This document shows positions 1 to 64,000 of a DNA stretch of 64,000 nucleotides, one piece after another (positions within the stretch are counted from its first letter, which is position 1; each line of letters begins with the position of its first letter). Below the pieces are notes generated by a model that ran no database searches, was not told the origin of the DNA, and saw nothing but the letters and a program-made list of their open reading frames with translations. The DNA is from Bilabrum cf. latius (taxonomy: Eukaryota). Location of the stretch: assembly GCA_965178125.1 (NCBI GenBank), contig OZ237737.1, positions 744,001-808,000 of the forward strand, given 5' to 3'. A program made the translations under genes and the position numbers.

Positions 1-1503
1 GCCGGTGGCGCGGGCGGGGAACGGGGCAAGGCAGACGGGGAGGCAGGAGTGCCCAGCATGGGTGACACGGAGAGAATTGCGGGAGCCTTGAGTGCCCTTG
101 CAGTGGCAGCCAGGTCGCTGGAATCTAGTGCAGCAAGTTTTGCAGCTGCCGTGAACCAGTGCGCCTCGGAAGCAGAGATGGACCGGGCCCTGCAGCACCT
201 TCATGCGCAGCTTCTTCGAGGCAACGCGCTTGCACCAGGCGCCGCTCTGCCCCCGCATGACGTGGTCGCACCTGGCCGCAAGCTGGGGTGGTGTATGCCG
301 GATGCAGCCCAGAGTGGCCCAAGCACAGCTGCAACGACCAAAGGCGGCACCATCGGCTGGGTGGTGATGTGGGACAGGCACGATCACCCACTCGCGATTC
401 GGCCGGTCGATAGTGCACCGCCATTGATCCGAGGCGCTGGCGCAGACGAGGCCGGCTCAAGCGCCAGCCCTGGGGACCCAGCAATAGCGACGTTAGTGCT
501 CGCTTGGGCATCGGGTGGTGCAGATGCAGCAGCAGCCCAGTCCAAACAGAGTGGTAGTAGTGTGGGCGATGGTGCTCCACGGAAAGCAAAACCGGCCAGA
601 AGACTCGTCAAACCTGGGGCAACACGTGCTTCCAAGATGCTGAAGCGAAAGCGTGCCATCGAAGCGACCATGATGGTGAAGCCAAAAGTAGAGAAGGGCG
701 AAGGCTAGGGCAAAGCAAGCTTCAGACGAGGCGGCTCCAGTGGCGCTTCATCGGAGGGCACCCCAGCCGGAGGGGGTTGCGCGGCTGGCATGCCAAGGGG
801 TGGCTCGGCTGGCCCGGGGGGAGAGTCCGGAGAGGCTGCTGCCGACTGGGAATGGGACAGCAGCGGGCCAACCCCTGCAATTCTTGCTCTCCATGGGATG
901 CACGTGCTTCTACCGGACCAGCTTTTGCTCTCAACAGGCATTGCGCAGGCTTCCAGTGGCAGTCCCATCATGATCGCTGGGGACGCTGTTGTGCCTGCAG
1001 ACGGTGCTTGCAGTGCGCTCGGGCTCGCCGCGAGGGTGGATCTGGGCCGGTGCCACGCGCCCAGGGAGTTGTACAGGATATCAGATGCGAGCGATGCGTT
1101 TGCGTTCGATTTGTTCCATTCGTGGTCCGCTGTCGGCGGCGCAAGAGGCGATGGATCCACACTTGCGGCAGTGGAACGCATCTCTTTCGTGTTTGCTGGG
1201 AGGGTTGCTGCGATCGAAGCACGGCGAAGGCTGAATGATGTCATTGGTAAGCTCAAGGAGGGGCAAAACGCGTTGTTGCTCCAAAGCTCGGAGCAAGCTG
1301 CCGATGAGGATAGGTGCGCGGAGGGTGTTGGGCAATAGCACATCGACGCTCCAGGTGAGATGCCAGACCTGTCAGCCGCCCCTCGAGAAACTGGCCGGCG
1401 GCTAACTATGACGAGACGATCATCAGCAGCCGTACGCCGGAGATAGGATGCGTTGGCTGCGCTTGTCGGTAAGCTCAAAGCCAGTCGAACAGACCAGGGC
1501 TGA
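1..1503 (+). CDS. Hypothetical protein, 5'-truncated by the window edge; 3 in-frame TAG
   Basis: ORFs 49..708 and 790..1338 share one frame, open from base 1. It is interrupted only by TAG at 706, 1336 and 1444 and ends at TGA 1501-1503. No family recognised. Confidence 0.65.
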
Positions 1504-2101
1504 CGGACGTGGCTGTGTCTCGACCCCAGCTCGCATGGCCTCAACTGTTACAATATACGGTTAAACGATATATTCAAATTCTCAATGGTTTCTATGAATA
1601 TGCAGTCAAAACAATCGTGACGCCGCACACTGGAGCAATTACAACCCTCGATCGGCCAGACTCTGGTGCCCGATGGACCCTGCAGGATCATGTCCCGATT
1701 GTCTTGGGCATCTTCATGTCTCCTTGCAATTTACCATCTATTGTTCGAACAGGCGAGTGCGCGCCGGCCAGTTTCTTGGTCTCTACGAATTCGATCTTGC
1801 CACGTGATGGAGTCCCCTCCGCCGCACTGTGTGTCGACGATTTGGTGCTAGGACTATGAGCCAATCCGCTGCCAAGCGGTCCCAAACACAATGCATCAGT
1901 TTCACAAGCACGTACGGGGGATGCCATGCCGCAACTTATTCGATCAACTACGTTTTTGAGGCCAGAACAATCCGAAACTCGAGAGCGCGCGAAAACAGCT
2001 CGTTACCACTCGCCTGTTTGCGCGGCGGTCGCACTCATCCTAGCGCAAGTCTCTCTTAACCACGAACGCGGAGCACCATCCGCGTACTTTCCAAGCATCA
2101 C

Positions 2102-3928
2102 TCATGCGTAGCGCAGGGGGAATCGCTCCTCGTTCTCGCCCACGCCCACGATCACGCTGCCCATGCCCTCGGGCGCAAAGCGGCGGCCGTCCCGCCCGAA
2201 CAGAGACAGGTCCCTTGCCGTCAGGTCAAACTTAACCGTCTGCGATTCCCCGGGCTGCAGGAACACCTTGGTGAAGTCCACCAGGTACTTGAGCGGGTTG
2301 CCGTCCTCGCCGGCCTTGGGCGGGGTCACGAAGAAGAGCACAGAGTCCGCAGCTGCCACGCTACCCGTGTTGGTCACCGTCACGCTGGCAGACGCGAGCG
2401 CGGGCAGGTCCTTGCGCAGGGGTGCGGCTTCAGCCCAGGTGGGATACGCCGCGGCGAAGCTCCTCAGGGAGTCCCTGCTGGCGCGCATCTCTCCCTCGCG
2501 GATCGCGTCCTGGGACCAAGTGTACTTGAAGGTGGTGTACGAGAGGCCGGTCCCGAACTCGTACACGGGCTGTCCCGTGTAGAAGCGGTAGGAGCGGCCG
2601 GGGTATCCCTTGGAGGGATCGGGGCGCACGTCCTGGTTGAACATGGACACGTTGTTCACGTAGCTGCCGGGGTACATGGTCTGCGCCAGCCTGCCCGAGG
2701 GCACGCTGAGCCCGAACACGGTGCGCGCGATGGCGTCTCCACCGGACTGGCCGGGGTATCCCGCCCACATGATGGCGGTGATCTGGTCGGAGCCCTTGGC
2801 GAAGGTAAGGTCCACCATGCCTCCGCCCAGCACGACGAGGATCACGGGCTTGCCCTGCGCAGCGGCAGCCACCTCCGTGATCAGGTCCTGCTGCACGCCG
2901 GGCAGCACGAGGATGTCACGGTCGTGGCCCTCCCTCTCCTGCGACTGGTCCAGGCCCACCACCAGCACCACTGCGTCCGACACCTTGGCGGCGCCCACGG
3001 CCGCGTTGAAGCCGCTCTTGTCCTGCGAGCTGATGTCGCATCCCTTCTCGTAGTGCACGCTGGCCATCTTGGCGAAGCCCTCTCAAGCACGGCGTACGTC
3101 TCTGCTTCAGACAGGCTCGACAACAGGAGGAGTGCCAAATTTGGTACCATTGGCGAGTATCGCAGCCCGTGCAACTACGCCAGCACGCAGACAACTCGAT
3201 CATGCGCTGCACTTATTTCAACTGATGGCTGAGAGAGCAGTCCGAGCGCCGACTCTGGAAGCACCGTCGGTGCAACGCCTAAAAAAGGTATCTGCGGCGA
3301 GCATCGCGGACTTGACGAGGTGAGTACAGTTGAAGAANNNNNNNNNNNNNNNNNNNNNNNNNNNNNNNNNNNNNNNNNNNNNNNNNNNNNNNNNNNNNNN
3401 NNNNNNNNNNNNNNNNNNNNNNNNNNNNNNNNNNNNNNNNNNNNNNNNNNNNNNNNNNNNNNNNNNNNNNNNNNNNNNNNNNNNNNNNNNNNNNNNNNNN
3501 NNNNNNNNNNNNNNNNNNNNNNNNNNNNNNNNNNNNNAAGGGAGGTCACCTCCGAAATGAACTCCAGGTGAGTGTGCGACTCCATGGAGAGCTTCAGACC
3601 TGCGACAGAATGAGAGCGTAAATCTTCTCCCAATTGAGTTGCAGATGCAGGTACCGTCGAGCCTGGCCATGGCATTTTCAATTCAGACTCACCACCACTG
3701 GTATCCGGGAAAGTTCACGCTCTGTGCCGAATCAGCGCCATTTACGAACAGCCCAGGCAACTCTTCCTACTGCAGACGGCTGACGAGGTCCGTGGCCCGA
3801 TCTTCCGTCGATTTGCTTGGATCGCAAAAAGGCATGCTCTTGTACGGATCTGCGCCGCATGGATTGGTCCATGCATGAACAGCAGAAATTGCTGCGGATG
3901 CAGCGATGATTGCGGCTGTGGTCCTCAT
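2102..3928 (-). CDS. Glycoside hydrolase family 3 beta-D-xylosidase-like protein (signal peptide, C-terminal Fn3-like domain); middle lost in assembly gap
   Basis: ATG 3928 gives signal peptide MRTTAAIIAASAAISAVHA, then PFCDPSKSTEDRATDLVSRLQ*EE (TAG 3767). Intron 3600..3692 restores YQWW|SEALHGV. The C-terminal exon has GLDQSQEREGHDR, WAGYPGQSGGDAIA, YPGRSYRFY, FGTGLSYTTF and VTVTNTG, ending at TGA 2102. Confidence 0.9.
3338..3537. other. Scaffold gap (200 N)
   Basis: Run of N. The GH3 catalytic core is missing, so the true gap is probably much longer than 200 bp. Confidence 0.99.
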
Positions 3929-4379
3929 GACAAACCGATCTGACATTAGCGTATCGACGCGTCCAAGAAAACTCATTTATCGATGTGTACGCTACAATGA
4001 ACAGCACAACGCGTGCATCTGGGTGCTTGTGGAATCTTTACCCAACGCGTGCTTGACCCGTTGAACTGTTAGCTCATGCCACCAAAGCACAAATGCTGAA
4101 CTGATATAATAGATACATGCATATTGGGCGTCTTGAATGGGCAAAGGAGAGCAGGAACGCACCCGTGGCACTTAAGCAAGGCCTCGCTCCGCCGACACTC
4201 GATTGCAATGCAAGGTGCCAGTTGTTGCAAGGGGGGGTTACTCAGAAGCCAAGAGTGAGCCGACCCGACCGATACCATTGGCCCATACTGCTACTGCCCA
4301 ACGCAATCCAGCGAAATCACAGAGGATTCGGCCATATACCTGGCCATCCAGCCGTGCAGCCGGCCACCCCCTGCCCAGC

Positions 4380-6512
4380 TCAGTTCTTGTAGTAGTTCAC
4401 GATGTTTCGGACCGCGTTGATGGTCCCCGTGATCATGACCACCACTCCCACGAGGATGCAGGTGCAGCAGATGACCCAGTGGTACCAGTCCGCCTTGCCC
4501 GCCCTCCCGAACGTGAACAGGAACAGGAGAGGTGGGATCACGAACCCAACAATCGTCATCATGAAGGACCCGATCAGGTCCGCAAAGAGCTCAAAGTTGG
4601 GCACGGCCCACGCCACCACGCACGTGAGCAGCACCAGGCCGGCCCTCAGGCCCCTGTGTGACCACGCCCGCAAGCTCGTCAGGTCCTCTGCCACAGCCCG
4701 CCAGTCCGCCTGCGTCATCCCCAGCATGTCCCTCTCGGCACCGTCATCTCCTCCCCCTTGCCCCTCCTCTCTACCACCGCTGCCAACGCCCCCCGCCCTG
4801 AGTGGCACCTGCTCATACTCCTGCGCGTGCCGCCCCGCCTGCACCGATGGGCTGTCCTCCCCCTGCCCCTGCCCCTGCCCCTGCCCCTGCCGGTCCCCCT
4901 ACCCCTCGCCCACGCTCCTGCCATGCCTCTCGACCCTTTCCTCCAGCCCACTGCTGCCTGACCTCGACAGCGCCAACCGCACCCGACCCACCCGTCCTTC
5001 CGCCTTGCTCTCGCCATCGCTGACCGCCCCTGCCTCGCCTGGGCCAGTCTCCTCCTGGTCGCTGAGCACGGCGGCAGCGGCGCCGTCGCGCGCAGCCGCC
5101 GCGTCCTCGAGACTGATCCCGCTGGACTTCCGCAGGGAATCCTCCCACTGGTCCCCCAGCTGCAGCTGCTCCTTGGACCTCTGCTTGCGCTCCGTGGCGG
5201 GCGACCGGAGCGCGAGCTGGAAGCCTTGTTCCGCGGCGCTGGCACCGTCCCCCTCCGACTCGTCGCTGCCCTCTGCGTCTTCCAGGGCTCCCTCGTCCTC
5301 TGCCTTCTCGTCTCCAAAGAGTTTCCTCTCTAGGATCTCGGCGGCAGGGAAGAGAGTCAGCGCGTGCGTGAAGATCAGGCTCGCCACAAGTGCGAGCTGC
5401 ACGGTGATGGTCGCGGTGGCTCCCGGCGCGAAGCAGTCCGTGATGATCGGGCAGCTCCCAAGCCCCGCACCGTACGCAAACGCGCCAAAGGCAGAGCAGC
5501 TGATCGAGTAGAGGGTCATGCCCCATCCCATGACAGGGAATCCACTGTTGGGGTGCTTCAGTGACGCCTCCACCGGCAGCACCAGGTTGATCCCCTCTAG
5601 GGAATACACCGATACACCGATAAACCCCACTATGCCCATAATTTTCAACCCTCCATCTGGAAGGTGCACGCCTGGAGGTACGATACCATCCGTTGGGTGC
5701 GTCAAGGTCTCACCCCCATCGTAGTAGGAGATTCCCATGACACCCCCAACGTACACAATAAGGCCAACGAAACTAAGCACCCACAAATCCTTGAGCTTAC
5801 GTATCCAAGCAAATAAAATGAGGACTGGAAGCGCAGAGAAGATCAACCCAGCACGCGTTGCACCGACCCCGAACGACTCGAAGGCGTCGAGAGCGTTCTG
5901 CGCGCCCACGATGATGAATCCGCTGCAAAACGCAAGCTCCAGGAAGACCACCTAGAAATCTACGATAAATTCCCCCCATGGCCCAAACACGGCTTTACCA
6001 ACCTCAGGGTACGTGACAATATGCTGCCCCCCCGGCTTTGCATTCAGCATGTGCTTCACTCGAATCAGAAGAAGCATTCCGTACGTCACCATGGCACCAA
6101 TACAGAGGTAAATTACAATGCCTAACCATACCCCTGTTTTGGCGAATGCGTTGGGGATTGAGAGAATGCCTGCGGGACGTTGCGAAGAGAGAATTACGCA
6201 TTTAGATTCATTTCGCTACTTTCTGCCATATATCCAAGGCCAATGGACACACGGCTCACCTGCTCCGAAGAGACCTTTCACAAAGTTGAAGAATCCGGCG
6301 AACGCGCCGCCACCGTGCGGCCTATCAGGGAGCTTGTCACCACTGTTCGTGATCACCGCTGGGTTCACCTTCGGTGCGTCTGTGCTGGCCTACGGAAGCA
6401 AAGATTTGGTTTCGTGCACACTAGGCTCCAGCATTGTCTGCCTTTGTTGCAATGTATTCTGTTGGTCTCGTTCAATAGTTGATCCAGCGGTGTCAGAGTC
6501 GCTAGGTTGCAT
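4380..6512 (-). CDS. Amino acid/auxin permease (AAAP / SLC36-like) amino acid transporter
   Basis: ATG 6512. Intron 6170..6259 restores FFNFVKGLFGA|GILSIPNAF. Motifs TYPEVGKAVFG, YSLEGINLVLPVEASLKHP, VPNFELFADLIGS and GFVIPP, with many hydrophobic helices. TAG at 6390, 5952 and 4899; TGA at 4380. Confidence 0.9.
4860..4904 (-). repeat. Coding hexamer microsatellite (GGGCAG)n encoding Gly-Gln repeats
   Basis: The minus strand reads G E G * G D R Q G Q G Q G Q G Q G, with one GGG-TAG-GGG unit next to GGG-CAG-GGG units. Confidence 0.8.
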
Positions 6513-6638
6513 GAATATGGTTTGGCTGGGTCCGGTCCACGAATATCCGCGACGGTGTGACGAACGCCTTCGCGGGATTGGAGCGCTGCGCTCCAATGAC
6601 ACACAAGAAGGTATGCATTCGCGTGAAGGATACATTTA

Positions 6639-7400
6639 TCACCCAAATCCCCCCTTGCCCGTCCCAGACGTGCTCGCGAGACCTCCGAACCCGGCTTTGG
6701 AGGTCGGCGCCCTGCCAGCCGGTGCCTTCATCCCCTAGCCACGGGACCCAACTGGCCCAGCACTCCTCCCAAGGGTGGCCTACCCCTTTGCCTTCATAGA
6801 TCGCTGGAAAGCAGTCCCTTTGGGCACCTGCAAGTGGGGCTTGCTACCCGCCGTCATGTCGTAGCCCCTGCTCGCCTTGAGATCTCGGCCAGTGATTGCT
6901 TTCCTGTGCGTTGCCTCAGCCTTCTTTGTTTTAATTGTACGATCTTTGCTATCCCCGACGAACGTTGCAACCCCGCCGCTGGCAAGACCCAGCCTGTGCC
7001 TGAGATCCGCAGCAATCGCCTCCCTCTCCTTTAAAGAGGCTTCGATTGGCGCAATTCTAGCGAGAGTCTCACGCTCTTGGCGCTCTAGATCAGCTAATTT
7101 AGCAGTGTCACTCGCAACCTATGCGAGCACTTGCCTTTGCGCCTTTCGTATTCCCTTGATCAACTCGTCCAGCCGCTTCACACGTCGCACCGCATGGTCT
7201 GGAACCTTAGATGCCTCTTTTAACTTCCGGAGAAGCTCCTTCATTTCTTTCTGCGTACGCGAGGCGTGCATAGGCTCGATAACACGGTGTATCATGCTCC
7301 ATACAATATGTTGCAAAGGAGTATGCGGAGCCGAACCTACCTCTTTCTGGGATTCATCCTTTCTAGATGCTGTTCTCCTGGCCCCAGATGGCGCAGACAT
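6639..7400 (-). CDS. Hypothetical basic, probably coiled-coil protein (about 253 aa)
   Basis: ATG 7400; frame interrupted only by TAG at 7119, 6780 and 6735; ends TGA (6639) followed immediately by TAA (6636). K/R/E/L-rich helical central part. Confidence 0.65.
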
Positions 7401-7552
7401 GTCTAATGATTCAGATATGATGCTGGATGTGTGGAGTACTTGGTTGTGGCTAGCTTGCAGTAGGAAGGAAGGAAAGGCAACGGAAACTACATTGGTGCAC
7501 TGCACTGCCTTCAGTGCAAGCCCAAGACCGCTGGCATCCGTATGGCGCCGAA

Positions 7553-10500
7553 TCAAGCCCTCCCATAGTACACGGGAAGCTCAAAGACTGCAGTGGTCAC
7601 ATTCGTCCCACCGCGACCGCCGTCGAAGACAGCAGCATCACCTTGGTCCGCCGCGCACCGGTAGATCTGGTCCATCGCGTTGGCCAGCACGAATCCCGTC
7701 GAGTTCGTGAAGCGATACACGGCGTTGGGTCCCATCGAGGGGTACGAAGGAGGGCCTGCTGCGCTCCCCGTGTTCACCAGTCCCCCGTGCCCGATGGAGG
7801 AGAAGCCCGTCGAGTCCCTCACCCACATGACAGTGTCGAGACTCTCGCTCTTGACACCGTACACCTCCACGTGGCCCACGTCCCTGAACTCGCTCTGCGC
7901 CTCGCAGGTGCAGTGCTCCGAGTTGAGCTGGTAGAAAGCCACACGGTGCTGCCCCGTGCCCGACACGAGCATCTTGCGGTACAGGGGGTGCTGGTGCTGG
8001 GGGGCGCTGTTCCTGTGCCCGTCTTCCTGGTACCACGTGTGCCACCGGAGCTCGTCGAGCCCACCCGCGTCGTCACTCGAGTCCGCTGAAGTCGCAGTAC
8101 CCTCCGCCGTGACGGTCGCCAGAGCATGCGCGTACCCTGGCGCCTGCCAGAAAATGTCAGAGCACCTCGCGTTGAAGAACCACGAGCCGCACACTGGCAC
8201 ATTTGTGGCCCACACCTGCCTGGCATTGCCGTAGGCAGGCATAAATGCCCCCGCGCGGGCGTCAGCCGCGCTTGCGTTCTTCTGACTTCCCAGCGTCCAC
8301 TGGACGGCTGACACGTTCACGGTCGACAGCGGGATGGTGATCTGCAGCCCGAACAGCGCCGTGGTAGGGCTGCTGCCAGGGCCTGCTGCAGGCTCGGGAG
8401 GTGTTTGCTGCACTATGCTGCCGTCATACTCGGCAGCTTCACCCCCGAGCAGCAGCACTGGGGGTGCACCGGGGTCCACAGCAGCCGGTGCACCGGGTCG
8501 TGGCCCCTCGAACATCGTGTTGTTTGGGACCAGCGTGACGTACTGCCTTGCGATCCCGCCGATGCTGACGCCTGCAGGCACGTGGATCGTCCTGCTCACG
8601 CGGTAGGTCCCGCGCGGAAGAAACACAACCCCGCTCACCTAGCCCGCGCTGCGACGCGGACTGCCACTGTTTAGCTACGCGTACGCAAGCTTGACTGCGC
8701 GCTCGAGGGCGTCCGTGTCATCGGTAACCCCGTCACCCAGAGCGCCTGCGTCTGCTTTCGCGTTCACCGCCCCCTGCGTCCAGGGCCCAGGGAAATTGGC
8801 GTTCGAGCCCCATGAATGCCTTGCCAGCAGCTCCTCCACGCCAGCAGCAGCGGGAACTCCCACGGTCACGTTGTACACGGACGGAATCGCCTCCCTTGGC
8901 TGCTTCCTGCCGTCCTTGTACGTTGGCATGGTCAGGTGTTGCTGCGGGCAGGGAGATTCGTCCCCGAAGAAGTCTACCCCAACTGCCAGCTCTGCCACGT
9001 GCGTCCACTGGCCAGACTGCCTGCTGGACCCGGCAGCCAGCTTAAAAGAGTCCGATCCAGGTCCGGTGGCGTTGGTCACCTCGACTGCAACGTAGCTACC
9101 AGTCCATTCGCTCCAGCTGTGAGCGCCGCGGACAGCCCCGCGCGAGCCGTCACCTTGCCCCTCCACGAATACGTTTCTCAGGTACAGCGATCGCTGGGAC
9201 TGCAGCACGCCCGCCCTCTTCCATGGCCCCTCTATCCGCCCCTCTGACAGGCCCAGGGTGCCTGACTGCCAAGCCTCTGCCTGCTGATGATTCACAGAAG
9301 GAGGCAGCTTGTTGGGGCACGCACCGCCGCTTTCAGCCTCCGAGGGGAGCACGCCACCCGCCCCTGTAAATCCACCGGTTTGCGCGCCAATGACGGCTGG
9401 TCCCTGAGTCATTGGCCCCGCCTGTGCGTGCAGACCTGCCATGGACAGCGTCTCTAGCCCGGCGTGCAGCAGCCCGGCACAGCTGCTGTTGAAGATCCTT
9501 ACGTTGGAAGCAGTGGGCGCAGGCTGGGACTCCCTCGCGTCGAAACCGATGCGAAACCCCGATACGGTCAGGTTAGAGTGCGCGCCCCCGCTCCCCGAGC
9601 AGCCCTGAATGCCCGCAAAGGCGTCCCCCGCGGGGTTGAATGCGGCCACGTCCTCCAGAGACGACCCCTGGGCGCCACGCATCCGAAACCCAACAGCCCC
9701 GGGATTGTCCTCGCCGATCAGCACGTCGATGGACTAAACCACTGAGCTCATAAGAATGCTTGACTGCAGGCTGTTCAGGTGGTTTATCATCGAGGCGTTC
9801 AACACAGCAAGGGGGTATGCAGGGGGTCCGGAAGCGAATGCCGGCGTGCTTGCCGGCACCCAGATGGTTGCCCTGCCTTTCCGTGGCAACGCATCGTGAG
9901 GCCCGGCATCTCTGAGCACCTGCCCTCGGATGTTTGGCGTGCGGAACCGGTTGTTGTAGTTCGATGTTGCTGCGAGGACGAGCGTGGAGGCATGCACCAT
10001 GACCAGACATTACATGATGCACGCTTCAAGTAGGCCGGGGAGCACGGGAATTGCACACAAAGGCTTCTTACTGTTGTGCGCTGCAAAACCATTAACTTCC
10101 ATCCTCTGGCGCTGGATGGCCCTCAGTCCATCGGTCACCTTGTACACGCCGGCTGGCAGCCAGACAGACATGTAGTTGTCCATCGCAAAATCGATCGCAG
10201 CCTGCAGCGCCAGCGTGGAGTCCTGCGTCCCAGCCGGGTCGGCAGCGAACGGAAGCTTCGTCACGTCCAGTACTCCGTCCGCGGTCCCGGCATCCCAGCC
10301 AGTCGCAGCCCCTGGCTGGCCTCGCTAGTGCCACGTGCCCATCTGTCCGATGTCCCACGAGATGGTGCCGCTCTGGTCCGAGATGGGAGCCGCGACACCT
10401 GCCGCAGCACCGGGTCGGAGCGTGTTCGCGACAGACACAGCGCCTATCGACACGTTTCCTGCGCCCATGGCTTGCGCCCGCAACACTGCCTCTCCAGTGG

Positions 10501-11491
10501 TGTCCCCACAGCCACCCTCGTCCTGCCAGTCAAGGCCGTGCGGCACAACGGGAGTCTTGCCGGTGGCACTGGAGGCACCACCGCCGCATTGGAACCCGGC
10601 CGAAGCGCCCCGTGCGCTCACATCCATGTACAGCTGCGCCCCATCGCTGCCATTCACGCATCCTGCGGGCACGTCAAGCTGCGCGAGGAGGGCCGGTGGC
10701 TGGCCGTGGTATCGTCTCGCGGCCAGTTTCACGCTGACGTTTGACTCTCCCGGGGCAGCACCCGGTATCTCTATCCATATCCCGGCCTGCGTAGCCGTGG
10801 TTGCATATTCCGCATCAAGCTTTCGCTGGAGGCCCCCGAACTTGTGCGGGGCGGGGATGAGCGGCAGGTAGTGGCGGGGAGGCGTCCAGCCGGATACCGC
10901 AAGGCTGGTTCGCGTAGGGATCGCCAACCCCAGCGACAGCGACGCTCCACTCGGGACTTTAACCGCATCTGCAGACATTGACAACTCAAACCGAGCCCAT
11001 GCGAAAGTGCGTCCAGCGAACGGCACGCCCGAGATGCCGCAAGGCTCGGGTTGAGCCCCAATGACAGTGCGGCCGCCCACACGCTCCACAGAGCATCCTC
11101 CGCGTCCATCCAATTCCCACGCTTCTCTCCATTCGTTAGAATCGCTTACATTAGGCTGCTTAAAGTCGTCCTAGAACACAGTCATCCCTCCAACGAAGCG
11201 AACAGGCCGAGCAAGATCGATCGCTTGGATTTGGATTCTACCATTTGCACTGTCTGCTACTTCGTAATCGCCAGGAACCGCAAGGCCCACGAGCTAGCAT
11301 GTCGTGGTATTGATCCGTTTCACGGCTGGAGATGCACCAAGTGGCGAAAATCGCACTCGTGCATCTGCGCCGCAGGCAAACGGCTGGCTTAGGTTTGCTT
11401 GGACTGACGTTGTGGCGAAAAGTGGCCGATTGTCTTGCCCACTGACCAGAGCTACTGCGGTTGCTGCCAAGATTACGCGCACCAAGATCAT
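7553..11491 (-). CDS. Secreted pectate_lyase_3 / GH55-like beta-helix protein (about 1278 aa)
   Basis: Signal peptide MILVRVILAATAVALVSG at ATG 11491. Two Pectate_lyase_3-type N-cap motifs: DVTKLPFAADPAGTQDSTLALQAAID..VWLPAGVYKVTD and GALGDGVTDDTDALERAV..VVFLPRGTYRVSRTI. Intron 9970..10071. TAG at 11294, 11171, 10325, 9734, 8675 and 8639; TGA 7553. Confidence 0.8.
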
Positions 11492-11643
11492 TGTAGATGG
11501 CTGGCTGTATTTGAGCGTCACTCTTGGTGATCCTTTGCCCTGTGCAGAGATCCGAATCGGATCCGCTTCACTTTTCAAGTTCAACAAGTTGTGGGACAGT
11601 ACCCACGGGAGGGCGGACCTGCTGCTGCCCCGCGGTGTGGCCC

Positions 11644-13008
11644 TCACGTCGTCAAGCCCCCAGATATTACATGCACCGGCTGGCAGTACACGTCTTCCCT
11701 GGAATGCTCAAGCAGCGGCATCCTCTTGCGCAGATCCTCCCTGAGCCACCGCAGATCTATCTCGGCAACTGCGATCCCAGGCTTCCCGTGCCTCGGTGCC
11801 TGCGCCACTACGTCTCCCCATGGCGACACGATCATCGCGTGGCCCCAGGAGACCCGCGGGGGCACTGATGCGTCACCAGAACTGGCATGTGAGCCCGTCT
11901 GAGCGGCTGCCAGCACGTAGCACTGAGTCTCGATGGCCCGGGCCCGCAGCAGGACTTCCCAGTGTGCAGCGCCCGTGGGCACGGTGAAGGCACTCGGCAC
12001 CGTGAGAAGATCGCAGCCCGCACGTCTCAGCGCGGCAAACTGCATCGGAAATCGAACGTCGTAGCAGGTTGTCAGCCCGATCCTCCCCAGCATGGGCCCC
12101 GCATCCACAGCCACCATGGCCTGGCCGGGGGCAGTGAAGCGGCTCTCGCCCAGGCTGGGCATGGACCCGGGGGCTGGGCCGGGCGCAGAGGGTGTGACCT
12201 CCCCTCCAGGGGATCGGCCCTGGGATGCAGACGATCGTGTTTCAGATGCGCCCGTAGATACCTGGCCCGCCGGGCTGCCGCTCGCCGAGGCTGCCCCCGA
12301 TTCCACGACCAACGACGCGCCTCCTGCGGCCGAGTCAGCTGACCGGGCGGCAGCCGCGAGAGAGGCTTCTTCATCATGCCGCGTTTCCTTGCCAAGTGTA
12401 GTGTGGTGTGGCTTTGCTGCCACGGGCTAAGCCTGGTTGAAATCGAACAGGTGAACTTTGCGGTACACGGCGAGCAGCGTGCCAGTGGGGTCGAAAACAA
12501 GCTGGGAGTTGAAGCACTTGCCCTTGTCATCAGGTACTACTACTGAACTGCACGGTGGAGCTTGTCCACATGTGTCTGGATCTCCTGTCGAGTGCTGTGC
12601 TAATTGCCGCCCAGCGAGCTTTGCAGCAGCTGTCTGTCCGCCGCCCAACTGCTCAGCAGCCACTTCCCCACTGGCATCGCCCCGCAGGTAGTCCATGCCC
12701 ATGACGTCCTCACGTGGATCCTCATGCATTCCACCGGCGATGACCCACATCGTGTGCGCTTTGGCTATCGAACTGCATGCAGATGCCAAGAAACCCTTGT
12801 CAACTGGCTCTCTCGCTTCTGCGCTTGCTCCTGAGACTGGGCTGATGAAACCAAAGCATTCCGGAAGGACAAGTAGAGAGACGCCTCGAGATGCAGCTTG
12901 ACTGGCTAGCTACTGTGCCTGTGCCATGTTTGTCTCTTTGCAATCTGTGCTGCACATTTGAGCCACGGCGACGAGGCAGCCATCCCTGCCAGGATCACTT
13001 GGCAGCAT
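11644..13008 (-). CDS. NIT1: Carbon-nitrogen hydrolase, Nit1-like (deaminated glutathione amidase family), about 454 aa
   Basis: VAVAQMCST; catalytic triad in LVLPECFGF (E), YRKVHLFD (K) and TTCYDVRFP (C); VPSAFTVPTGAAHWEVLLRARAIETQCYVLAAAQ; SWGHAMIVSPWG. TAG at 12910 and 12427; TGA 11644. Confidence 0.88.
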
Positions 13009-13209
13009 GTGCCTACGCCTCGCTGAATTATCGCTTGTATCTTCTCATTTGGTTTGATCGACGGCGTACTGACGAACGAATCTTGATTTTGGACTTGCCG
13101 GTTCCGCAATGCCAAAGTGTGGTGCGCCGTGGTGCGGCGCGGCGCCACGAAGCGAGCGCAGCTTGGTGTGGCCGCTCACCGTCAAGGGTCCTATCGACGG
13201 ACTTCTGCC

Positions 13210-16200
13210 ATGAAATTTCTGCAGCTTTCAAGTATTTACTTGGCTGCAGTATCGATTGCACCGATAATGGTCACAGGACTTGCCACAGATCGGTCCTGCA
13301 CTCTCGCAGAAGACGTTAACACTGCTGAGCCGGCCATGCAGTTGGGAATATTCGATGGTAAGAGACTGCCCAGCCATGTGCCACAGATACATAGCGTTAA
13401 TTACGAGAGTTGATCGTTGTGTAATGCAGTGGATTTGGATCGGAGAGGCTTGGGCTCAGCTGTGCTTTGCAAGACTGTGCAGAGTCGAGCCTCATCCCTC
13501 GACTCTGCACAGTCTTGCATGAGGCCATACTTGTGCCAGTTCGATTGTTGAACAGAAAGCATATACTACCAATTCTGCATGAATGGTCGTAAATTCAGCC
13601 CGGAACCGGTGATCTAGTCGATACCTCCCCGCAGATGATCTGTACATCATGCCGCTGCCAGGGTGCTCCTCCGCATCCGACTGCGCTACATACGATTTCA
13701 CTTTCAATGTCGAGGATCCAGACATGGCATATCGATTTGACTACAAGGTCCTGGATGATGCTGGGGCGCTGGCGCTCGCTTCCGGCTCGAACCCGTCAAC
13801 TCTCATCTCGGGTATGTCAGGTTCGAACCTCCGGGCGGTCTGCGAGACTTCCTGGACACCCCCATCGAGCGCGGGCGAGCAGTTTTACCTTGTCGCCACA
13901 TGCAACGCTAATGGGGAGCAGCAGGGGTGCGGCTTTGCGCACGCTATCAAGGAGACTCGCTCCTGCGCGAACTGCGCTGACCGATGTAAAGTTCCCGGTG
14001 AACTGGTAACACTGGAGCAGACGCAAGTATACATGGATATTGAGTCGAGCATGCCCGATTCTTGCCTAGTCGTCAATGGGTGTGGCACCGGCGGTTGCAC
14101 GGACATCAAGTACTCCTTCGCCACGATGGGCTACGGAGTACTTGATGAAGTCTACTCGGTGGACAGGGCCAACTATGTCAAAATGCAGAATGGCGAGACC
14201 TTCTCCAAATATGCTGGTTGGACTGGACTTCAAGCTGCGACCGACACCGTGTGTACCTCCGAGAATGATGGCTTGAGTACTCCGTCGGGCGAGGCGAGTA
14301 TGTTCATATGCGCCAAGTGCGACCCAGGTTCCGGCACAACCTGCGACATCACAGCAGGCTACTCGTACAAGAAGGAGGACGGAACCATCGGTAGCTTCTA
14401 GAACTCGGACCCGGGGCCCTTGGTTCTCCCGGTAGATGTCGACCCGGAGTGCCGCTCCAACGCGCAGGCCTTGTTCGATGACACTTCGGACACGGTCTCC
14501 AGCACGGTGATCAACATTTAGCAGGACAAGGTCCACGCCGTCTCTGCAGATATCAGCTGCCAGACGGATGGCTCCGGTTTCAAAACCTGCCCCAGCGTCT
14601 TTGCATCCGCCCTCACCAGGAACGAGGACGACTCGCCGTCGTTCGACGTGTACATTGTAGACACTGCCGACAAGAACAAGATCGCAAACGATCCTACCGG
14701 GGCCCTCGACCTGCCGTCCAGCCTCGATGGCACCTCATACTAGCTGTGCTACTCTGACCCGATCGGTCTGTATCTGCCTGAGGAGTACACCGACAGCAAG
14801 ATCTGGCTCGTGGTGGTGTGCCACGCCAACGAGGACGGCGGGGGAACCACGGGCTCCCCTTGCAAGGTGGAGATGCAGATCAAGGCGGAGATCGTCGTAC
14901 CGTCACCCCCCCCGTCGTTCTCTCCGTTTCCATCGCCGAACATGACGAGCCCCGTGCCGTCCATCGGCCCGTCGGCATCCATGTCTCCGCTCGGGTCTGT
15001 CGAGCCGGAGCCTTCGTCATCCTCCACACCATCTGCTGCTGCTAGCTCGTTCTCGTCAACCACGGTGAGGAAGATCCGATGCAAAATACTAGGCGGGTCG
15101 GCAGACTACTCGCATGTACCTGCCTACTCTATGCCTCCCCTCGTGCCAGTGCTCTTCCTCGCAGCCGTCCCAGACGCCAGACCAGTTCCCGACCAATACT
15201 GCCACCGCAACACCCACGGCATCAGCATCAATTTCTGTAAGTACTTCACGAATGGTTCCATCTCATTTCTAAGTGATTGGTGTTCGATTCACTTATTCTA
15301 TTGCCCCTGCCCGTTCCAGGTGCTCCCGCAGTCCAGCGCCAGCCCATCGGCATCGGTCACGCCGACGCAGAGCCTGAGCCCGTCACCGACGCCATCGATC
15401 ACAGTGGGAGCCTCACCGAGCTCGAGTGCTACCCCGAGCGTGACTCCGAGCACAAGCATTTCCAGCAGCCCCAGCGAGTCGCCCACTCCAAGCGGGACCC
15501 CATCCAACACCGCGTCGCCGTCTACCACGAGCACAACATCGGCATCGCCGACCCCGAGCGTCTCACCTTCGCCGAGTTCCACGCCGTCTGCCACCCCGTG
15601 GCCAGCGGTGGACTCAATCAAAGAATTCGAGGTCTCGGCCAGGCAGCTGTTCCCCAACCCGGAGACAGTGACCATTCGGAGGAAGTCAACCAGCCGAGCT
15701 GCAGGCACGATCGTGCTCCCCATCAACGGGTGTGGCGAGCAGGGATCGTGCACCAATCTGCGATTCGCCGTGTCGGCTGTCCGCAGCTCCAGTTAGCCAG
15801 AGGAGGAGTCCTCTCGGTTCAGCGTGGCTCTAGCCAAGTTTGAGGATGCGAGTGGCATCTCCGCGGACGACTGGGACGACGCGCCGTTCCTGCCGGAGAT
15901 CGATCACCGTCGCGTGACGAACGCATGGGCCGCCGGAGTCACCACGCCATCCAGTGGTGGCGACAAGCTGGCCCTCATCATCCGGTGCGACAACAGGCTG
16001 GACATGGGCAATTGCCAGCTGGAGTACGGCATCGCCTACAACCGCAACCCGCAGTCTCCCACCGCTTTGAATCTCCCGACCGTCGGAGGAACCGGGCCTA
16101 CCACTGCCGATCAGGAGCTGGAGCAATTTGACGGCACTGCCTGCAGCGAATCGCCGCAAGAGATCACCGATATGCCGCAGTTCCGGCTCCTTCGCGACGG

Positions 16201-18184
16201 TGAGACTGCCATCGTGCCTCTGCTCGAGTGCTCGGACGGCATGGGATGCCTCGCGACCTTCTCGGCTCGAGCACAGGGCGTGGTGCTCCCCGCCTCTGCA
16301 GTCCCAGCTGGGGAGCAGGAGGCCCCGCAGGCCTTTGCTATTCGGGTCGCAAGGGGAAGTGCGCAGCGGGCAGCATTGCTGGCCTCCGACGGGTCCACCG
16401 AGAGCCTCTGGTCCTCGCAGTCCACGAGCGGGTCTTGGATCTACGGCGGCTGGGACCTTGCGGCGGAGGACGGTCTCGCGTGCGCCAGCGGGAGCGATCT
16501 GGACGTGCCGTCCGGTGCTGGCAACGCCTGGCTCCTTGTGCGCTGCGTTGGAGCGGGCGAGCAGGCCACTGGTACACAGACCGATCTCCCCACAGTGCCA
16601 ATGTGCGGGATCGAAGTGGGTGTGAGGGCCGTGCCAACGGGGATCAGGGATGGAGGTGTCGATGAAGGCGTCTCCGGTGCGGAGGACGGAGACGGTGACG
16701 ATGAACCCGTGCCTGGTCTCGCCGCGGGCGACGAGTGCTCGGCCAACTCTGAGTGCGACTCGCTCAAGTGCCGAGGCGGGGTGTGCTGTGTCCCAGACAC
16801 GGCCGATGACTGCGCAGCCTGCCAGAGCTCGGAGGCTGCAAGCGCAGCGGAGGGAGATGCAAGCTCACTGCCGGGCTCCTGTGCTGCGAATGCCGGCGCT
16901 GCCATCGACACGTGCCCTGCTTCGTGCACGGACTCCTCCATCGAGCTTGCGTGCGGAGCCGCCGCGCCTGGCAGCGAGACGGGCACAAGCTCAGGCCTCG
17001 CGATGTGCACTGAGCGAATCTAGACGGACGGTACCGTTGCGACCGAAGGGTAGTGTGTCTGCGACGGAGAGATCGTGCGCTGGGGAGTTGGGTCCTCGGG
17101 TGCGTGCAGGCTGCAGAACTACGGGTACTGCAGGGAGGCCGTGGAGGTTCTCAACAAGGACAGCGACCGATTGGAGGTCATTCGCGAACAAGAATAGAAC
17201 AGCAACGGGTCCGACGCACCCGGGGACGATGGGAGCGTCGACGAAGATGGTGGTGGCGCCGGGGCCGCAGTGACCGGCGGCATCATCGCCGGCCTCCTCG
17301 TCGTGGTCGCCATCGGGGCCATCCTGTACTACACCGCCTTCGTGCGCAAGGCCAGGTGGGCCGTGTCCATGGGCCTCGTGGATGCACCTGTAGACCGCCG
17401 CGGCCTTGCGCTAGGGGCCGCCGCAGCCGCATCACGGGCAAGATCGAGCGCCCCCAACCGTGCTGGTGCCGCTGGCGCCCTGTACGCCGGCATGATGATG
17501 ACCGAGGGCCCGGGTGCGCGGGCTGCCGCTGGTGCCACCGCCCCCGTGGCCAGCGCCAGCGGCGGTCAGCTCGCGCGAGATGCCCGTCTGCTTGGCTCTT
17601 CCTCCTCCCGCGGTGCCGCCAGCACGTCCCCCCTCGTCCCACAGGGCGCGGTGCCAAGGCCTCTGCGGGTGGAGCCCCTCGGCGGCCATCGCGCCGACCA
17701 TGCGCACTCGTCACTAAGCAGTGCCCTAGACGGAGGATCCATGATGATCTCGCCCATGCGAGACCCTCCCAAGGCGCCTAGTCTCCCCGACGGCGCGGTC
17801 TCGAGCGCACCCTCGGTGCACAGGGACCCTCGGGACAGTATCGGGAGCAGGGACGATGGCGACGAGGAGGATGAGGACAGCCTTCCACCCACGGACGATG
17901 ACGAGGACGGGGAGCAGGGGGCATCATCTTCGCTCTCGAGCGGAGGAAGCACCTTTCGAAACCCCATGCGGGGTGGGAGTGTCTCTGGCTCCCAGGGTGG
18001 CAGCGGGCTGTCCTCCTCCTCCTCCTCGGGGCCATCGATCGCCACCGAGCGGTGGTCCTCGATTCCCCAGCGCCCAGCTGTGGGTGGAACGGGGATGGGC
18101 CGCCCGAAACGGTCTGTGTTTAGCCAGTTGCGCTCTGCGGTCGGGAGAAAGGGCGGCCTGGAGATGAAGAACCCGCTCGTATGA
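13210..18184 (+). CDS. Type I membrane protein: signal peptide, Cys-rich ectodomains, Ser/Thr/Pro mucin-like stalk, single TM, disordered tail
   Basis: MKFLQLSSIYLAAVSIAPIMVTG. Predicted introns 13358..13634, 15065..15164 and 15237..about 15319. SPSxTPS repeats at about 14900-15600, Cys cluster CSANSECDSLKCRGGVCC, TM GGIIAGLLVVVAIGAILYYTAFV. Seven in-frame TAG; TGA 18182-18184. Confidence 0.75.
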
Positions 18185-18483
18185 GCTGTGGCCATGCCCC
18201 TCGTGCCCGGTGACCCGGCGGGTTGGAAGTATGTGCTACGCATGATGTGTGTATCGGTAGCCGTCTCCTCCTTTGACAGAGGAGCACTATCCATTCGCAG
18301 GTTCCCCTGGGCCAATCCACCGCCAGATCGACCAGAGTAGTCTAGGCTCTTGCTTAACCACGACCACTGCCATGACTGTGACGACGAGATATTTCACTTG
18401 CAAATCCTGCGTTCAATTCCCACTTTTCTGACCTCTGCGTGTCTAGCCTCAAGCCATCTCAATACATCAGATCATTCTGAGCC

Positions 18484-20907
18484 ATGTCGTCAAGTGGAGC
18501 GCTGGGGTGGCTCGTGGCACCTGTGTCCGCAGACCAATTCTTGCGGGACTATTGGGAGCAAAAGCCGCTGCTCATTAAGCGCAAATCACCGGATTACTAC
18601 GATCATTCCATGTATTTGCCGGGTAGTTTTGCTCTCGATGACGTGTTGCGTGTAGCAAGCGTTCCGGGAGCCCTATACGAACACGATTTGGACGTAACAC
18701 TGTACTCCAATGATCGCGACAAGCGGGACACGCTCAATGACGATGGACTAGTTGACACAGACCGGATTAAGAAACTCATGGATTCGAAGCTATGTTCGGT
18801 GCGGCTGCGCTGCCCACAAGCAAAGGATGGCCGCGTATTCCGGCTGCTCGAGCTGCTGGAACGCAGCTTTGGAACATACGTCGGCTGTAACGTGTACTGC
18901 ACGCCCGCGAATTCCTAGGGCTTTGCGCCCCACTATGATGATATTGAAGCATTCATACTGTAGACTATGGGCTGCAAGCGGTGGCGCGTGTATCCCCCGC
19001 GCGGCAACGGTGGTCAGGGCGGTATTCTTCCGCGGCATTCGAGCCGGGACTACAAGTAGGCAGAGGCGGGCCCGCCCGTCCTCGAATGCATCCTGGAACC
19101 CGGGGATCTGCTGTACATCCCACGGGGCTGGGTGCACCAGGCAGTCGCCGTGCCACCGGGCACAGCTCTGGAAGCCTCGCGGCCCCTCAAAGAGGCCAGG
19201 CTGCAGGCTCCAGGAGGCGCTGGTGCCGCGCCGACAGGGGGCAGCGGTACCACTGGCAGCGACGGGAGAGTGGATGGAAGGTCCGACGGTGGTGCTGAAA
19301 TTGCAACGAGGCCCCCACCCTCCGTGCACCTAACCGTGAGCGCGGGGCTGCACATGACGTGGCACGACTTTTTGCAGGAGGCCGTGCACGGGACACTGGC
19401 TAGGATGGCAGGGGATGTGGGCGAGGACGGGGACGCAGGGGCGGAGGGCAGTGGAGACGGAGCAGACGATGATGATGATGTGGAGGGCGGGGGCATTGCA
19501 GGCGATGACGAGGATGAGGAACTCGCAGTGGCGATGCGGCGGACTCTGCCAGCTGATTTCCTCAGGTGCACAGGTGTCATATGGCAGGAGGACGAAGAAG
19601 ATGAGGATGAGGACGAGCAGGAAAGCTTGGGCAATGGTGATGAAGGTGATGCAGAAGATGCATCCAGCGGTGCTCTTGAGAGCAAGGCGAAAGAGACTGG
19701 CTCCTAGCAGGACGGTGCAGTTGACTGGTTCGGTGGCAGTGGCAGCAGCTGGGAGGGTGCCAGCGCCAGCGCGGGTGCTGCCTGGAGCGGGCAGGGCGGC
19801 AAAGCAGAGGCCAGCTCCTCCGTTGGTGCCAATGATTGGTTCACCGGGACGGATTCCAAGCAGGAGCAGAAGCAAGCCTCGGATAGTACCGGTGCGGCGC
19901 AGGGGGGCGCGGAGTCGGACAGTGGTCCCACGTGGGCCGTGCAATTGGGCGAGGCGCAAGGCGGCGGTGACCTGGGAGACAAGCGGGGAAGGGAAGCAAA
20001 GGGGGTCACCGGTCTGGCTGACTCCATGGTCGTGTGGGGGGTGGGTACCTCGGTTGCAGGACAGGGAAGGGGACAGGGACAGGTTGGAGCAGTGGATGAG
20101 AGAGAGGCGGCCAGGACGGTGTCGCTGCCAGCCACGGAGGCAGGTTTGGCCAGGGCACAAAGAGCCGTTGAACTTGTGCAGCGTGCGAGCGAGGCTTTGT
20201 GTCCCCCGGCCGGCCCAGCCCACGGGGGACTCGACGACGAGGCCGACGGGAGCCGGTCCTCCGCGGGGTCCTCCGGCTCCAGCTCTGCCGGTGGCGAGCC
20301 CCGGCCTGTGCCTGATAGCTACGCGGCCGTACGTGGACTGCGGCGCCGGCTGCTGCTGGAGCATGGCAGCGGTTTCCTGCAGGAGTTTGCTCGCCGGCTG
20401 TGCGAGCCCTCGGTGGCGGACTACGCCTTCGACCGCATGGGGGCGAGGCACATGTCGGAGAGGCTGCCGCCCCCAGAGGTGGCCCCGGCGGACGAGGGCA
20501 AACCGGAAGTACCTAGTGCCGGTGGTCTGGAGGCGGGCTCCCCATCTAAGGGCTGCCCCGCAGTGCCGAAGGAGTGGAAGGGGCAGCTGGTGCGACTGCG
20601 GTTCCCCAGGCACACGCACATGTCGGTGCAAGGGGGCATTTGCGTGGTGCAGCACGCCGCGTCCAACACGAGGAGGTTTAAGGAGGCTGGGGCAGAGGCT
20701 GGGCTGATCGAGCTTTCCATGGAGGCGGCTCCAGCCGTGGAGTTGCTGGTCAAGTCCTGGCCGGCCTGGCTGAGCCCCGCTGACCTTCCCGTGCTTGACG
20801 GCAGCCCGGAGGAGTCTGCAACGAGAGGTGCGCCTGATGCCGCAGTGGTTGATGCCTTGGAGGCGCTGTGCTCCGCCCGGCTCGTTGAGTTCCTGGAAAC
20901 CAAATGA
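18484..20907 (+). CDS. RIOX1: JmjC ribosomal oxygenase, NO66/RIOX1-MINA53 family (about 807 aa with low-complexity insertions)
   Basis: [70 protein letters not shown]; HxD...H iron ligands intact. TAG at 18916, 18961, 19057 and 19705; TGA 20905-20907. Confidence 0.88.
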
Positions 20908-21031
20908 CCCTTTGCCTCGACGAAGATTCGTTCGGCCTTCCGGAAGCCGGAAGCGAGCGATTCGCGAAGGTTCGTTACCGAAGGTGCGCACGTCGCTTCG
21001 CACAAGAGCAAGTAAGCGCACTTTGGCGACT

Positions 21032-22955
21032 ATGGCAGCAGCATCGGGATCAGGGGCAAGCGCATTCGAAGGCACTGTGTCTAAACCATGGACCCTGAAG
21101 GAATGGACAGAACTTCAAGGACATGCCGCTGAAATTGAGCCCTTGCACCTCCGCGATCTTGTACGTGTGAGGTGCTTCTCAGAACATTCGGATTCACTTT
21201 CTATGGCACCGGTATTCCGACCTCGATACTTCGCGAGATCCTTAAACTGTGTCAAATTGCCCTTTTGTCGATTTGCAGGACGAAAAGCGGTGCGCCTAGC
21301 TCCGTGCAGAAGCGCCCGGCTTTGTTGTGGACTACTCTCGCCAGCGAGTGACCACCGACACCATGAGCAAATTGTTTGCCTTCGCCAAAGCAGCGGGGCT
21401 CCAGGAAAAGATCAAGGCTATGGCAGAGGGCAAGAAGATAAACGTGACTGAGAACCGCGCCGTGATGCACATGGCCCTCCGGGCACCGAAGTCCAAATTG
21501 GGCGCTTTCAAGGTGGATGGCAACGATGTCGTCGCCGACGTGCACTCCGTGCTCGACCGAATCAAGTCTTTTTCCGAGGACCTGCGCTCAGGCAAGTGGG
21601 TGGGCGCCACGGGCAAGCCGATCAAAAACGTCATCTCGATCGGAATCGGAGGCTCGTACCTCGGCCCCGAGTTCGTGTTCGAGGCGCTCCGCCGGCAGCC
21701 CGAGTGCGCGGGCGCAGCAAAGGGCCGCACCCTGCGATTCTTGGCAAACGTGGACCCAGTGGACGTGGAACGCGCCACGGAGGGCCTGGACCCCGAGGAG
21801 ACCATGGTGGTGGTCGTGTCCAAGACCTTCACCACGGCCGAGACTATGCTCAACGCGAGGACAATGCGGTCCTGGCTGCTTGCCGGCATGGGCGAGGGCA
21901 AGGACGAGGCAGACGTCATCGCGAAGCACTACGTGGCGGTGTCCTCCAGCGTAGACAAGGCGACCGCCTTCGGGGTCAAGGAGGAGAACGTGTTCGGGTT
22001 CTGGGACTGGGTGGGGGGCAGGTACTCCGTGTGCTCCGCCGTGGGGGTACTCACCCTGTCACTGCAGTACGGCTTCGACCAGATGCGGAACTTCCTGGAC
22101 GGCGCCGCGCAGATGGACGAGCACTTTATGACGGCGGCTCCCGAGTCCAACCTGCCGGTGCTGCTGGGGCTGCTGGGCGTGTGGAACTCCACCTTTTAGG
22201 GGCATGGATCGAGGGCGCTCCTGCCCTACTCTCAGGCGCTGCTTCGGTTCGCGGCTCACATCCAGCAGGTCGACATGGAGTCCAACGGGAAGAGGGTGGC
22301 GGTCGACGGCACGGAGCTGCCGTTCGACGCGGGCGAGGTGGACTTTGGTGAGCCAGGGACCAACGGGCAGCACTCCTTCTACCAGCTCGTGCACTAGGGC
22401 CGCACGGTCCCTGCCGATTTCCTCGGCTTCTGCGAGCCCCAGACGGATCGTCTCGGGGAGGGCGAGCCGGTGAGCAACCACGACGAGCTGATGAGCAACT
22501 TTTTCGCGCAGCCCGACGCGCTGGCCAGGGGCAAGTCTGCGGAGGACCTCGAGAAGGAGGGCGTCTCGGCAGAGCTGATCCCACACAAGACGTTCCCGGG
22601 AAACCGTCCCTCCACGTCGATCCTGATGGACCGCCTGGATGCCTTCTCCTGCGGGCAGCTGCTTGCGCTGTACGAGCATCGCACTGCGGTGCAGGGGTTC
22701 CTCTGGGGCATCCCCAGCTTTGACCAGTGGGGAGTGGAGCTGGGCAAGGTGCTGGCCAAGCAGGTCCGCGGCACCATCCAGGGAGCCAGGTCGGCCGCAT
22801 CCGGTAAGGAAGGTGAGGGAGCTGCAGCCGCGGTGGATGCGACGGTGAAGGAGGGCGGATACAACCCGTCCACGCAGTCGCTGCTAGGGAGGTACCTCAG
22901 GTCGAGGCTCGCGGGGGGGGCGGCGGCGGGGGCTGCCGCTGGCGGTGGCAAGTGA
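21032..22955 (+). CDS. GPI: Glucose-6-phosphate isomerase (cytosolic type)
   Basis: HLRDL, intron about 21167..21278, [103 protein letters not shown] at 21297, 22197 and 22395; TGA 22953-22955. Confidence 0.97.
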
Positions 22956-23079
22956 ACGGATTTATGTATGCGGAGTCTCCTTGTGGGTATGCCCAATTTT
23001 ACGAAGAAAATGGCTTGATCTACCTCTGTTTTTGTGACTGGCACAGCTGCATGCACCCACGTGAACGAGAGCCCAGAAT

Positions 23080-24509
23080 TCACCTCGGAGCCGAGACAGG
23101 GCTGCCTAGATCCACAGACACGGCCTGCCCGCTCGAAGAGATCCCGTTGATGGTCCTTCGCAGCATCTTGTGATAGGCGGTGTTCGGCGAGACGAGGGGC
23201 CTGCCCAGCGGGCTGTCTGGAGCGCTCTGCTCCACGGACATGCTTCTCCTCACCATGGCCTCGAACTGCTCCGCTTCCGCCTCCCCGTCGGAAGTATCGG
23301 CGCCGCCTTCGCTCCCGCTGTCTTCCCCGTGCCCGAGGGAGGACTGACCTGCCCTCCGACCAAACTTTGCAATGAAGTCTTCCAGTCGCGGCGCTGGCTG
23401 CTTGGCCGCCTCGGCCAATCGCAGCTCAGTCTGCTCATCCAGAAGCACGCGATCGCTCGGCGAGGACACTGCCGAGCTGCCGGTGGGGCTGCCGCTTCCA
23501 GAGCCCCGGGTTCCGTCTGGTCTCTTTAAGCTACTGCTAGCAAGCATGCCTGGCTTGCTCTACTCTTCTGCGGCACTCGCTCCGTTCGAGCAGTACATCG
23601 GCTGCGGGCCCTCGCCGATTGCATGCTACCGCGGCCTGGAAGCGCCACTGGTGGCGGCTAATCCCAACTGCTTTTTGTCAATGGACTATGCGAGCTGCAT
23701 GAGCGGGTCATGCTGGCGTCCAGCTCCGAGTCCTGCCAGCGGGGACGAGGGCACCCCGCTCATCGCGCGCGACCCAGCCATCCGAATGGGAGACGGCCGC
23801 CGCTGCCGGTAGTCTCCTCCTGCGACAATGAAACCGCTTGGATCACTGGACGATGTAGACCTTTCCTTATGTTGTGTGTATGCCATCAGACTTCCGAAAG
23901 GAGCGGACTCCTGCAGCTCGCGCACAGAGGGGGATGCCGGGCGCAGCGGAGGGGAGCTTGCACCGTCAGAGGTCCCAGTCGCAACAGGAGAAGCCGGAAA
24001 GCCGTTAGCCGTATTCTCTCCAACCGATGAACCAGTTGGGCTAGTGCTTCGCGATCTCGTGTGTTTGATCCAAGCAATAGAATCGGAAGCCATGCGCAAC
24101 TTGGTGCGCGCCATGTACAAACTGCCCTCGCTGTACTCTCCTTGGGTACCAAATTTGTCGCCTTGAAATTCTGCGGGCGGTACCAAGGTACATTTACATC
24201 TTAGGCGTAAGCCAATGCCAACTATGAGCACGGAAGTTCGCATCATGATTCGCGTTCCTCTCACTCTTGAGCTTCGTGGCTCGTTGAAGCATGGTAAGAC
24301 TGGCACGCCTCCTTGCCTACACGTTAGTAGCAGCCGGAGAGCTACCCTATCTGCAATAGTCGTGCCAAACGATGCACTCTAGGCCGAGGATACAGCATAC
24401 TTTGACGGTCCAATGCACCGAGCAACTTAACTCACTTTGTCCGGTGTGCTGCCAGCCCTTGGCTATACGGAGAGTCAGGATCGCGTGATCTTGTCTTAAC
24501 AGCTTGCAT
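23080..24509 (-). CDS. Hypothetical Ser/Pro-rich disordered protein; 5' exon structure uncertain
   Basis: Frame continuous from about 24170 to TGA 23080 apart from TAG at 23686, 23626 and 23560. Acceptor-like cccgcag near 24171. Tentative first exon from ATG 24509 ending at a GTGAGT donor near 24435. Confidence 0.55.
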
Positions 24510-24668
24510 TGTGGTATGCCTGCAGTGCTAACTGCTCTGTTACTATATTGCAAGTGGCGGACGCCAAACGTGCTCAGCTCCCTCTCCGTATAATTTTGGT
24601 ATTTGAGCAGTGCGCTTTTGGCACCAGACTCGACCCGGGTCCCGCAACCTGCGCGGGTAACACCGACA

Positions 24669-26147
24669 TCAAAACCCCGCGCCCATTTCCCTGCAGATGA
24701 CCCTGTACCTCTGCGCGACCTGCTCCGGCACAGCCTCGTCCCCGTTGATACCCTTGTCCCACAGCATCCTGGCGTGCTTCTGAAACGCCAGTGCGACGCG
24801 ACGGGCCACAGCAGTCGTAGCACGACCGGGTTTGATGTCAAACGCACGCACGGCAGCATCGGAGTGCAGCCTGGGGTCGTCCGCCCTGGCTTGCAACACA
24901 AGGCCCAGGTCTGTTTTCTCCGGCCGCCGCACAGGACTGCCCTCCGCGGCTACGGCCTTCAGGCACCTCATAAATGCGGTTCGCTTCAAGTTTACGTTCA
25001 CAAAATGGTCCGTGACGTTGAAGTTAAGCAAGGGGTCGTTCACGTGGGGCAGCAGCGCGGTGGCAGCCCGCGCGCCGACCGCCGAAGTGTACGACTCGTC
25101 TGCCGACACGGTCGCGTCCCTGAACAGCTGCAGCTCAACCACGTGATCTACCTGCACTGCCCTCCTTGCCTCGGGGTTTGAGGCTCGGATCCTCTCAATC
25201 TCCTTTCGTTTGATGCCCGTGTACACGTCCTCGTCCCCCCGCGCGTCGAACGTCCGAGCCGCGACCCTCTTGTACACGGTGTCCCCTCGGAAGACGGCGG
25301 GGTTGAGACGAACGTACCGCTTCCTGTACTTGCCTGCCGCGCTCAGAGGCTTCGCTGGCTTGGTGGATTTTTTCTTGCCCGACGCAGGGGACGCCGCCGC
25401 AGCAGCAGCCCGCGCCCCACCTGTGGCAGCCCCGCCCGACACGCTGCTGCCCTGCCCCAACTCCTCATCCTCCTCCTCCGATTCGTCCTCCTGGTCGGTG
25501 TCTAGAGCGTCCGTGTCGGAGCTGTTCTCTCCATCTGAACGCTTGATGCCGCCACTGTAACCATCACCGCCCGTGGCTGCCCCGCCACCGCCCGGGCTAC
25601 CGTGGGGAAACCTGCGCCCAGCTCCTGACCCCTAGCCGGCACCAGATGCCGTTCGCCCGTGCGACACTCCCATTGAAGGACCGTCACTTGGCCGGCCGCT
25701 GGTATCTACCAGAGTTGGTGCATTTCCGGGGCCGACGACAACTCCACTGCTACTTGCCGGGATACTTGCTGGCTTTGAATCACTAGACGTCGGCAAAAAC
25801 CAGGCCCAGGGTAGGCAGCCACAGCATACGTCTTCATCTCGCACTTCTGTATCAGAATGGTGCGGATCTCGCAACCCGGCAGGATCTGCTCCAGATTTTG
25901 GACCACCAGCGCCTGAGTCGTGCGTTTCGTTAGACCCAGCTCCAGCACTATCGTGTGCCTTGCTTTTCTACTTCCCCAAATTGCTATGCTTTGAAGATAT
26001 TTCCACGAATTTATGTGTTGCACGTCCTGAAGAGCCGTCATCAAACGAGATAGACACCTGCTTTGGGTGAACACCCACAATGCTGCCATGTTTTCCTTTA
26101 TGTGTACCCCCTGACACGCTTACCCTAGCTCCAACTGCAAGAGACAT
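24669..26147 (-). CDS. Hypothetical protein with N-terminal KOW/SH3-like motif and C-terminal DHVVELQ (HNH-like) domain, about 492 aa
   Basis: ATG 26147 gives MSLAVGARVSVSGGTHKGKHGSIVGVHPKQVSISFDDG. The C-terminal region has DVYTG..VQVDHVVELQLF..LNFNVTDHFVNVNLK. TAG at 25968 and 25632; TGA 24669. Confidence 0.7.
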
Positions 26148-26404
26148 TCTACGTTTCTATTCTTGGACTGCTTGCTGCACTCTCTGGAGATAATGTGGTC
26201 TCTGGTCAACATCTGAGCGCGTTCTTGAATCGCTCGTCACAAGTTGGCAGATTCGCTCGAGGTTCCGCAAACGTTGCGGCGCCGTGGTGTGGTCGTGCTC
26301 GGCTCAACGGACAACGCGAGACACGATCGTCGACATTGAATTGTTTCAGACCGGTACTATCGTACTAAATAAGTCTGTTTAATCGTTAAATCCGCTAAGT
26401 TCAG

Positions 26405-27577
26405 ATGGACAGTGCTGCAGTGAACCTGAATCCAGCACCGGCGGCTGTCACAGAATTGCTTTCTGCGATCCAAGAATTCCAACAGGCCGCCACGAGCGCG
26501 TCACCATCGGCAGACTTTGCTGGAACTGTAGGTGATGTGAACAAGGTCGCTGGAGAATGCATTCGAGAATTCAGCTAGGCCTACGGAGTGGCATGCAACC
26601 AGCTCCAAGAGTCAGCGTCCGCTCAAGCAGACCCGGACTCTATTCGTCGTGAAATTGTGAAGCAGCAAGGACCAAAGTACGACATTGTAGCAGCTGTTCG
26701 TGCATGTGGACGTGAGATCGACGCGTCGACCGAGGCCTCTGCGGCTTCGCTTGCGAGCGTGCCTGCTCTCTCTCGAGCACAGTGCTGTGCTGCCGTCGGA
26801 CAGAGTCGAATCGCCAAAAGGCTTGCTGCGCAGCTGGAGCTCGTTGTATGGCGTACGTTTGACTGGTTCGACTCGATTGCGAGCTAGTCCTTTGCGGGTG
26901 GGAACGATGAGCCAGATGCAGATGACATCCAGGCATCTCGAGAAGAAAGCACCAAAGCTAGGCTGCAGAAGGCGACAAGAGACTTATAGGACTCCTCTTG
27001 GGATATCCTGGCTAGCGCCGCCCTGCTCCGAGCGTTCGCCAAAGCATTGATGGATCCGCTAGCGCCTTTGGCTGCCGGCCCGTGGCACGAGTGGTGCAAG
27101 GAAGCCGGGAAGCAGATGAGCACGGGCTCCAGCCCCGCTCCTGGGCCCCTCGAAAGAATTACCCAGGCGATCCAGCGGGCGAACGAAGACTGCGATCGCA
27201 TTGCAGCTGCAAGATCAAGTCCGTTTGCGGATCCCTCCGCACTGTTGCCTGCGTCCAGCACCTCGGGAGTAGCGGGCAGCACCTCGGCCGACAGCACGAC
27301 TGGAAATGGGAAGGTTGACATAGCCCATGAAACGGGTCAGAATTAGGAAGATGCTGAAGACAGCGCAGCCCTTGCATCGACGGACCAACAGGGGCCAAGG
27401 GGGGGCGAAGCAGCAGAGTCCAAGGCCTTGGAGCCTTCTGACGTGCTACCAAATGGGCCGGACTACAGGTCGCCTGTTATAGAGGCAGGAAATGAGCAAA
27501 TCAAGCAGCAGGAAGGCAGCGATGGCGGCGGTTCCGATGGGCCACCACCTGCCGGCTGCGGATGCGTAATCTCCTAA
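26405..27577 (+). CDS. Hypothetical protein (390 aa) with C-terminal CaaX prenylation box, terminated by TAA
   Basis: ATG 26405; frame broken only by TAG at 26576, 26885, 26987 and 27344; ends PPPAGCGCVIS-TAA (27575-27577). Confidence 0.75.
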
Positions 27578-27934
27578 GCTGCTGTACGGTGTTTCGAGCA
27601 TCGCAGCATTTCCTACTTGTTAGACATGCACGTGCCTGTTATGTATCAATTGATGCCCTTATTCAGTACATTGTCCGGCGCTACGCCGCACTTCTTCAAG
27701 AAACCAGATTCCGGAACCTCCGTCTAGGCCTACGCGGCGCCCGGCCGCGGATCCATCATGTTGCGACCACCTGTGCATCGCGCGAGCAATAAGGTTTCGC
27801 CGTACTCCTGCTGTCTCTAGAAGATACAACGAGCCCATATGGATGACCTGTAAATAGTAGCTAAGTTATATAGTCTAGGGCATCTCACGAAAAGCGGCCT
27901 CAACTGGCTGAACGAGAAAGGACACGGGGCCGTC

Positions 27935-30900
27935 ATGAGGTTTCTGACGGTGTTTGCGCTGCTACTGTGCAGTCATGTTGCAAGGTAAGAGCACATCTAT
28001 ATATTTATATGTTATGACATATCATCTTGTTGTCTTGACTGTGCTCAGCCCTTGCCATAGTAAAGTCCAAACTCGTGGCATGCCTCGGCACAAGGATTTG
28101 TGCGTAGTACTGCCCTTGAAGCTGGCCATCTGCTCGTCCTGCACGACTCTCGCAGAGCTACTGCAATAATTGCACCTGAACTGAGCGGTGTAACTTTCTC
28201 AGTGGCGGAAGGAGCCGCAAATGGCACCGCAATCGGCCCTATCATTGCTGTGGTGAACGCCACAGGCGCCGTGCAATACAACCTTACAGCACTATTCAAG
28301 GGCGGAGGATCTTAGGTGGTACTTGGCAGCAGTCCATTTGCCTTGGTTCCATCTGGAATCAATGCAACAAGAATCGTTGCTTCAGAAATAGCAACGGACT
28401 TTGAAGACGTCTCGTCGTACCAGCTCAACATATCAGCTACCGCCAATGCATCCTCTGTGATGTTTGCTGTTCCCGTCACGGTTTCGAATGTGAACGAAGC
28501 TCCTGTCATCGCCACGTCGCCGGCCGCAGTGTGCAACATCTCGGAGAACTCACCCGTGGCGACAGCGTGCCAATTCAACACCACCGGCGGCTTGACTAGC
28601 TAGCTGTCAGCGACGGACGTGGATGCCGGCGATACGATCTCGTGGTCACTGACTGGGTCCTCTGTGACCGGGGGCTTGTCTTGGTACAGCATCAGCTCCA
28701 GTGGAGTGATCGCGCTGACCGCGGCAGGCGCCGCTGCGTGCGACTTTGAAAATGCCACGGCGAGGGCAGTGGACCTGACCGTGCGAGCCGAGGACGGGGG
28801 CGGCCTGTTTGACGAGTACCTTGCGCGCGTTCGAGTTTCGAATGTGAACGAAGCTCCTGTCATCGCCACGTCGCCGGCCGCAGTGTGCAACATCTCGGAG
28901 AACTCACCCGTGGCGACAGCGTGCCAATTCAACACCACCGGCGGCTTGACTAGCTAGCTGTCAGCGACGGACGTGGATGCCGGCGATACGATCTCGTGGT
29001 CACTGACTGGGTCCTCTGTGACCGGGGGCTTGTCTTGGTACAGCATCAGCTCCAGTGGAGTGATCGCGCTGACCGCGGCAGGCGCCGCTGCGTGCGACTT
29101 TGAAAATGCCACGGCGAGGGCAGTGGACCTGACCGTGCGAGCCGAGGACGGGGGTGGTCTGCTTGACGAGTACCTTGCGCGCGTTCGAGTTTCGAATGTG
29201 AACGAAGCTCCTGTCATCGCCACGTCGCCGGCCGCAGTGTGCAACATCTCGGAGAACTCACCCGTGGCGACAGCGTGCCAATTCAACACCACCGGCGGCT
29301 TGACTAGCTAGCTGTCAGCGACGGACGTGGATGCCGGCGATACGATCTCGTGGTCACTGACTGGGTCCTCTGTGACCGGGGGCTTGTCTTGGTACAGCAT
29401 CAGCTCCAGTGGAGTGATCGCGCTGACCGCGGCAGGCGCCGCTGCGTGCGACTTTGAAAATGCCACGGCGAGGGCAGTGGACCTGACCGTGCGAGCCGAG
29501 GACGGGGGTGGTCTGTTTGACGAGTACCTTGCGCGCGTTCGAGTTTCGAATGTGAACGAAGCTCCTGTCATCGCCACGTCGCCGGCCGCAGTGTGCAACA
29601 TCTCGGAGAACTCACCCGTGGCGACAGCGTGCCAATTCAACACCACCGGCGGCTTGACTAGCTAGCTGTCAGCGACGGACGTGGATGCCGGCGATACGAT
29701 CTCGTGGTCACTGACTGGGTCCTCTGTGACCGGGGGCTTGTCTTGGTACAGCATCAGCTCCAGTGGAGTGATCGCGCTGACCGCGGCAGGCGCCGCTGCG
29801 TGCGACTTTGAAAATGCCACGGCGAGGGCAGTGGACCTGACCGTGCGAGCCGAGGACGGGGGTGGTCTGTTTGACGAGTACCTTGCGCGCGTTCGAGTTT
29901 CGAATGTGAACGAAGCTCCTGTCATCGCCACGTCGCCGGCCGCAGTGTGCAACATCTCGGAGAACTCACCCGTGGCGACAGCGTGCCAATTCAACACCAC
30001 CGGCGGCTTGACTAGCTAGCTGTCAGCGACGGACGTGGATGCCGGCGATACGATCTCGTGGTCACTGACTGGGTCCTCTGTGACCGGGGGCTTGTCTTGG
30101 TACAGCATCAGCTCCAGTGGAGTGATCGCGCTGACCGCGGCAGGCGCCGCTGCGTGCGACTTTGAAAATGCCACGGCGAGGGCAGTGGACCTGACCGTGC
30201 GAGCCGAGGACGGGGGCGGCCTGTTTGACGAGTACCTTGCGCGCGTTCGAGTTTCGAATGTGAACGAAGCTCCGATTCTCAGCTTGCCCGCTGACGCAAG
30301 TTTGGTCGTAAGAGAGAACAGCCCTATCAACACAGAGATTGTCACCATGTCTTCAACGGATGAAGACACCGGTGATACTGCAGCGTTTGGTATCTTTCCA
30401 CCGCGTGGAGACTCCTTTGATTGGTCATCAGCAGGAAATGATCGACTGTTTGGGGTCGTGGTCTCAACCGGTGTTGTGAGGACGACGTCAACAGTGCTGG
30501 ATTTCGAGCGTCTGCCATATAATGGAAGTGTGCTACTCACATTCGGCGTAACGGATGCCGGCGGACTACGCTCATCCATTTCCAGGAACGTATCTGTCAT
30601 CGATGTGAACGAAGCACCCTTCTTCACGCCCCTCGATTAGCCCAATGTCACCCTCACTACCGGGTACGACATGGCCGTCCTAGAGAATGCCACGGCCACC
30701 ACGGTCCTTGGCTCCGTCCGCTGCTCAGATGAAGACACCACACACAGCGGACAGTCCGAGTACGCTTTCGTGCAGTCAGGCTCCGGGGCCTCAGCTGTGC
30801 TCGGGCAGGTAGACCCGCGCGGCATGTACCAGATAGACAGCAGCAGCGGCACCGTGACTTTGGTTTCGCAGCCAGTGCTGGGCCACGAGAACGCCACACG

Positions 30901-33900
30901 CAACGCATCGGACCTGATCGTGCGATGCACAGACCCAGGCCTCCCGTACGGCGGACCTCTGCGAGCGGAGACGGATCTTCGGGTGCGTGTGCTGGATGTG
31001 CCTGAGACGCCTGTGCTGCAGGACCAGACGCAGTGGCTGTTCGAGAACGAGCCTGAGCTGACGAATCTGCGGCCCGGTCCGTTGGGCGGCATCGACGAAG
31101 ACGTCGGGGAGACAGAGCAGCTGACGTATGAGCTTCGGTCGGGCAGCGCTGTGCTGGGCATCGGGGGTTCATCGCCAGTAGTGTCGGTGGTTGCATCGAC
31201 CGGGCAGCTCCGTCTGAGCCGAGCAGGTGTGTTTGACAAGGAGAACGTGACGACGCGCGCGGGATGGGTGATTGCTCGTGCGACCGACCCGACAGGTCGA
31301 TTTGACGAGGCCAACGTGACGATCGACGTGCGGGACGCGAACGACGCACCCGCGTTCCCCGCCAATGCAGAGGCTCTCTACACCTTTTAGGTTCAAGAGA
31401 ATAGCGCCAATGGTACCAGCGCAGGTACTCCAGTCCTTGCAACAGACCCCGACGTTAGTGACATTGGCGGCCTCCGCTATGCAATCAGCCGTTGGTGGAT
31501 CCACGGGGGCATGCTGGACGGAAGATCGTCCTTGGTCAACCCCGGGAATGCTGCTCGTCTGCAGCTGATCATCGACGCGTAGTCCGCGTAGTTGAGCGTG
31601 TTACTGGCCTCTACAGATGAAGAACTCTCGCGAGAGGCGACATACTAGTACGTTGCGGAAGTAGTTGTGACTGACAGAACTGGTGCGACAGACGCGGTGA
31701 ATGTCACCGTGAACATATAGGACGTTGCAGAAGCACCGGTGATCACGACGACAAACCGCACGACGTGCACTGTGCCTGAAAATTCCGTGCCAAACACCCC
31801 CTGCTCCCTCTCATCCGGGGGCATCCAGCTGGCATCGATCGATCAAGATGAACGTGATCTCCCTAGCAACATGACGTACATCATCGACTCAACTGTCCTT
31901 GATGGCAGCTTTGGATACTTTCAGGTCGATGCTACTTCTGCTGCTCCACTCGGCCGGCATGGTGCCATTCGCCTAACTCCCACCGGGGCTGCAGCGATCA
32001 ACCACGAGGACGAGTCGGTGGATTCCTTTGCGATACTTGTGAGGGCAAGGGATCCCGGAGGCCTACTGTCCGAGCCGGTTCAAATCAACATCGTTGTGTC
32101 TGATGCCCAGGAACTTCCGTACGTCGTGCCTGGTCAAGTGTTCTATGTTTCGGAAAACAGCCCAATCAACACGCGGATTGCCGGCAGCGTGGCGGCTGTA
32201 GATCCAGATCAAGCAGATGAGAGCAATCTCCAGCTGTCGCTGGTTCAACCGCGTGACGATGGAGTAAGCTGGGCAACACCCAGCTCTTTCTTGTTTCGAA
32301 TAAATTCCAACGGGGTATTGCGCGTTGATTCTAACGTCCTCGACTTTGAGCAGTGGGAGCAGCTGGCTGGCAGGAACGGGACACACAACCTAACTGCCAG
32401 GGTTCAAGACACGACAGCCAACTCTACGACTGAGTGGTTCTTAATTAGAGTCATCGATGTGAACGAAGCACCCTTCTTCACGCCCCTCGATTAGCCCAAC
32501 GTCACCCTCACTACCGGGTACGACATGGCCGTCCCTGAGAATGCCACGGCCACCACGGTCCTTGGCTCCGTCCGCTGCTCAGATGAAGACGCCACACACA
32601 GCGGGCAGTCCGAGTACGCTTTCGTGCAGTCAGGCTCCGGGGCCTCAGCTGTACTCGGGCAGGTGGACCCGCGCGGCATGTACCAGATCGACAGCAGCAG
32701 CGGCACCGTGACTCTGGTTTCGCAGCCAGTGCTGGGCCACGAGAACGCCACACGCAACGCATCGGACCTGATCGTGCGATGCACAGACCCAGGCCTCCCG
32801 TACGGCGGACCTCTACGAGCGGAGACGGATCTTCGGGTGCGTGTGCTGGATGTGCCTGAGACGCCTGTGCTGCAGGACCAGACGCAGTGGCTGTTCGAGA
32901 ACGAGCCTGAGCTGACGAATCTGCGGCCCGGTCCGTTGGGCGGCATCGACGAAGACGTCGGGGAGACAGAGCAGCTAACGTATGAGCTTCGGTCGGGCAG
33001 CGCTGTGCTGGGCATCGGGGGGTCATCGCCGGTGGTGTCGGTGGTTGCATCGACCGGGCAGCTCCGTCTGAGCCGAGCAGGTGTGTTTGACAAGGAGAAC
33101 GTGACGACGCGCGCGGGATGGGTGATTGCTCGCGCGACCGACCCGACAGGTCGATTTGACGAGGCCAACGTGACGATCGACGTGCGGGACGCGAACGATC
33201 CTCCCGTATTCACGACGAACAACACGTTCGCCTTCGAAGAACACCACCCGGTGGATGGAACAGCCGTTTTTACCGTCATGGTATCGGACCAGGATGCCGA
33301 TGGGATTACCTACCACATCGACAACTGGTTCCCAAGGACAGCGGTGCTGAGAAATATCTCTACTGGACTGCAGATGCCGCCACTACGGGTCGTGACAGTT
33401 TCCGGTGGGGGACCTGATGGCTTGAACATTGGCTAGCTCCGCCCCACGATTGATTACAACTTTGAGGACCCCACGCACCCCCGGAGCGGCTGGGTTGACG
33501 TGCGTGCCCAGGACGACAACCGCCTTGGCAAGCACGCCGGACCCCAGAGTGCCACAATGCGCGTGAACTTCGTCATCACGAACGGCTAGGACAACCCAAC
33601 TGCTAGTCCGGAGCAGTTTTTTGCTGTTGCAGAGAACAGTCCACCAGAAACGCCGATAGGCCGGGTGCTTGCTGCTGATGAGGATGCGGGCTCCTAGGGG
33701 CAGTCCCTTGCGTATCAGTGGGTTGAGGAGAGCGGAAATGCCCTCCGTTGGGTGCACCTTGATAACAGCACCGGAAACCTTACTTTGCGATCGGCTCCGG
33801 GATACCCAGCAGTTACCATTTGGCCTGGTCAACCAACTGGGCTTGACCACGAACGAGAACCCGTCCTGCGAGGTGTAGTTCTCGTGAGTGATTCAGGTGG

Positions 33901-36900
33901 CCAAGCATCTGATTCTGGGTCGCTTCAAGTCTTCGTGAACGTTTCGATTGCGGTACTGGACTTGAACGAGCCTCCAGTGCTTGCACCCAGGACGGTATAT
34001 TTGCCAGAGAACATGGCCACACCTGGTGGCGACGGTATCGGGAGAGGTCAAGCTGCGGTAGGATCGCGTATCCAAGCAAACTGGACGGACTGGAGATACA
34101 CAGGTATCAACGGACGAACGAAGTACGCCTCTCGAGTGGATGAGTACGACAGCATATTGCCTTCACTCCAAGATCACTTGGATTCTGCCGTGTTCGCACT
34201 TGATCCGGATTTTCCCGGCGATCGCTCGAGTCAGAATAACTACTAGCCTCTGCGATATGTGCTGCACATGCTGGAAGGACGCGGGTATACCAATGATGCC
34301 TTGGATGGGAACAGCACGACGTGGACGCCGTAGAACGCAAGCGTAGTTCAGTTTGATGTAGACCTGGCCCGTGGGCTGTGTGAAAATGATACGCTGCGAG
34401 TCGCAACTGCTTAGGCTGAGGGGTCTGAGGCAGAGAATCTGTACTGGCAAGTGGGCTGTGATTACTTTGGCGTAGGAAGATCGCCCAGTGCGCGATTTCA
34501 GTTTGAAATCGAGAACTTCGGACCCGAAGCCGTGATCGGTCCGAATCCCACGGCCATATCAGGCAATGACACTTTTGTAGGCTACGACAACGCTTGCACG
34601 GCGAACTTAGCAGAGTATCTGGATTTAGTAGAGGCAGGGGTGCTATCCAGTCACATGGAGGCTGGTAACTTTACCTTGTTGCCCCAGTGCAACTTCTCGT
34701 CCTTGGTATCAGACTCAAAAATGGCGGTGCAACGTCTGTATCCGTTCTTTCTTGGCATCCATCCGTCATATGGCATGATATTCCTGGCAAATGGAACTTT
34801 GAATGCCGAGTTTAGGGACAGTGGTCACGAGCCATTCTACCAAGTGCTCGTCTCCGTGTACGACAGCCCACGGGCTGCAAGTGGGAGCAGCCCGCTGCAG
34901 CCAGAGCGCCTAGTGTAGCGAGTCGTTGTGAATGTTAGCATTGTCGACGTAAAGGAACGTTCATTTGTTGAGACTCTTAACGGGGAAGCAGACTTGCTGG
35001 GTCAGGAGAGTGCCGAGTTGGGGTAGTACATCGACGAGAGTGACGTTGGAAGTCCACCATCGGAGAATGTCGGCTTGCAGATTTTCGATGAGGACGACGA
35101 AGACCTCTACATTTCCATCGAGACAACGTAGGAGCTACCAGACGGGCAGCTTGTCCAGATGTTTGGAATTGAGGGTCTGCAACAGACCTACAAGATCCCG
35201 CGTCCGCCAGGCAGGGGGGTTCCAAGACCACCTGTGGGCGTCACCGCAATCGACGACCTCCGCTCCGGGACGCACCAGGTGGAGATTCGAGTGCTGGATC
35301 CTATCGATTTTGACGAGGTATTGTCACCGGCATGGAACACTACGACGATTGCGAGGGCGCCTGTGCCCCCGGAAGAAGAGGGTGCCCTCGGTGAGCCCAT
35401 TGTATCAGCAGAGGCGGATGGCACAACGAGCTTGCTCCTGTCCACCCCCGCTACCCCCCTTTCGATTGCCATTGAGGACAGGAATGAGCCCCCAGAGTTA
35501 CGAGTCGGATTGTTCCCAATTTTTGTCCCGGAGAATGCGACGGCAGGCACGGTGCTCGGGATCGTACATGGCGATGATCCAGATATGTTCCAGGACCTGA
35601 GCTTCTCCGTCACTGGTACACTGCAAGAGTATTTTGAGCTACGCCCTATCCTAACCTCGGAAGCGGACCACCGCGCTTTCCTGGAGTCCGAGAAATTGCT
35701 GAAGGAAACGGAGGCAATCCCGTGCGAGGTGCGCGCCAAGTTTGCGAGGCAATCCGGCATCGTCAGGAGTGCCGAGCTTGTGCTCGCATTGGATGCCCTG
35801 GACTACGAGTCGGTGAGAGCATACGGCGTCGACATAAATATTCAAGACGATGCGTACCTTAACATTCTGCGGAGCTCGATAGGCAGCGGGCTGCAGCAGA
35901 GGTACAGCTTCTTGGATCCGCGCGGGAACACAATACCTGCCTGCGTGGGCGACCAGCAACCCGTTGCCTACCAATACGACTCTCGAGATGCCATCTAGGA
36001 CGTTCAAGCGAATGGAAACCTCGTAGTCGTCACTGATATTGACGATGTGCCGATCGTGGAAGAAATCTTCACCACGAGCCCTGCAGGGCTGGGCACTGGA
36101 GGCGGTCAGTCTGTAGCTTTCATCGGAAAGAATCTTGGTTCGGGCGTTGCACCAGGACCAAACATTCCTTTCGTAGTTTCAGCTTCCTACATGAATGCGC
36201 AGGGCGATTCGTTCCTCTTCCAGGACTGCGTTGTTCGCGAGGCTCACGTGCGGCTGGCTTGCTCCTCTGTGCCGGGGTTCGGCTCTGGGTACCGTGCTAG
36301 GATCTGGATGAACGTGCTCCAGAGCCAGTTGGGGGGTCTCGACGCCGGTGGTGACTTTTCTACTCCTGTCAATGAGGCTTATCTGAACGGCCAAGGACTC
36401 GAAAAAGAAGTCCCGCCTGCCGCCTGGAGGGCATTGGAAACTACTGGGATTGTTGCTCCCTCAACTTCAACTACCCAGGGGCAGGCAGTGATTGCACAGT
36501 AGGCCTCTAGGAGACGGGTAGTTCAGTTTTCCAACTGGACAATAGACTTGATAACATATGCACCCCCTTCCATCAAGAGATTCGATGGTCCTGGAGCCAT
36601 TGACTCCCTCACGACCGGCGGTCAGCAGATCGACATCATTGGGACTGATTTTGCGACGATTTAGAGCCAGCAACTGGAGTCTGTTTTCTATGGTCCAGCT
36701 GGTTTTGAGTATTAGGCCTTGAATTGCTCCGTAACACAGGACCACCAGCGGATTTCGTGCACAACCGTCGAGGGTGTGGGCGAGAACATCCGCTGGGTTG
36801 TCACGGTGGCTGGGCAGAGATCAGAGACGCCTACCACCTAGTACGAGGTGCCAGAGATATCGGACGTCGTTGTGGTTGGCAACGATCTCAGGGTGCTAGG

Positions 36901-39900
36901 CAGAACTAGCGGCATTTGCAACCTGAGCCTTTCGGAGGTGATGCAGGATCTGCAAGACGGCTGGTAGTCGAATCAAAACACCACTCAGGCAGACGTGGAG
37001 TACACGTCGGGTGTGACCTTCCTAGACACCGTTGGATAGGAGCTCTTGTTCATATGTGGATCTGGTTTTGGGCCTTCCAATGCATCGACCGGGAACCAGG
37101 TTGATGATGTTACCTATGGCTTGGTAAATGGCTTTGATACAGGCGGTCTGGCAACTTTTGACGAAGTGGTGCAATTCCGAGCGGATGACTGCATCGTCGC
37201 AGTATCACACCAGGTGATCCGGTGCATCACTTCCGGTGGCGTTGGTGCGAACTTGCAGGCTCGGGTGACGATTGCAAGGCAAGTCTCCTAGCCCTCGCAG
37301 GCTCTATTGAGCTACAAGCCCCCCAAGATATTGGAAGCTGTCGTGTCAGCAACTGGGGCTGGAGGTGCTGGGGCAGGAGAAGCGCCTACCGCAGGCAACA
37401 ACGTGCAAATCCAAGTAAGTGGTGAGAACTTTGGGTCTAGGTTGTTCTAGCCAACAGTGCGGTACGGCAGTACCACTGGTAACGCGAGCAGGGCTGAGGC
37501 CGCAATCCAAGCAACTAGTGTTAATCCGATAGGCGAGTCACTGGTGACATTCAATTTGCCGCCTGGTCATGGCAAGGCATGGCCCTTGGAAATCGAGTTG
37601 CGAGGCTAGGTTAGCGAGACACACTTGGGCTTCGGATACTCCAGGCCTCACATGACTCGTATTGAGTACATCAGTGGAACTCGCGATCAGCTCCCGATCC
37701 GGCTGAGGCTGTTCGGCCGAAATCTTGGCGAATGTTGCTGGCTGCGACGCATGGCTGATCTGGGTGGCGTGTACGGAATCTACAGAAATGGCACTTCCTT
37801 TGCGGCAAAACCGGAGGTCTATGATAGCCTCAAGAGCGAACCGTGGCTATTGAAGCGCGGCAAGCTCTCCGATAAGGACCTGGAGGACCTTGGAGGCAAG
37901 CATAATCCTCCCTTTTGCGATACTGACCCTACTCATCCGATCTGCGTAGAGACAGATTTGGCTGATCCTCCCCAGTTCTCCAAAAGGTCCCTGGAGTAGA
38001 TTAGGAATTGTCGTTGCTACGAGCCGCACGCATTCGATCATGTCCCGTCGGACTCGCCGATCATACCAGACATCAGAAATCAAGCAGTGCTGGCTTCTCC
38101 TTGGCGCGAGCGCGTTTCGATCATTGATGCGCCCGGCACTGGCGACAATGGCACCATGAATTTGGAGCTACAACCCCTGGTAAATAACACAGAGCAGCAG
38201 TCTGAATGTTTCATTACTAGGGTGACGGATTCGGCAATCGATTGCTTGCTGTATCGGTTAAGTGGTCAGATGACGGTGTTCATCGGCGGGCAAGCCTCCA
38301 CCGGGCAGGACGCATTCGCCGATCCCAGCGAATGTCCGATTCCCCTAGACGTCAATGGGGAGTGTGGGGTGGATGCCCTTGCCTTCAGCTATTCTGATGT
38401 CAGGAATGCTCCGTCCATCGATACGGTGAATACCTATCCCACCGCTAACCGTCCCATACCAACCACAGGCGGTACTGTCATGTTGATCCAGGGTTCGAAC
38501 TTTGGACAGCAAATTGGTGACGTTGAGGTACGGTGGTACCGGCCAGATCAGTCAGACGCTGAGTAGCCTGAAAGCGTGTCACTCCGCAGCAAGGGGTTGC
38601 TATCCCAGGCCAATTGGACCGATGGGGATATTTGGTTCGTCACTCCACCGGGATACGGAAGGACTCAAGTTGTCGTTAGCATCCCTGGCACGTTCCCGCC
38701 GAAAACTGCCTCTAGTTTCTTTGACTACAGCAACCCTGAGATAACTTCGCTTGAAAACAACGCGGGACCTACCAACGGATATCTGCCCGATCATGTACGC
38801 GACTCGCTCAGCTCTAGTTCAACTGTCACCGATGACTTTGATGTTTATCCCAGGCCCAGCCCCGATAACGACACATGCGAGCCGGGGGAGGCTCGATAGG
38901 GCAAGCTCCCCTGCTGGAAGGATTCCGCCCTCGTACAGGGAAAGCAACTTGTGATCAACGGCAACAACTTCGGCCCGCCTCCCACTACGCTCCGCTTCGG
39001 CGAAACCTCGACTAGCAGGACCATCGCAGGAGTAACAACCACTATCACCGGGAAAGACGGGAAAGAGCGGCAAGTAGACTACCCTCGCGCCGATTTCGAG
39101 TTTTGGTACAACCACCCAGACGAGGCAACGCGCAACTCTCTGCGGCAAATCGTAGAAGATCTCAGGGCCCTCGACCCGACCACTGGCGCATACGGCACCC
39201 TGCAGATCCGACTGGAAGGTTTGAAGCAATCCCTGAGAGAGCAAAGGCTCGAGACCCTCTCACAGCGTGGCACAACGGAGAACTACGTGGAAGTCGGTGG
39301 CCGTCTATGCCCCCACTCCTTTTGGGATAACACTCGCATTGTGTGCAAGCCTCCAGAAGGCACTGGCAATAGCGCAGTTGTTGTACGCGTCTTCAATCGC
39401 TAGGGTGGCCCTGACGGGTCATATACTGGAAGTGGATCCGGCTGGACGTATGTCTACGATAGCCCCGTAGTAAAGCACGTGTACATGGAGGCTGACCCTG
39501 GGCGTCCCACCCACGGTACCACCGACGGAGGCGAACTCGTCATCTTGGAGGGCCGAAACTTTGGGCGGTACTTCAGTGAGTCCACGATACGGCCTCAGAT
39601 CACCATCGGGTCTCTCGACCCTATCGATGTGGTAGCTCCTCTGAGGACGAATCCGGCCACCTGGTACCACAACCGCTTGGTATTTCGCTCCCCTGAAGCA
39701 ACTCAGCCCGAATCCATGGGTGCAGAGATAAATATCACAGTGTCGCTCGGTAATGTGCAGTCAGAGCCAGTTGCTCTGTTTGGCTTTGACCCGCCGATCA
39801 TCACAAGCATCCGCGAACGCGTGAGTCCTCAGGATGATGATCCTAACGCCGGATGGGGTTCGGTGTTGATGCCAGAGTGGGAGCGCGTGAACGTCTCGTT

Positions 39901-42900
39901 GGGTTCCGATGGCGGTTGCGACCGGGAAGGTGCGACCAAGCCAACGGATTGCTTGCGATGACGCGCATACCCTCTCTGTGTTCAGGAGAGGGGCGGAGAT
40001 TGGGTAATTTTTGAAGAAAGTTCCTGCTCCGTTCATTTAACATGAACAGCGCCGGTAGCCATCGGATCGACCCGGCGGCGCGCGGGGCAGCAGGCAGCGC
40101 CAGGGTGATCGCCGCAGCTGCAGTGTTCGCTCGCGCGGTAGGCCAACCTGCGGTCACGTTGGCCGATTTAGCTACTCGATATGGTATGAATGATGCTGTG
40201 TTCTCGGATTTCATTGCTCGTCTCAACGTGCAGCGCGACACCATGGCACCTCGCGATCCCGATCTTCGACGTTCACACGATGCGGGGTTCCTGTGCTACT
40301 TGCTCGACAGGTACTCATCAAAGCAGTCCTTTACGGCATCACGGTCCATTAATGCTGTCAAGAGCACCGCTCTCGCCAGGTTCGTGTCAAATGGGACGCT
40401 AACGACTCTCGGTGCACGGCTGCTTCTGCCGGCGTCGCCGAGCTCTCAGAGATTGGAGTACAAGCCCGATATCGAAACCACGGAAGACTGGAATGTGTTC
40501 TACTTTGATGCCCCTAATATCTCCTCTGTCTCTGGTGAGATGACGTCCAAGCTTTCTAGTGCCAGACTTCTGGGCATGGAATCGACGCAGTGGGGCTACG
40601 CACGTAGCTAGCGAGCTATTCCATACGAGGACCAACGCAGTTTGCTGTCCACAAGACGCTCCAAGGCACCTCAAGCGCAACATTGGAGGTAGCTGCAAAC
40701 GGCAGAAGGGGCAAGTGCACGCACACCGTGGTATCTCGAGTACCAGGATAGGTTGCGCGATGCTCGACACAATGCGAGCACTCCAGACCACGTCGTTCGT
40801 GTGAATGCGATGGAAGCAGTCATCGTGATTGAGGGGTTCAATTTTGGCAGTAGAGAGAACGATGTGACCATCACCATCGGTGGGCAAAATTGCGGTCCAG
40901 TCGACGACACTCCATTGTGGAAAATCACCGGAGACACGCCGTTCCTCGAGTGCCAAGTAGGGGGCCTAGTCGTTGGTCATCATTAGGTAGAAATCACAGT
41001 TGCAAACCAAGAGGTTGTGATTCCACCGGGAGAGTCTGGACTTTTCGCTGAGTGTCCAAAGAATTTTTTCGCAACGGAAGAGGGTGTGCACGATTGCATC
41101 CCGTGTCCGAAGTGTACGACTCCAACTTGTGAAGCAAATGGCCTGACCGACGACGAAGCCAGCTTCTGCGACGGAGGGACAACTGCGCCCTATTCGAGGG
41201 CGAAGTTCTGGTTGTACAATGGCACAAACAGAATTAATACCACAAGTACCCGAGGCTTCGCTCTCGACGTGTGTCTTCCAGTATTGGAGCAGCTGAATCC
41301 TTGCCTGCCAGACAACGAATGCAAGGCAGGCTACGTCCAAGAGAATGCCTGCAGCGTCTGCATGCCTGGGTTCCAGCGAGATATTATTGAGAAAACTTGT
41401 GTTAAATGCCCAGAATAGCCTATTCTCTTCATGATCTTGCTGCTTGGGGCGGCTCTGATCGTCGGTGTTCTCCTGTTTGCTCTGTACCGTGTGTCGCCAA
41501 GCGTCGCGGCAGCATCGGTGGCTCTCGATTTTTTCCGTGAGTATATGACTAGTTTGTGCTTATCCTATTTTGCTACAGATGTGAATGCCCTTTTGGTCCC
41601 AATATGTGTCTCTCTTTGCCCCGCAGAAACTCTGAGTGTGATAGGCTCCCTGCCATTGAGCTACCCTCCTGCGCTGGCCGCACTGTTCTAGTATGCCCAG
41701 GCATCTGCCTCGAACGTAGACGCAGCCTCTCCGAGCTGTGCTGCAGCCAATTTCGGGTACATCGAGGCCTGGATTTTTAGTATGAGTCTGCCTGCCTTAG
41801 TACCGGTATGTATTATTGTCGCAAATCTGGTTGTGGTAGCGTACAAGCTTGCTTGCAGGACAAGTGCTGGTGATTAGAGGTCTCTGTGGAAGCACGCTGA
41901 CGCTGGCTTTGGTTTCATCATCTTAGCGTGGCTATTTTTGTACATCCTTGTGGTGAGCAAGGGATTTGAGATTCAGCAGTGCAGAGAGACAGGGGACGGT
42001 CCCGTTCTTCGCGCTGATCCTGAAATCCCGTGCGGAGACGAGCGACACAATGCCTTCGTGTTTGCTGCTAACGTGCTGCTCCTTCTCTATGGAATCGGGA
42101 TTCCGCTGCTGTTTGGCGTCTTGTTGTGGCACTATGGTCCTGCGATTTAGTACGACCAGGCCCTCAGAGAGCGTGGGTTGGCAGGCTCGAGGGACACGAA
42201 CGCTTTCTTTAACCTCGGCAAGCGCTTGCGGCGGCTGTATTTCAAGTACAGAGCCGACGCGTACTACTGGTCTGAGCTTATTTTACTACGCAAGGCTGTA
42301 CTTGTGGTGATTGCGGCTCAGCTGCTTGAGAAGCCGCTGCTAGCAGCGTCCTCAATTCTTACGTCACTCTTTGTTGCGTACACGCTGCAGCTAGTGTACT
42401 AGCCTTACAGGAGCCACACTCAAGAAAAAGCGAAGCAAGACGCTCAGAAGGCGAAAGAGACACAAAAACAGCTTGAGGCTGCTGTTCTGGCCACGGGCAA
42501 GGTGTCTGCAGGCCAAGCCGCCCGAGTCGTCGCGAGTGCAGTAGCACGAATCGGTGAGGGGTCTGCTTCGCCGATCCTGGAGTAGGATGGCAAAGGGAAT
42601 GGGACAGGTGCTGCTGGGGCTACTTCCGACACAGAGGGCACAAGTGGGAAGAGTGGGAAAGCTCGTCGGGCAGTTCTGTTTGGGCAGGGCTCTGGCAAAG
42701 GTGGTAAGGGTGCCTCTGCGCTTGGCAGAGGAGGAAGCGGTTCCGGCGCAATGAGGATGGCTTCATCTCAACTTACCTCGGGGAGGAGCAGGCATGGGAT
42801 CAGTGAACTTGCCGCTCTAAAGGGTAGCGCGATGGAGGCACTGGCAGTTGCGTCGCCACTGCACGGTACCCTGCTCAAGAGATCAGCCGTGCGCTCCCGT

Positions 42901-45900
42901 GTCGACGATGAAGACTTCGCAGGGATCATGGCATCTGACCAACGATGGTCAACCAAGAGCATCATGCACAATTCCCGGGCCCGGCAAGAGAGGGAGCGAC
43001 GAGCGTAGGCAGCTAGCCTTGGCCGCACGTTGGCACGGTCAACCTTGGTTTCACATGAAAGCGGTGCACCTAGCAATCAGTCGAATGGTGCCTTCCCGAC
43101 CCTTGCTGAGCAGCATGCACGCTTTGCAGAAGCAAACGAAAGCAAGGACAGCCCAGTATCGGTGTCTTCGAGGAACCCGCTGGTTCGCGCCGCTGATGCA
43201 GCTGCCCCAAGCGCCTCTGCTACCGCTAGCAGGAGTCCACCACTGGGAGATTCCGTGGCGCCCACACCTCCTCCTGGTGTCGCAATCGTCCCGAGCTCAG
43301 GTTATTAGAAGAAAAGGTCTAAGTCCAAGAAAGACAGGCCCGCCTTCATCCCGGACCCGATCCGTGACTCTGTGTGCTGCGGCGTTCCAGGCTGCGCAGG
43401 CTGGACTCTCTGGTTCTGCTTCTGTTGTGGCTTCCTCTGTATGTGCGGTGACCGAAACAAGAGCAAGGTTAAACTCCGCATCGAGGCAAGGAGTGGCGGT
43501 GAAGCCAAGATCAAGACCAAGATCATTGCTGACATGAATACTCTCGAGGTGAGGTATTGCCCACCGTGCTGATACATCGGCGTGCGCATATGCAGAAACA
43601 TTGCATCCTTGTATTTCCGCGTGCTGTTGCTTTTTTACATACTTCGCAGGCTACTGCCCTCTTCTGTTCGGTTCTCGTGCTACTGAGCGGGATCATCTTT
43701 GCCGCAGCTGATGCTGCTGGTGAAATTGAGGTGAGTCTGAGCCCTTCCGTATCGTGATTGCCCGGTTGTACTTGGCAGGAATGGATCATTTGACATTGAT
43801 ACGATAAACTCAACTTTCATGCCTTGCAGAGTGGAAATCAGCGAACGATGCTGGAGTACATGGTGTTCTCGATCGTCATGATGGCGACTGGGTACTGCGT
43901 GCTCGCGGTCATTTGGGAGCTGCAAGAAAGTGTGAAGTACTACCTGGCCAGCTGCAAGACACGATATGGTGCGGCAAGCATTGCAAGGACACGTCAAAAA
44001 GCGATTGACACCGCGACATCCAATATGGTACAGCGTGCAAGGGCTGCCCGGCACAGGCGCCAGGCCGAGATTTAGAGGCAGAGCAACCCGTTGATGGCCT
44101 CATTCCCTGCGCCTGGCTCCGACAGATCCTTAAATGGTGACGGTGAGGCAGGTGCGGCATCTTGCTGTGGCTCTTTGCTAGGTACCTGTTGCCCTTGCTG
44201 GTATGATTCCTAGCAGAGTATACAGAGTGGACGCGGTGCTCCCGGGGCCGGCAGCCCTCGAACTCAGTTCGGAGGTGCTAACCCAATGATGGCCGCGAGG
44301 TCCGCGTAGTAGTCTGATGCAGCGGCAACTGGTCGCGCTGCAGCTCGTCGAGGCGGTGTCTCACTCTTGCGAACTCGAACTATGTCGTCTGGCTCTGATG
44401 ATGGAGATCTGGCAAATGGTAGCTCACGCTCTATCGGTGAAGAGAGCAGCAGCCCGAAAGGAAGCGGACCTGGCGGGGCCACCGCCTAGAAGAAGAAGAA
44501 GCGAACTCATCATGACTCTATGGCTGGCGGACTCTGGACCGGGGAGGTGAAGGGAGTGCTTCTACAGGTGCCGCATGATGTAGCTGGGCAGCAGGACTAG
44601 GCTGTTGTGGACTACGACGAAGCGACTAGACGCAGAACTGCCATGATTCAGGTGGCCAATAAGGAGGCTAGGAAGCTTCGTAAGAAGAATTTTGGCCTGC
44701 TGACGCTCCTGGGCGGTTCTCAGAGTGGTCGTGGCGTTGGGGCCAGACAATCGATCAATGCAAACGCTGACAGCGATGACTTCGACGACGACGACACATC
44801 TTCTTCCGATGACGAGGCCTAGTCAACTGACGAGGACGACAACGGGCCGGATCCCTACGAGCCTGGCCTCTCAACGGAAGAGAGACTGTCCAGGGCCCGC
44901 GCAATTGCTGCCCGCCGTGAGGAGAGGGCAGAGCGACGCAAGCAGAGGGTCGCAAAGGGTAGCAAGAAGGTCGGCAAGAGTGGGAATGGCAAGAAGAAGG
45001 AGAAGAAGAAGAAGAAGAAGATCAAAGACAAGATCAAGGTTGCCCATCACCAACTGTCGGTTCACTTTGGACAGGCTTGGGGGCTCAGTGTGCCGGCAGG
45101 CCAAGAGATTTCCATCACGCTCAAGGTGGATACCACGACGGTCAAGACCAAACTTCCTTACAAGCCTCACGTTGAGACGCGCCTAAAGGAAATGACGCTG
45201 CCAATATTCAACCCGAGCAGAGGTGGTGACGTACTGCATGGCAGCATCAAGGTGAAAGGTATGTTCACCAGCACGGTGCTCGGCACTTTCCGCTGCCCAG
45301 TTGCTGAAATGCCTCGAGGCAAGCGCAAGGAGCGAACCTTCACGTTGCATGACAGCAGTGACAACGTCAGTGGTCAGATCAGTCTGTATCTGCGGCTCTA
45401 GGCATCGGCGGGGGTGCATGTGGACAACTGGGTCGAGCTGGGCCTGGGAACCAGGGACCTGAGTCAAATTCAGACGCCTCCACCCAGCGCCGCCCCAATG
45501 GGCCGGATCGCAAGAAAATCCATTATGCACAAGCGTAGGCAGACGCGCATTGGTCAAGTGGGCTTGCTCGAAGCTGCCCGGGAGGCACAGCAGCAGAGGT
45601 CGCGCAATCGGAAGAAGCGGCGCAGCGGTGACGACGACAGCGACTCCAGCTCAGGCAGCGAGGCAGCTACGAGCAAAAGCAAGGGCAAGCGCGATGAGCA
45701 TGACGAGGAGGATGGACGCGATTATGACACTGGAGACGTCTGGTTGGAGATGCACCCGATATCGGTGGACAGCCCGCTAAAGGCCGCAAGGAGGGCCTCA
45801 AGCACGCGCTCCGGGCTGTACGCTGCGTCAAGCAGCCCGAGGAAACGACAAAAGGCCCAAGTTCTTGGGACGGCAAAGAGCGCGCGACAGCTCAACACCG

Positions 45901-46568
45901 GGGGCGATATGTCCATGTAGCGGAAGCTTCAAATCAGAGAGGCTTAGCGACGCCGAACCATGAAGGCTATGCGGCGAGCCTCCGCATTCTAGAACCAGGC
46001 CATCGCTGCGCTTGGCATGCCCATGGGTCCACAAGCAGGTGACGTAGCCAGTACGTCTGAGATTGACGGCGCCAGCAAGCTCAAGGCTACCGATCAAAGC
46101 CTAGCGAAGAGCAAGGCTGCTGATAGGCTGGCTGCGATTGGGACTGGACGGGCAGGCCGACACCACAAGGAAGCAGATCCTGTCCGCGGCGAGGCCGTGC
46201 GTAACCCTCTTGCTATCGGTGCGGCGAAGGCGCAAGCTGGTGGTGGCGAGGGCGACGGTGGGGATGCGAATCCGCTGGCGGGATTGTCGCTGGCGGACGT
46301 CTTTCGCCCGGTCGATCAGACTTCGGACCAGGTAATGCGTCCGAAGACCAATCCTCTATTCGCCACCTCTGCTACTCGTTCGCAAAAATCATCCTCAGCA
46401 CCATCAACTGAGAATCTAGGTGAGTCTAGCGGCGGTACAGCTGAATAGATACGGCGGGTATCGTCCTTGTCTGGCTTCAGAACTGACACGCGTCCTGAAT
46501 TGCTGCGCGGCCGAGGCAGGCGATCCAGGCAACAGCGAGCTTCGCGCGCTGCTTCTGAAGAAATTTGA
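27935..46568 (+). CDS. Giant nonagonal-type cadherin A: signal peptide, cadherin repeats, IPT/TIG repeats, Cys-rich region, 9 TM, C2-like domain (about 6000 aa)
   Basis: Signal peptide MRFLTVFALLLCSHVA. One uninterrupted frame 28157..39929 if TAG is sense. Cadherin Ca-binding motifs (xEN, DxD, DFE/DYE, DVNEAP), IPT motifs (GG..V.I.G.NFG), and nine hydrophobic segments from 41420 to 43915. Introns 41537..41626, 43549..43649 and 43731..43829, plus a 5' intron from 27985 and an unresolved junction near 39930-40090. About 59 TAG; TGA 46566-46568. Confidence 0.85.
28481..30272 (+). repeat. Intragenic tandem repeat, 5 x 354 bp, each unit one cadherin domain (118 aa)
   Basis: gtttcgaatgtgaacgaagctcc recurs at 28481, 28835, 29189, 29543, 29897 and 30251. 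The only differences I saw between units are at up to 3 positions in the EDGGGL(F/L)D codons. Confidence 0.97.
30596..33198 (+). repeat. Dispersed intragenic duplication of about 750 bp (30596..31344 and 32450..33198; two cadherin domains)
   Basis: Both copies begin gtcatcgatgtgaacgaagcacccttc and end gacgcgaacga, offset 1854 bp (a multiple of 3). Differences are few and mostly synonymous (MAVLEN/MAVPEN, DEDTT/DEDAT). Confidence 0.95.
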
Positions 46569-46860
46569 TGATAACATTGAATTAAATGATAATGCTCATC
46601 TTCTGGCTCTAAAGAAAATGATTCTAATGCAGTTTATCAAGTTTACCAGAAATCTAGCCATAGACCACGGGTCCTTGGCAGCACGTAGGCAGCTGAGGTT
46701 CTAGGATAGCAACTTCCATCCGCCCGCTCTAAATCCTACGTTGGATCGAACCGGACAGATGGAAGCCGCCAATTGGTATCCAAGCACCAAATAGTAAATG
46801 CCTTCCACGAGCTGCGAGGTCACACATGGTCATTGGCCTAGCTTCTCTTGCATCGCAGCT

Positions 46861-49800
46861 TCATGCCTTGGGCCGTTTCCACTGCTTCTTGCCGGTCTCT
46901 TTGTTGCGGTAGAAGACCCTGCCACTCTTCTTGTCCTTTCGCGCCTCCCATCCGTCTGGAAGACCCTCCATGTGCACACGCTCCGTACGCTTCTCACGCT
47001 TTGCGGGCTTGGCCTTCTCGCTCACCCCTTCTTGCGCCTTGACTCGAGCCACAGGGTCGGCGAGTGACTGACCACCTGCGGCAGGACCGACAACCACGGG
47101 CTTTGCGGTCGCAATCGGATTGACCATAGCATTCGAATCATCGGAGCGAGCCAGTCCTGCCGCTCCCAGTCCGAGTGGCTTGATCTTTCTGGACGACGCT
47201 GGGCTCGAGACGCCTAACGATCCCTTGCGGCCCAGACGAGAACCACCTGCCTGCCGCATGCCAAAGTTTTTGGACACGCGACCGGAGCGGGCCGCGGTCA
47301 GGGCACCTTGCCGTGCGATCGCTGCAGCGGCAACGGAGTTGCCCGCTGTAGACATGGGGTTAGTCGATCCTCGTTCGGTCTCGCGCTTGGATGCCTGCAT
47401 CTCGCGCTGCATCTCCTCGAGTCTCTCCCGCATAGCACGGTGCTCGTTGCGGATGGAAGTCCACTGCATGCGGTTGGGCGGATCCACCATGGAGTCGAGC
47501 TCGCTGTTACTGATGCGCGACTCGCCGCGCTCCACCATGGACTGTACCAGCGGGGAGCTGGTCATGCTCCTTCCATTGGCTGTGTCGCGAGACGCCTGCT
47601 GTCTCTCCGAGTACGACATGTCGCCGAGGTCTCCTCCCGAAGACTTGCCCTTGCTCTTGGCGTCCTGCATGGCTGCGGCGCGCTTGTTGCACATCTGCAC
47701 GCAGCGGTCGGCGGCTTCTTTATTCATCAGCCAGAAGATCTCGAAGAAGAGCACCGTCACGAAGTAAACCAGCGACAGCAACACTAGGCAGGCCACGACG
47801 ATGGCGAGCCTGTTGTACTCGTTCTCGTACATGGCGAGGTTCTCGCCCTCGAAGCGACCAGAGAGGAACATGATTCCGCTCAGGCACACGAGCACGGCGC
47901 ATGCCAGCAGCACTGCCTCAGCAGCATTATAGTCGATGAGCACGAGGGCCACGTAGTTGGTCTTGGTGTTGCCCATGAGCTCCTCCTCTTGCGCCTGCCG
48001 AGCGACGAGCTGCCAGCCAGCCTAGGCCCGCATCTTCTCGCTGTTGGAGTTCTTCGCTTCGGTCTTTTCCATCGTTGCACGGATGCGTGAGTGAGCATTC
48101 TCCTTTCCGGTGGTCTTGGCAATGGCTGCAATGGCAAGGTGTTGGCCAAGGACGGCCTGGTGGTCACCCGGGGACAGGTACGGCGTGTTGCGCACCTGAA
48201 GGGCGTACGCCAGGAACATGACCAGCAGGGCAACTGCGAGCTGGTACGACGGGGTTGACCGGAACATGAGGCTAGTGAAAGCAATCAGGAACTTCCTGAC
48301 AATAACCACGAAGATCCAGTACCACTTGCCAGGTCGGAACAGGTAGTAGAGCCTCTGCCAGCGCCGGCGGAAGAACCAGATCCTGGGGGTTATGAACGTC
48401 ACGTTGTTCAGGTATCGCTCATCCAGCGTCGCAAGGGCACGGCAGATCTGGTCGTGCTTGATCGTGTCCTTGTTATGCCACAGCCAGTACACCCATGCAC
48501 ATGGCAGTGCAATGACGTACACGCACAGGGTCAGGGCAGCGAACGGCAGCAGCATCTTGTGCGTAGGTGACTCGAAGCACACGACGTCAGTCATACCTGA
48601 CATGTACAGGTTACCGTCTGGTGGTGTCGTAGGAGCGCAGTTGAACACATCAAGCGTTAGCCTGGTCAGGTACATGTACAGGAAGTACATAATTATGTTC
48701 ATGATGCTAACGAACTGGTGCGAGTGCGTGTGGCGCTGGTGCCTCTGCGCGCCCAGCACGAACGTCTTCCAGCAGTAGATGACGATGTAAACGCTCGAGA
48801 ACATCAGTGCTGCCACGACGGGGAGCGCCATGGCTGCGAACCACTTCATGGCGTACGTCACGTCCGGGATTGCGCACTCGGGAGCGGCCAGCTCGAGGTT
48901 GAGATTGAAGGCGGACATGATCTTGAAGATCTCCTTGAGCAGATCGGGCCACCTCACGCGGGCGCGAGCAAACATGGCGAGCACCTGGAAGTAGTCCACA
49001 CCAATGCTGATCAGGGCAATATTGACGTGCTTGCGGTTGAGCACGTACCCAGCGGCGCACGCGCACATGGCACCAACGAAGAAGCCCACGAAGATAAGCC
49101 ACGGTGTGTCCGGGCACTTGGCGCACTCGCCGTTGATCCGGTAGTACTTGCCCTTGATGCACTGCGAGCACCTGGGCCCGGTGTACCCGACATCGCACAG
49201 GTTGCTGCCTAGACAAGCCCACGACGGCTCGCACGGCGCAAAGTAGGGACACTCCTCGCGGCCTAGGCGGTCCTCGTGGCACCTGTCGTCGGGCGTCGTG
49301 AGGTTGAACCGCCACCAGCCCGGCAGCGACACCACAAGATCCATGATCTGCTCACTGCCCTCAGTGCAATTGGCCCCGGGCTGGTCGTTGGCGCAATGCA
49401 CGCAACGCTCGCCGCGCAGCCCGTAGTACACCGGCTCCTTGCACTCTGTGATGAACATCTCTTCGTAGTCGTAGATGAAGTAAGGCTCGGTTCGGTTCGC
49501 CACCAGTATGGACACGTTCTTGGGGCCCACCACGTCATCGGCCAGGTTGCACTGCATGGTACCGTCGTTGAGCCACTCTGCCTCTGTGCACTCGAGGCCG
49601 TTCACCTCAATGGTGACCTCAGTCGGCTCGAAGCCAAAGTTCTTGCCCTTGATAACCACCTCCTCGCCGAGCGCGTCGGGTGTATTGGGCATGAGGGCAC
49701 GGATGAGCGGGGGATCATACGAGAAGTAGCTGCCGTTTGACATGGCAGACTCTCTGCGACCCACAGACACGACCACCGGCAGGTTGTCACCGCACCCGCG

Positions 49801-52800
49801 AGGCACTGTGCAGAAGAGACGGTTGTGCGTCTGTGGCTTGGAAGGCTAGCGCGTGTCACATTCGTACTTGCCGAGGAACACGGCGGCTCCGAACTTGCCC
49901 ATCGACTCCCCGCGAATCTCAAGCTCGTAGTCGCCAGCCGTGGGGTAGCACTCGGCGGGAACCTCTCTGCACACTTCCGTTCCCTCGCTGTCGTCGGGAC
50001 CGTCGTAAGAGGTGAAGCACCGCTGGTAGGGTTCGCACTTTTCGGCACCGTTGGCGGCATGCCAGACGGAATGCACAGATGGCGGGTCGTACGTGAACAT
50101 CACAGGCTCGCTTGAAACCTGGTCGGCCACATTTATAACCACACGCAGGTCTCTGCCGCTGCCTTCGGGCATGTAGAAGCGCACCATGGAGTCGTTGTGG
50201 GTAAGGATGTCCTCTGGAGCAACCTCGTGGAGCAAGTAGTCGGGATGGTCCTCGGGGAAAAGATCTGCGTTGGTGAAGTAGATCGACCCGAAGCCCATCG
50301 ATCCGAGGTCTTCACCCACCAGCGTCATCACGATGCGCTCGCCCTCGATCATATTGTTGGCCAGGTCATACTCGGGCGCAATACGGCCAGAGGTGGGCCC
50401 TCCGATCGGGGTCACGGCGAATACCTTGGGGACGTTGTACCGGTATACAATGTCGGCATTGGACACCTGACCAGACACGTTCACCACTACAGGCAGCCCA
50501 CGGCCCTGGCCCGGCGGCGTGATGCACGCGATTTGGTCGTGACGCGGGGTGGCGGCCAGGGAAGGCGGCACCTCGCACTCCTTGCCGTCTATCTGCACTC
50601 GTGGCCGGATGGGGTACATCTGACCAAAGTTCTGGCCCTCAATCTGGATGTAAGCCCCGCCAATCGTCGGTGCCTGAGGCGCCTGGGGCGACACGGCCGT
50701 CACAGTGGGGCTGGCGTACTTCCAGAAGGTCTGACCGTGCGCCAGGGACGTCTGGTCTCCCACCTGGACCTCAATAGTGTGGTGGTGCCCGTCGCCCGGC
50801 GGGATCGACACAACGAGCTGGTCCTGCCTGTGCATCAGCGTGATGAGCGGCATGTCACCATCGATAATTACCATGACGGAGCCCAGCTGCGGGTTGCCGA
50901 AGTTGGCTCCCGTGATCTGTACCTACTGTCCAACCGTGGCGACGCCCTCCCTCTCGGATGCATCCTGCAGGTAAGAGACGGGCGGACCGCTGACCGCCTT
51001 GATGTCCTCAACCACTGGTGGTCTGTACGAGAATGTAAGCTGCTCGTCGGCGCGAGACTTGCCACCTGGCACCTCTATCACGATGGACAGATCGGCGCCC
51101 ACACCGGGCGGAGTAGTGCAGTAGATTGAGTCCGTGCCAATGTCCATGTCTCTGGGCAACTTGCGCTTCTCCATGTCAGTGCACTTGTACGTGTCGCCAA
51201 TGTGCACCTCGATGTCTGAGGCGTCCACAGAGTCGATGTCGTACACGTGCGCGATGAACATCTCCTCGCCGCCCTCGGTGGACATGTCGTACCACCGCCC
51301 CTGACCGAACGCAGCGTCAAAGTTGGGCACGGGCTTCTTGAATGACACAGGGTTGGAGGGCACCCCACCAACCTCAATCTGTGCAAGGAGCTCTCTGTCA
51401 GCATTGACGGGATCAGGGATGATGAACATGAGCTGGTTGTGGCCCCAGACCTCGGTGACCTGCGGTACGCCGTCCACCCGGGCGACACCGCAGTCGTGCA
51501 AGCCATTACAGAACGAAGTGCCCTCGATCCATACGCGGAGCAGTCCAGCAGAGACGTTGAGCCTGTCCGGTGCAACGTTCGTAATGACAGGCGGGTTGTA
51601 CGTGAAGCGGCGAAGCGGCGACAGTACCCCGTCGACGTCCACGATGAACTCCCTCAGCTTGCCGAAGCCTTCGGGGATGACAGCCTCCACAAAGTGGGAT
51701 CCATCAAGGGAGTCCCGCTCGGTGCGCACGATGACGCACTCTCGCAAACGCTGCACGAAGGTATCCACCACGGGTACTCGGAGCGTCGGGTTGCCCGTCA
51801 TGAGAGCAGTGTAGTGCTGCGTCCACTCGGACTGCCTTGGGCTCTCGTGCCCGATGTCATTGATGAGGATGCGGATCTTTGAGGCCGCGTACAAGAGACC
51901 AAAGTTGGCACCAGTGACACGAACGACTGTTCCACCCTCCGTGTTATCCGTGGCTGGCACGATTGAGTCTACAGTTGGTGCAGCATACGAGGTGCTGGCA
52001 TCCGAGATGGGACTAGTCTGCCCACCAACGGTGATGAGCCACCTCAAAACACGGCCGGTGCCTGGCACTGTGGTGCACGTGATCTCCTCATGCAACTTGG
52101 TGATGGAGCAGTTGCTCGCCTGGAATTCCACTCCGGTCGGCCCGTAGGTGACCTTCTCAAGGTGCTGCTGCACCGAGAAAAAGTCGCCCACGATTGTGAC
52201 GCGCTCGCCACCGTCAGTGCTTGCATCCACGGCACCCGGTCCGGTGAATGCAGTGATGACTGGGTAGTGGTAGTCAGTCGTGGGACTTACCGAGGCCTGG
52301 CTGTCGATCTGGATGGACCACGTGAGGCTGTCGCCGGCACCCACCACCGTCTGGCAGCGGATCTTGGTGTGTGGCACGATCACGGAGCAGCCTACAGCCT
52401 CGAACTCGCCAGTGCTCTACCCGTACGTGGCGTTCTCCACCGGCGTGCCGAGCGGCCCAAAGTTCCTGCCCTCGATGTCCACGACCTCCAGACCGCGAGT
52501 GTCGGCGTCCGAAGCACCAGGCCCGTCGTAGTATGCAACAACTGGTGGGTGGTAGTTGGTCTTGATCTCCTCGAAGCGCTCCTCGACTGGCCTCTGTGCG
52601 CCCACCTCGACAGTCCACACCAGCTCTGTGCCGGTGCCCTCGGCCGTCTGGCACACGATCTGCTTGTGGGGAGTAGTCACGCGGCAGTCCACAGCCTGGT
52701 ATGAGGGCCACACGGGAGTGTCGCGGCCGTAGAATGCACTGGGCGCCAGGAGTCGGATTGGGCTCCCATCGGATCCGAGCGGGGTAGCCGGTCCGAAGGA

Positions 52801-55800
52801 CTCGCCCTCGATGACCACCTGCTGCCCGCCCTTGGTGTCAGCCATGTCGGAGCCCTGGCCGCTGATGCTGGTGATGATGGGCAGGGCATAAGCAGAGACA
52901 CCGACATCGGCCGGGGAAGGTTTGGAAGTCTGGCCTCCAAGGGTCACCTGCCAGCGGTGGTTCTTGCCGATGCCAGGGGCAGTGCGGCACACGATCTGCT
53001 TGTGCGGATAGGAGCGTGAGACCCTGCACCCGACCGCCACGTACGGCGAAATCTCCTCATCAATCATGATGCTGACGTTGGCAATCAGGGTGTGGTACTC
53101 GGCGTTGATGGGTGCGGTATCCACGGGGCCGAAGTTGTCGCCGTAAATCGTGACCTCGTCCCCGCCTTCGGTGGCCAGCCGGTTGGCACTCACCGAGAAG
53201 ATGACTGGCGGCTCGTACGAGATGCTCGACTGGAAAAACTCCGATACCTACCCGCCGATCGTAACCGTGAACTGAAGGTTGGCACCGATGCCCTAGGAGG
53301 ACAGGCACCGCACGATCGTGTGGGAAGTAGCAATTCTGCAGCCCGATGCGGTGTACTCAGTACCGGTGGGGCCGTAGCGTACGGTGGCCGAGGTGGGGAT
53401 GCCGTTGTGGGTCGCAGGCCCGAAGTTGATACCGTCAATGATGATTGCCTCACCGCCGGACGTCTTGAGGGTAAAGTCGCCTGCCTGCTCTAGGCGGACC
53501 CCCTGGACGCGGGGTGGCGCGTACCCGGTCTTCTTCGTTGAAGTGTCTTGGTGTGGTACCCCAGAGTCTGGGTTTGTGGAACTGACGATCCAGATGTGGT
53601 CCAGACCCACGCCGGCGGGGATCGTGCACGTGATGGCAGACCCCGGCACCTTGCTGACGCACCCAGTGGCCGCGTACTTGGTGCCCTGCAGGGGGCCAAA
53701 TGTCACTGTGTATCGAGTGCGGTCCTGGATGCTGTCGCGCTGCATGCGCTCCGCGGTCAGACCCATGTTGCGCCCGGTGATGACCACCTGCACACCACCA
53801 GGCGTGGAGGATAGTACCTCCATGCTGCCATGCGTGACCTGCCAGTCAACCTGCTGCCCGTCAAAGAGGTTGGTCCAGTTGGCGCCATGATGCCTCTCGG
53901 GGTAGACATTCCATGCGAGCTACGCCTGCGCGGCTGCCTCCTCCACGTAGAACCCAGACACCTCCAGGTCGTTCACGTCAAGCACACGCACCACCACTGT
54001 GGTGGTGGCCTCGAGTGGGGCCTGGGCATCGCCATCCGTTGCGGTCAGTGTGAACGTGTACTGCTCCTGGTTCTCCCAGTCAAGCCCATCGTCGAAGACG
54101 GTAAGCTCGCCCTGGTTCGAGACCAGGAAGCGCTGGTCGTCCCCAGACGCGCTGCTCAGTGTGTAGCGCAGAGTGCCGCGGGCAGTGGTGGGGCTATCTC
54201 CATCGGTGGCGGTAGCCGTCCCGAGCACGGTCTCCCGCACTGCGTCCTCGCGAACGAGGAACACGTATGCGGTCTGGCGGAACTTTGGGGCCTCGTTGAT
54301 GTCAGTCACAGTGACGTTGATCGTGACCTCATCGCTGAGCCCGCGGCTGTCAGTGACGATTGCCACGTACGCGAAGCTGCTCTTTACGTCGTCTTCGAAA
54401 TCGAGTTCTTCTGGGTCGGAGCGGAAAGTGACGGCTCCAGTGGTGACATCGATGCGGAAGAGCGGGTTGGGGTTGACCTTCCAGCGGTAAGACAGCTCCC
54501 CCAGCGCAGCATCCCAGGAATCCTGGTCCACTGCCTGCACTGCGTCGCCTCCAAGCGGCGTGGTAGGCGAGGACAGCTCAGGAATGGTGAGCATGAGCCA
54601 CCGCTCTGCGCCAGTCTTGCCTGCCTGATCCACGCTGTCAACGACAAACATAGGCTTCTCGTTGACGTTCTCCACCACGATTCGCGCCTCAATCGAGGTT
54701 TCCATGGGAAGTGTCACGTGCGAGTCAGTCGCCGTGATGAGGACCTCGTACTCAGAGAACATGCCCTCAAAGTCGATGTTTCCCCCAGTAGCCGTTACAT
54801 AGATCTTGCCCTTGTTGACCGCGTTGTTCTCAGCTTCGGTGGAAGGTACCGTTCGGATCTCGAAGGGGAAAGGACGGTTGACGTTCTGCCCACGTGGGAA
54901 GATACGGTACGACAGAGTCTGCCCTGCCACGTGGTTCACATCGGTCGCAACAATCTCACCAACCAGCGTGTTAGGCGCGGAGTTCTCAGTGACGCGGAAC
55001 GGACCCGAGGGAGCCACAAACACAGGGTAGTCGTTGGCATCGGTCAGTTTGATGGTTACGATGTTGTCAGTTGACGCAAGGCCGGCCCTATCGGTCACAC
55101 TGACGTTAAGAGAAAACAAGTTCGACACGCCAGCCACATACCGCGAGTCAGACGGGCTGATATACTGGAACGCTGCAGCCTGGTGGTCATTCGTCGAGAT
55201 CATTCCGGAGTCTGAGTCGATCTTAAGCGAATCCTGGGTGTTGCCGGCCACTATACCAAAGGTGAAGGAATCACCGTCATCTTCGTCTTGCACGAACTGA
55301 GCCACTGAGCCGATGTCGGCCTCACGACCCGAAGCGGCGGTGAACACGATGCCAGACCGAAGGCTCGGGCCCTCGTTCACGTTAGTCAGGCGAACTTCGA
55401 CGGACGCGAGGTCAGACTGTCCGACCGTGTCGGTGACCTTCACCTAGACGGCGTACGACTTCTTGGACTCGAAATCTAGGTACGGCGCCCCAGGTTGGAG
55501 GTCTCGAACGTGCATGCGACCCGTGCGCTCCTCGATCGCGAAGGGCAGCTCGTTCTTGGTTGTGTTGTCCATTGAGATGATTTCGTACCTGAGCATGCTG
55601 AGGTCGGCCTCGTCTTGATCCGTAGCCACCACAATTCCCACCGTGGTGTCCGCACGGGAGTTCTCAGGAATGTTATCGAAGACAGCATCGTTAGCAACGG
55701 GCGGCTCCTGCACGTCGTTGATGTCAATGAGCCACTGAGCCTCGTCGGAGAATCCACCGGCATCAGTGACTTTTACCTTGAGGACGTGCTGGCTGGTCTT

Positions 55801-58800
55801 CTCGTGGTTGAGCGCGGCGCGAAGCACCTCGACCTCACCTGTGCTGCGCAGCACGCGGAACACCCCAGCGGGAGTCTGCTGAACGATGGAGTATGAGTGC
55901 GCATCTCCATCATCAGGATCCACCACCAGGTCTGAAGTGTTTGCCACCAGCGACGCAAAAGCAGAGTTCTCAGCGATGTTGAAGACGCGGTTGTCGATCC
56001 TCGGGTACTCGTTCATGTCAGTCACTGTCACTGTGACGGTTGCATTGTCCCACAATCCGCCTTCGTCCGTCACCTTGATCACAAGCTCGTAAATTTCGAC
56101 GCTCTCGTGGTCAAGAGCCAGCGCACCGGCAGCACTCACCTCTACCTGTGCCGCGCGGCCATCGCCGGCCACCTAGAAGTACCCATTGCCATTGCCGCCA
56201 ACAATACTCCATTCCAGATTCTCCTCTGCGAGTGGTCCATCAGGATCCGATCCGATGATTCGGACGCCGACATCGTCGCCCTCGGAGAGTTTGACCGAAC
56301 GGAGCGTAGTCTCCGGGATAGACCTTGCGGCGTCATCCACAACAGGAGCTTCATTCCGGTTGGTTACCTTAATGTCGGCGTCCACCGTGTCGCACAAAGC
56401 AGGGGACCCAGCGTCGCACACCTTGACGGTGAGAGTAAACTTGTTGACGTCTGCATCCTCATGGTCAATTCGGTCGGCCATTGCAAGGCTGAGGTCACCG
56501 GTGCTTCCGTCGATTGCGAAGAAACCGAGGTTGTTGCCTCCCTAAATGGACCAAGACAGCTGGCTCCAAGCTGCGGTAGTGGAGTTGACGTCCTCGTCCG
56601 TCGCAAGTAGTCCATGCGTGTGCGTGGACTCAACAGGAGTGTCCACTGGAGATCCTTCCATCACTTCGAACGAGTACTTGGTCTCGCCAGTAGGTAGGGT
56701 AATGACAGGCGCATCGTTGGCGTCGATGATGCGCACCGTGACGGTGGATTCATCGCTCAGCTGCGGCTTGCCGTCATCTCGGACCAGGATGCCCACAGTG
56801 TACTCGTTCTTCACCTCGTAGTTGAGCTTGGCCTTCTCGCGCACTTCGAGCTGTCCAGAGCAGGCATCAATCTTGAACAGAGAGGCTCCGTCTCCCGGTG
56901 ACGTGTCGCTGATGCTGAAGATGAGCTGCTGCCTCTCACCAAGGATGGGGTGTGCGTTGTCGGGGTCGCTGGCATTCAGCGGCTTGCCGGCCTTGGCAGG
57001 GCTGAGCGAGTTCTCGAGAATGGATCGCACTGCGTCCATCACAACGGGGGGCTCGTTTACGTCAGTGACTGCCACAGAGAACGTAGCCCTCGCGGATAGA
57101 CCGCCACCGTCCGTCGCCTTGACCTCCAGGTCGTAACCATCCGCGGCAAGGTCTTCAAAGTTCAGCACTCCATCTACAGCACCATCGGAAGTGACGGAGA
57201 CCACGCCAGTCCTAGAATCAACTGCGAAATAGTCCTTGCCGGTACCTCCAACGATTGTGTAGGTGAGTGTGCCGTTGCTGCCTGCATCCACGTCGGTGCC
57301 CTAAATAGTGCCGTCAATGAGGGAGGCACCAACCACTGGGTTCTCAGGAATTGTCATGCGACCAGAGGCCAACGTAGGTGCTTCATTGATGTCCACCACC
57401 TCAATGAAGACGTCGGCGTCTGCGTCCAGAGAGGGCACACCGTTGTCAGCTGCGGTAACCACGACGGTCCATGAGCTTGTCGTCTCGAAATCAAGGATGT
57501 CCTACGCCACCTTGATGAGGCCGCTTCCAGAGTCAATCGTGAAGACTCGCTGCAGACCGTTGGCGTTTCCGTCCAAAGCAATCGTGTACGTGATGGTCTG
57601 GTCGTCCAGGATGTCCGGGTCGACAGCCTTGCCGGCGAGAGAGCCAATCTTGGCAGCAAGCTCGCTGGGCTTGGTGTTCTCGTCCACCTTATAGCATGCT
57701 GCATATTCTCGGTTGTCTCCGTCGGGAGCCAGCCGGCATGTGGAAGTGGTCCACTCGAGCTTCTCATTGACGTCCTGCACGTTGATCTGCACCACGGCCC
57801 GGTCCTCGCGCTCGGGCTCGCCAGAGTCGGTGACCACCACCTCGAAGCCATACCAGCGCTGCGCCTCGTAGTTGGGAGACGAAGACGTGCCGATCTCAAC
57901 ATCACCGATCGAAGACACCGCAAACGTACCAGTGGCAGAGAATGCAGTGTTCTCGAAGCACACAGCAGTCGCGTGCACAGTCGAGACGCCGGCGCCAATT
58001 CCAATTCTCGTCGGTGAGAAAGCGTTGGAGTCCGTGTAGGTGAGGATAGTCGTAGCACCATCCGCATCGCGAGAGCGGCCGGTGCCCACCAGAATATCTC
58101 CATCATCCACAGCAACCCACAGCTCTACGTCCTACCTGCTGTCCAGCACACCAGCCACATTCTCCTCTGCCACCCTGTGCAGGGCCTGGCATGACGTGAG
58201 GAACTTTGGGCACTTGCGCAGCTGCACCTTGGTGTTGGAAGCGCTGCCAATACGCAATTCATAGTAGTTGCCCGTGGGGTCCGAGTAGTCCTCGTCGCCC
58301 TCGGAGGCATCCTGCTCCCGCAGGTGCACGATGAGGTCCTGCTTGGCACGCACCCGGAGGCTTGCCTCGATTGAAACGTCGGTGTCTCCAGTGTTGGCGG
58401 GCACGGGCGCATACTCGATGTAGTCGGCGCCAGCCTTGCTTACAGTGGCCGACCAGCACAGGTCCCTGCCCAGATCGTAGGAGAGAAGGTCTGCCGAGTC
58501 CTGATCAGTCGCCCTGAGCTTTGAGGAGACTGTGCTGCCCGCAGCCAAGTTCTCATCCGATTTTACGGACAGGTCAGCCAGCACAGGGGCGTCGTTAACG
58601 TCGTTGATGGTGATCGTGATGGTAGCCGTGTCAGTAAGATCGTAGGTGTCAGTAACTTTCACGCCAATGCTGTAAGAGGAGGTTGTCTCGCGATCCACGT
58701 CCAGGCTCGCGATGGTTACGACACCGGTGGACTCGTCGATTGCGAAGTGTCCATCGCTATTGCCATTACCAAAGAAGGAGAACTTGAGTTCACCATCATC

Positions 58801-61800
58801 GTCTGCGTCGACATCGGACGCTCGTACCGTCCCCACAGTGATGCCAGTCCTTGCTGGGTTCTCGTCCGTTGACATGGTGAGCGTGGAATCGTCGATCACG
58901 GGATTCTCACCGACGTCGGTGACGTTTACAGTAACCTGCGTGGTCACTGAAAGCTCTCCATCCGATACTTGCACGGTTAGATCGTAGTAGCTCCGAGTCT
59001 CGAAGTCCAGGATGTCGTCATTCACGCGGATCTCGCCGCGGCGGCGGCTCCCACTCGTGGCACCGGGCACTGTGTTGATTCGGAATGCGTCGGCGAAGTT
59101 GCCCTGTGTGATCGAGTACGACAGGGTATCATCTGTGTCCGCGTCCGCGCCTTGCACATACCCAATGAGCGTGCCCTCCCTGGAGTTCTCCTCGAGGGAG
59201 AAGGCCGCACCTGTGATGGTGGGCGGATCGTTGTACGGAATGATGTTGACCTGGATAGGTACTGAGGCAGCGAGGAACCCTGCGCCATCATCGGTCACGG
59301 TGACTGTCCCCTTGTAGGCCTAAAGCTGCGGCATGTACTCTGTGGGTCCCGATGGCGTGTCCTTGGCAACGTATACACGGCCTGTGGTCGGGTGGATGGC
59401 CAAGTCGTCGGCGTCTCCTCCGGTCGGGATGGTTGTCCAAGATACAGAGTACGTTAGGGAATCGCCATCATCTTCGTCCTCAGCAGTGACGCGACCCACC
59501 TCCTGGCCGTTGATTGCATTCTCGGCCGCCGAGAAGGTGAAAGAGGACTTGCTGATGACGGGGTTCTCGTTCACGTCGTTCACTGTGATAGTCACGGTTG
59601 CGGTATCGCTGAGGCCGCCGGCGTCCGTTACCTTGATAGTGAGCACGTAGGTTCCCTTGGTCTCGTGGTCCAAGTCTGCGTCAGATGCTGTAGTAATCTG
59701 GCCGGTAGTCTCGCCGATGGCGAACTTTGGGGAGTCGCTAGAAGTCACAAGAGAAAACTTGAGGTTGGTGTAGGGAACATCGGAGGCATCCACGTCAGTT
59801 GCCACCATGCGAGGACCGACGTTGGCGCTGTTGAGGTTTTCATCAACCGTGCGTGCCTGGTTGCCGATCACCGGAGCCTCGTTGACATCTACAATGTTGA
59901 TCTTCAAATCGGCCTCGGCATATAGACCCCCAATATCAGTTGCCCTGACACGAACCGTATGCGACGTCTCGGACTCAAAGTTGAGGCCCTGCTTGACTTC
60001 GAGGGTTCCGTCGGCCGTCAAGATCCGGAAGAAGCCTGCAGGGGTCTAAGACACAATGCTGTACGTATGCCTATCGTTAGCATCCACGTCAGTAGCCAGG
60101 TCCTTGGTTCCGGTCACGGCCGTTGCCACGGCAGCGCTCTCCTTGATACTGAATGTGCCATCCGAAAGCGCGGGGTTCTCGTTCACGTTGGTCAGCTTCA
60201 CGGTGATGGTGGCCGTGTCAGTCAGAGCCGGAGTGGCGCTGTCGGTGGCAGTCACGACAAGCTCGAGCTCATTGTTGTCGGCCTCAAAATCCAGTATGGG
60301 GTTGGTGCCCACCTTGATCTAGCCATCTGCAGAAACGGTGAAGTTTGCCCTGTCCGCGCCTCCAGTCAGCGTGTATGAAACAGTCTGCCCGTCATCAGGG
60401 TCCTTGGCGGCCAGTTTGGAACCCACCATTGCACCCTCAGCCGAGTTTTCTGCAAGTTCGATAGTCTTTTCGTCAAGGACGGGGGGCTCGTTGGCATCCA
60501 GAACAGTGACGGTGATGATGCCCCAGCCGCTAAGCTCGGGCTCGCCGTCATCAGTTGCCGAGATGTTGAGCTTGCGCACCTCCTCAGTCTCATGGTCGAG
60601 CTGGTCACCGTCCTTAATGGAGATCTGGCCCGTGCTGGAGTCGATCTTGAAGGCCCCGTCGGTGTTGCCCCCCTCGATTGAAAACGTGTGGTCCTGGTCG
60701 AAGTCCTCGTCCTGCACGAAGACCTTGTCACCAACGTTAGTGTCCTCATCGCTCAGTTCTGCCACGGACGCAGAGGCGGCGCGGACGGTGGGCGGCTCGT
60801 TCACGTCGTTGATCTGCACCGTGATCATGGCCGTGTCACTTAGACGAGCAGGTCCAGGCACAGGCCCAGCATCATCGGTCACTGAAACTGTGAGCGTGTA
60901 CTTAAAGCCCTGCGTCTGAAGCGTCTCATAATCGAGGCCCTCTTTCCGCACCTTGAGCTGACCAGAGCAAGCGTCAATCTTGAAAAAGCCGGCATCATTG
61001 CCCGACTCGATCTTGTACGAAAGCGACTGGCCCTTGTCAGGATCCGAGGCAACAAGTGCGTCGCCCACCACGGCATTGACCAGCGAGTTCTCGTCCACGT
61101 CTCTGGTCTAGTCCTAAATGGTGGGACGCTCGTTCCTGTCGACCACGTTTATGACCACCGATTTAGTGACAGACTGGGTAGGCGAGCCTGTGTCTGTTAC
61201 CTTGATCGTCAGAGTGAACTTGTTGCGGAAGCCAGTGGCGGCCTCAAAGTCGATCTTGGCTTTATCTAGAGACAGAGTCAGCCCATCAACTGAGAAGTAG
61301 TCATCGTCGTCCCCATTGCCGCCCAGGATGGCCATCGTGTGGTTGTCCAGCTTGTCCTCGTCCGTGACGACGATACTGCCGACAACGTCTCCCTAGAGAG
61401 CTGTTTCGGGCAGCTCGAGCGCCTTGGTGACGATTGTAGGCGCCTCGTTGACGTTGGTCACGGTCACTTTTACTGGCGTTGTTACTGAGAGACCAGATGA
61501 ATCGGTCACCACTACGTCCAGCTGGTGCTGAGCCGCGCTCTCGAAGTTGATCGAGGTGCTGCTGAGGGCCTTGACTGCTCCAGTGGTCTTGTCGATGTAG
61601 AAGGCAGTGGAACCACCGGCCAGGGAGAACGAGAGCTTGTCGTTGTTGTCCGGGTCAGTGGCCTTGGCGGTGAAGATGACCGTGTCTTTGGGGCGATTTT
61701 CAGCCGTCGTGGCCGACGTGACACCGGTGTATTTAGGCTTTTCATTGACATTGGTGATAAAAATCGTCCATGTCTTGGTGCTGGTCAGGCCTGCCTCGTC

Positions 61801-64000
61801 CATGGCTCGTACCGTCAGCGTATACTTGTTCTTGGTCTCGTAGTCCACCTCCTTGGCGAGGGACAGCACGCCAGCGGGAGTCAGCTGAAACACGTTGTTC
61901 GTATTGCCACTCACGAGCGCGTACCGGATCTGGTCCCTGTCCTCATCCGTGGCAGAAAGCCCACCGCCCACTGTAGTGCCGCGGGCAGATGACTCGGGCA
62001 CTTGTGCCGCAGTGGGCGCGTTGAGCTGGGGCGCGTCATTGACGTCGTTGAGATCAACACGCACGATTGCGGTGTCTGTCTTGCCCTTCTTGTCGGTGAC
62101 AGTGACAGTCAGTGAGTAGGTGGGGTTGGTCTCGTAGTTGAGCGAGGCCTTGTTCACCTTGAGGAGACCCTGGTTGCCCACGGAGGAGATCTTGAATGAG
62201 CTGCCCGTATTGCCCGCCGTGATTGAGTACGTGAGAGTTTCGCTGCTGTCGGGGTCCGTGCCCTTCAGAGCCGTGCCCACGTCAGTGTTAACGGCAGAGT
62301 TCTCGTCAACCTTGAAGCTGGCGTCGTCCAAGCTGGGCGCTTCGTTCACGTTCTTGACGTGAACGGTCCACGTGGAGGCCACAGACATGGGAACCAGGGC
62401 GTTTCCCTGCGCGTCTGATCCGGGTACATCCGTGCACCGGATACCCAGCGTGTACTTGCTCTTTGTCTCGTAATCCAGCGTGCCAGACAGCTCAATCTTG
62501 CCCGTGTTGGCGTTAATGATGAACATCTCCCCCGTGTTGCCAGAATCGATGAAGTACTGAACCGTGTGGTCGTCTGGGTCTGAACAGCTGGGGTTCTTGG
62601 GCAGCTCCGTCTTGGAGTCCTCGTCTTCGTCCAGCTGGGTAGATCCCGAGCTCATCGTGGGAGGCTTGTTGCCTGCCGTGATCTCCACCGTAATTGTTTG
62701 GGTAAACGACTTGCTCGGGCTGCCGTTGTCCGTGGCGACGATGTTGAATTCAACTTCGGCGGAGTTCTGACCATCAGGAAGCGGCTTGAGGTTGTCAAGC
62801 ACGGTGAGCTGGCCAGTGGTCGAACCAATCGTGATGGGAAGGCGCGTGTAGTCACTCGAGGGCTTGATGCTCTAGTCAGCGGCCTTGATCGCCCACGTTA
62901 CCTTCTACCCAGCGTCCGGGTCTGAGGCCACGAATGGCACGCCAATCTTGGTGCCGCTCTTGGCACTGTCGCCAACAGCCCTCTGGTTTGTCGAATCCGA
63001 GATCTCCGGCTCTTCGTTCACATCAGTGATGCGCACAGTGATGATGCCGGTGTCAGATTTCGTATTGGCGCCTCCCTCCACACCGTCCATGACGGTGACA
63101 GTGAGAGTGTACTCGCTCGTCACCTCGTAGTTGGGTGATGCGGCAACTTGCATCTGGCAGGTGCCAGCCTTGAAGGTGAAGGTGCCTCCCGTGTTGCCCC
63201 TCGACACGGCACACCGCACGCTGTCACCCTCCGGGTCAGTGGCCGGTAGCGCAGATCCCACGTTTGATCCAGCCGCAGAGTTCTCGGCGACAGTCAACGT
63301 GCGAGCAGCCAGCGAAGGCGCCTCGTCTGCGTCCGAAACAGTAATGGATACAGTTCCGGTATGGCTCAGTGCAGGGGACCCGGAATCCTGTACCTTGATG
63401 CCAAGGGTGTACCTGCTCTTGGTCTCGTGATCGAGGGCCTGCGCCACGCGGAGCTGGCCTGACAGCGAATCGATCGAGAAGCGGTTGTCCGAACCGGAGG
63501 TGATGCTGTAGAAGAGTGTCTGACCTTGATCGGGATCCGAAGCAGCAACCTTCGTGGTGCTGATCACGGCACCAATTGCCGTGTCCTCCTTGACCGTGAA
63601 CGACTGTCCCGACGTGAGAGTGGGCCTCTCATTCACGTTGTTGATGGCAATGCTCACAGCTCGCTGTCCTACCATACCCTTGCGGTCTTTTGCGATGACA
63701 GTCACGGACGCTGACTTGAGGGACTCGTAGTTCGGCGGCGCCTTTACCAGGATTTGCCCATCCGTACCCATCTTGAAGTAGCTGTTCGTTGTCATGGACC
63801 ACGTGAGTGAGGCCACATCCCCGGCATCCTCGTCCGTGGCCGTGAGCTTGTCCCCTACCTTGGTGTTCACAGCCGAGTTCTCGTTAATGCTGAGCACCTT
63901 TGATGGAGCAGCCACGACGGGAGGATCGGGCTGGTCGGTGACCTTGATGGTGAGCGTGGCCTTCTCGGTGTTCTTGCCGTCAGAGACGGTGACTCCGTAC
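46861..64000 (-). CDS. Giant nonagonal-type cadherin B (5'-truncated): cadherin repeats, FAMeT-like insert, IPT/TIG repeats, Cys-rich region, 9 TM, coiled coil, C-terminal WW domain (>5700 aa)
   Basis: A single intron-free frame from the window end to TGA 46861, interrupted only by 21 TAG. Canonical cadherin repeats 54000-64000 (LDYETK, DVNEAP, ATDxD), IPT repeats 49500-53850, nine TM segments 47730-49110, and WW domain LPDGWEARKDKKSGRVFYRNKETGKKQWKRP. Confidence 0.92.

Follow-up and report, generated by a model that had tools for sequence, protein, structure and literature searches.

Whether TAG is a stop or a sense codon in the genes of this locus, and what organism would read it so, is the question raised by the 64-kb window analysed here, a stretch of 64,000 nucleotides. 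The initial annotation had reported about 120 in-frame TAG codons spread over all of some 14 genes and had read UAG as Gln, UAA and UGA remaining stops. Fourteen gene models were drawn, amounting to 19,447 codons, in which TAG was counted 121 times in frame, next to 508 CAG and 151 CAA codons (15.5% of the Gln codons, 121/780), and every one of the 14 genes carries at least one. Neither TAA nor TGA occurs inside these models. Thirteen genes end at TGA, one at TAA and none at TAG, the last in line with the initial annotation; with 14 ends this is a small sample, the absence of TAG having a chance of 1.8% if a quarter of the genes ended in TAG and of 23% if one in ten did. We consider it very likely that the window comes from the nuclear genome of a stramenopile, probably a flagellate of bicosoecid grade but outside Cafeteria, in which UAG encodes Gln and UGA (mostly) and UAA serve as stops.

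The GC-rich composition and introns of about 100 nt described earlier were also found, with 59% GC and 14 modelled introns, all GT-AG, of 99.5 nt in the median; at least four of them are confirmed by intron-skipping contigs and the other 10 are predicted. The first gene, G1 (1..1503, forward strand), is an ORF open at its 5' end with 3 TAGs and a TGA stop, and is the least certain model. On the reverse strand follow a GH3 beta-xylosidase-like gene (G2, 2102..3928; PF01915, PF14310), which ends at TGA, is interrupted by an N gap (3338-3537) and has its sole TAG in exon 1, the 5' piece, with none in the 326-codon last exon; an amino-acid transporter (G3, 4380..6512; PF01490) with 3 TAGs and a TGA stop; G4 (6639..7400), with 3 TAGs and a TGA followed by TAA; a protein with pectate-lyase-like domains (PF12708) and an N-terminal hydrophobic leader (G5, 7553..11491), with 6 TAGs and a TGA stop; and a Nit-type carbon-nitrogen hydrolase (G6, 11644..13008; PF00795), with 2 TAGs and a TGA stop. 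Three forward genes come next, all ending at TGA: G7 (13210..18184), a Ser/Thr/Pro-rich, probable membrane protein with 3 predicted introns and 7 TAGs; the NO66/RIOX1 JmjC oxygenase (G8, 18484..20907), with TAG at 18916, 18961, 19057 and 19705; and glucose-6-phosphate isomerase, GPI (G9, 21032..22955; PF00342), with TAG at 21297, 22197 and 22395. The Ser-rich G10 (23080..24292, reverse; 1 predicted intron, 3 TAGs) and G11 (24669..26147, reverse; 2 TAGs) also stop at TGA. UAA as a stop is known here from a single gene, G12 (26405..27577, forward; 4 TAGs), which has no homologues and whose tail directly before the TAA we take to be CaaX-like. No Pfam match was obtained for G1, G4, G7, G10, G11 and G12.

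The two remaining genes encode large proteins that combine cadherin, IPT/TIG and multi-TM parts; the label of nonagonal cadherins given in the initial annotation (Fletcher 2016, cited in PMC11603286) would call for nine TM helices behind the cadherin repeats. The first, cad1 (G13, 27935..46568, forward; 5,994 aa), has 5 predicted introns, 59 TAGs and a TGA stop, and one stretch of it (28064-39961, forward) runs for 3,965 codons with 36 TAGs and no TAA. Its acceptor at 40117 was picked from several in-frame options, the TAG count being the same for each; an alternative model with a different acceptor was ruled out by its 37 internal stops. The second, cad2 (G14, 46861..63999, reverse), also carries a WW domain and is open at its 5' end. 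It is the 17-kb single frame pointed out in the initial annotation, now measured at 5,712 codons (46861-63999) with 21 TAGs, no TAA and one terminal TGA, and the other five frames of this stretch hold 27-273 TGA each.

Could these TAGs be something that is never translated as such, namely sequencing or assembly errors, the marks of pseudogenes, the ends of micro-introns, or sites of RNA editing (U-to-C yielding CAG, A-to-I yielding UGG)? If C>T damage or nonsense mutation had made 121 TAGs from CAG, about 36 TAA and 38 TGA would be expected alongside; because both counts are 0, the 121 TAGs cannot be put down to chance. TAG does match the YAG acceptor consensus, but the NO66 and GPI TAG sites show no insertion relative to homologues. 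Contigs from four of 19 listed runs (X1, X5, X6 and X8) were compared over the span 4300-24200 only, and those of all four studies are identical to the window at every TAG covered: for the 31 TAGs of G3-G10 no other letter was found, with 30 covered in X1, 20 in X8, 17 in X5 and 9 in X6 among the pieces listed, and there was no difference or joint at any TAG among the contig matches listed. The introns at 6170-6259 (G3) and 9970-10071 (G5) are skipped in X5, and those at 7251-7340 (G4) and 21167-21278 (GPI) in both X5 and X6. Fifteen of the 31 TAGs lie inside such intron-skipping contigs of X5 and one in those of X6; TAG is thus kept in spliced sequence, at contig level, with no CAG in its place, as the Gln reading had proposed. 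These contigs conceal minority variants, and X1 may be the source sample; none of the listed runs, X5 and X6 included, is recorded as RNA, a fact that carries no weight in either direction. The same bases in four studies and the TAGs retained in spliced contigs argue against artefact, splicing and wholesale editing, and editing to UGG is disfavoured by the alignment columns, which do not favour Trp. An untranslated TAG is therefore a very remote explanation.

To identify the residue, 51 TAG columns from GPI, NO66, cad1 and cad2 were scored against homologues in a likelihood test from which P0205 and P0206 were excluded. Gln reached +22.8 bits, 28 bits ahead of the next residue, Ala (-5.6), with Ser at -8.7 and Leu outside the top five. 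None of 5,000 random sets of non-Gln columns matched the Gln score, and the column sets of 11 other residues, Leu, Ser, Glu, Tyr and Trp included, did so in at most 1 of 1,000 draws each. A stricter context filter left 25 columns, with Gln at +10.6 and Ala at -2.1. The most telling sites are near-invariant: two NO66 columns are Gln in 145/149 and 149/149 homologues, the GPI column at 22395 is Gln in 117/117, and human NO66 carries Gln at each of the three TAG sites in the domain (18916, 18961 and 19057). In the cad2 orthologues, Gln stands in 3/3 rows at site 1227, 4/4 at 1318, 8/8 at 3584 and 3/5 at 2166. Counting against Gln, no more than 4/10 of the conserved TAG columns have this residue, next to 3/9 for CAA and 41/79 for CAG. 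Over all 51 columns, the enrichment of TAG columns in Gln bears out the earlier reading.

Another residue has precedents, Leu (rhizarian exLh, TARA phyllopharyngeans) or Ser (Scotinosphaera), with Glu, Tyr and Trp as further candidates, and some sites point away from Gln: at GPI site 352, 106/117 homologues have Leu (two have Gln there, in the same local context), GPI site 52 is Ala in 64/102, the TAG of the GH3 gene lies opposite Phe or Leu in homologues from the PDB, and the cadherin TAG columns are mostly variable. An earlier scoring of the 51 sites by mean frequency gave Gln and Ala 0.11 each, and the result became clear only with likelihoods and with NO66 added; a test on the window's own repeats (14 sites; Ala +3.0, Gln -2.2) was weak, its CAG control also giving Gln -3.0. 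No TAG/CAG swap was found between near-identical cad1 repeats. Against these stand the lead of Gln, its three invariant columns and the close NO66 homologue P0205 (70% identical), which has Gln at 3/3 domain TAG sites, and we regard any residue other than Gln as highly improbable.

P0205 itself stops just ahead of a position where 128/143 homologues have Gln. Its organism may share the UAG=Gln code, judging from this end and from the Gln at the three domain sites; alternatively, the protein may break off at a contig edge or at a different stop. When shorter cadherin fragments of relatives that share the code were sought, 8 proteins were returned, 4 of them named Cafeteria and none above 54%, and none of the alignable fragment ends (P0376, P0377, P0382 and P0385) falls directly before a Gln. 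A metagenome scan with GPI gave 80 loci of 48-60% identity, none of this lineage, and two viral-contig scans gave no match; a GTDB scan with P0205 returned one contig, intron-rich and of 40% GC, which was set aside as unrelated.

Within the genes, TAG is used as a minor synonym among the Gln codons and, like CAA, sits in lower-GC3 contexts: local GC3 is 0.64 around TAG, 0.63 around CAA and 0.71 around CAG, and the per-gene TAG share drops as GC3 rises (rho -0.75, p 0.002, n=14), as does that of CAA. A further possibility is that UAG is ambiguous, being Gln internally but terminating close to the 3' end of some mRNAs, as in Condylostoma and Blastocrithidia, or read by a suppressor tRNA in competition with a largely intact eRF1. 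The last 150 codons do hold 6 TAGs where 11.6 are expected (p 0.02, one of four distances tried) with CAA undiminished, and the gene ends seen are only 14. However, no depletion appears nearer to the ends (1 vs 2.4 in the last 30 codons, 5 vs 4.9 in 60, 6 vs 8.9 in 100), GC3 is higher at the 3' ends of most genes, which itself lowers TAG, and none of the 14 ends is TAG. Moreover, the gene with 59 TAGs demands near-complete readthrough, since 95% per site would leave 5% full-length product. Ambiguity is therefore unlikely.

As to the organism, the initial annotation had favoured a stramenopile over a ciliate. This is supported, mainly by one gene: the cad2 C-terminus is 59% identical to Cafeteria, its closest named relative, over about 700 aa and falls in a 9-row clade with SH-aLRT 99, in a tree whose named orthologues included none from oomycetes, labyrinthulids or outside the stramenopiles. 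The top-scoring named single-domain GPI matches are stramenopiles (64-66%), but neither the GPI tree nor a quick NO66 tree gave a resolved placement; a grouping of GPI with Blastocystis (99/86) was lost once Blastocystis was removed. No tRNA (ARAGORN), no rRNA including 18S (Rfam) and no eRF1 gene was found within the window. Ciliate introns are of a size unlike the roughly 100 nt seen here, and 59% GC likewise differs from ciliates (27-54% in Phyllopharyngea). The organism and the marine flagellate Cafeteria are probably distant relatives, and from the identities between them (44-59% in cad2, 49% in NO66) we infer a different genus or family. Cafeteria roenbergensis/burkhardae, the closest named genome, has an orthologous cadherin-IPT-TM protein and, as in the window, intron-poor, GC-rich genes; it differs in its genome of about 70% GC, and a non-standard code has been described for its mitochondrion only. 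Since the cadherin ORFs of Cafeteria and three further relatives run for 3,400-7,600 aa without a stop, the change of UAG probably originated inside this clade, separately from ciliates and Iotanema.

The code itself, of the table-15 type, is already known. The precedents named in the initial annotation, Iotanema and phyllopharyngean ciliates, were correct, and Protocruzia tuzeti is to be added; a 2024 overview lists reassignment of UAG alone to Gln in four cases, three of them ciliates. In Iotanema spirale (Fornicata; PMC5304391) UAG is Gln and UAA is not reassigned, as here, but the lineage is unrelated and UAA is its dominant stop, against UGA in 13/14 genes of the window. H. sinica and T. 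petrani, both phyllopharyngean, and P. tuzeti share UAG=Gln with UAA and UGA as stops, with UAG in 78-91% of their genes (14/14 here), and in five UAG-reassigned phyllopharyngeans 86.9-98.3% of genes end at UAA in a class of 27-54% GC, unlike the UGA-dominated window of 59% GC (PMC11687900). Code-15 phages (Lak, crAss-like; PMC9523058) resemble it in that TAG is Gln and genes stop at TAA and TGA. Their termination depends on the bacterial RF1/RF2 system, and the present case is eukaryotic. Reassignments of UAG only to Leu (rhizarian exLh, TARA ciliate MAGs) or Ser (Scotinosphaera) likewise uncouple UAG from UAA; for the window, both residues were rejected on their column scores. The UAR=Gln code (NCBI table 6, used by many ciliates, ulvophytes, hexamitids, Streblomastix and Amoeboaphelidium) also makes UAG Gln but UAA as well; with no internal TAA in 19,447 codons, against 151 CAA and 121 TAG, and one gene ending at TAA, it does not apply here.

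In the literature searched, which excluded subscription journals and supplements, no nuclear stop reassignment in a stramenopile was found. The earlier suggestion that the reassignment is undescribed holds within that literature. We lean towards regarding it as the first nuclear stop-to-sense reassignment in stramenopiles, with UAG=Gln having arisen independently in a bicosoecid-like clade of at least two species, that of the window and that of P0205, present in runs of several studies. There is an appreciable, though smaller, chance that the host is not a stramenopile or that the case is already published; this would touch novelty only, and is compatible with UAG being Gln.

Eukaryotes have a single eRF1 that must discriminate the stops. 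If UAG is indeed Gln, this eRF1 must refuse UAG and accept both UGA and UAA, as both are used as stops, and AT-driven codon capture is no explanation for a GC-rich genome ending mainly at UGA. One route would be a duplicated tRNA-Gln(CUG) gene in which a single anticodon base changed to CUA, so as to pair with UAG and not UAA, the product being charged by GlnRS; eRF1 would have lost most of its recognition of UAG, perhaps by a change at Thr32, which contacts the G in third position, and kept UGA and UAA. TAG could then have spread from CAG by C>T transitions at weakly selected sites. Iotanema offers a precedent, with eRF1 T32G and a predicted tRNA-Gln(CUA) (PMC5304391).

Nuclear codes that split UAG from UAA are very rare, and a stramenopile case would add a major eukaryotic group. 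Its main stop, UGA, and its GC content contrast with the UAA-dominated Iotanema and phyllopharyngeans, and so would test low GC or rare-stop usage as a driver of reassignment; the case also bears on which eRF1 residue discriminates the third-position G. Sequence of this organism is present in at least four studies, two of which have spliced contigs; its tRNA, eRF1 and proteome may accordingly be reachable, and relatives with the standard code, such as Cafeteria, provide a control. Standard gene callers truncate its proteins at each TAG; this keeps the lineage out of sight in protein databases and would corrupt its annotation: P0206, 95% identical to the window's NO66, and P0355 both terminate exactly at the first NO66 TAG.

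Under the standard code, the longest frame anywhere in the window, all frames considered, is at most 607 codons. When TAG is read as sense, frames of 5,712 codons (46861-63999, minus strand), 3,965 codons (28064-39961, plus strand) and 1,523 codons (13613-18184, plus strand) are found. The first, already described in the initial annotation as a 17-kb single frame, contains 21 TAG, no TAA and one terminal TGA, and the other five frames across this stretch carry 27-273 TGA apiece. The 14 gene models, G1 to G14, comprise 19,447 codons with 121 TAG (about 120 had been counted earlier across some 14 genes), 508 CAG and 151 CAA in frame, and no internal TAA or TGA. As previously claimed, none ends in TAG: 13 end in TGA and one in TAA. 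Their 14 introns are all GT-AG, with a median of 99.5 nt; four were confirmed by intron-skipping contigs and ten are predicted. The gene content is ordinary for a eukaryote, with a GH3 glycosidase, an amino-acid transporter, a pectate-lyase-like protein, a nitrilase, NO66 and GPI, and two giant cadherin-IPT-TM proteins, cad1 (27935-46568, plus strand) and cad2 (46861-63999, minus strand), complete the set with assigned domains; the Pfam search returned no match for six of the 14 models. GC3 climbs steeply from 5' to 3' in G3 and G5-G11 (0.41-0.65 in the first 150 codons, 0.73-0.85 in the last 150), a rise that is weak in G12 and absent from cad1.

A UAR=Gln code was rejected because TAA is never found inside a frame. 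The sole TAA-ending gene is G12, whose TAA directly follows what we take to be a CaaX-like tail that has a further Cys upstream (27545-27577), and G4 ends in TGA then TAA. It is unlikely that UAG is also a stop in some genes. TAG is mildly depleted in the last 150 codons (6 versus 11.6 expected, p 0.02, one of four distances tried), but these codons are GC3-richer in most genes, no depletion was detected in the last 30, 60 or 100 codons by within-gene permutation, and TAG ends none of the 14 genes, though this sample is small.

Regarding the residue encoded, all three TAGs of the NO66 JmjC region face Gln in human NO66; in the first of these columns Gln occupies 145 of 149 aligned rows and in the second 149 of 149 (148 of them more distant homologues). 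Likewise, the GPI TAG at 22395 faces Gln in 117 of 117 aligned rows. In a likelihood test on 51 alignable TAG columns (GPI, NO66, cad1 and cad2), from which the close relatives P0205 and P0206 were left out, Gln scored +22.8 bits, Ala -5.6 and Ser -8.7. In 5,000 random draws from the non-Gln columns the Gln score was never reached, and column sets from each of 11 other residues reached it in at most 1 of 1,000 draws. With a stricter filter (25 columns), Gln scored +10.6 versus -2.1 bits for the next residue. An earlier form of the test that did not include NO66 returned the correct residue in 91% of subsamples across 59 codons and failed for CAA. Some sites count against Gln: GPI TAG site 352 is Leu in 106 of 117 homologues (two others carry Gln in the same local context), the GH3 TAG site lies opposite Leu or Phe, and conserved columns are Gln in only 4/10 cases for TAG, compared with 3/9 for CAA and 41/79 for CAG. 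When only the 14 sites in repeats of the window itself were used, Ala was weakly favoured, in a test that scored Gln negative even for CAG. In usage, TAG makes up 15.5% of Gln codons and behaves like a minor synonymous one: its share per gene drops as GC3 rises (rho -0.75, p 0.002), as does that of CAA (rho -0.81), and its local GC3 (0.64) is close to that of CAA (0.63, p 0.24) and below that of CAG (0.71, p 1e-7). We consider it very probable that UAG encodes Gln, with UGA and UAA as stops.

If damage or nonsense mutation had turned CAG into TAG at the observed 19%, about 36 TAA (from CAA) and 38 TGA (from CGA) would be expected, whereas none was observed. Eight of the 19 sequencing runs listed contain half or more of the words of 18400-23000, none of them being recorded as RNA. 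Contigs of four runs from four studies (X1, X5, X6 and X8) were compared with window 4300-24200. X1 contigs are unspliced, and X1 may be the source sample of the window. X5 contigs skip all four confirmed introns and X6 contigs two, so both sets behave as cDNA, the library type being a guess. The 31 TAGs of G3-G10 are covered by zero-mismatch pieces in at least 30 (X1), 20 (X8), 17 (X5) and 9 (X6) cases, and none of the TAG sites coincides with the 14 base differences among the contig differences listed. At least 15 (X5) and at least one (X6) of the 31 lie inside intron-skipping contigs, so that removal by splicing, raised earlier as a possible refutation, is not seen there. Wholesale editing and micro-introns removing TAG are excluded at these sites; partial editing is possible since contigs hide minority variants. 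It should be noted that one X5 contig (18434-23025) runs across both NO66 and spliced GPI, which are only 124 nt apart; the UTRs of the two genes may overlap, transcription may read through, or the contig may be a fusion. In X1 and X5 the 3' part of the pectate-lyase-like gene G5 (7774-7911) is also matched by another contig with 14 differences, which suggests a paralogue elsewhere in the genome.

Codon use, residue and retention in spliced contigs make up the evidence in hand. By extension from available parts of the Iotanema study (PMC5304391), a tRNA with a CUA anticodon, one base from tRNA-Gln(CUG), would be the sole way to read UAG without UAA; GlnRS would have to accept it, and eRF1 to lose contact to the third-position G, as with T32G in Iotanema. 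eRF1 would also have to retain strong UGA recognition, given the 13 genes ending in TGA. New TAGs might arise from CAG by C>T at weakly selected sites, in keeping with the GC3 pattern.

As far as the accessible text of the PMC11687900 survey goes, UAG alone is Gln in Iotanema, H. sinica, T. petrani and Protocruzia tuzeti, which agrees with the precedents first named (Iotanema and phyllopharyngean ciliates), Leu in the rhizarian exLh and TARA ciliates, and Ser in Scotinosphaera; stramenopiles find no mention in that text. The code itself is therefore already known, though very rare; what is unusual here is the high GC and UGA-dominated termination. By contrast with the window, UAA closes 86.9-98.3% of genes in five reassigned phyllopharyngeans (PMC11687900, in part) and is the dominant stop in Iotanema (PMC5304391, in part). 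No stramenopile nuclear UAG reassignment was found by literature searches or in the texts consulted, as far as accessible (PMC12153298, PMC12574857, PMC13768787, PMC11412368, PMC6723347, PMC12614181 and PMC11603286), in which the bicosoecid literature concerns mitochondrial UGA=Trp. A prior report is possible, though less likely than not, because most subscription journals and supplements lie beyond this search.

The organism is very probably a stramenopile and probably of bicosoecid grade, judging from sequence comparison; a scan of the window for rRNA found no 18S. Over its C-terminal 700 aa, cad2 shares 59% identity with orthologues from Cafeteria roenbergensis and forms a clade with them and four other rows (SH-aLRT 99) in a 27-row tree in which Aureococcus is the only other named eukaryote. 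The top named single-domain GPI matches are stramenopiles (64-66% identity); GPI groups with Blastocystis and two other rows (99/86) in a 70-row tree, and is unplaced in a partly different 56-row set without Blastocystis. In the NO66 tree the window is placed firmly only as sister to P0205. The window has 59% GC and introns near 100 nt; by its GC the organism is neither Cafeteria, at about 70% GC in the part of PMC6972860 available, nor Halocafeteria, at 47% in that of bioRxiv 2026.07.28.741278.

P0205, found by a search of cluster representatives, is 70% identical to the window NO66 across 213 residues (sisters, SH-aLRT 100) and carries Gln at all three JmjC-region TAG positions in nearly identical context. 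It stops just short of a position where 128 of 143 homologues have Gln and the window has a CAG codon. The simplest reading would be a TAG after its last residue, which would make its source a second species sharing this code; the end may possibly be a contig edge or another stop codon instead, the source sequence being two contigs, the longest of 10,765 nt. P0206 (95% identical) and its cluster member P0355 both break off precisely where the window has its first NO66 TAG. The stop-free cadherin ORFs (3,400-7,600 aa) of Cafeteria, P0122, P0123 and P0127 suggest the standard code, if gene callers used that code. On balance we lean towards a first stramenopile case of independent origin, common to at least two species. 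Public gene calls for this lineage (P0206, P0355 and probably P0205) stop at TAG, leaving short protein fragments in databases, and P0128, labelled 'archaeon', is a Cafeteria-clade cadherin. The 157-kb contig (40% GC) of a GTDB Ekhidna sp. MAG with an intron-rich eukaryotic NO66 (L081:9600-13300) is eukaryotic contamination.

The window NO66 (808 aa versus about 460 in the solved constructs) carries long acidic, Gly/Ala-rich low-complexity insertions at 19150-20300, absent from human NO66 and covered gap-free by an X5 contig. The GH3 gene is broken by a 200-N gap (3338-3537), and the 255 nt from the gap to its last exon (starting at 3083), non-GH3 in every frame by eye, may be an intron, a mis-join or a frameshift. 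Five tandem 354-nt cadherin repeats in cad1 (28481-30273) are >99% identical with the same TAG in each, and a 757-nt duplication (30596-31352 and 32450-33206) is 97.6% identical, its differences mostly synonymous. cad1 and cad2 lie tail to tail with 292 nt between their ends (46568-46861); they are only distantly related paralogues, with 25% identity across the TM region, and a WW domain ends cad2.

Follow-up and report, generated by a model that had tools for sequence, protein, structure and literature searches.

The DNA analysed here, referred to as the window, is a 64-kb stretch (C3:744001-808000) of a 48.6-Mb eukaryotic assembly of 111 contigs. When TAG is translated as sense, the NO66/RIOX1 gene listed in Table 1 becomes a single frame of 808 codons closed by TGA, in which the four TAGs stand as X145, X160, X192 and X408. 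The product matches the Pfam JmjC_2 profile (E 8.9e-25, Pfam profile search), and the closest human structures are those of NO66 (E 1.1e-45) followed by MINA (8e-39). With a JmjC domain carrying the HxD...H triad and a sequence nearer to NO66 than to MINA, the gene belongs to the NO66/RIOX1 family, as the preliminary description had proposed. The profile of the C-terminal winged helix (RIOX1_C_WH) scores 19.8 bits in this product against a cut-off of 27. The best named match is Cafeteria roenbergensis.

Table 1. Genes, active-site residues and TAG codons located in the window.
Feature	Position	Strand	Remarks
NO66/RIOX1 JmjC ribosomal oxygenase gene	18484..20907	+	807 aa + TGA, intronless, four in-frame TAG (Gln); from homology and a spliced-library contig
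TAG = Gln145	18916..18918	+	column Q in 119/120 homologues, R in 1
JmjC iron-binding triad, H150-x-D152	18931..18939	+	H 120/120, D 120/120; between the first two TAGs
TAG = Gln160	18961..18963	+	column Q in 120/120 homologues
TAG = Gln192	19057..19059	+	column Q in 72/120 homologues
Distal His218 of JmjC triad	19135..19137	+	aligns with the corresponding His in human NO66
Fourth TAG, codon 408	19705..19707	+	inside low-complexity insertion; left out of column scoring
Glucose-6-phosphate isomerase (GPI) gene	21032..22955	+	GT-AG intron 21167-21278, three TAG, ends TGA
GPI TAG	21297	+	variable column
GPI TAG, codon 352	22197	+	Leu in 84/148, Q rare
GPI TAG	22395	+	Q in 132/143
Frame with 4 TAG	26399..27577	+	CAAX-like tail directly before TAA; example of TAA as stop, without Pfam match, weak alone
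Cadherin/TIG frame, 3965 codons	28064..39961	+	36 TAG, zero internal TAA/TGA
Cadherin/TIG frame, >5712 codons	46861..63999	-	open at window end; 21 TAG, zero internal TAA/TGA

The translation of 18895-18993 (plus strand), with TAGs at 18916 and 18961, was reproduced exactly, and the NO66 motif given in the preliminary description agrees with the sequence of the human structure. It had also been claimed that both TAGs occupy conserved Gln positions beside the HxD motif, and the family alignment, built from the 120 best of 538 homologues, bears this out (Table 1). Taken alone, the two sites are insufficient to tell recoding from a CAG-to-TAG nonsense change in a pseudogene, an assembly error or mRNA editing of U to C, because each of these would likewise place TAG at Gln columns. 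Under TAG as sense, the window contains frames 1523, 3965 and more than 5712 codons long, which are fragmented under table 11. No tRNA genes were found within the 64 kb.

Glutamine at UAG codons across the genome

Our main reading, to which we assign a probability of about 0.94, is that UAG is a third glutamine codon in the nuclear code and that UAA and UGA are stops. To judge from codon-by-column statistics, the recoding is genome-wide and extends beyond NO66. The log-odds are sums for 148 TAG sites aligned across seven families, four of them represented by paralogues (19 dynein, 30 DEAD, 30 Ras and 30 kinesin loci) and three by homologues (NO66 120, GPI 150, eRF1 118). Glutamine was the best residue (Q +117.8), followed by E (-107.4) and R (-135.5), with L at -234.4, Y at -293.9 and W at -319.0; the choice of Gln over Leu, Glu, Tyr or Trp, made in the preliminary description from the NO66 sites, is thus upheld. 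The residues at the top of the list stand in the same order for TAG as for CAG and CAA, and in a control the method assigned 61 of 61 sense codons correctly.

In conserved columns, TAG fills 36 of 313 Gln cells, compared with 0/261 for Tyr, 1/1366 for Leu, 3/557 for Glu, 0/335 for Lys and 0/309 for Trp, and this difference in share between conserved-Gln and other conserved columns excludes chance. At a consensus of at least 60%, Gln columns account for 42/54 TAG, 229/316 CAG and 32/46 CAA codons. Non-Gln columns hold 12/54 TAG versus 87/316 CAG at the 60% threshold, and 5/25 versus 17/154 at 80%. Counter-examples exist in the form of TAGs at Leu columns, namely GPI codon 352 and position 69 of eRF1 (L 89/95, Q 6/95).

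Stop codons inside 398 Pfam matches were counted by hand in six families (dynein, DEAD, Ras, proteasome, kinesin and kinase, the kinase matches entering from the match table alone), giving about 243 TAG, 4 TAA and 13 TGA. Two of the 13 TGAs were inspected and both look intronic. Codon usage was taken from 27 coding frames, these being the ones among 398 long frames that passed a coding-score filter; the 264 kb covered comprise the window and 200 kb from C1 and C2. TAG accounts for 9.7% of the Gln codons in these frames (71 of 732), and 21 of the 27 contain it.

A tRNA with anticodon CUA

A well-formed tRNA gene with anticodon CUA, the single copy found, lies on the minus strand at G000:C23:907607-907679. 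It scores 69.8 bits with Rfam, second best of 48 matches, forms a perfect cloverleaf (z -2.68) and is followed just downstream by a T6 run. Searches with two anticodon patterns and at the DNA level revealed neither a second tRNA(CUA) nor any UUA tRNA, in a search whose patterns intron-bearing genes would escape and whose Rfam step scored 63 of 780 candidates. The tRNA would be expected to read only UAG, since C34 and the A of UAA do not form a pair, and it would presumably receive its Gln from the ordinary GlnRS. Full-length alignment of the GlnRS (L290) to the human and yeast enzymes singled out no change in the anticodon domain. A tRNA-Pyl label given by ARAGORN was rejected, as it follows from the anticodon only and the first pair is C1-G72, not G1-C72 (PMC9976931).

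In its stems the tRNA resembles tRNA-Tyr(GUA), with which 10 of 12 stem pairs are common (acceptor 6/7, anticodon stem 4/5). Of 24 tRNAs, 22 could be sliced, and among their 226 different-isotype pairs this one comes first; the next pair shares 8/12, the commonest value is 3-4, and tRNA(CUA) shares 6/12 with Gln(CUG). Among the same 22 tRNAs, C1-G72 occurs only in tRNA(CUA) and tRNA-Tyr, and the variable loop measures 5 nt in both, as against 4 nt in the Gln tRNAs. The tRNA-Trp, whose CCA anticodon is one change away, was rejected as parent, with only 6/14 acceptor and 4/10 anticodon-stem letters matching. The D-stem shows a different affinity, matching Gln(UUG) at 8/8 letters, Glu and Trp at 7/8 and Tyr at 3/8, and base 73 is G, like that of Gln(UUG), where Tyr has A. 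Whole-length identity (Tyr 0.68, Glu 0.68, Gln(UUG) 0.65) does not settle the origin.

With respect to known identity elements, C1-G72 and U35 of the eukaryotic Tyr set are present and A73 and G34 are replaced by G73 and C34; both A73 and C1-G72 are described as eukaryotic Tyr determinants (PMC9976931). The tRNA also carries G73, G2-C71, G10, a pyrimidine at 34, U35 and A37 from the Gln set of E. coli, a bacterial set to which G73, G2-C71, G10, U35 and A37 are reported to belong (PMC1483225); the review table of identity elements lists no Gln set for eukaryotes. Four other elements of the E. coli set, U1-A72, G3-C70, G36 and U38, are absent, the corresponding letters being C1-G72, C3-G70, A36 and C38; the genome's own Gln tRNAs also carry C3-G70, with neither U1-A72 nor U38.

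The stems are Tyr-like, yet TAG acts as a Gln codon in the alignments and never as a Tyr codon, which leads us to infer that an amber tRNA probably derived from tRNA-Tyr and was then captured by GlnRS. A copy of tRNA-Tyr(GUA) would first have changed G34 to C, Tyr identity would then have been lost with A73 to G, and Gln-type features (G73, G2-C71 and a D-stem identical to that of tRNA-Gln(UUG)) would have been gained, either through point changes or because the copy recombined with a Gln tRNA. It is possible that the gene is a chimera. An A73G version of the E. coli su3 tRNA-Tyr reportedly provides a precedent for a Gln-inserting amber suppressor.

Amber tRNAs are reported to drift to Gln charging, and in laboratory suppressors that became Gln-inserting (tRNA-Trp, tRNA-Lys A73G and yeast tRNA-Tyr variants in E. 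coli) a CUA anticodon with its U35, together with G73, likewise moves charging in the direction of GlnRS (PMC9976931, PMC1483225). Those suppressors are described as engineered, dependent on a bacterial enzyme and often weakly charged, whereas the change proposed here would be natural, fixed, genome-wide and eukaryotic (PMC9976931, PMC1483225).

A different tRNA history behind the same code is possible, although we regard it as doubtful. The parent would then be a Gln tRNA (or one of Glu or Trp type), and the Tyr-like stems would reflect convergence or gene conversion. Panek et al. anticipated tRNA-Gln(CUG) as the source (PMC5304391), and both the Gln(UUG)-identical D-stem, nearly matched by Glu and Trp, and G73 fit such a parent. 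However, a shared D-stem is weak evidence here, where it is found in several isotypes, and the acceptor has only 2/14 letters in common with Gln(UUG). The stem pairs agree far better with Tyr (10/12) than with Gln(CUG) (6/12), and the 5-nt variable loop and C1-G72 fit Tyr and neither of the Gln tRNAs.

A Tyr-derived tRNA raises the question of whether UAG might be ambiguous, mostly Gln and partly Tyr through charging by TyrRS. The tRNA does retain the eukaryotic Tyr determinants C1-G72 and U35 (PMC9976931), but the critical determinant A73 is replaced by G, no conserved-Tyr cell holds TAG, Tyr is among the worst residues by log-odds, and invariant Gln positions tolerate TAG. We therefore consider an ambiguous code to be very unlikely.

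Termination and the release factor

The Ras family offers gene ends that can be recognized by a terminal Cys motif (CC, CXC, CCX or CAAX). Such a motif directly precedes the stop in 20 of 30 Ras-family loci, the stop being TGA in 16 and TAA in four, and 13 of these 20 loci have an in-frame TAG upstream. The other ten are first exons or lack the motif and are uninformative on stops. The eRF1 gene and a DEAD helicase gene both end in TAA, and the 27 coding frames end in TGA (24) or TAA (3). The coding score remains positive downstream of the last TAG (mean 0.19, 0/19 negative; 0.185 downstream of the last CAG) and falls to -0.32 downstream of a TAA or TGA stop (25/25 negative). On these predicted gene ends, UGA is the main and UAA the minor terminator.

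The eRF1 gene (L050) comprises four exons, their ends predicted from GT-AG sites and homology, and encodes 438 aa. Two of its own codons are TAG, at positions 44 (Q 89/94) and 69, and a Gln at position 69 is also found in six other eRF1s. The protein retains GTS (G31-T32-S33), E55, NIKS, S70 and YxCxxxF. In human numbering and relative to up to 96 full-length homologues, it shows the changes G29A (2/87), N30D (0/87), I35V (0/93), S60V (1/95), F117P (0/96), L126M (9/96) and K130H (0/96), some of which may also occur in eRF1s beyond these homologues. A loss of UAG recognition is plausible, in that affinity for UAG may have been reduced by changes beside the GTS loop and NIKS (G29A, N30D, I35V, S60V, L69Q and L126M). 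Loss through these flanking changes, not through the T32G of Iotanema, seems on balance the better account of the protein sequence. In yeast, L69A is reported to increase UAG readthrough and N30A to be neutral (PMC4381064). The motif TAVNIKS is also that of Euplotes eRF1b, where the recoding differs (PMC4695839). As a side observation, the synthesis of eRF1 itself depends on reading two UAG codons as sense.

Intact T32 and other core motifs in eRF1 would suit a context-dependent code of the Condylostoma or Blastocrithidia type, in which UAG is Gln internally and a stop at some gene ends. The gene ends sampled are few, comprising 20 Ras ends and those of 27 frames, and there is no TAG among the 18 Gln codons that lie 11-40 codons from the end. 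Against this, none of the genes inspected, which cover a small part of the genome so that rare TAG ends are possible, needs to end at TAG. Moreover, TAG accounts for 2/8 of the Gln codons within the last ten codons, and one Ras locus (L247) has a TAG 11 codons ahead of its stop, upstream of the CAAX motif. A context-dependent code is hence a slim possibility, slightly slimmer than the Gln/Tyr ambiguity.

The causes that would give TAG at Gln columns with no recoding at all, set out above for NO66, can be addressed with contigs of runs X5 and X6, which come from two other studies. Both lack the GT-AG intron 21167-21278 and therefore derive from spliced RNA; the splice is the sole mark of their RNA status, and contigs mask rare variants. 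The X5 contig spans 18434-21166 and 21279-23000 with 0 letters otherwise different, and the X6 contig spans 18443-19411 among other pieces, again with 0. UAG is thus retained, unedited, at every TAG covered. Among the differences listed for the diverged run X9 (at least 40), which stop short of 18961, none falls on 18916-18918.

A metagenomic eRF1 locus, L119, is identical to the present eRF1 at 552/675 nt (82%) and 208/225 aa; it is the best of 80 such loci kept from 377 confirmed. It has a TAG opposite a CAG of the genome, and a TGA opposite the terminal TAA. The code is therefore common to at least one related species. Together with the genome-wide log-odds, the spliced contigs and the comparison with L119 refute the reading without recoding, and rare edited molecules remain a gap. 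In line with this, TAG is carried by independent runs and a diverged relative and occurs on many contigs in essential genes including eRF1, unaccompanied by matching TAA or TGA, and a cognate tRNA(CUA) exists.

The UAR=Gln code (NCBI table 6), although the commonest stop reassignment in eukaryotes (PMC5304391), is refuted by the TAA that terminates eRF1, four Ras-family genes and a DEAD helicase, in keeping with about 4 TAA against 243 TAG inside matches and with the two anticodon patterns, which found no tRNA(UUA). Because TAA is a stop, a point absent from the preliminary description, the code is the rarer UAG-only one.

The organism and other UAG codes

The organism is probably a bicosoecid stramenopile, a relative of Cafeteria forming a separate genus-level lineage, and this placement is moderately supported. 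The best named match of eRF1 (68%), like that of NO66, is Cafeteria roenbergensis. A cox1 search gave close matches at 94% and 89%, but no close one from a named species. In a quick single-gene eRF1 tree, from which the 100%-identical P0124 was left out, the genome groups with L119 and P0123 (100) inside a clade that includes Cafeteria (SH-aLRT 85). Code 4 is in use in the mitochondrion (C111, 38.4 kb), where TAA closes 22 of 22 long frames, and both this code and the order atp8-atp1-atp6 are those of Cafeteria and Cafileria (PMC6723347). Alongside these likenesses to Cafeteria roenbergensis/burkhardae there is a difference, since Cafeteria eRF1 is canonical at 29, 30, 35, 60, 69 and 126, unlike the eRF1 described here. 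Where the Cafeteria genome paper mentions a non-standard code, it does so solely for the mitochondrion (10.1101/751586).

It is rare for a code to treat UAG and UAA differently. Four lineages with UAG alone reassigned to Gln (old table 15) are on record, Iotanema spirale, Protocruzia tuzeti, Hartmannula sinica and Trochilia petrani, none of them reported with the tRNA in hand (PMC11687900). Iotanema spirale, a member of Fornicata and hence of an unrelated lineage, has the same codon meanings and an eRF1 altered near the GTS loop. It differs in that its stops are mostly UAA (104 UAA, 15 UGA), against UGA here (16/20 and 24/27), that its eRF1 carries T32G where T32 is retained here, and that its UAG-reading tRNA is reported as not identified, compared with one gene found here (PMC5304391). 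The ciliates Hartmannula sinica, Trochilia petrani and Protocruzia tuzeti share the code and have UAG in 78-84% of genes (21/27 frames here), but UAG makes up 18.5-31.8% of their Gln codons, as opposed to 9.7%. The dominant stop is UAA in Hartmannula and Trochilia, in contrast to UGA here, and the same report detected no suppressor tRNA in H. sinica or T. petrani, whereas one is present here (PMC11687900).

In rhizarian exLh and phyllopharyngean MAGs (UAG=Leu) and the ciliate PL0344 (UAG=Glu, UAA=Lys), UAG is likewise uncoupled from UAA, with another amino acid (PMC5304391, PMC11687900, PMC10553269). The CUA suppressor tRNAs of those ciliates resemble the isotype they deliver, whereas here a Tyr-like tRNA accompanies a Gln codon (PMC11687900, PMC10553269). 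If true, a Tyr-derived, Gln-delivering tRNA contradicts the expected route of tRNA-Gln(CUG) duplication and mirrors the laboratory mischarging mutants.

We found no stramenopile or bicosoecid case of UAG=Gln in the literature, in a search outside which most subscription journals lay, and an earlier report is possible. As far as seen, the code table is known, and the supergroup, the UGA-dominant termination and a tRNA of apparent Tyr origin are new. The full scenario is one to which we would give even odds. It combines a first nuclear code change in stramenopiles, shared by a Cafeteria-related clade, with a natural switch of a tRNA-Tyr to GlnRS identity (A73 to G, Gln-type D-arm), UAG perhaps passing through a Tyr stage, with an eRF1 that lost UAG while keeping T32, and with a candidate giant-virus host. 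The last element concerns viruses that read TAG as Gln, for which the lineage is a candidate host by its code and its kinship to the CroV host only; confirmed giant-virus isolates are reported from standard-code hosts (PMC13524828). A viral packaging ATPase (Pox_A32) had no match in the genome and the core of tRNA(CUA) had no copy in the viral contigs searched, results that bear neither way on such a link.

A single contiguous assembly here supplies codon usage, the sole tRNA(CUA), GlnRS and eRF1. This makes testable how an eRF1 drops UAG while keeping UAA and UGA, and from what source new suppressor tRNAs arise. Amber-suppression work might also benefit from an eRF1 blind to UAG and from its tRNA. 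Standard gene callers would truncate most long genes of the lineage at TAG, leaving fragmentary proteins in databases; of the eRF1 relatives P0123 and P0124, only C-terminal pieces are found there.

TAG codons within release factor genes

The gene for the release factor eRF1 itself carries two in-frame TAG codons, both in the part encoding the stop-recognition domain. Any version of the protein with remaining release activity at UAG would therefore truncate its own production, and it is possible that TAG within this gene acts as a feedback or a ratchet. Among the metagenomic eRF1 loci compared with it, L173 and L176 are distant (55% identity) and lie outside the lineage of the studied genome; in these two loci one in-frame TAG faces Gly, which could reflect either another code or an alignment edge.

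Locations of the features discussed
Feature	Location	Strand	Remarks
eRF1 gene	L050:416-2289 (G000:C35)
Giant cadherin/TIG-repeat protein, first	window 28064-39961	+
Giant cadherin/TIG-repeat protein, second	window 46861-63999	-
Second 18S gene	L001 = G000:C95:6099-7900		on 17.9-kb contig
Mitochondrial genome	G000:C111 (L292-L295)		38,401 bases, 24% GC

NO66, GPI and the giant repeat proteins

Beside the active site of the NO66 oxygenase, two near-invariant columns are occupied by unusual residues, namely Cys at window position 18898, where homologues have Leu (115 of 120), and Met at 18967, where 116 of 120 have Glu. The stop codon of NO66 and the start of the glucose-6-phosphate isomerase gene, GPI, lie only 124 bases apart (window 20907-21032). 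Both genes are covered by a single spliced contig from sequencing run X5, and their untranslated regions likely overlap. Further downstream, the first giant cadherin/TIG-repeat protein contains exact internal repeats and may extend via 40015-46568 into membrane segments. The window contains 200 N.

Other RNA genes and the mitochondrial genome

Several of the tRNA genes with a CAT anticodon (L025, L035, L039, L047-L049) have a body that resembles tRNA-Pro(TGG), sharing six of seven acceptor pairs with it, and differs from that of the normal elongator Met tRNA (L033); three have T at position 37. These genes possibly represent a second tRNA remoulding event, or else tRNA-like repeats. Both tRNA-Ile genes seen (L011, L044) have the anticodon GAT, whereas the Ala and Thr tRNAs of this genome have A34; in eukaryotes the Ile anticodon is usually AAT.

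The second 18S gene is only 83% identical to the 1700-nt array on contig C12 and probably derives from a co-sequenced, probably dinoflagellate-like eukaryote. In the mitochondrial genome TGA encodes Trp, and all 22 long frames share one strand and end in TAA.

Follow-up and report, generated by a model that had tools for sequence, protein, structure and literature searches.

UAA and UAG nearly always shift meaning together, and the published exceptions in which UAG encodes Gln on its own are one fornicate and three ciliates. The fornicate Iotanema spirale reads UAG as Gln, keeps UAA and UGA as stops, is predicted to have followed a tRNA-Gln(CUA) route, and carries T32G in the GTS motif of its eRF1 (PMC5304391). 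The same meaning of UAG has been reported for the ciliates Hartmannula sinica, Trochilia petrani and Protocruzia tuzeti (PMC11687900, PMC10089648). In five recoded phyllopharyngeans the stop of 86.9-98.3% of genes is UAA, and it was argued that UAA is locked as a stop there (PMC11687900). UAG alone has likewise been reassigned, with UAA retained as a stop, in the rhizarian exLh and TARA phyllopharyngean MAGs (UAG = Leu in both) and in Scotinosphaera (UAG = Ser), and the literature already documents an uncoupling of UAA from UAG in several nuclear genomes, Iotanema among them (PMC5304391). A sense UAG with UGA as the main stop is also found in the table 6 code of ciliates, hexamitids, ulvophytes and Amoeboaphelidium, in which UAA and UAG are both Gln, and in the oligohymenophorean PL0344, in which UAA is Lys and UAG is Glu (PMC10553269). 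The stramenopile branch Opalozoa harbours another oddity of termination in Blastocystis, whose stops are finished by polyadenylation without any change of codon meaning (PMC10690189). No nuclear reassignment in stramenopiles was found in the largely open-access literature covered, which included PMC6723347, PMC12152300, PMC11412368 and PMC10120064.

Here, we analysed 64 kb of intron-containing eukaryotic DNA of ~59% GC (the window), which very likely comes from the nucleus of a GC-rich heterotrophic stramenopile, a relative of Cafeteria that lies outside that genus, with a code of the table 15 type: UAG encodes Gln, and UAA and UGA are stops. Once TAG is taken as sense, 14 genes open up, the longest ORF running to 5,712 codons. 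Pfam supports glucose-6-phosphate isomerase (GPI), a RIOX1-type JmjC protein, a nitrilase, an amino-acid transporter, a GH3 protein, a pectate-lyase-like protein and two cadherin/TIG proteins, and 8 of the 18 translated pieces have no Pfam match; the RIOX1 and nitrilase identities were confirmed by PDB alignments. ARAGORN detected no tRNA gene in the window, Rfam returned no match and no rRNA, and eRF1 is not among the window's genes. The code is that of I. spirale, in an unrelated lineage in which TGA dominates (13 of 14 gene ends) whereas UAA is the primary stop of I. spirale (PMC5304391). UAG makes up 15.8% of the Gln codons here (121 TAG in 19,059 curated codons), compared with 18.5% in H. 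sinica; like the recoded phyllopharyngeans, this lineage has close relatives with the standard code, but the UAA lock proposed for them appears to be absent (PMC11687900). In contrast to table 6 and PL0344, which read UAA as sense, UAA is missing from exons here and is most likely terminal in one gene, and unlike those of Blastocystis the stops are DNA-encoded, with UAG as sense. The novelty lies in the lineage and in how seldom UAA serves as a stop; this is probably the first stramenopile nuclear case of a known rare code.

Features of the window discussed in the text (positions are those of the window; tabs separate the columns)
Feature	Positions	Strand	Basis or remark
TGA stop (6641-6639) followed by TAA (6638-6636) as first 3'UTR codon	6636..6641	-	ORF 7580-6639
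102-nt GT-AG intron of the pectate-lyase-like gene; removes in-frame TAA 10012-10010	9970..10071	-	X5 RNA
GT-AG intron of GPI with in-frame TAA at 21243	21167..21278	+	joint in X5, X7
TAG of GPI in a Gln column; unedited in RNA	22395..22397	+	120/120 listed homologues Gln
Intronless 390-codon gene, orphan protein	26405..27577	+	ORF from ATG 26405
In-frame TAG 1, residue 58; fragment P0179 begins just past it	26576..26578	+	
In-frame TAG 2, residue 161; fragment P0179 stops at residue 160	26885..26887	+	
In-frame TAG 3	26987..26989	+	ORF reading
In-frame TAG 4, 77 codons upstream of the TAA	27344..27346	+	ORF reading
Cys-Gly-Cys-Val-Ile-Ser: CaaX-like box CVIS (27563-27574) and upstream Cys	27557..27574	+	predicted prenylation/palmitoylation signal
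TAA most likely terminal for the 26405 gene, the only TAA-ended gene in the window	27575..27577	+	
Putative 3'UTR of the 26405 gene	27578..27654	+	RNA contig end computed from bin mean depths
GT-AG intron of the cadherin gene (ATG 27935) with in-frame TAAs 27986 and 28061	27985..28155	+	joint in X5, X7
Long cadherin/TIG exon	28156..39961	+	35 TAG, 47 CAA, 0 TAA in 3,839 codons counted
TGA-TGA-TAA ending the first cadherin-family gene	46566..46574	+	
5,712-codon cadherin/TIG/membrane/WW exon	46861..63999	-	21 TAG, 0 TAA, ends TGA

The distinction from table 6 is carried by the absence of TAA from coding sequence. All curated exons together (19,059 codons) contain 121 TAG, 147 CAA and 496 CAG, but no TAA, against 35.9 expected (p 7e-13); the expectation is 40 when derived from GAA/GAG and 29 from AAA/AAG. 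TAA is nevertheless available as a word, since the same exons hold 163 TAA and 205 TAG off frame. Exons beyond the RNA-covered stretch are predicted, with ORF breaks bounded by TGA or GT-AG introns, and the RNA-covered exons gave 27 TAG, 38 CAA, 120 CAG and no TAA in 4,240 codons (8.6 expected; Fisher p 1.6e-3). For this coverage, four of the 17 listed runs (X5, X7, X9 and X11) were aligned to 8450-28400, that is, 19,951 of the 64,000 bases. None of the runs is recorded as RNA; X5 and X7 were treated as such because GT-AG introns kept by X9 and X11 are skipped in both (21167-21278, 24171-24264, 24351-24435 and 27985-28155; X5 additionally skips 9970-10071). All four in-frame TAAs inside RNA-covered gene spans (10012, 21243, 27986 and 28061) are intronic, and introns thus account for the apparent in-frame TAAs. 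Taken together, these results exclude TAA from exons and UAA from the Gln codons, and table 6 is rejected, which bears out two claims made from the letters of the window before this analysis: that exons lack an in-frame TAA although CAA is used, and that the code differs from table 6.

TAG, by contrast, is sense and unedited in mRNA. Five X5 contigs include 18 TAG codons, none of them with any other letter, which excludes sequencing error and RNA editing at the level of the contig consensus. Its identity as Gln is strongly indicated by a Codetta-like profile decoding of TAG in which all Gln-type codons were masked: Gln came first for the window genes (n = 39; 0.9 versus -14.1 for the next residue) and for recoded metagenome loci (n = 14; 7.3 versus -2.9), and in the pooled data it stood ~30 log units ahead (8.3 versus -22.2). 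The amino acids of exLh and Scotinosphaera differ, with Ser at -30.8 and Leu not top-ranked here. As a control, sense codons came out right in 56 of 59 and 55 of 57 cases; the columns of the window set are noisy, and CAA itself narrowly decodes there as T ahead of Q. One of the GPI TAGs lies in a Gln column, and the columns of the other two are mostly Ala and Leu. In the cadherin genes, three of the eight conserved columns bearing TAG are Gln, many single columns being uninformative, and a self-comparison of the cadherin repeats gave no clean TAG/CAG pair among 77 directed pairs (22 TAG/TAG, 10 Lys and 7 Gln). Among three metagenome contigs that are 55-65% identical to one another (L024, L028 and L033), TAG faces CAG or CAA in 4 of 12 directed pairs, compared with 20 of 51 for CAA itself. 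TAG is also passed through in GPI and RIOX1, which are essential genes.

A CaaX box (Cys-aliphatic-aliphatic-X as the last four residues) is a prenylation signal, an upstream Cys being a palmitoylation signal, and it requires exact termination at the C-terminus. The sequence-only reading had described a gene at 26405 that passes four TAGs and ends in GCGCVIS followed by TAA. We indeed confirmed this by reading the frame: the ORF holds exactly four in-frame TAGs and no other internal stop, and positions 27551-27577 spell Ala-Gly-Cys-Gly-Cys-Val-Ile-Ser-TAA, so that CVIS forms the final four residues and matches the CaaX definition. CaaX-like tetrapeptides number 14 among the 19,805 residues translated, a rate of 0.07% per position or ~1% over the 14 gene ends, and of the 425 TAA triplets on both strands of the window only the one at 27575 is preceded by such a motif, the pattern for these counts having been fixed after that site had been seen. 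The coding/non-coding model scored the gene at +0.086 per codon and the extension past the TAA at -0.17, which is like other 3' flanks (-0.07 and -0.25). X5 depth is flat at 36.7 over 26432-27097, and the X5 contig spans ~26321-27654 as computed from bin mean depths with one contig per bin assumed; the RNA contig of the cadherin gene begins at 27799. The 26405 message therefore apparently ends ~77 nt past the TAA, with no other in-frame stop. Further downstream, the same frame contains a TAA at 27851 and no TGA before it reaches ATG 27935 of the cadherin gene, and a table 6 reading would therefore give a 4,461-codon cadherin fusion. The alignment of a syntenic relative (X9 and X11, ~90-92% identical) breaks 25 nt ahead of the TAA, and for four genes that end in TGA the corresponding breaks lie at +10, +3, +8 and -27 nt; conservation thus stops at this TAA and does not run on for hundreds of bases. 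Together, the CaaX-like motif, the RNA contig end, the non-coding extension, the break in conservation and the fusion that would otherwise result argue strongly that the TAA is terminal, and it is most likely that the 26405 gene ends there.

The protein encoded by this gene is an orphan. Its single-sequence structure model, of low confidence (pLDDT 45.9), predicted a helical stretch at residues 11-270, and the sequence also has an acidic low-complexity tail and the C-terminal CaaX-like box; the protein is taken to be helical and probably membrane-anchored. Foldseek gave no match to this model at E 0.001, Pfam no match to the sequence and the protein atlas no result; no homologue was present among 8,000 word-sharing candidates, and none of 308 pattern matches in metagenome contigs was confirmed. 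Among 1.84 billion representatives a single homologue was detected, the 99-residue N-terminal fragment P0179, which is 87% identical to residues 62-160 and extends exactly from TAG 1 to TAG 2. The relative that carries it has a table 11 stop at residue 161, the same place as TAG 2, and the recoded sites are therefore common to that relative. The comparison with homologues that had been proposed for the CVIS end thus reaches residue 160, short of the C-terminus.

Among the 14 gene ends of the window, 13 are TGA and one is TAA (95% interval for TAA 0.2-34%), and the three gene ends in two recoded metagenome contigs (L028 and L034) are all TGA (0 of 3 TAA), giving 16 of 17 TGA in total. TAG ends none of the 17, ends being defined under TAG = Gln so that a terminal TAG would be hidden. 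Terminal TAA had been claimed at two sites in the window, the second in a TGA-TAA tandem at 6639. The tandem is present, but TGA terminates that gene and the TAA belongs to the 3'UTR, so that the site at 27575 alone remains. TAA within three codons past a stop was seen twice, compared with 0.31 expected (p 0.04), an excess that is not significant for spans of one or six codons; tandem TAA was rejected as a sign of stop function since the excess is marginal and too weak. Dominance of TGA stops is the trend expected in a genome of 59% GC, and the low share of UAA (~7% here) may reflect only GC content. At ~7% of ends, the proposed barrier to a later capture of UAA would be removed.

Several features of the genes are recorded here in their own right. 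The two giant genes at 27935-46568 and 46861-63999 are convergent and combine cadherin repeats, TIG, cysteine-rich and multi-pass membrane regions; the second ends in a WW domain, and in the first there are five 118-residue repeats that are nearly identical, together with a block of ~245 codons present in duplicate whose differences are mostly at silent sites. The family is receptor-like and present across many protist contigs. In the first gene, at a place beyond the RNA coverage, the reading frame is interrupted by TGA 39959 and continues in a different frame (39900-40450 of the window); the first 140 codons of the ORF after 39959 look unrelated, pointing to a long intron, an insertion or an assembly problem. 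Long low-complexity insertions lie within the domains of the nitrilase (11644-13008) and RIOX1 (18484-20907) and are not introns, as the RNA contigs are ungapped there. A 200-base N gap (3338-3537) lies within the GH3 beta-xylosidase-like gene. A single X5 contig covers both RIOX1 and GPI (18434-23025), and a second one extends over the ends of both genes 24669 and 23080; such bridging suggests a genome dense in genes, with UTRs that overlap or are very short, and the contigs do not prove a single transcript.

The source of the window is likely a bicosoecid-like opalozoan, a single-celled flagellate of marine type. GPI matches are of stramenopile type, with up to 68% identity and no Cafeteria among the 120 matches listed, and in a FastTree tree of GPI, from which three long fused rows were left out, the window falls in an open fork. 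The giant cadherin/TIG protein of 46861-63999 has its best named match in Cafeteria roenbergensis (50% over 2,151 residues; 60% in the C-terminal region), and in the family tree the window shares a clade with Cafeteria (support 100 and 98) and branches outside the group that Cafeteria forms with P0131, a placement drawn from one paralog-rich gene family. The Cafeteria relatives are stop-free ORFs of 3,400-7,600 residues with ~3% Gln and no sign of recoding.

A scan with the family alignment gave 61 cadherin/TIG loci (58 metagenome and 3 genome), of which five were scored as recoded and 55 lack TAG in conserved blocks; L058, in which no conserved block was scored, was kept out of both sets. The five recoded contigs (L022, L024, L028, L033 and L034, from two datasets) open only when TAG is sense and contain 62 TAG, 98 CAA and no TAA in 12,069 codons (18.7 TAA expected). 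An ABC-type gene of L034 and a 988-codon gene of L028 also have in-frame TAG, each with a TGA end. These contigs belong to other paralog subfamilies than the window and are at most candidate members of its clade. No relative of the cadherin family was found in viral contigs. As side observations from the same scan, L059-L061 come from a record titled as a Proteobacteria MAG and carry genes of the cadherin/TIG family; the tree places L059 at a distance of zero from Cafeteria proteins, which reveals eukaryotic contamination in a species-representative bacterial genome, and P0141, labelled 'archaeon', looks like an error of the same type. In L005, L017 and L035-L038 the longest ORF lengthens when TAA, or TAA and TAG, are read through (2,011 to 3,705 in L005; 1,272 to 2,934 in L017); with 0-2 stops in conserved blocks, this is probably due to introns.

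We propose that UGA would end most genes in this lineage and UAA a small minority, including the 26405 gene, where the TAA would put CVIS at the C-terminus for its predicted prenylation. A duplicated tRNA-Gln(CUG) would have mutated to the anticodon CUA, which would pair with UAG and not with UAA, and UAG would thereby have been captured alone. It has been pointed out that CUA is the sole anticodon able to read UAG while ignoring UAA, and that it is one mutation away from tRNA-Gln(CUG) (PMC5304391). The eRF1 would have kept its recognition of UAA and UGA and either lost that of UAG or been outcompeted there. Loss, which the sequence-only reading took to be implied, is not forced, because an eRF1 with little change could still lose out to a tRNA-Gln(CUA); the eRF1 of exLh has no obvious change in conserved motifs (PMC5304391).

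The closest competitor of the table 15 reading is that UAA has been nearly vacated, being a weak or leaky stop that no tRNA reads, with an eRF1 largely UGA-specific as in table 6 ciliates; the lineage would then stand in transition from the standard code to table 6. This is partly compatible with our explanation, and we regard it as unlikely. TGA at 16 of 17 gene ends is what it would predict, compared with UAA at 86.9-98.3% in the five recoded phyllopharyngeans (PMC11687900). In 50 non-recoded related contigs, moreover, the longest plus-strand ORF is often TAA-ended, even at 67-70% GC (L001, L045 and L050), a rough control in which some ends are introns. However, the TAA at 27575 comes directly after a motif that depends on exact termination, the putative 3'UTR contains no backup stop, TGA dominance is expected from the general trend at 59% GC, one TAA in 14 ends carries the wide interval given above, and, as a weak point, TAA twice occurs just behind TGA stops.

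The remaining alternatives fare worse. UAG might be context-dependent as in Condylostoma, encoding Gln inside genes and stopping near the mRNA end, with an eRF1 that reads all three stops; a terminal TAG would then be hidden as a short extension by the way in which ends were defined, and bifunctional stops have been reported in ciliates (PMC10089648). Such a code is very improbable here, as the last ten codons are TAG-free in all 14 ORFs, conserved ends (the WW domain, an Fn3-like domain and GPI) reach TGA, and TAG never occurs within six codons past any stop. An ordinary table 6 code in which TAA is merely rare and CVIS-TAA arose by chance would agree with the nearly universal TGA ends and would be the commonest nuclear variant (PMC5304391), yet it is scarcely credible: no TAA was found where 36 and 19 were expected in two data sets that freely use CAA, GAA and AAA, and the 26405 mRNA would have no stop before its apparent end or would be fused to the signal-peptide start of the next gene. 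That the TAGs come from sequencing error, mark pseudogenes or are edited to CAG in RNA has next to no chance of being right, given 18 TAGs unchanged in RNA contigs, a stop triplet at residue 161 that is common to the relative, and passage through TAG in GPI, RIOX1 and other genes of an essential kind.

With the table 15 reading preferred, the finding has consequences for annotation and for the evolution of the code. Table 1 annotation shreds these genes, the sole database trace of the 26405 protein being a 99-residue piece, and table 6 annotation would fuse TAA-ended genes to their neighbours. A wider interpretation is tentative, and we doubt it more than we hold it: that no earlier code change is known from stramenopile nuclei and that the lineage is a surviving halfway stage on the stepwise route from the standard code to table 6, with UAG captured and UAA left on a few percent of ends, where little would hinder its capture. 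The clade would be wider than one species, given the 90-92% identical relative and the five recoded metagenome contigs, and, as kin of Cafeteria, could be the missing host type of giant viruses with TAG = Gln and with TAA and TGA as stops. Code 15 is among the codes fitted to giant-virus genomes, all isolates of which are from standard-code hosts (PMC13524828), and Cafeteria hosts the giant virus CroV (PMC8547959); the host link could serve as a lead. A further independent origin supports the idea that a CUA anticodon allows UAG to be captured alone. With UAA at about 1 of 14 ends here and about 9 of 10 in the ciliate cases, the lineage, for which RNA and DNA runs as well as close relatives are available, permits a test of a two-step origin of table 6. 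It also permits study of how eRF1 distinguishes UAG from UAA, for which Cafeteria provides the standard-code comparison.
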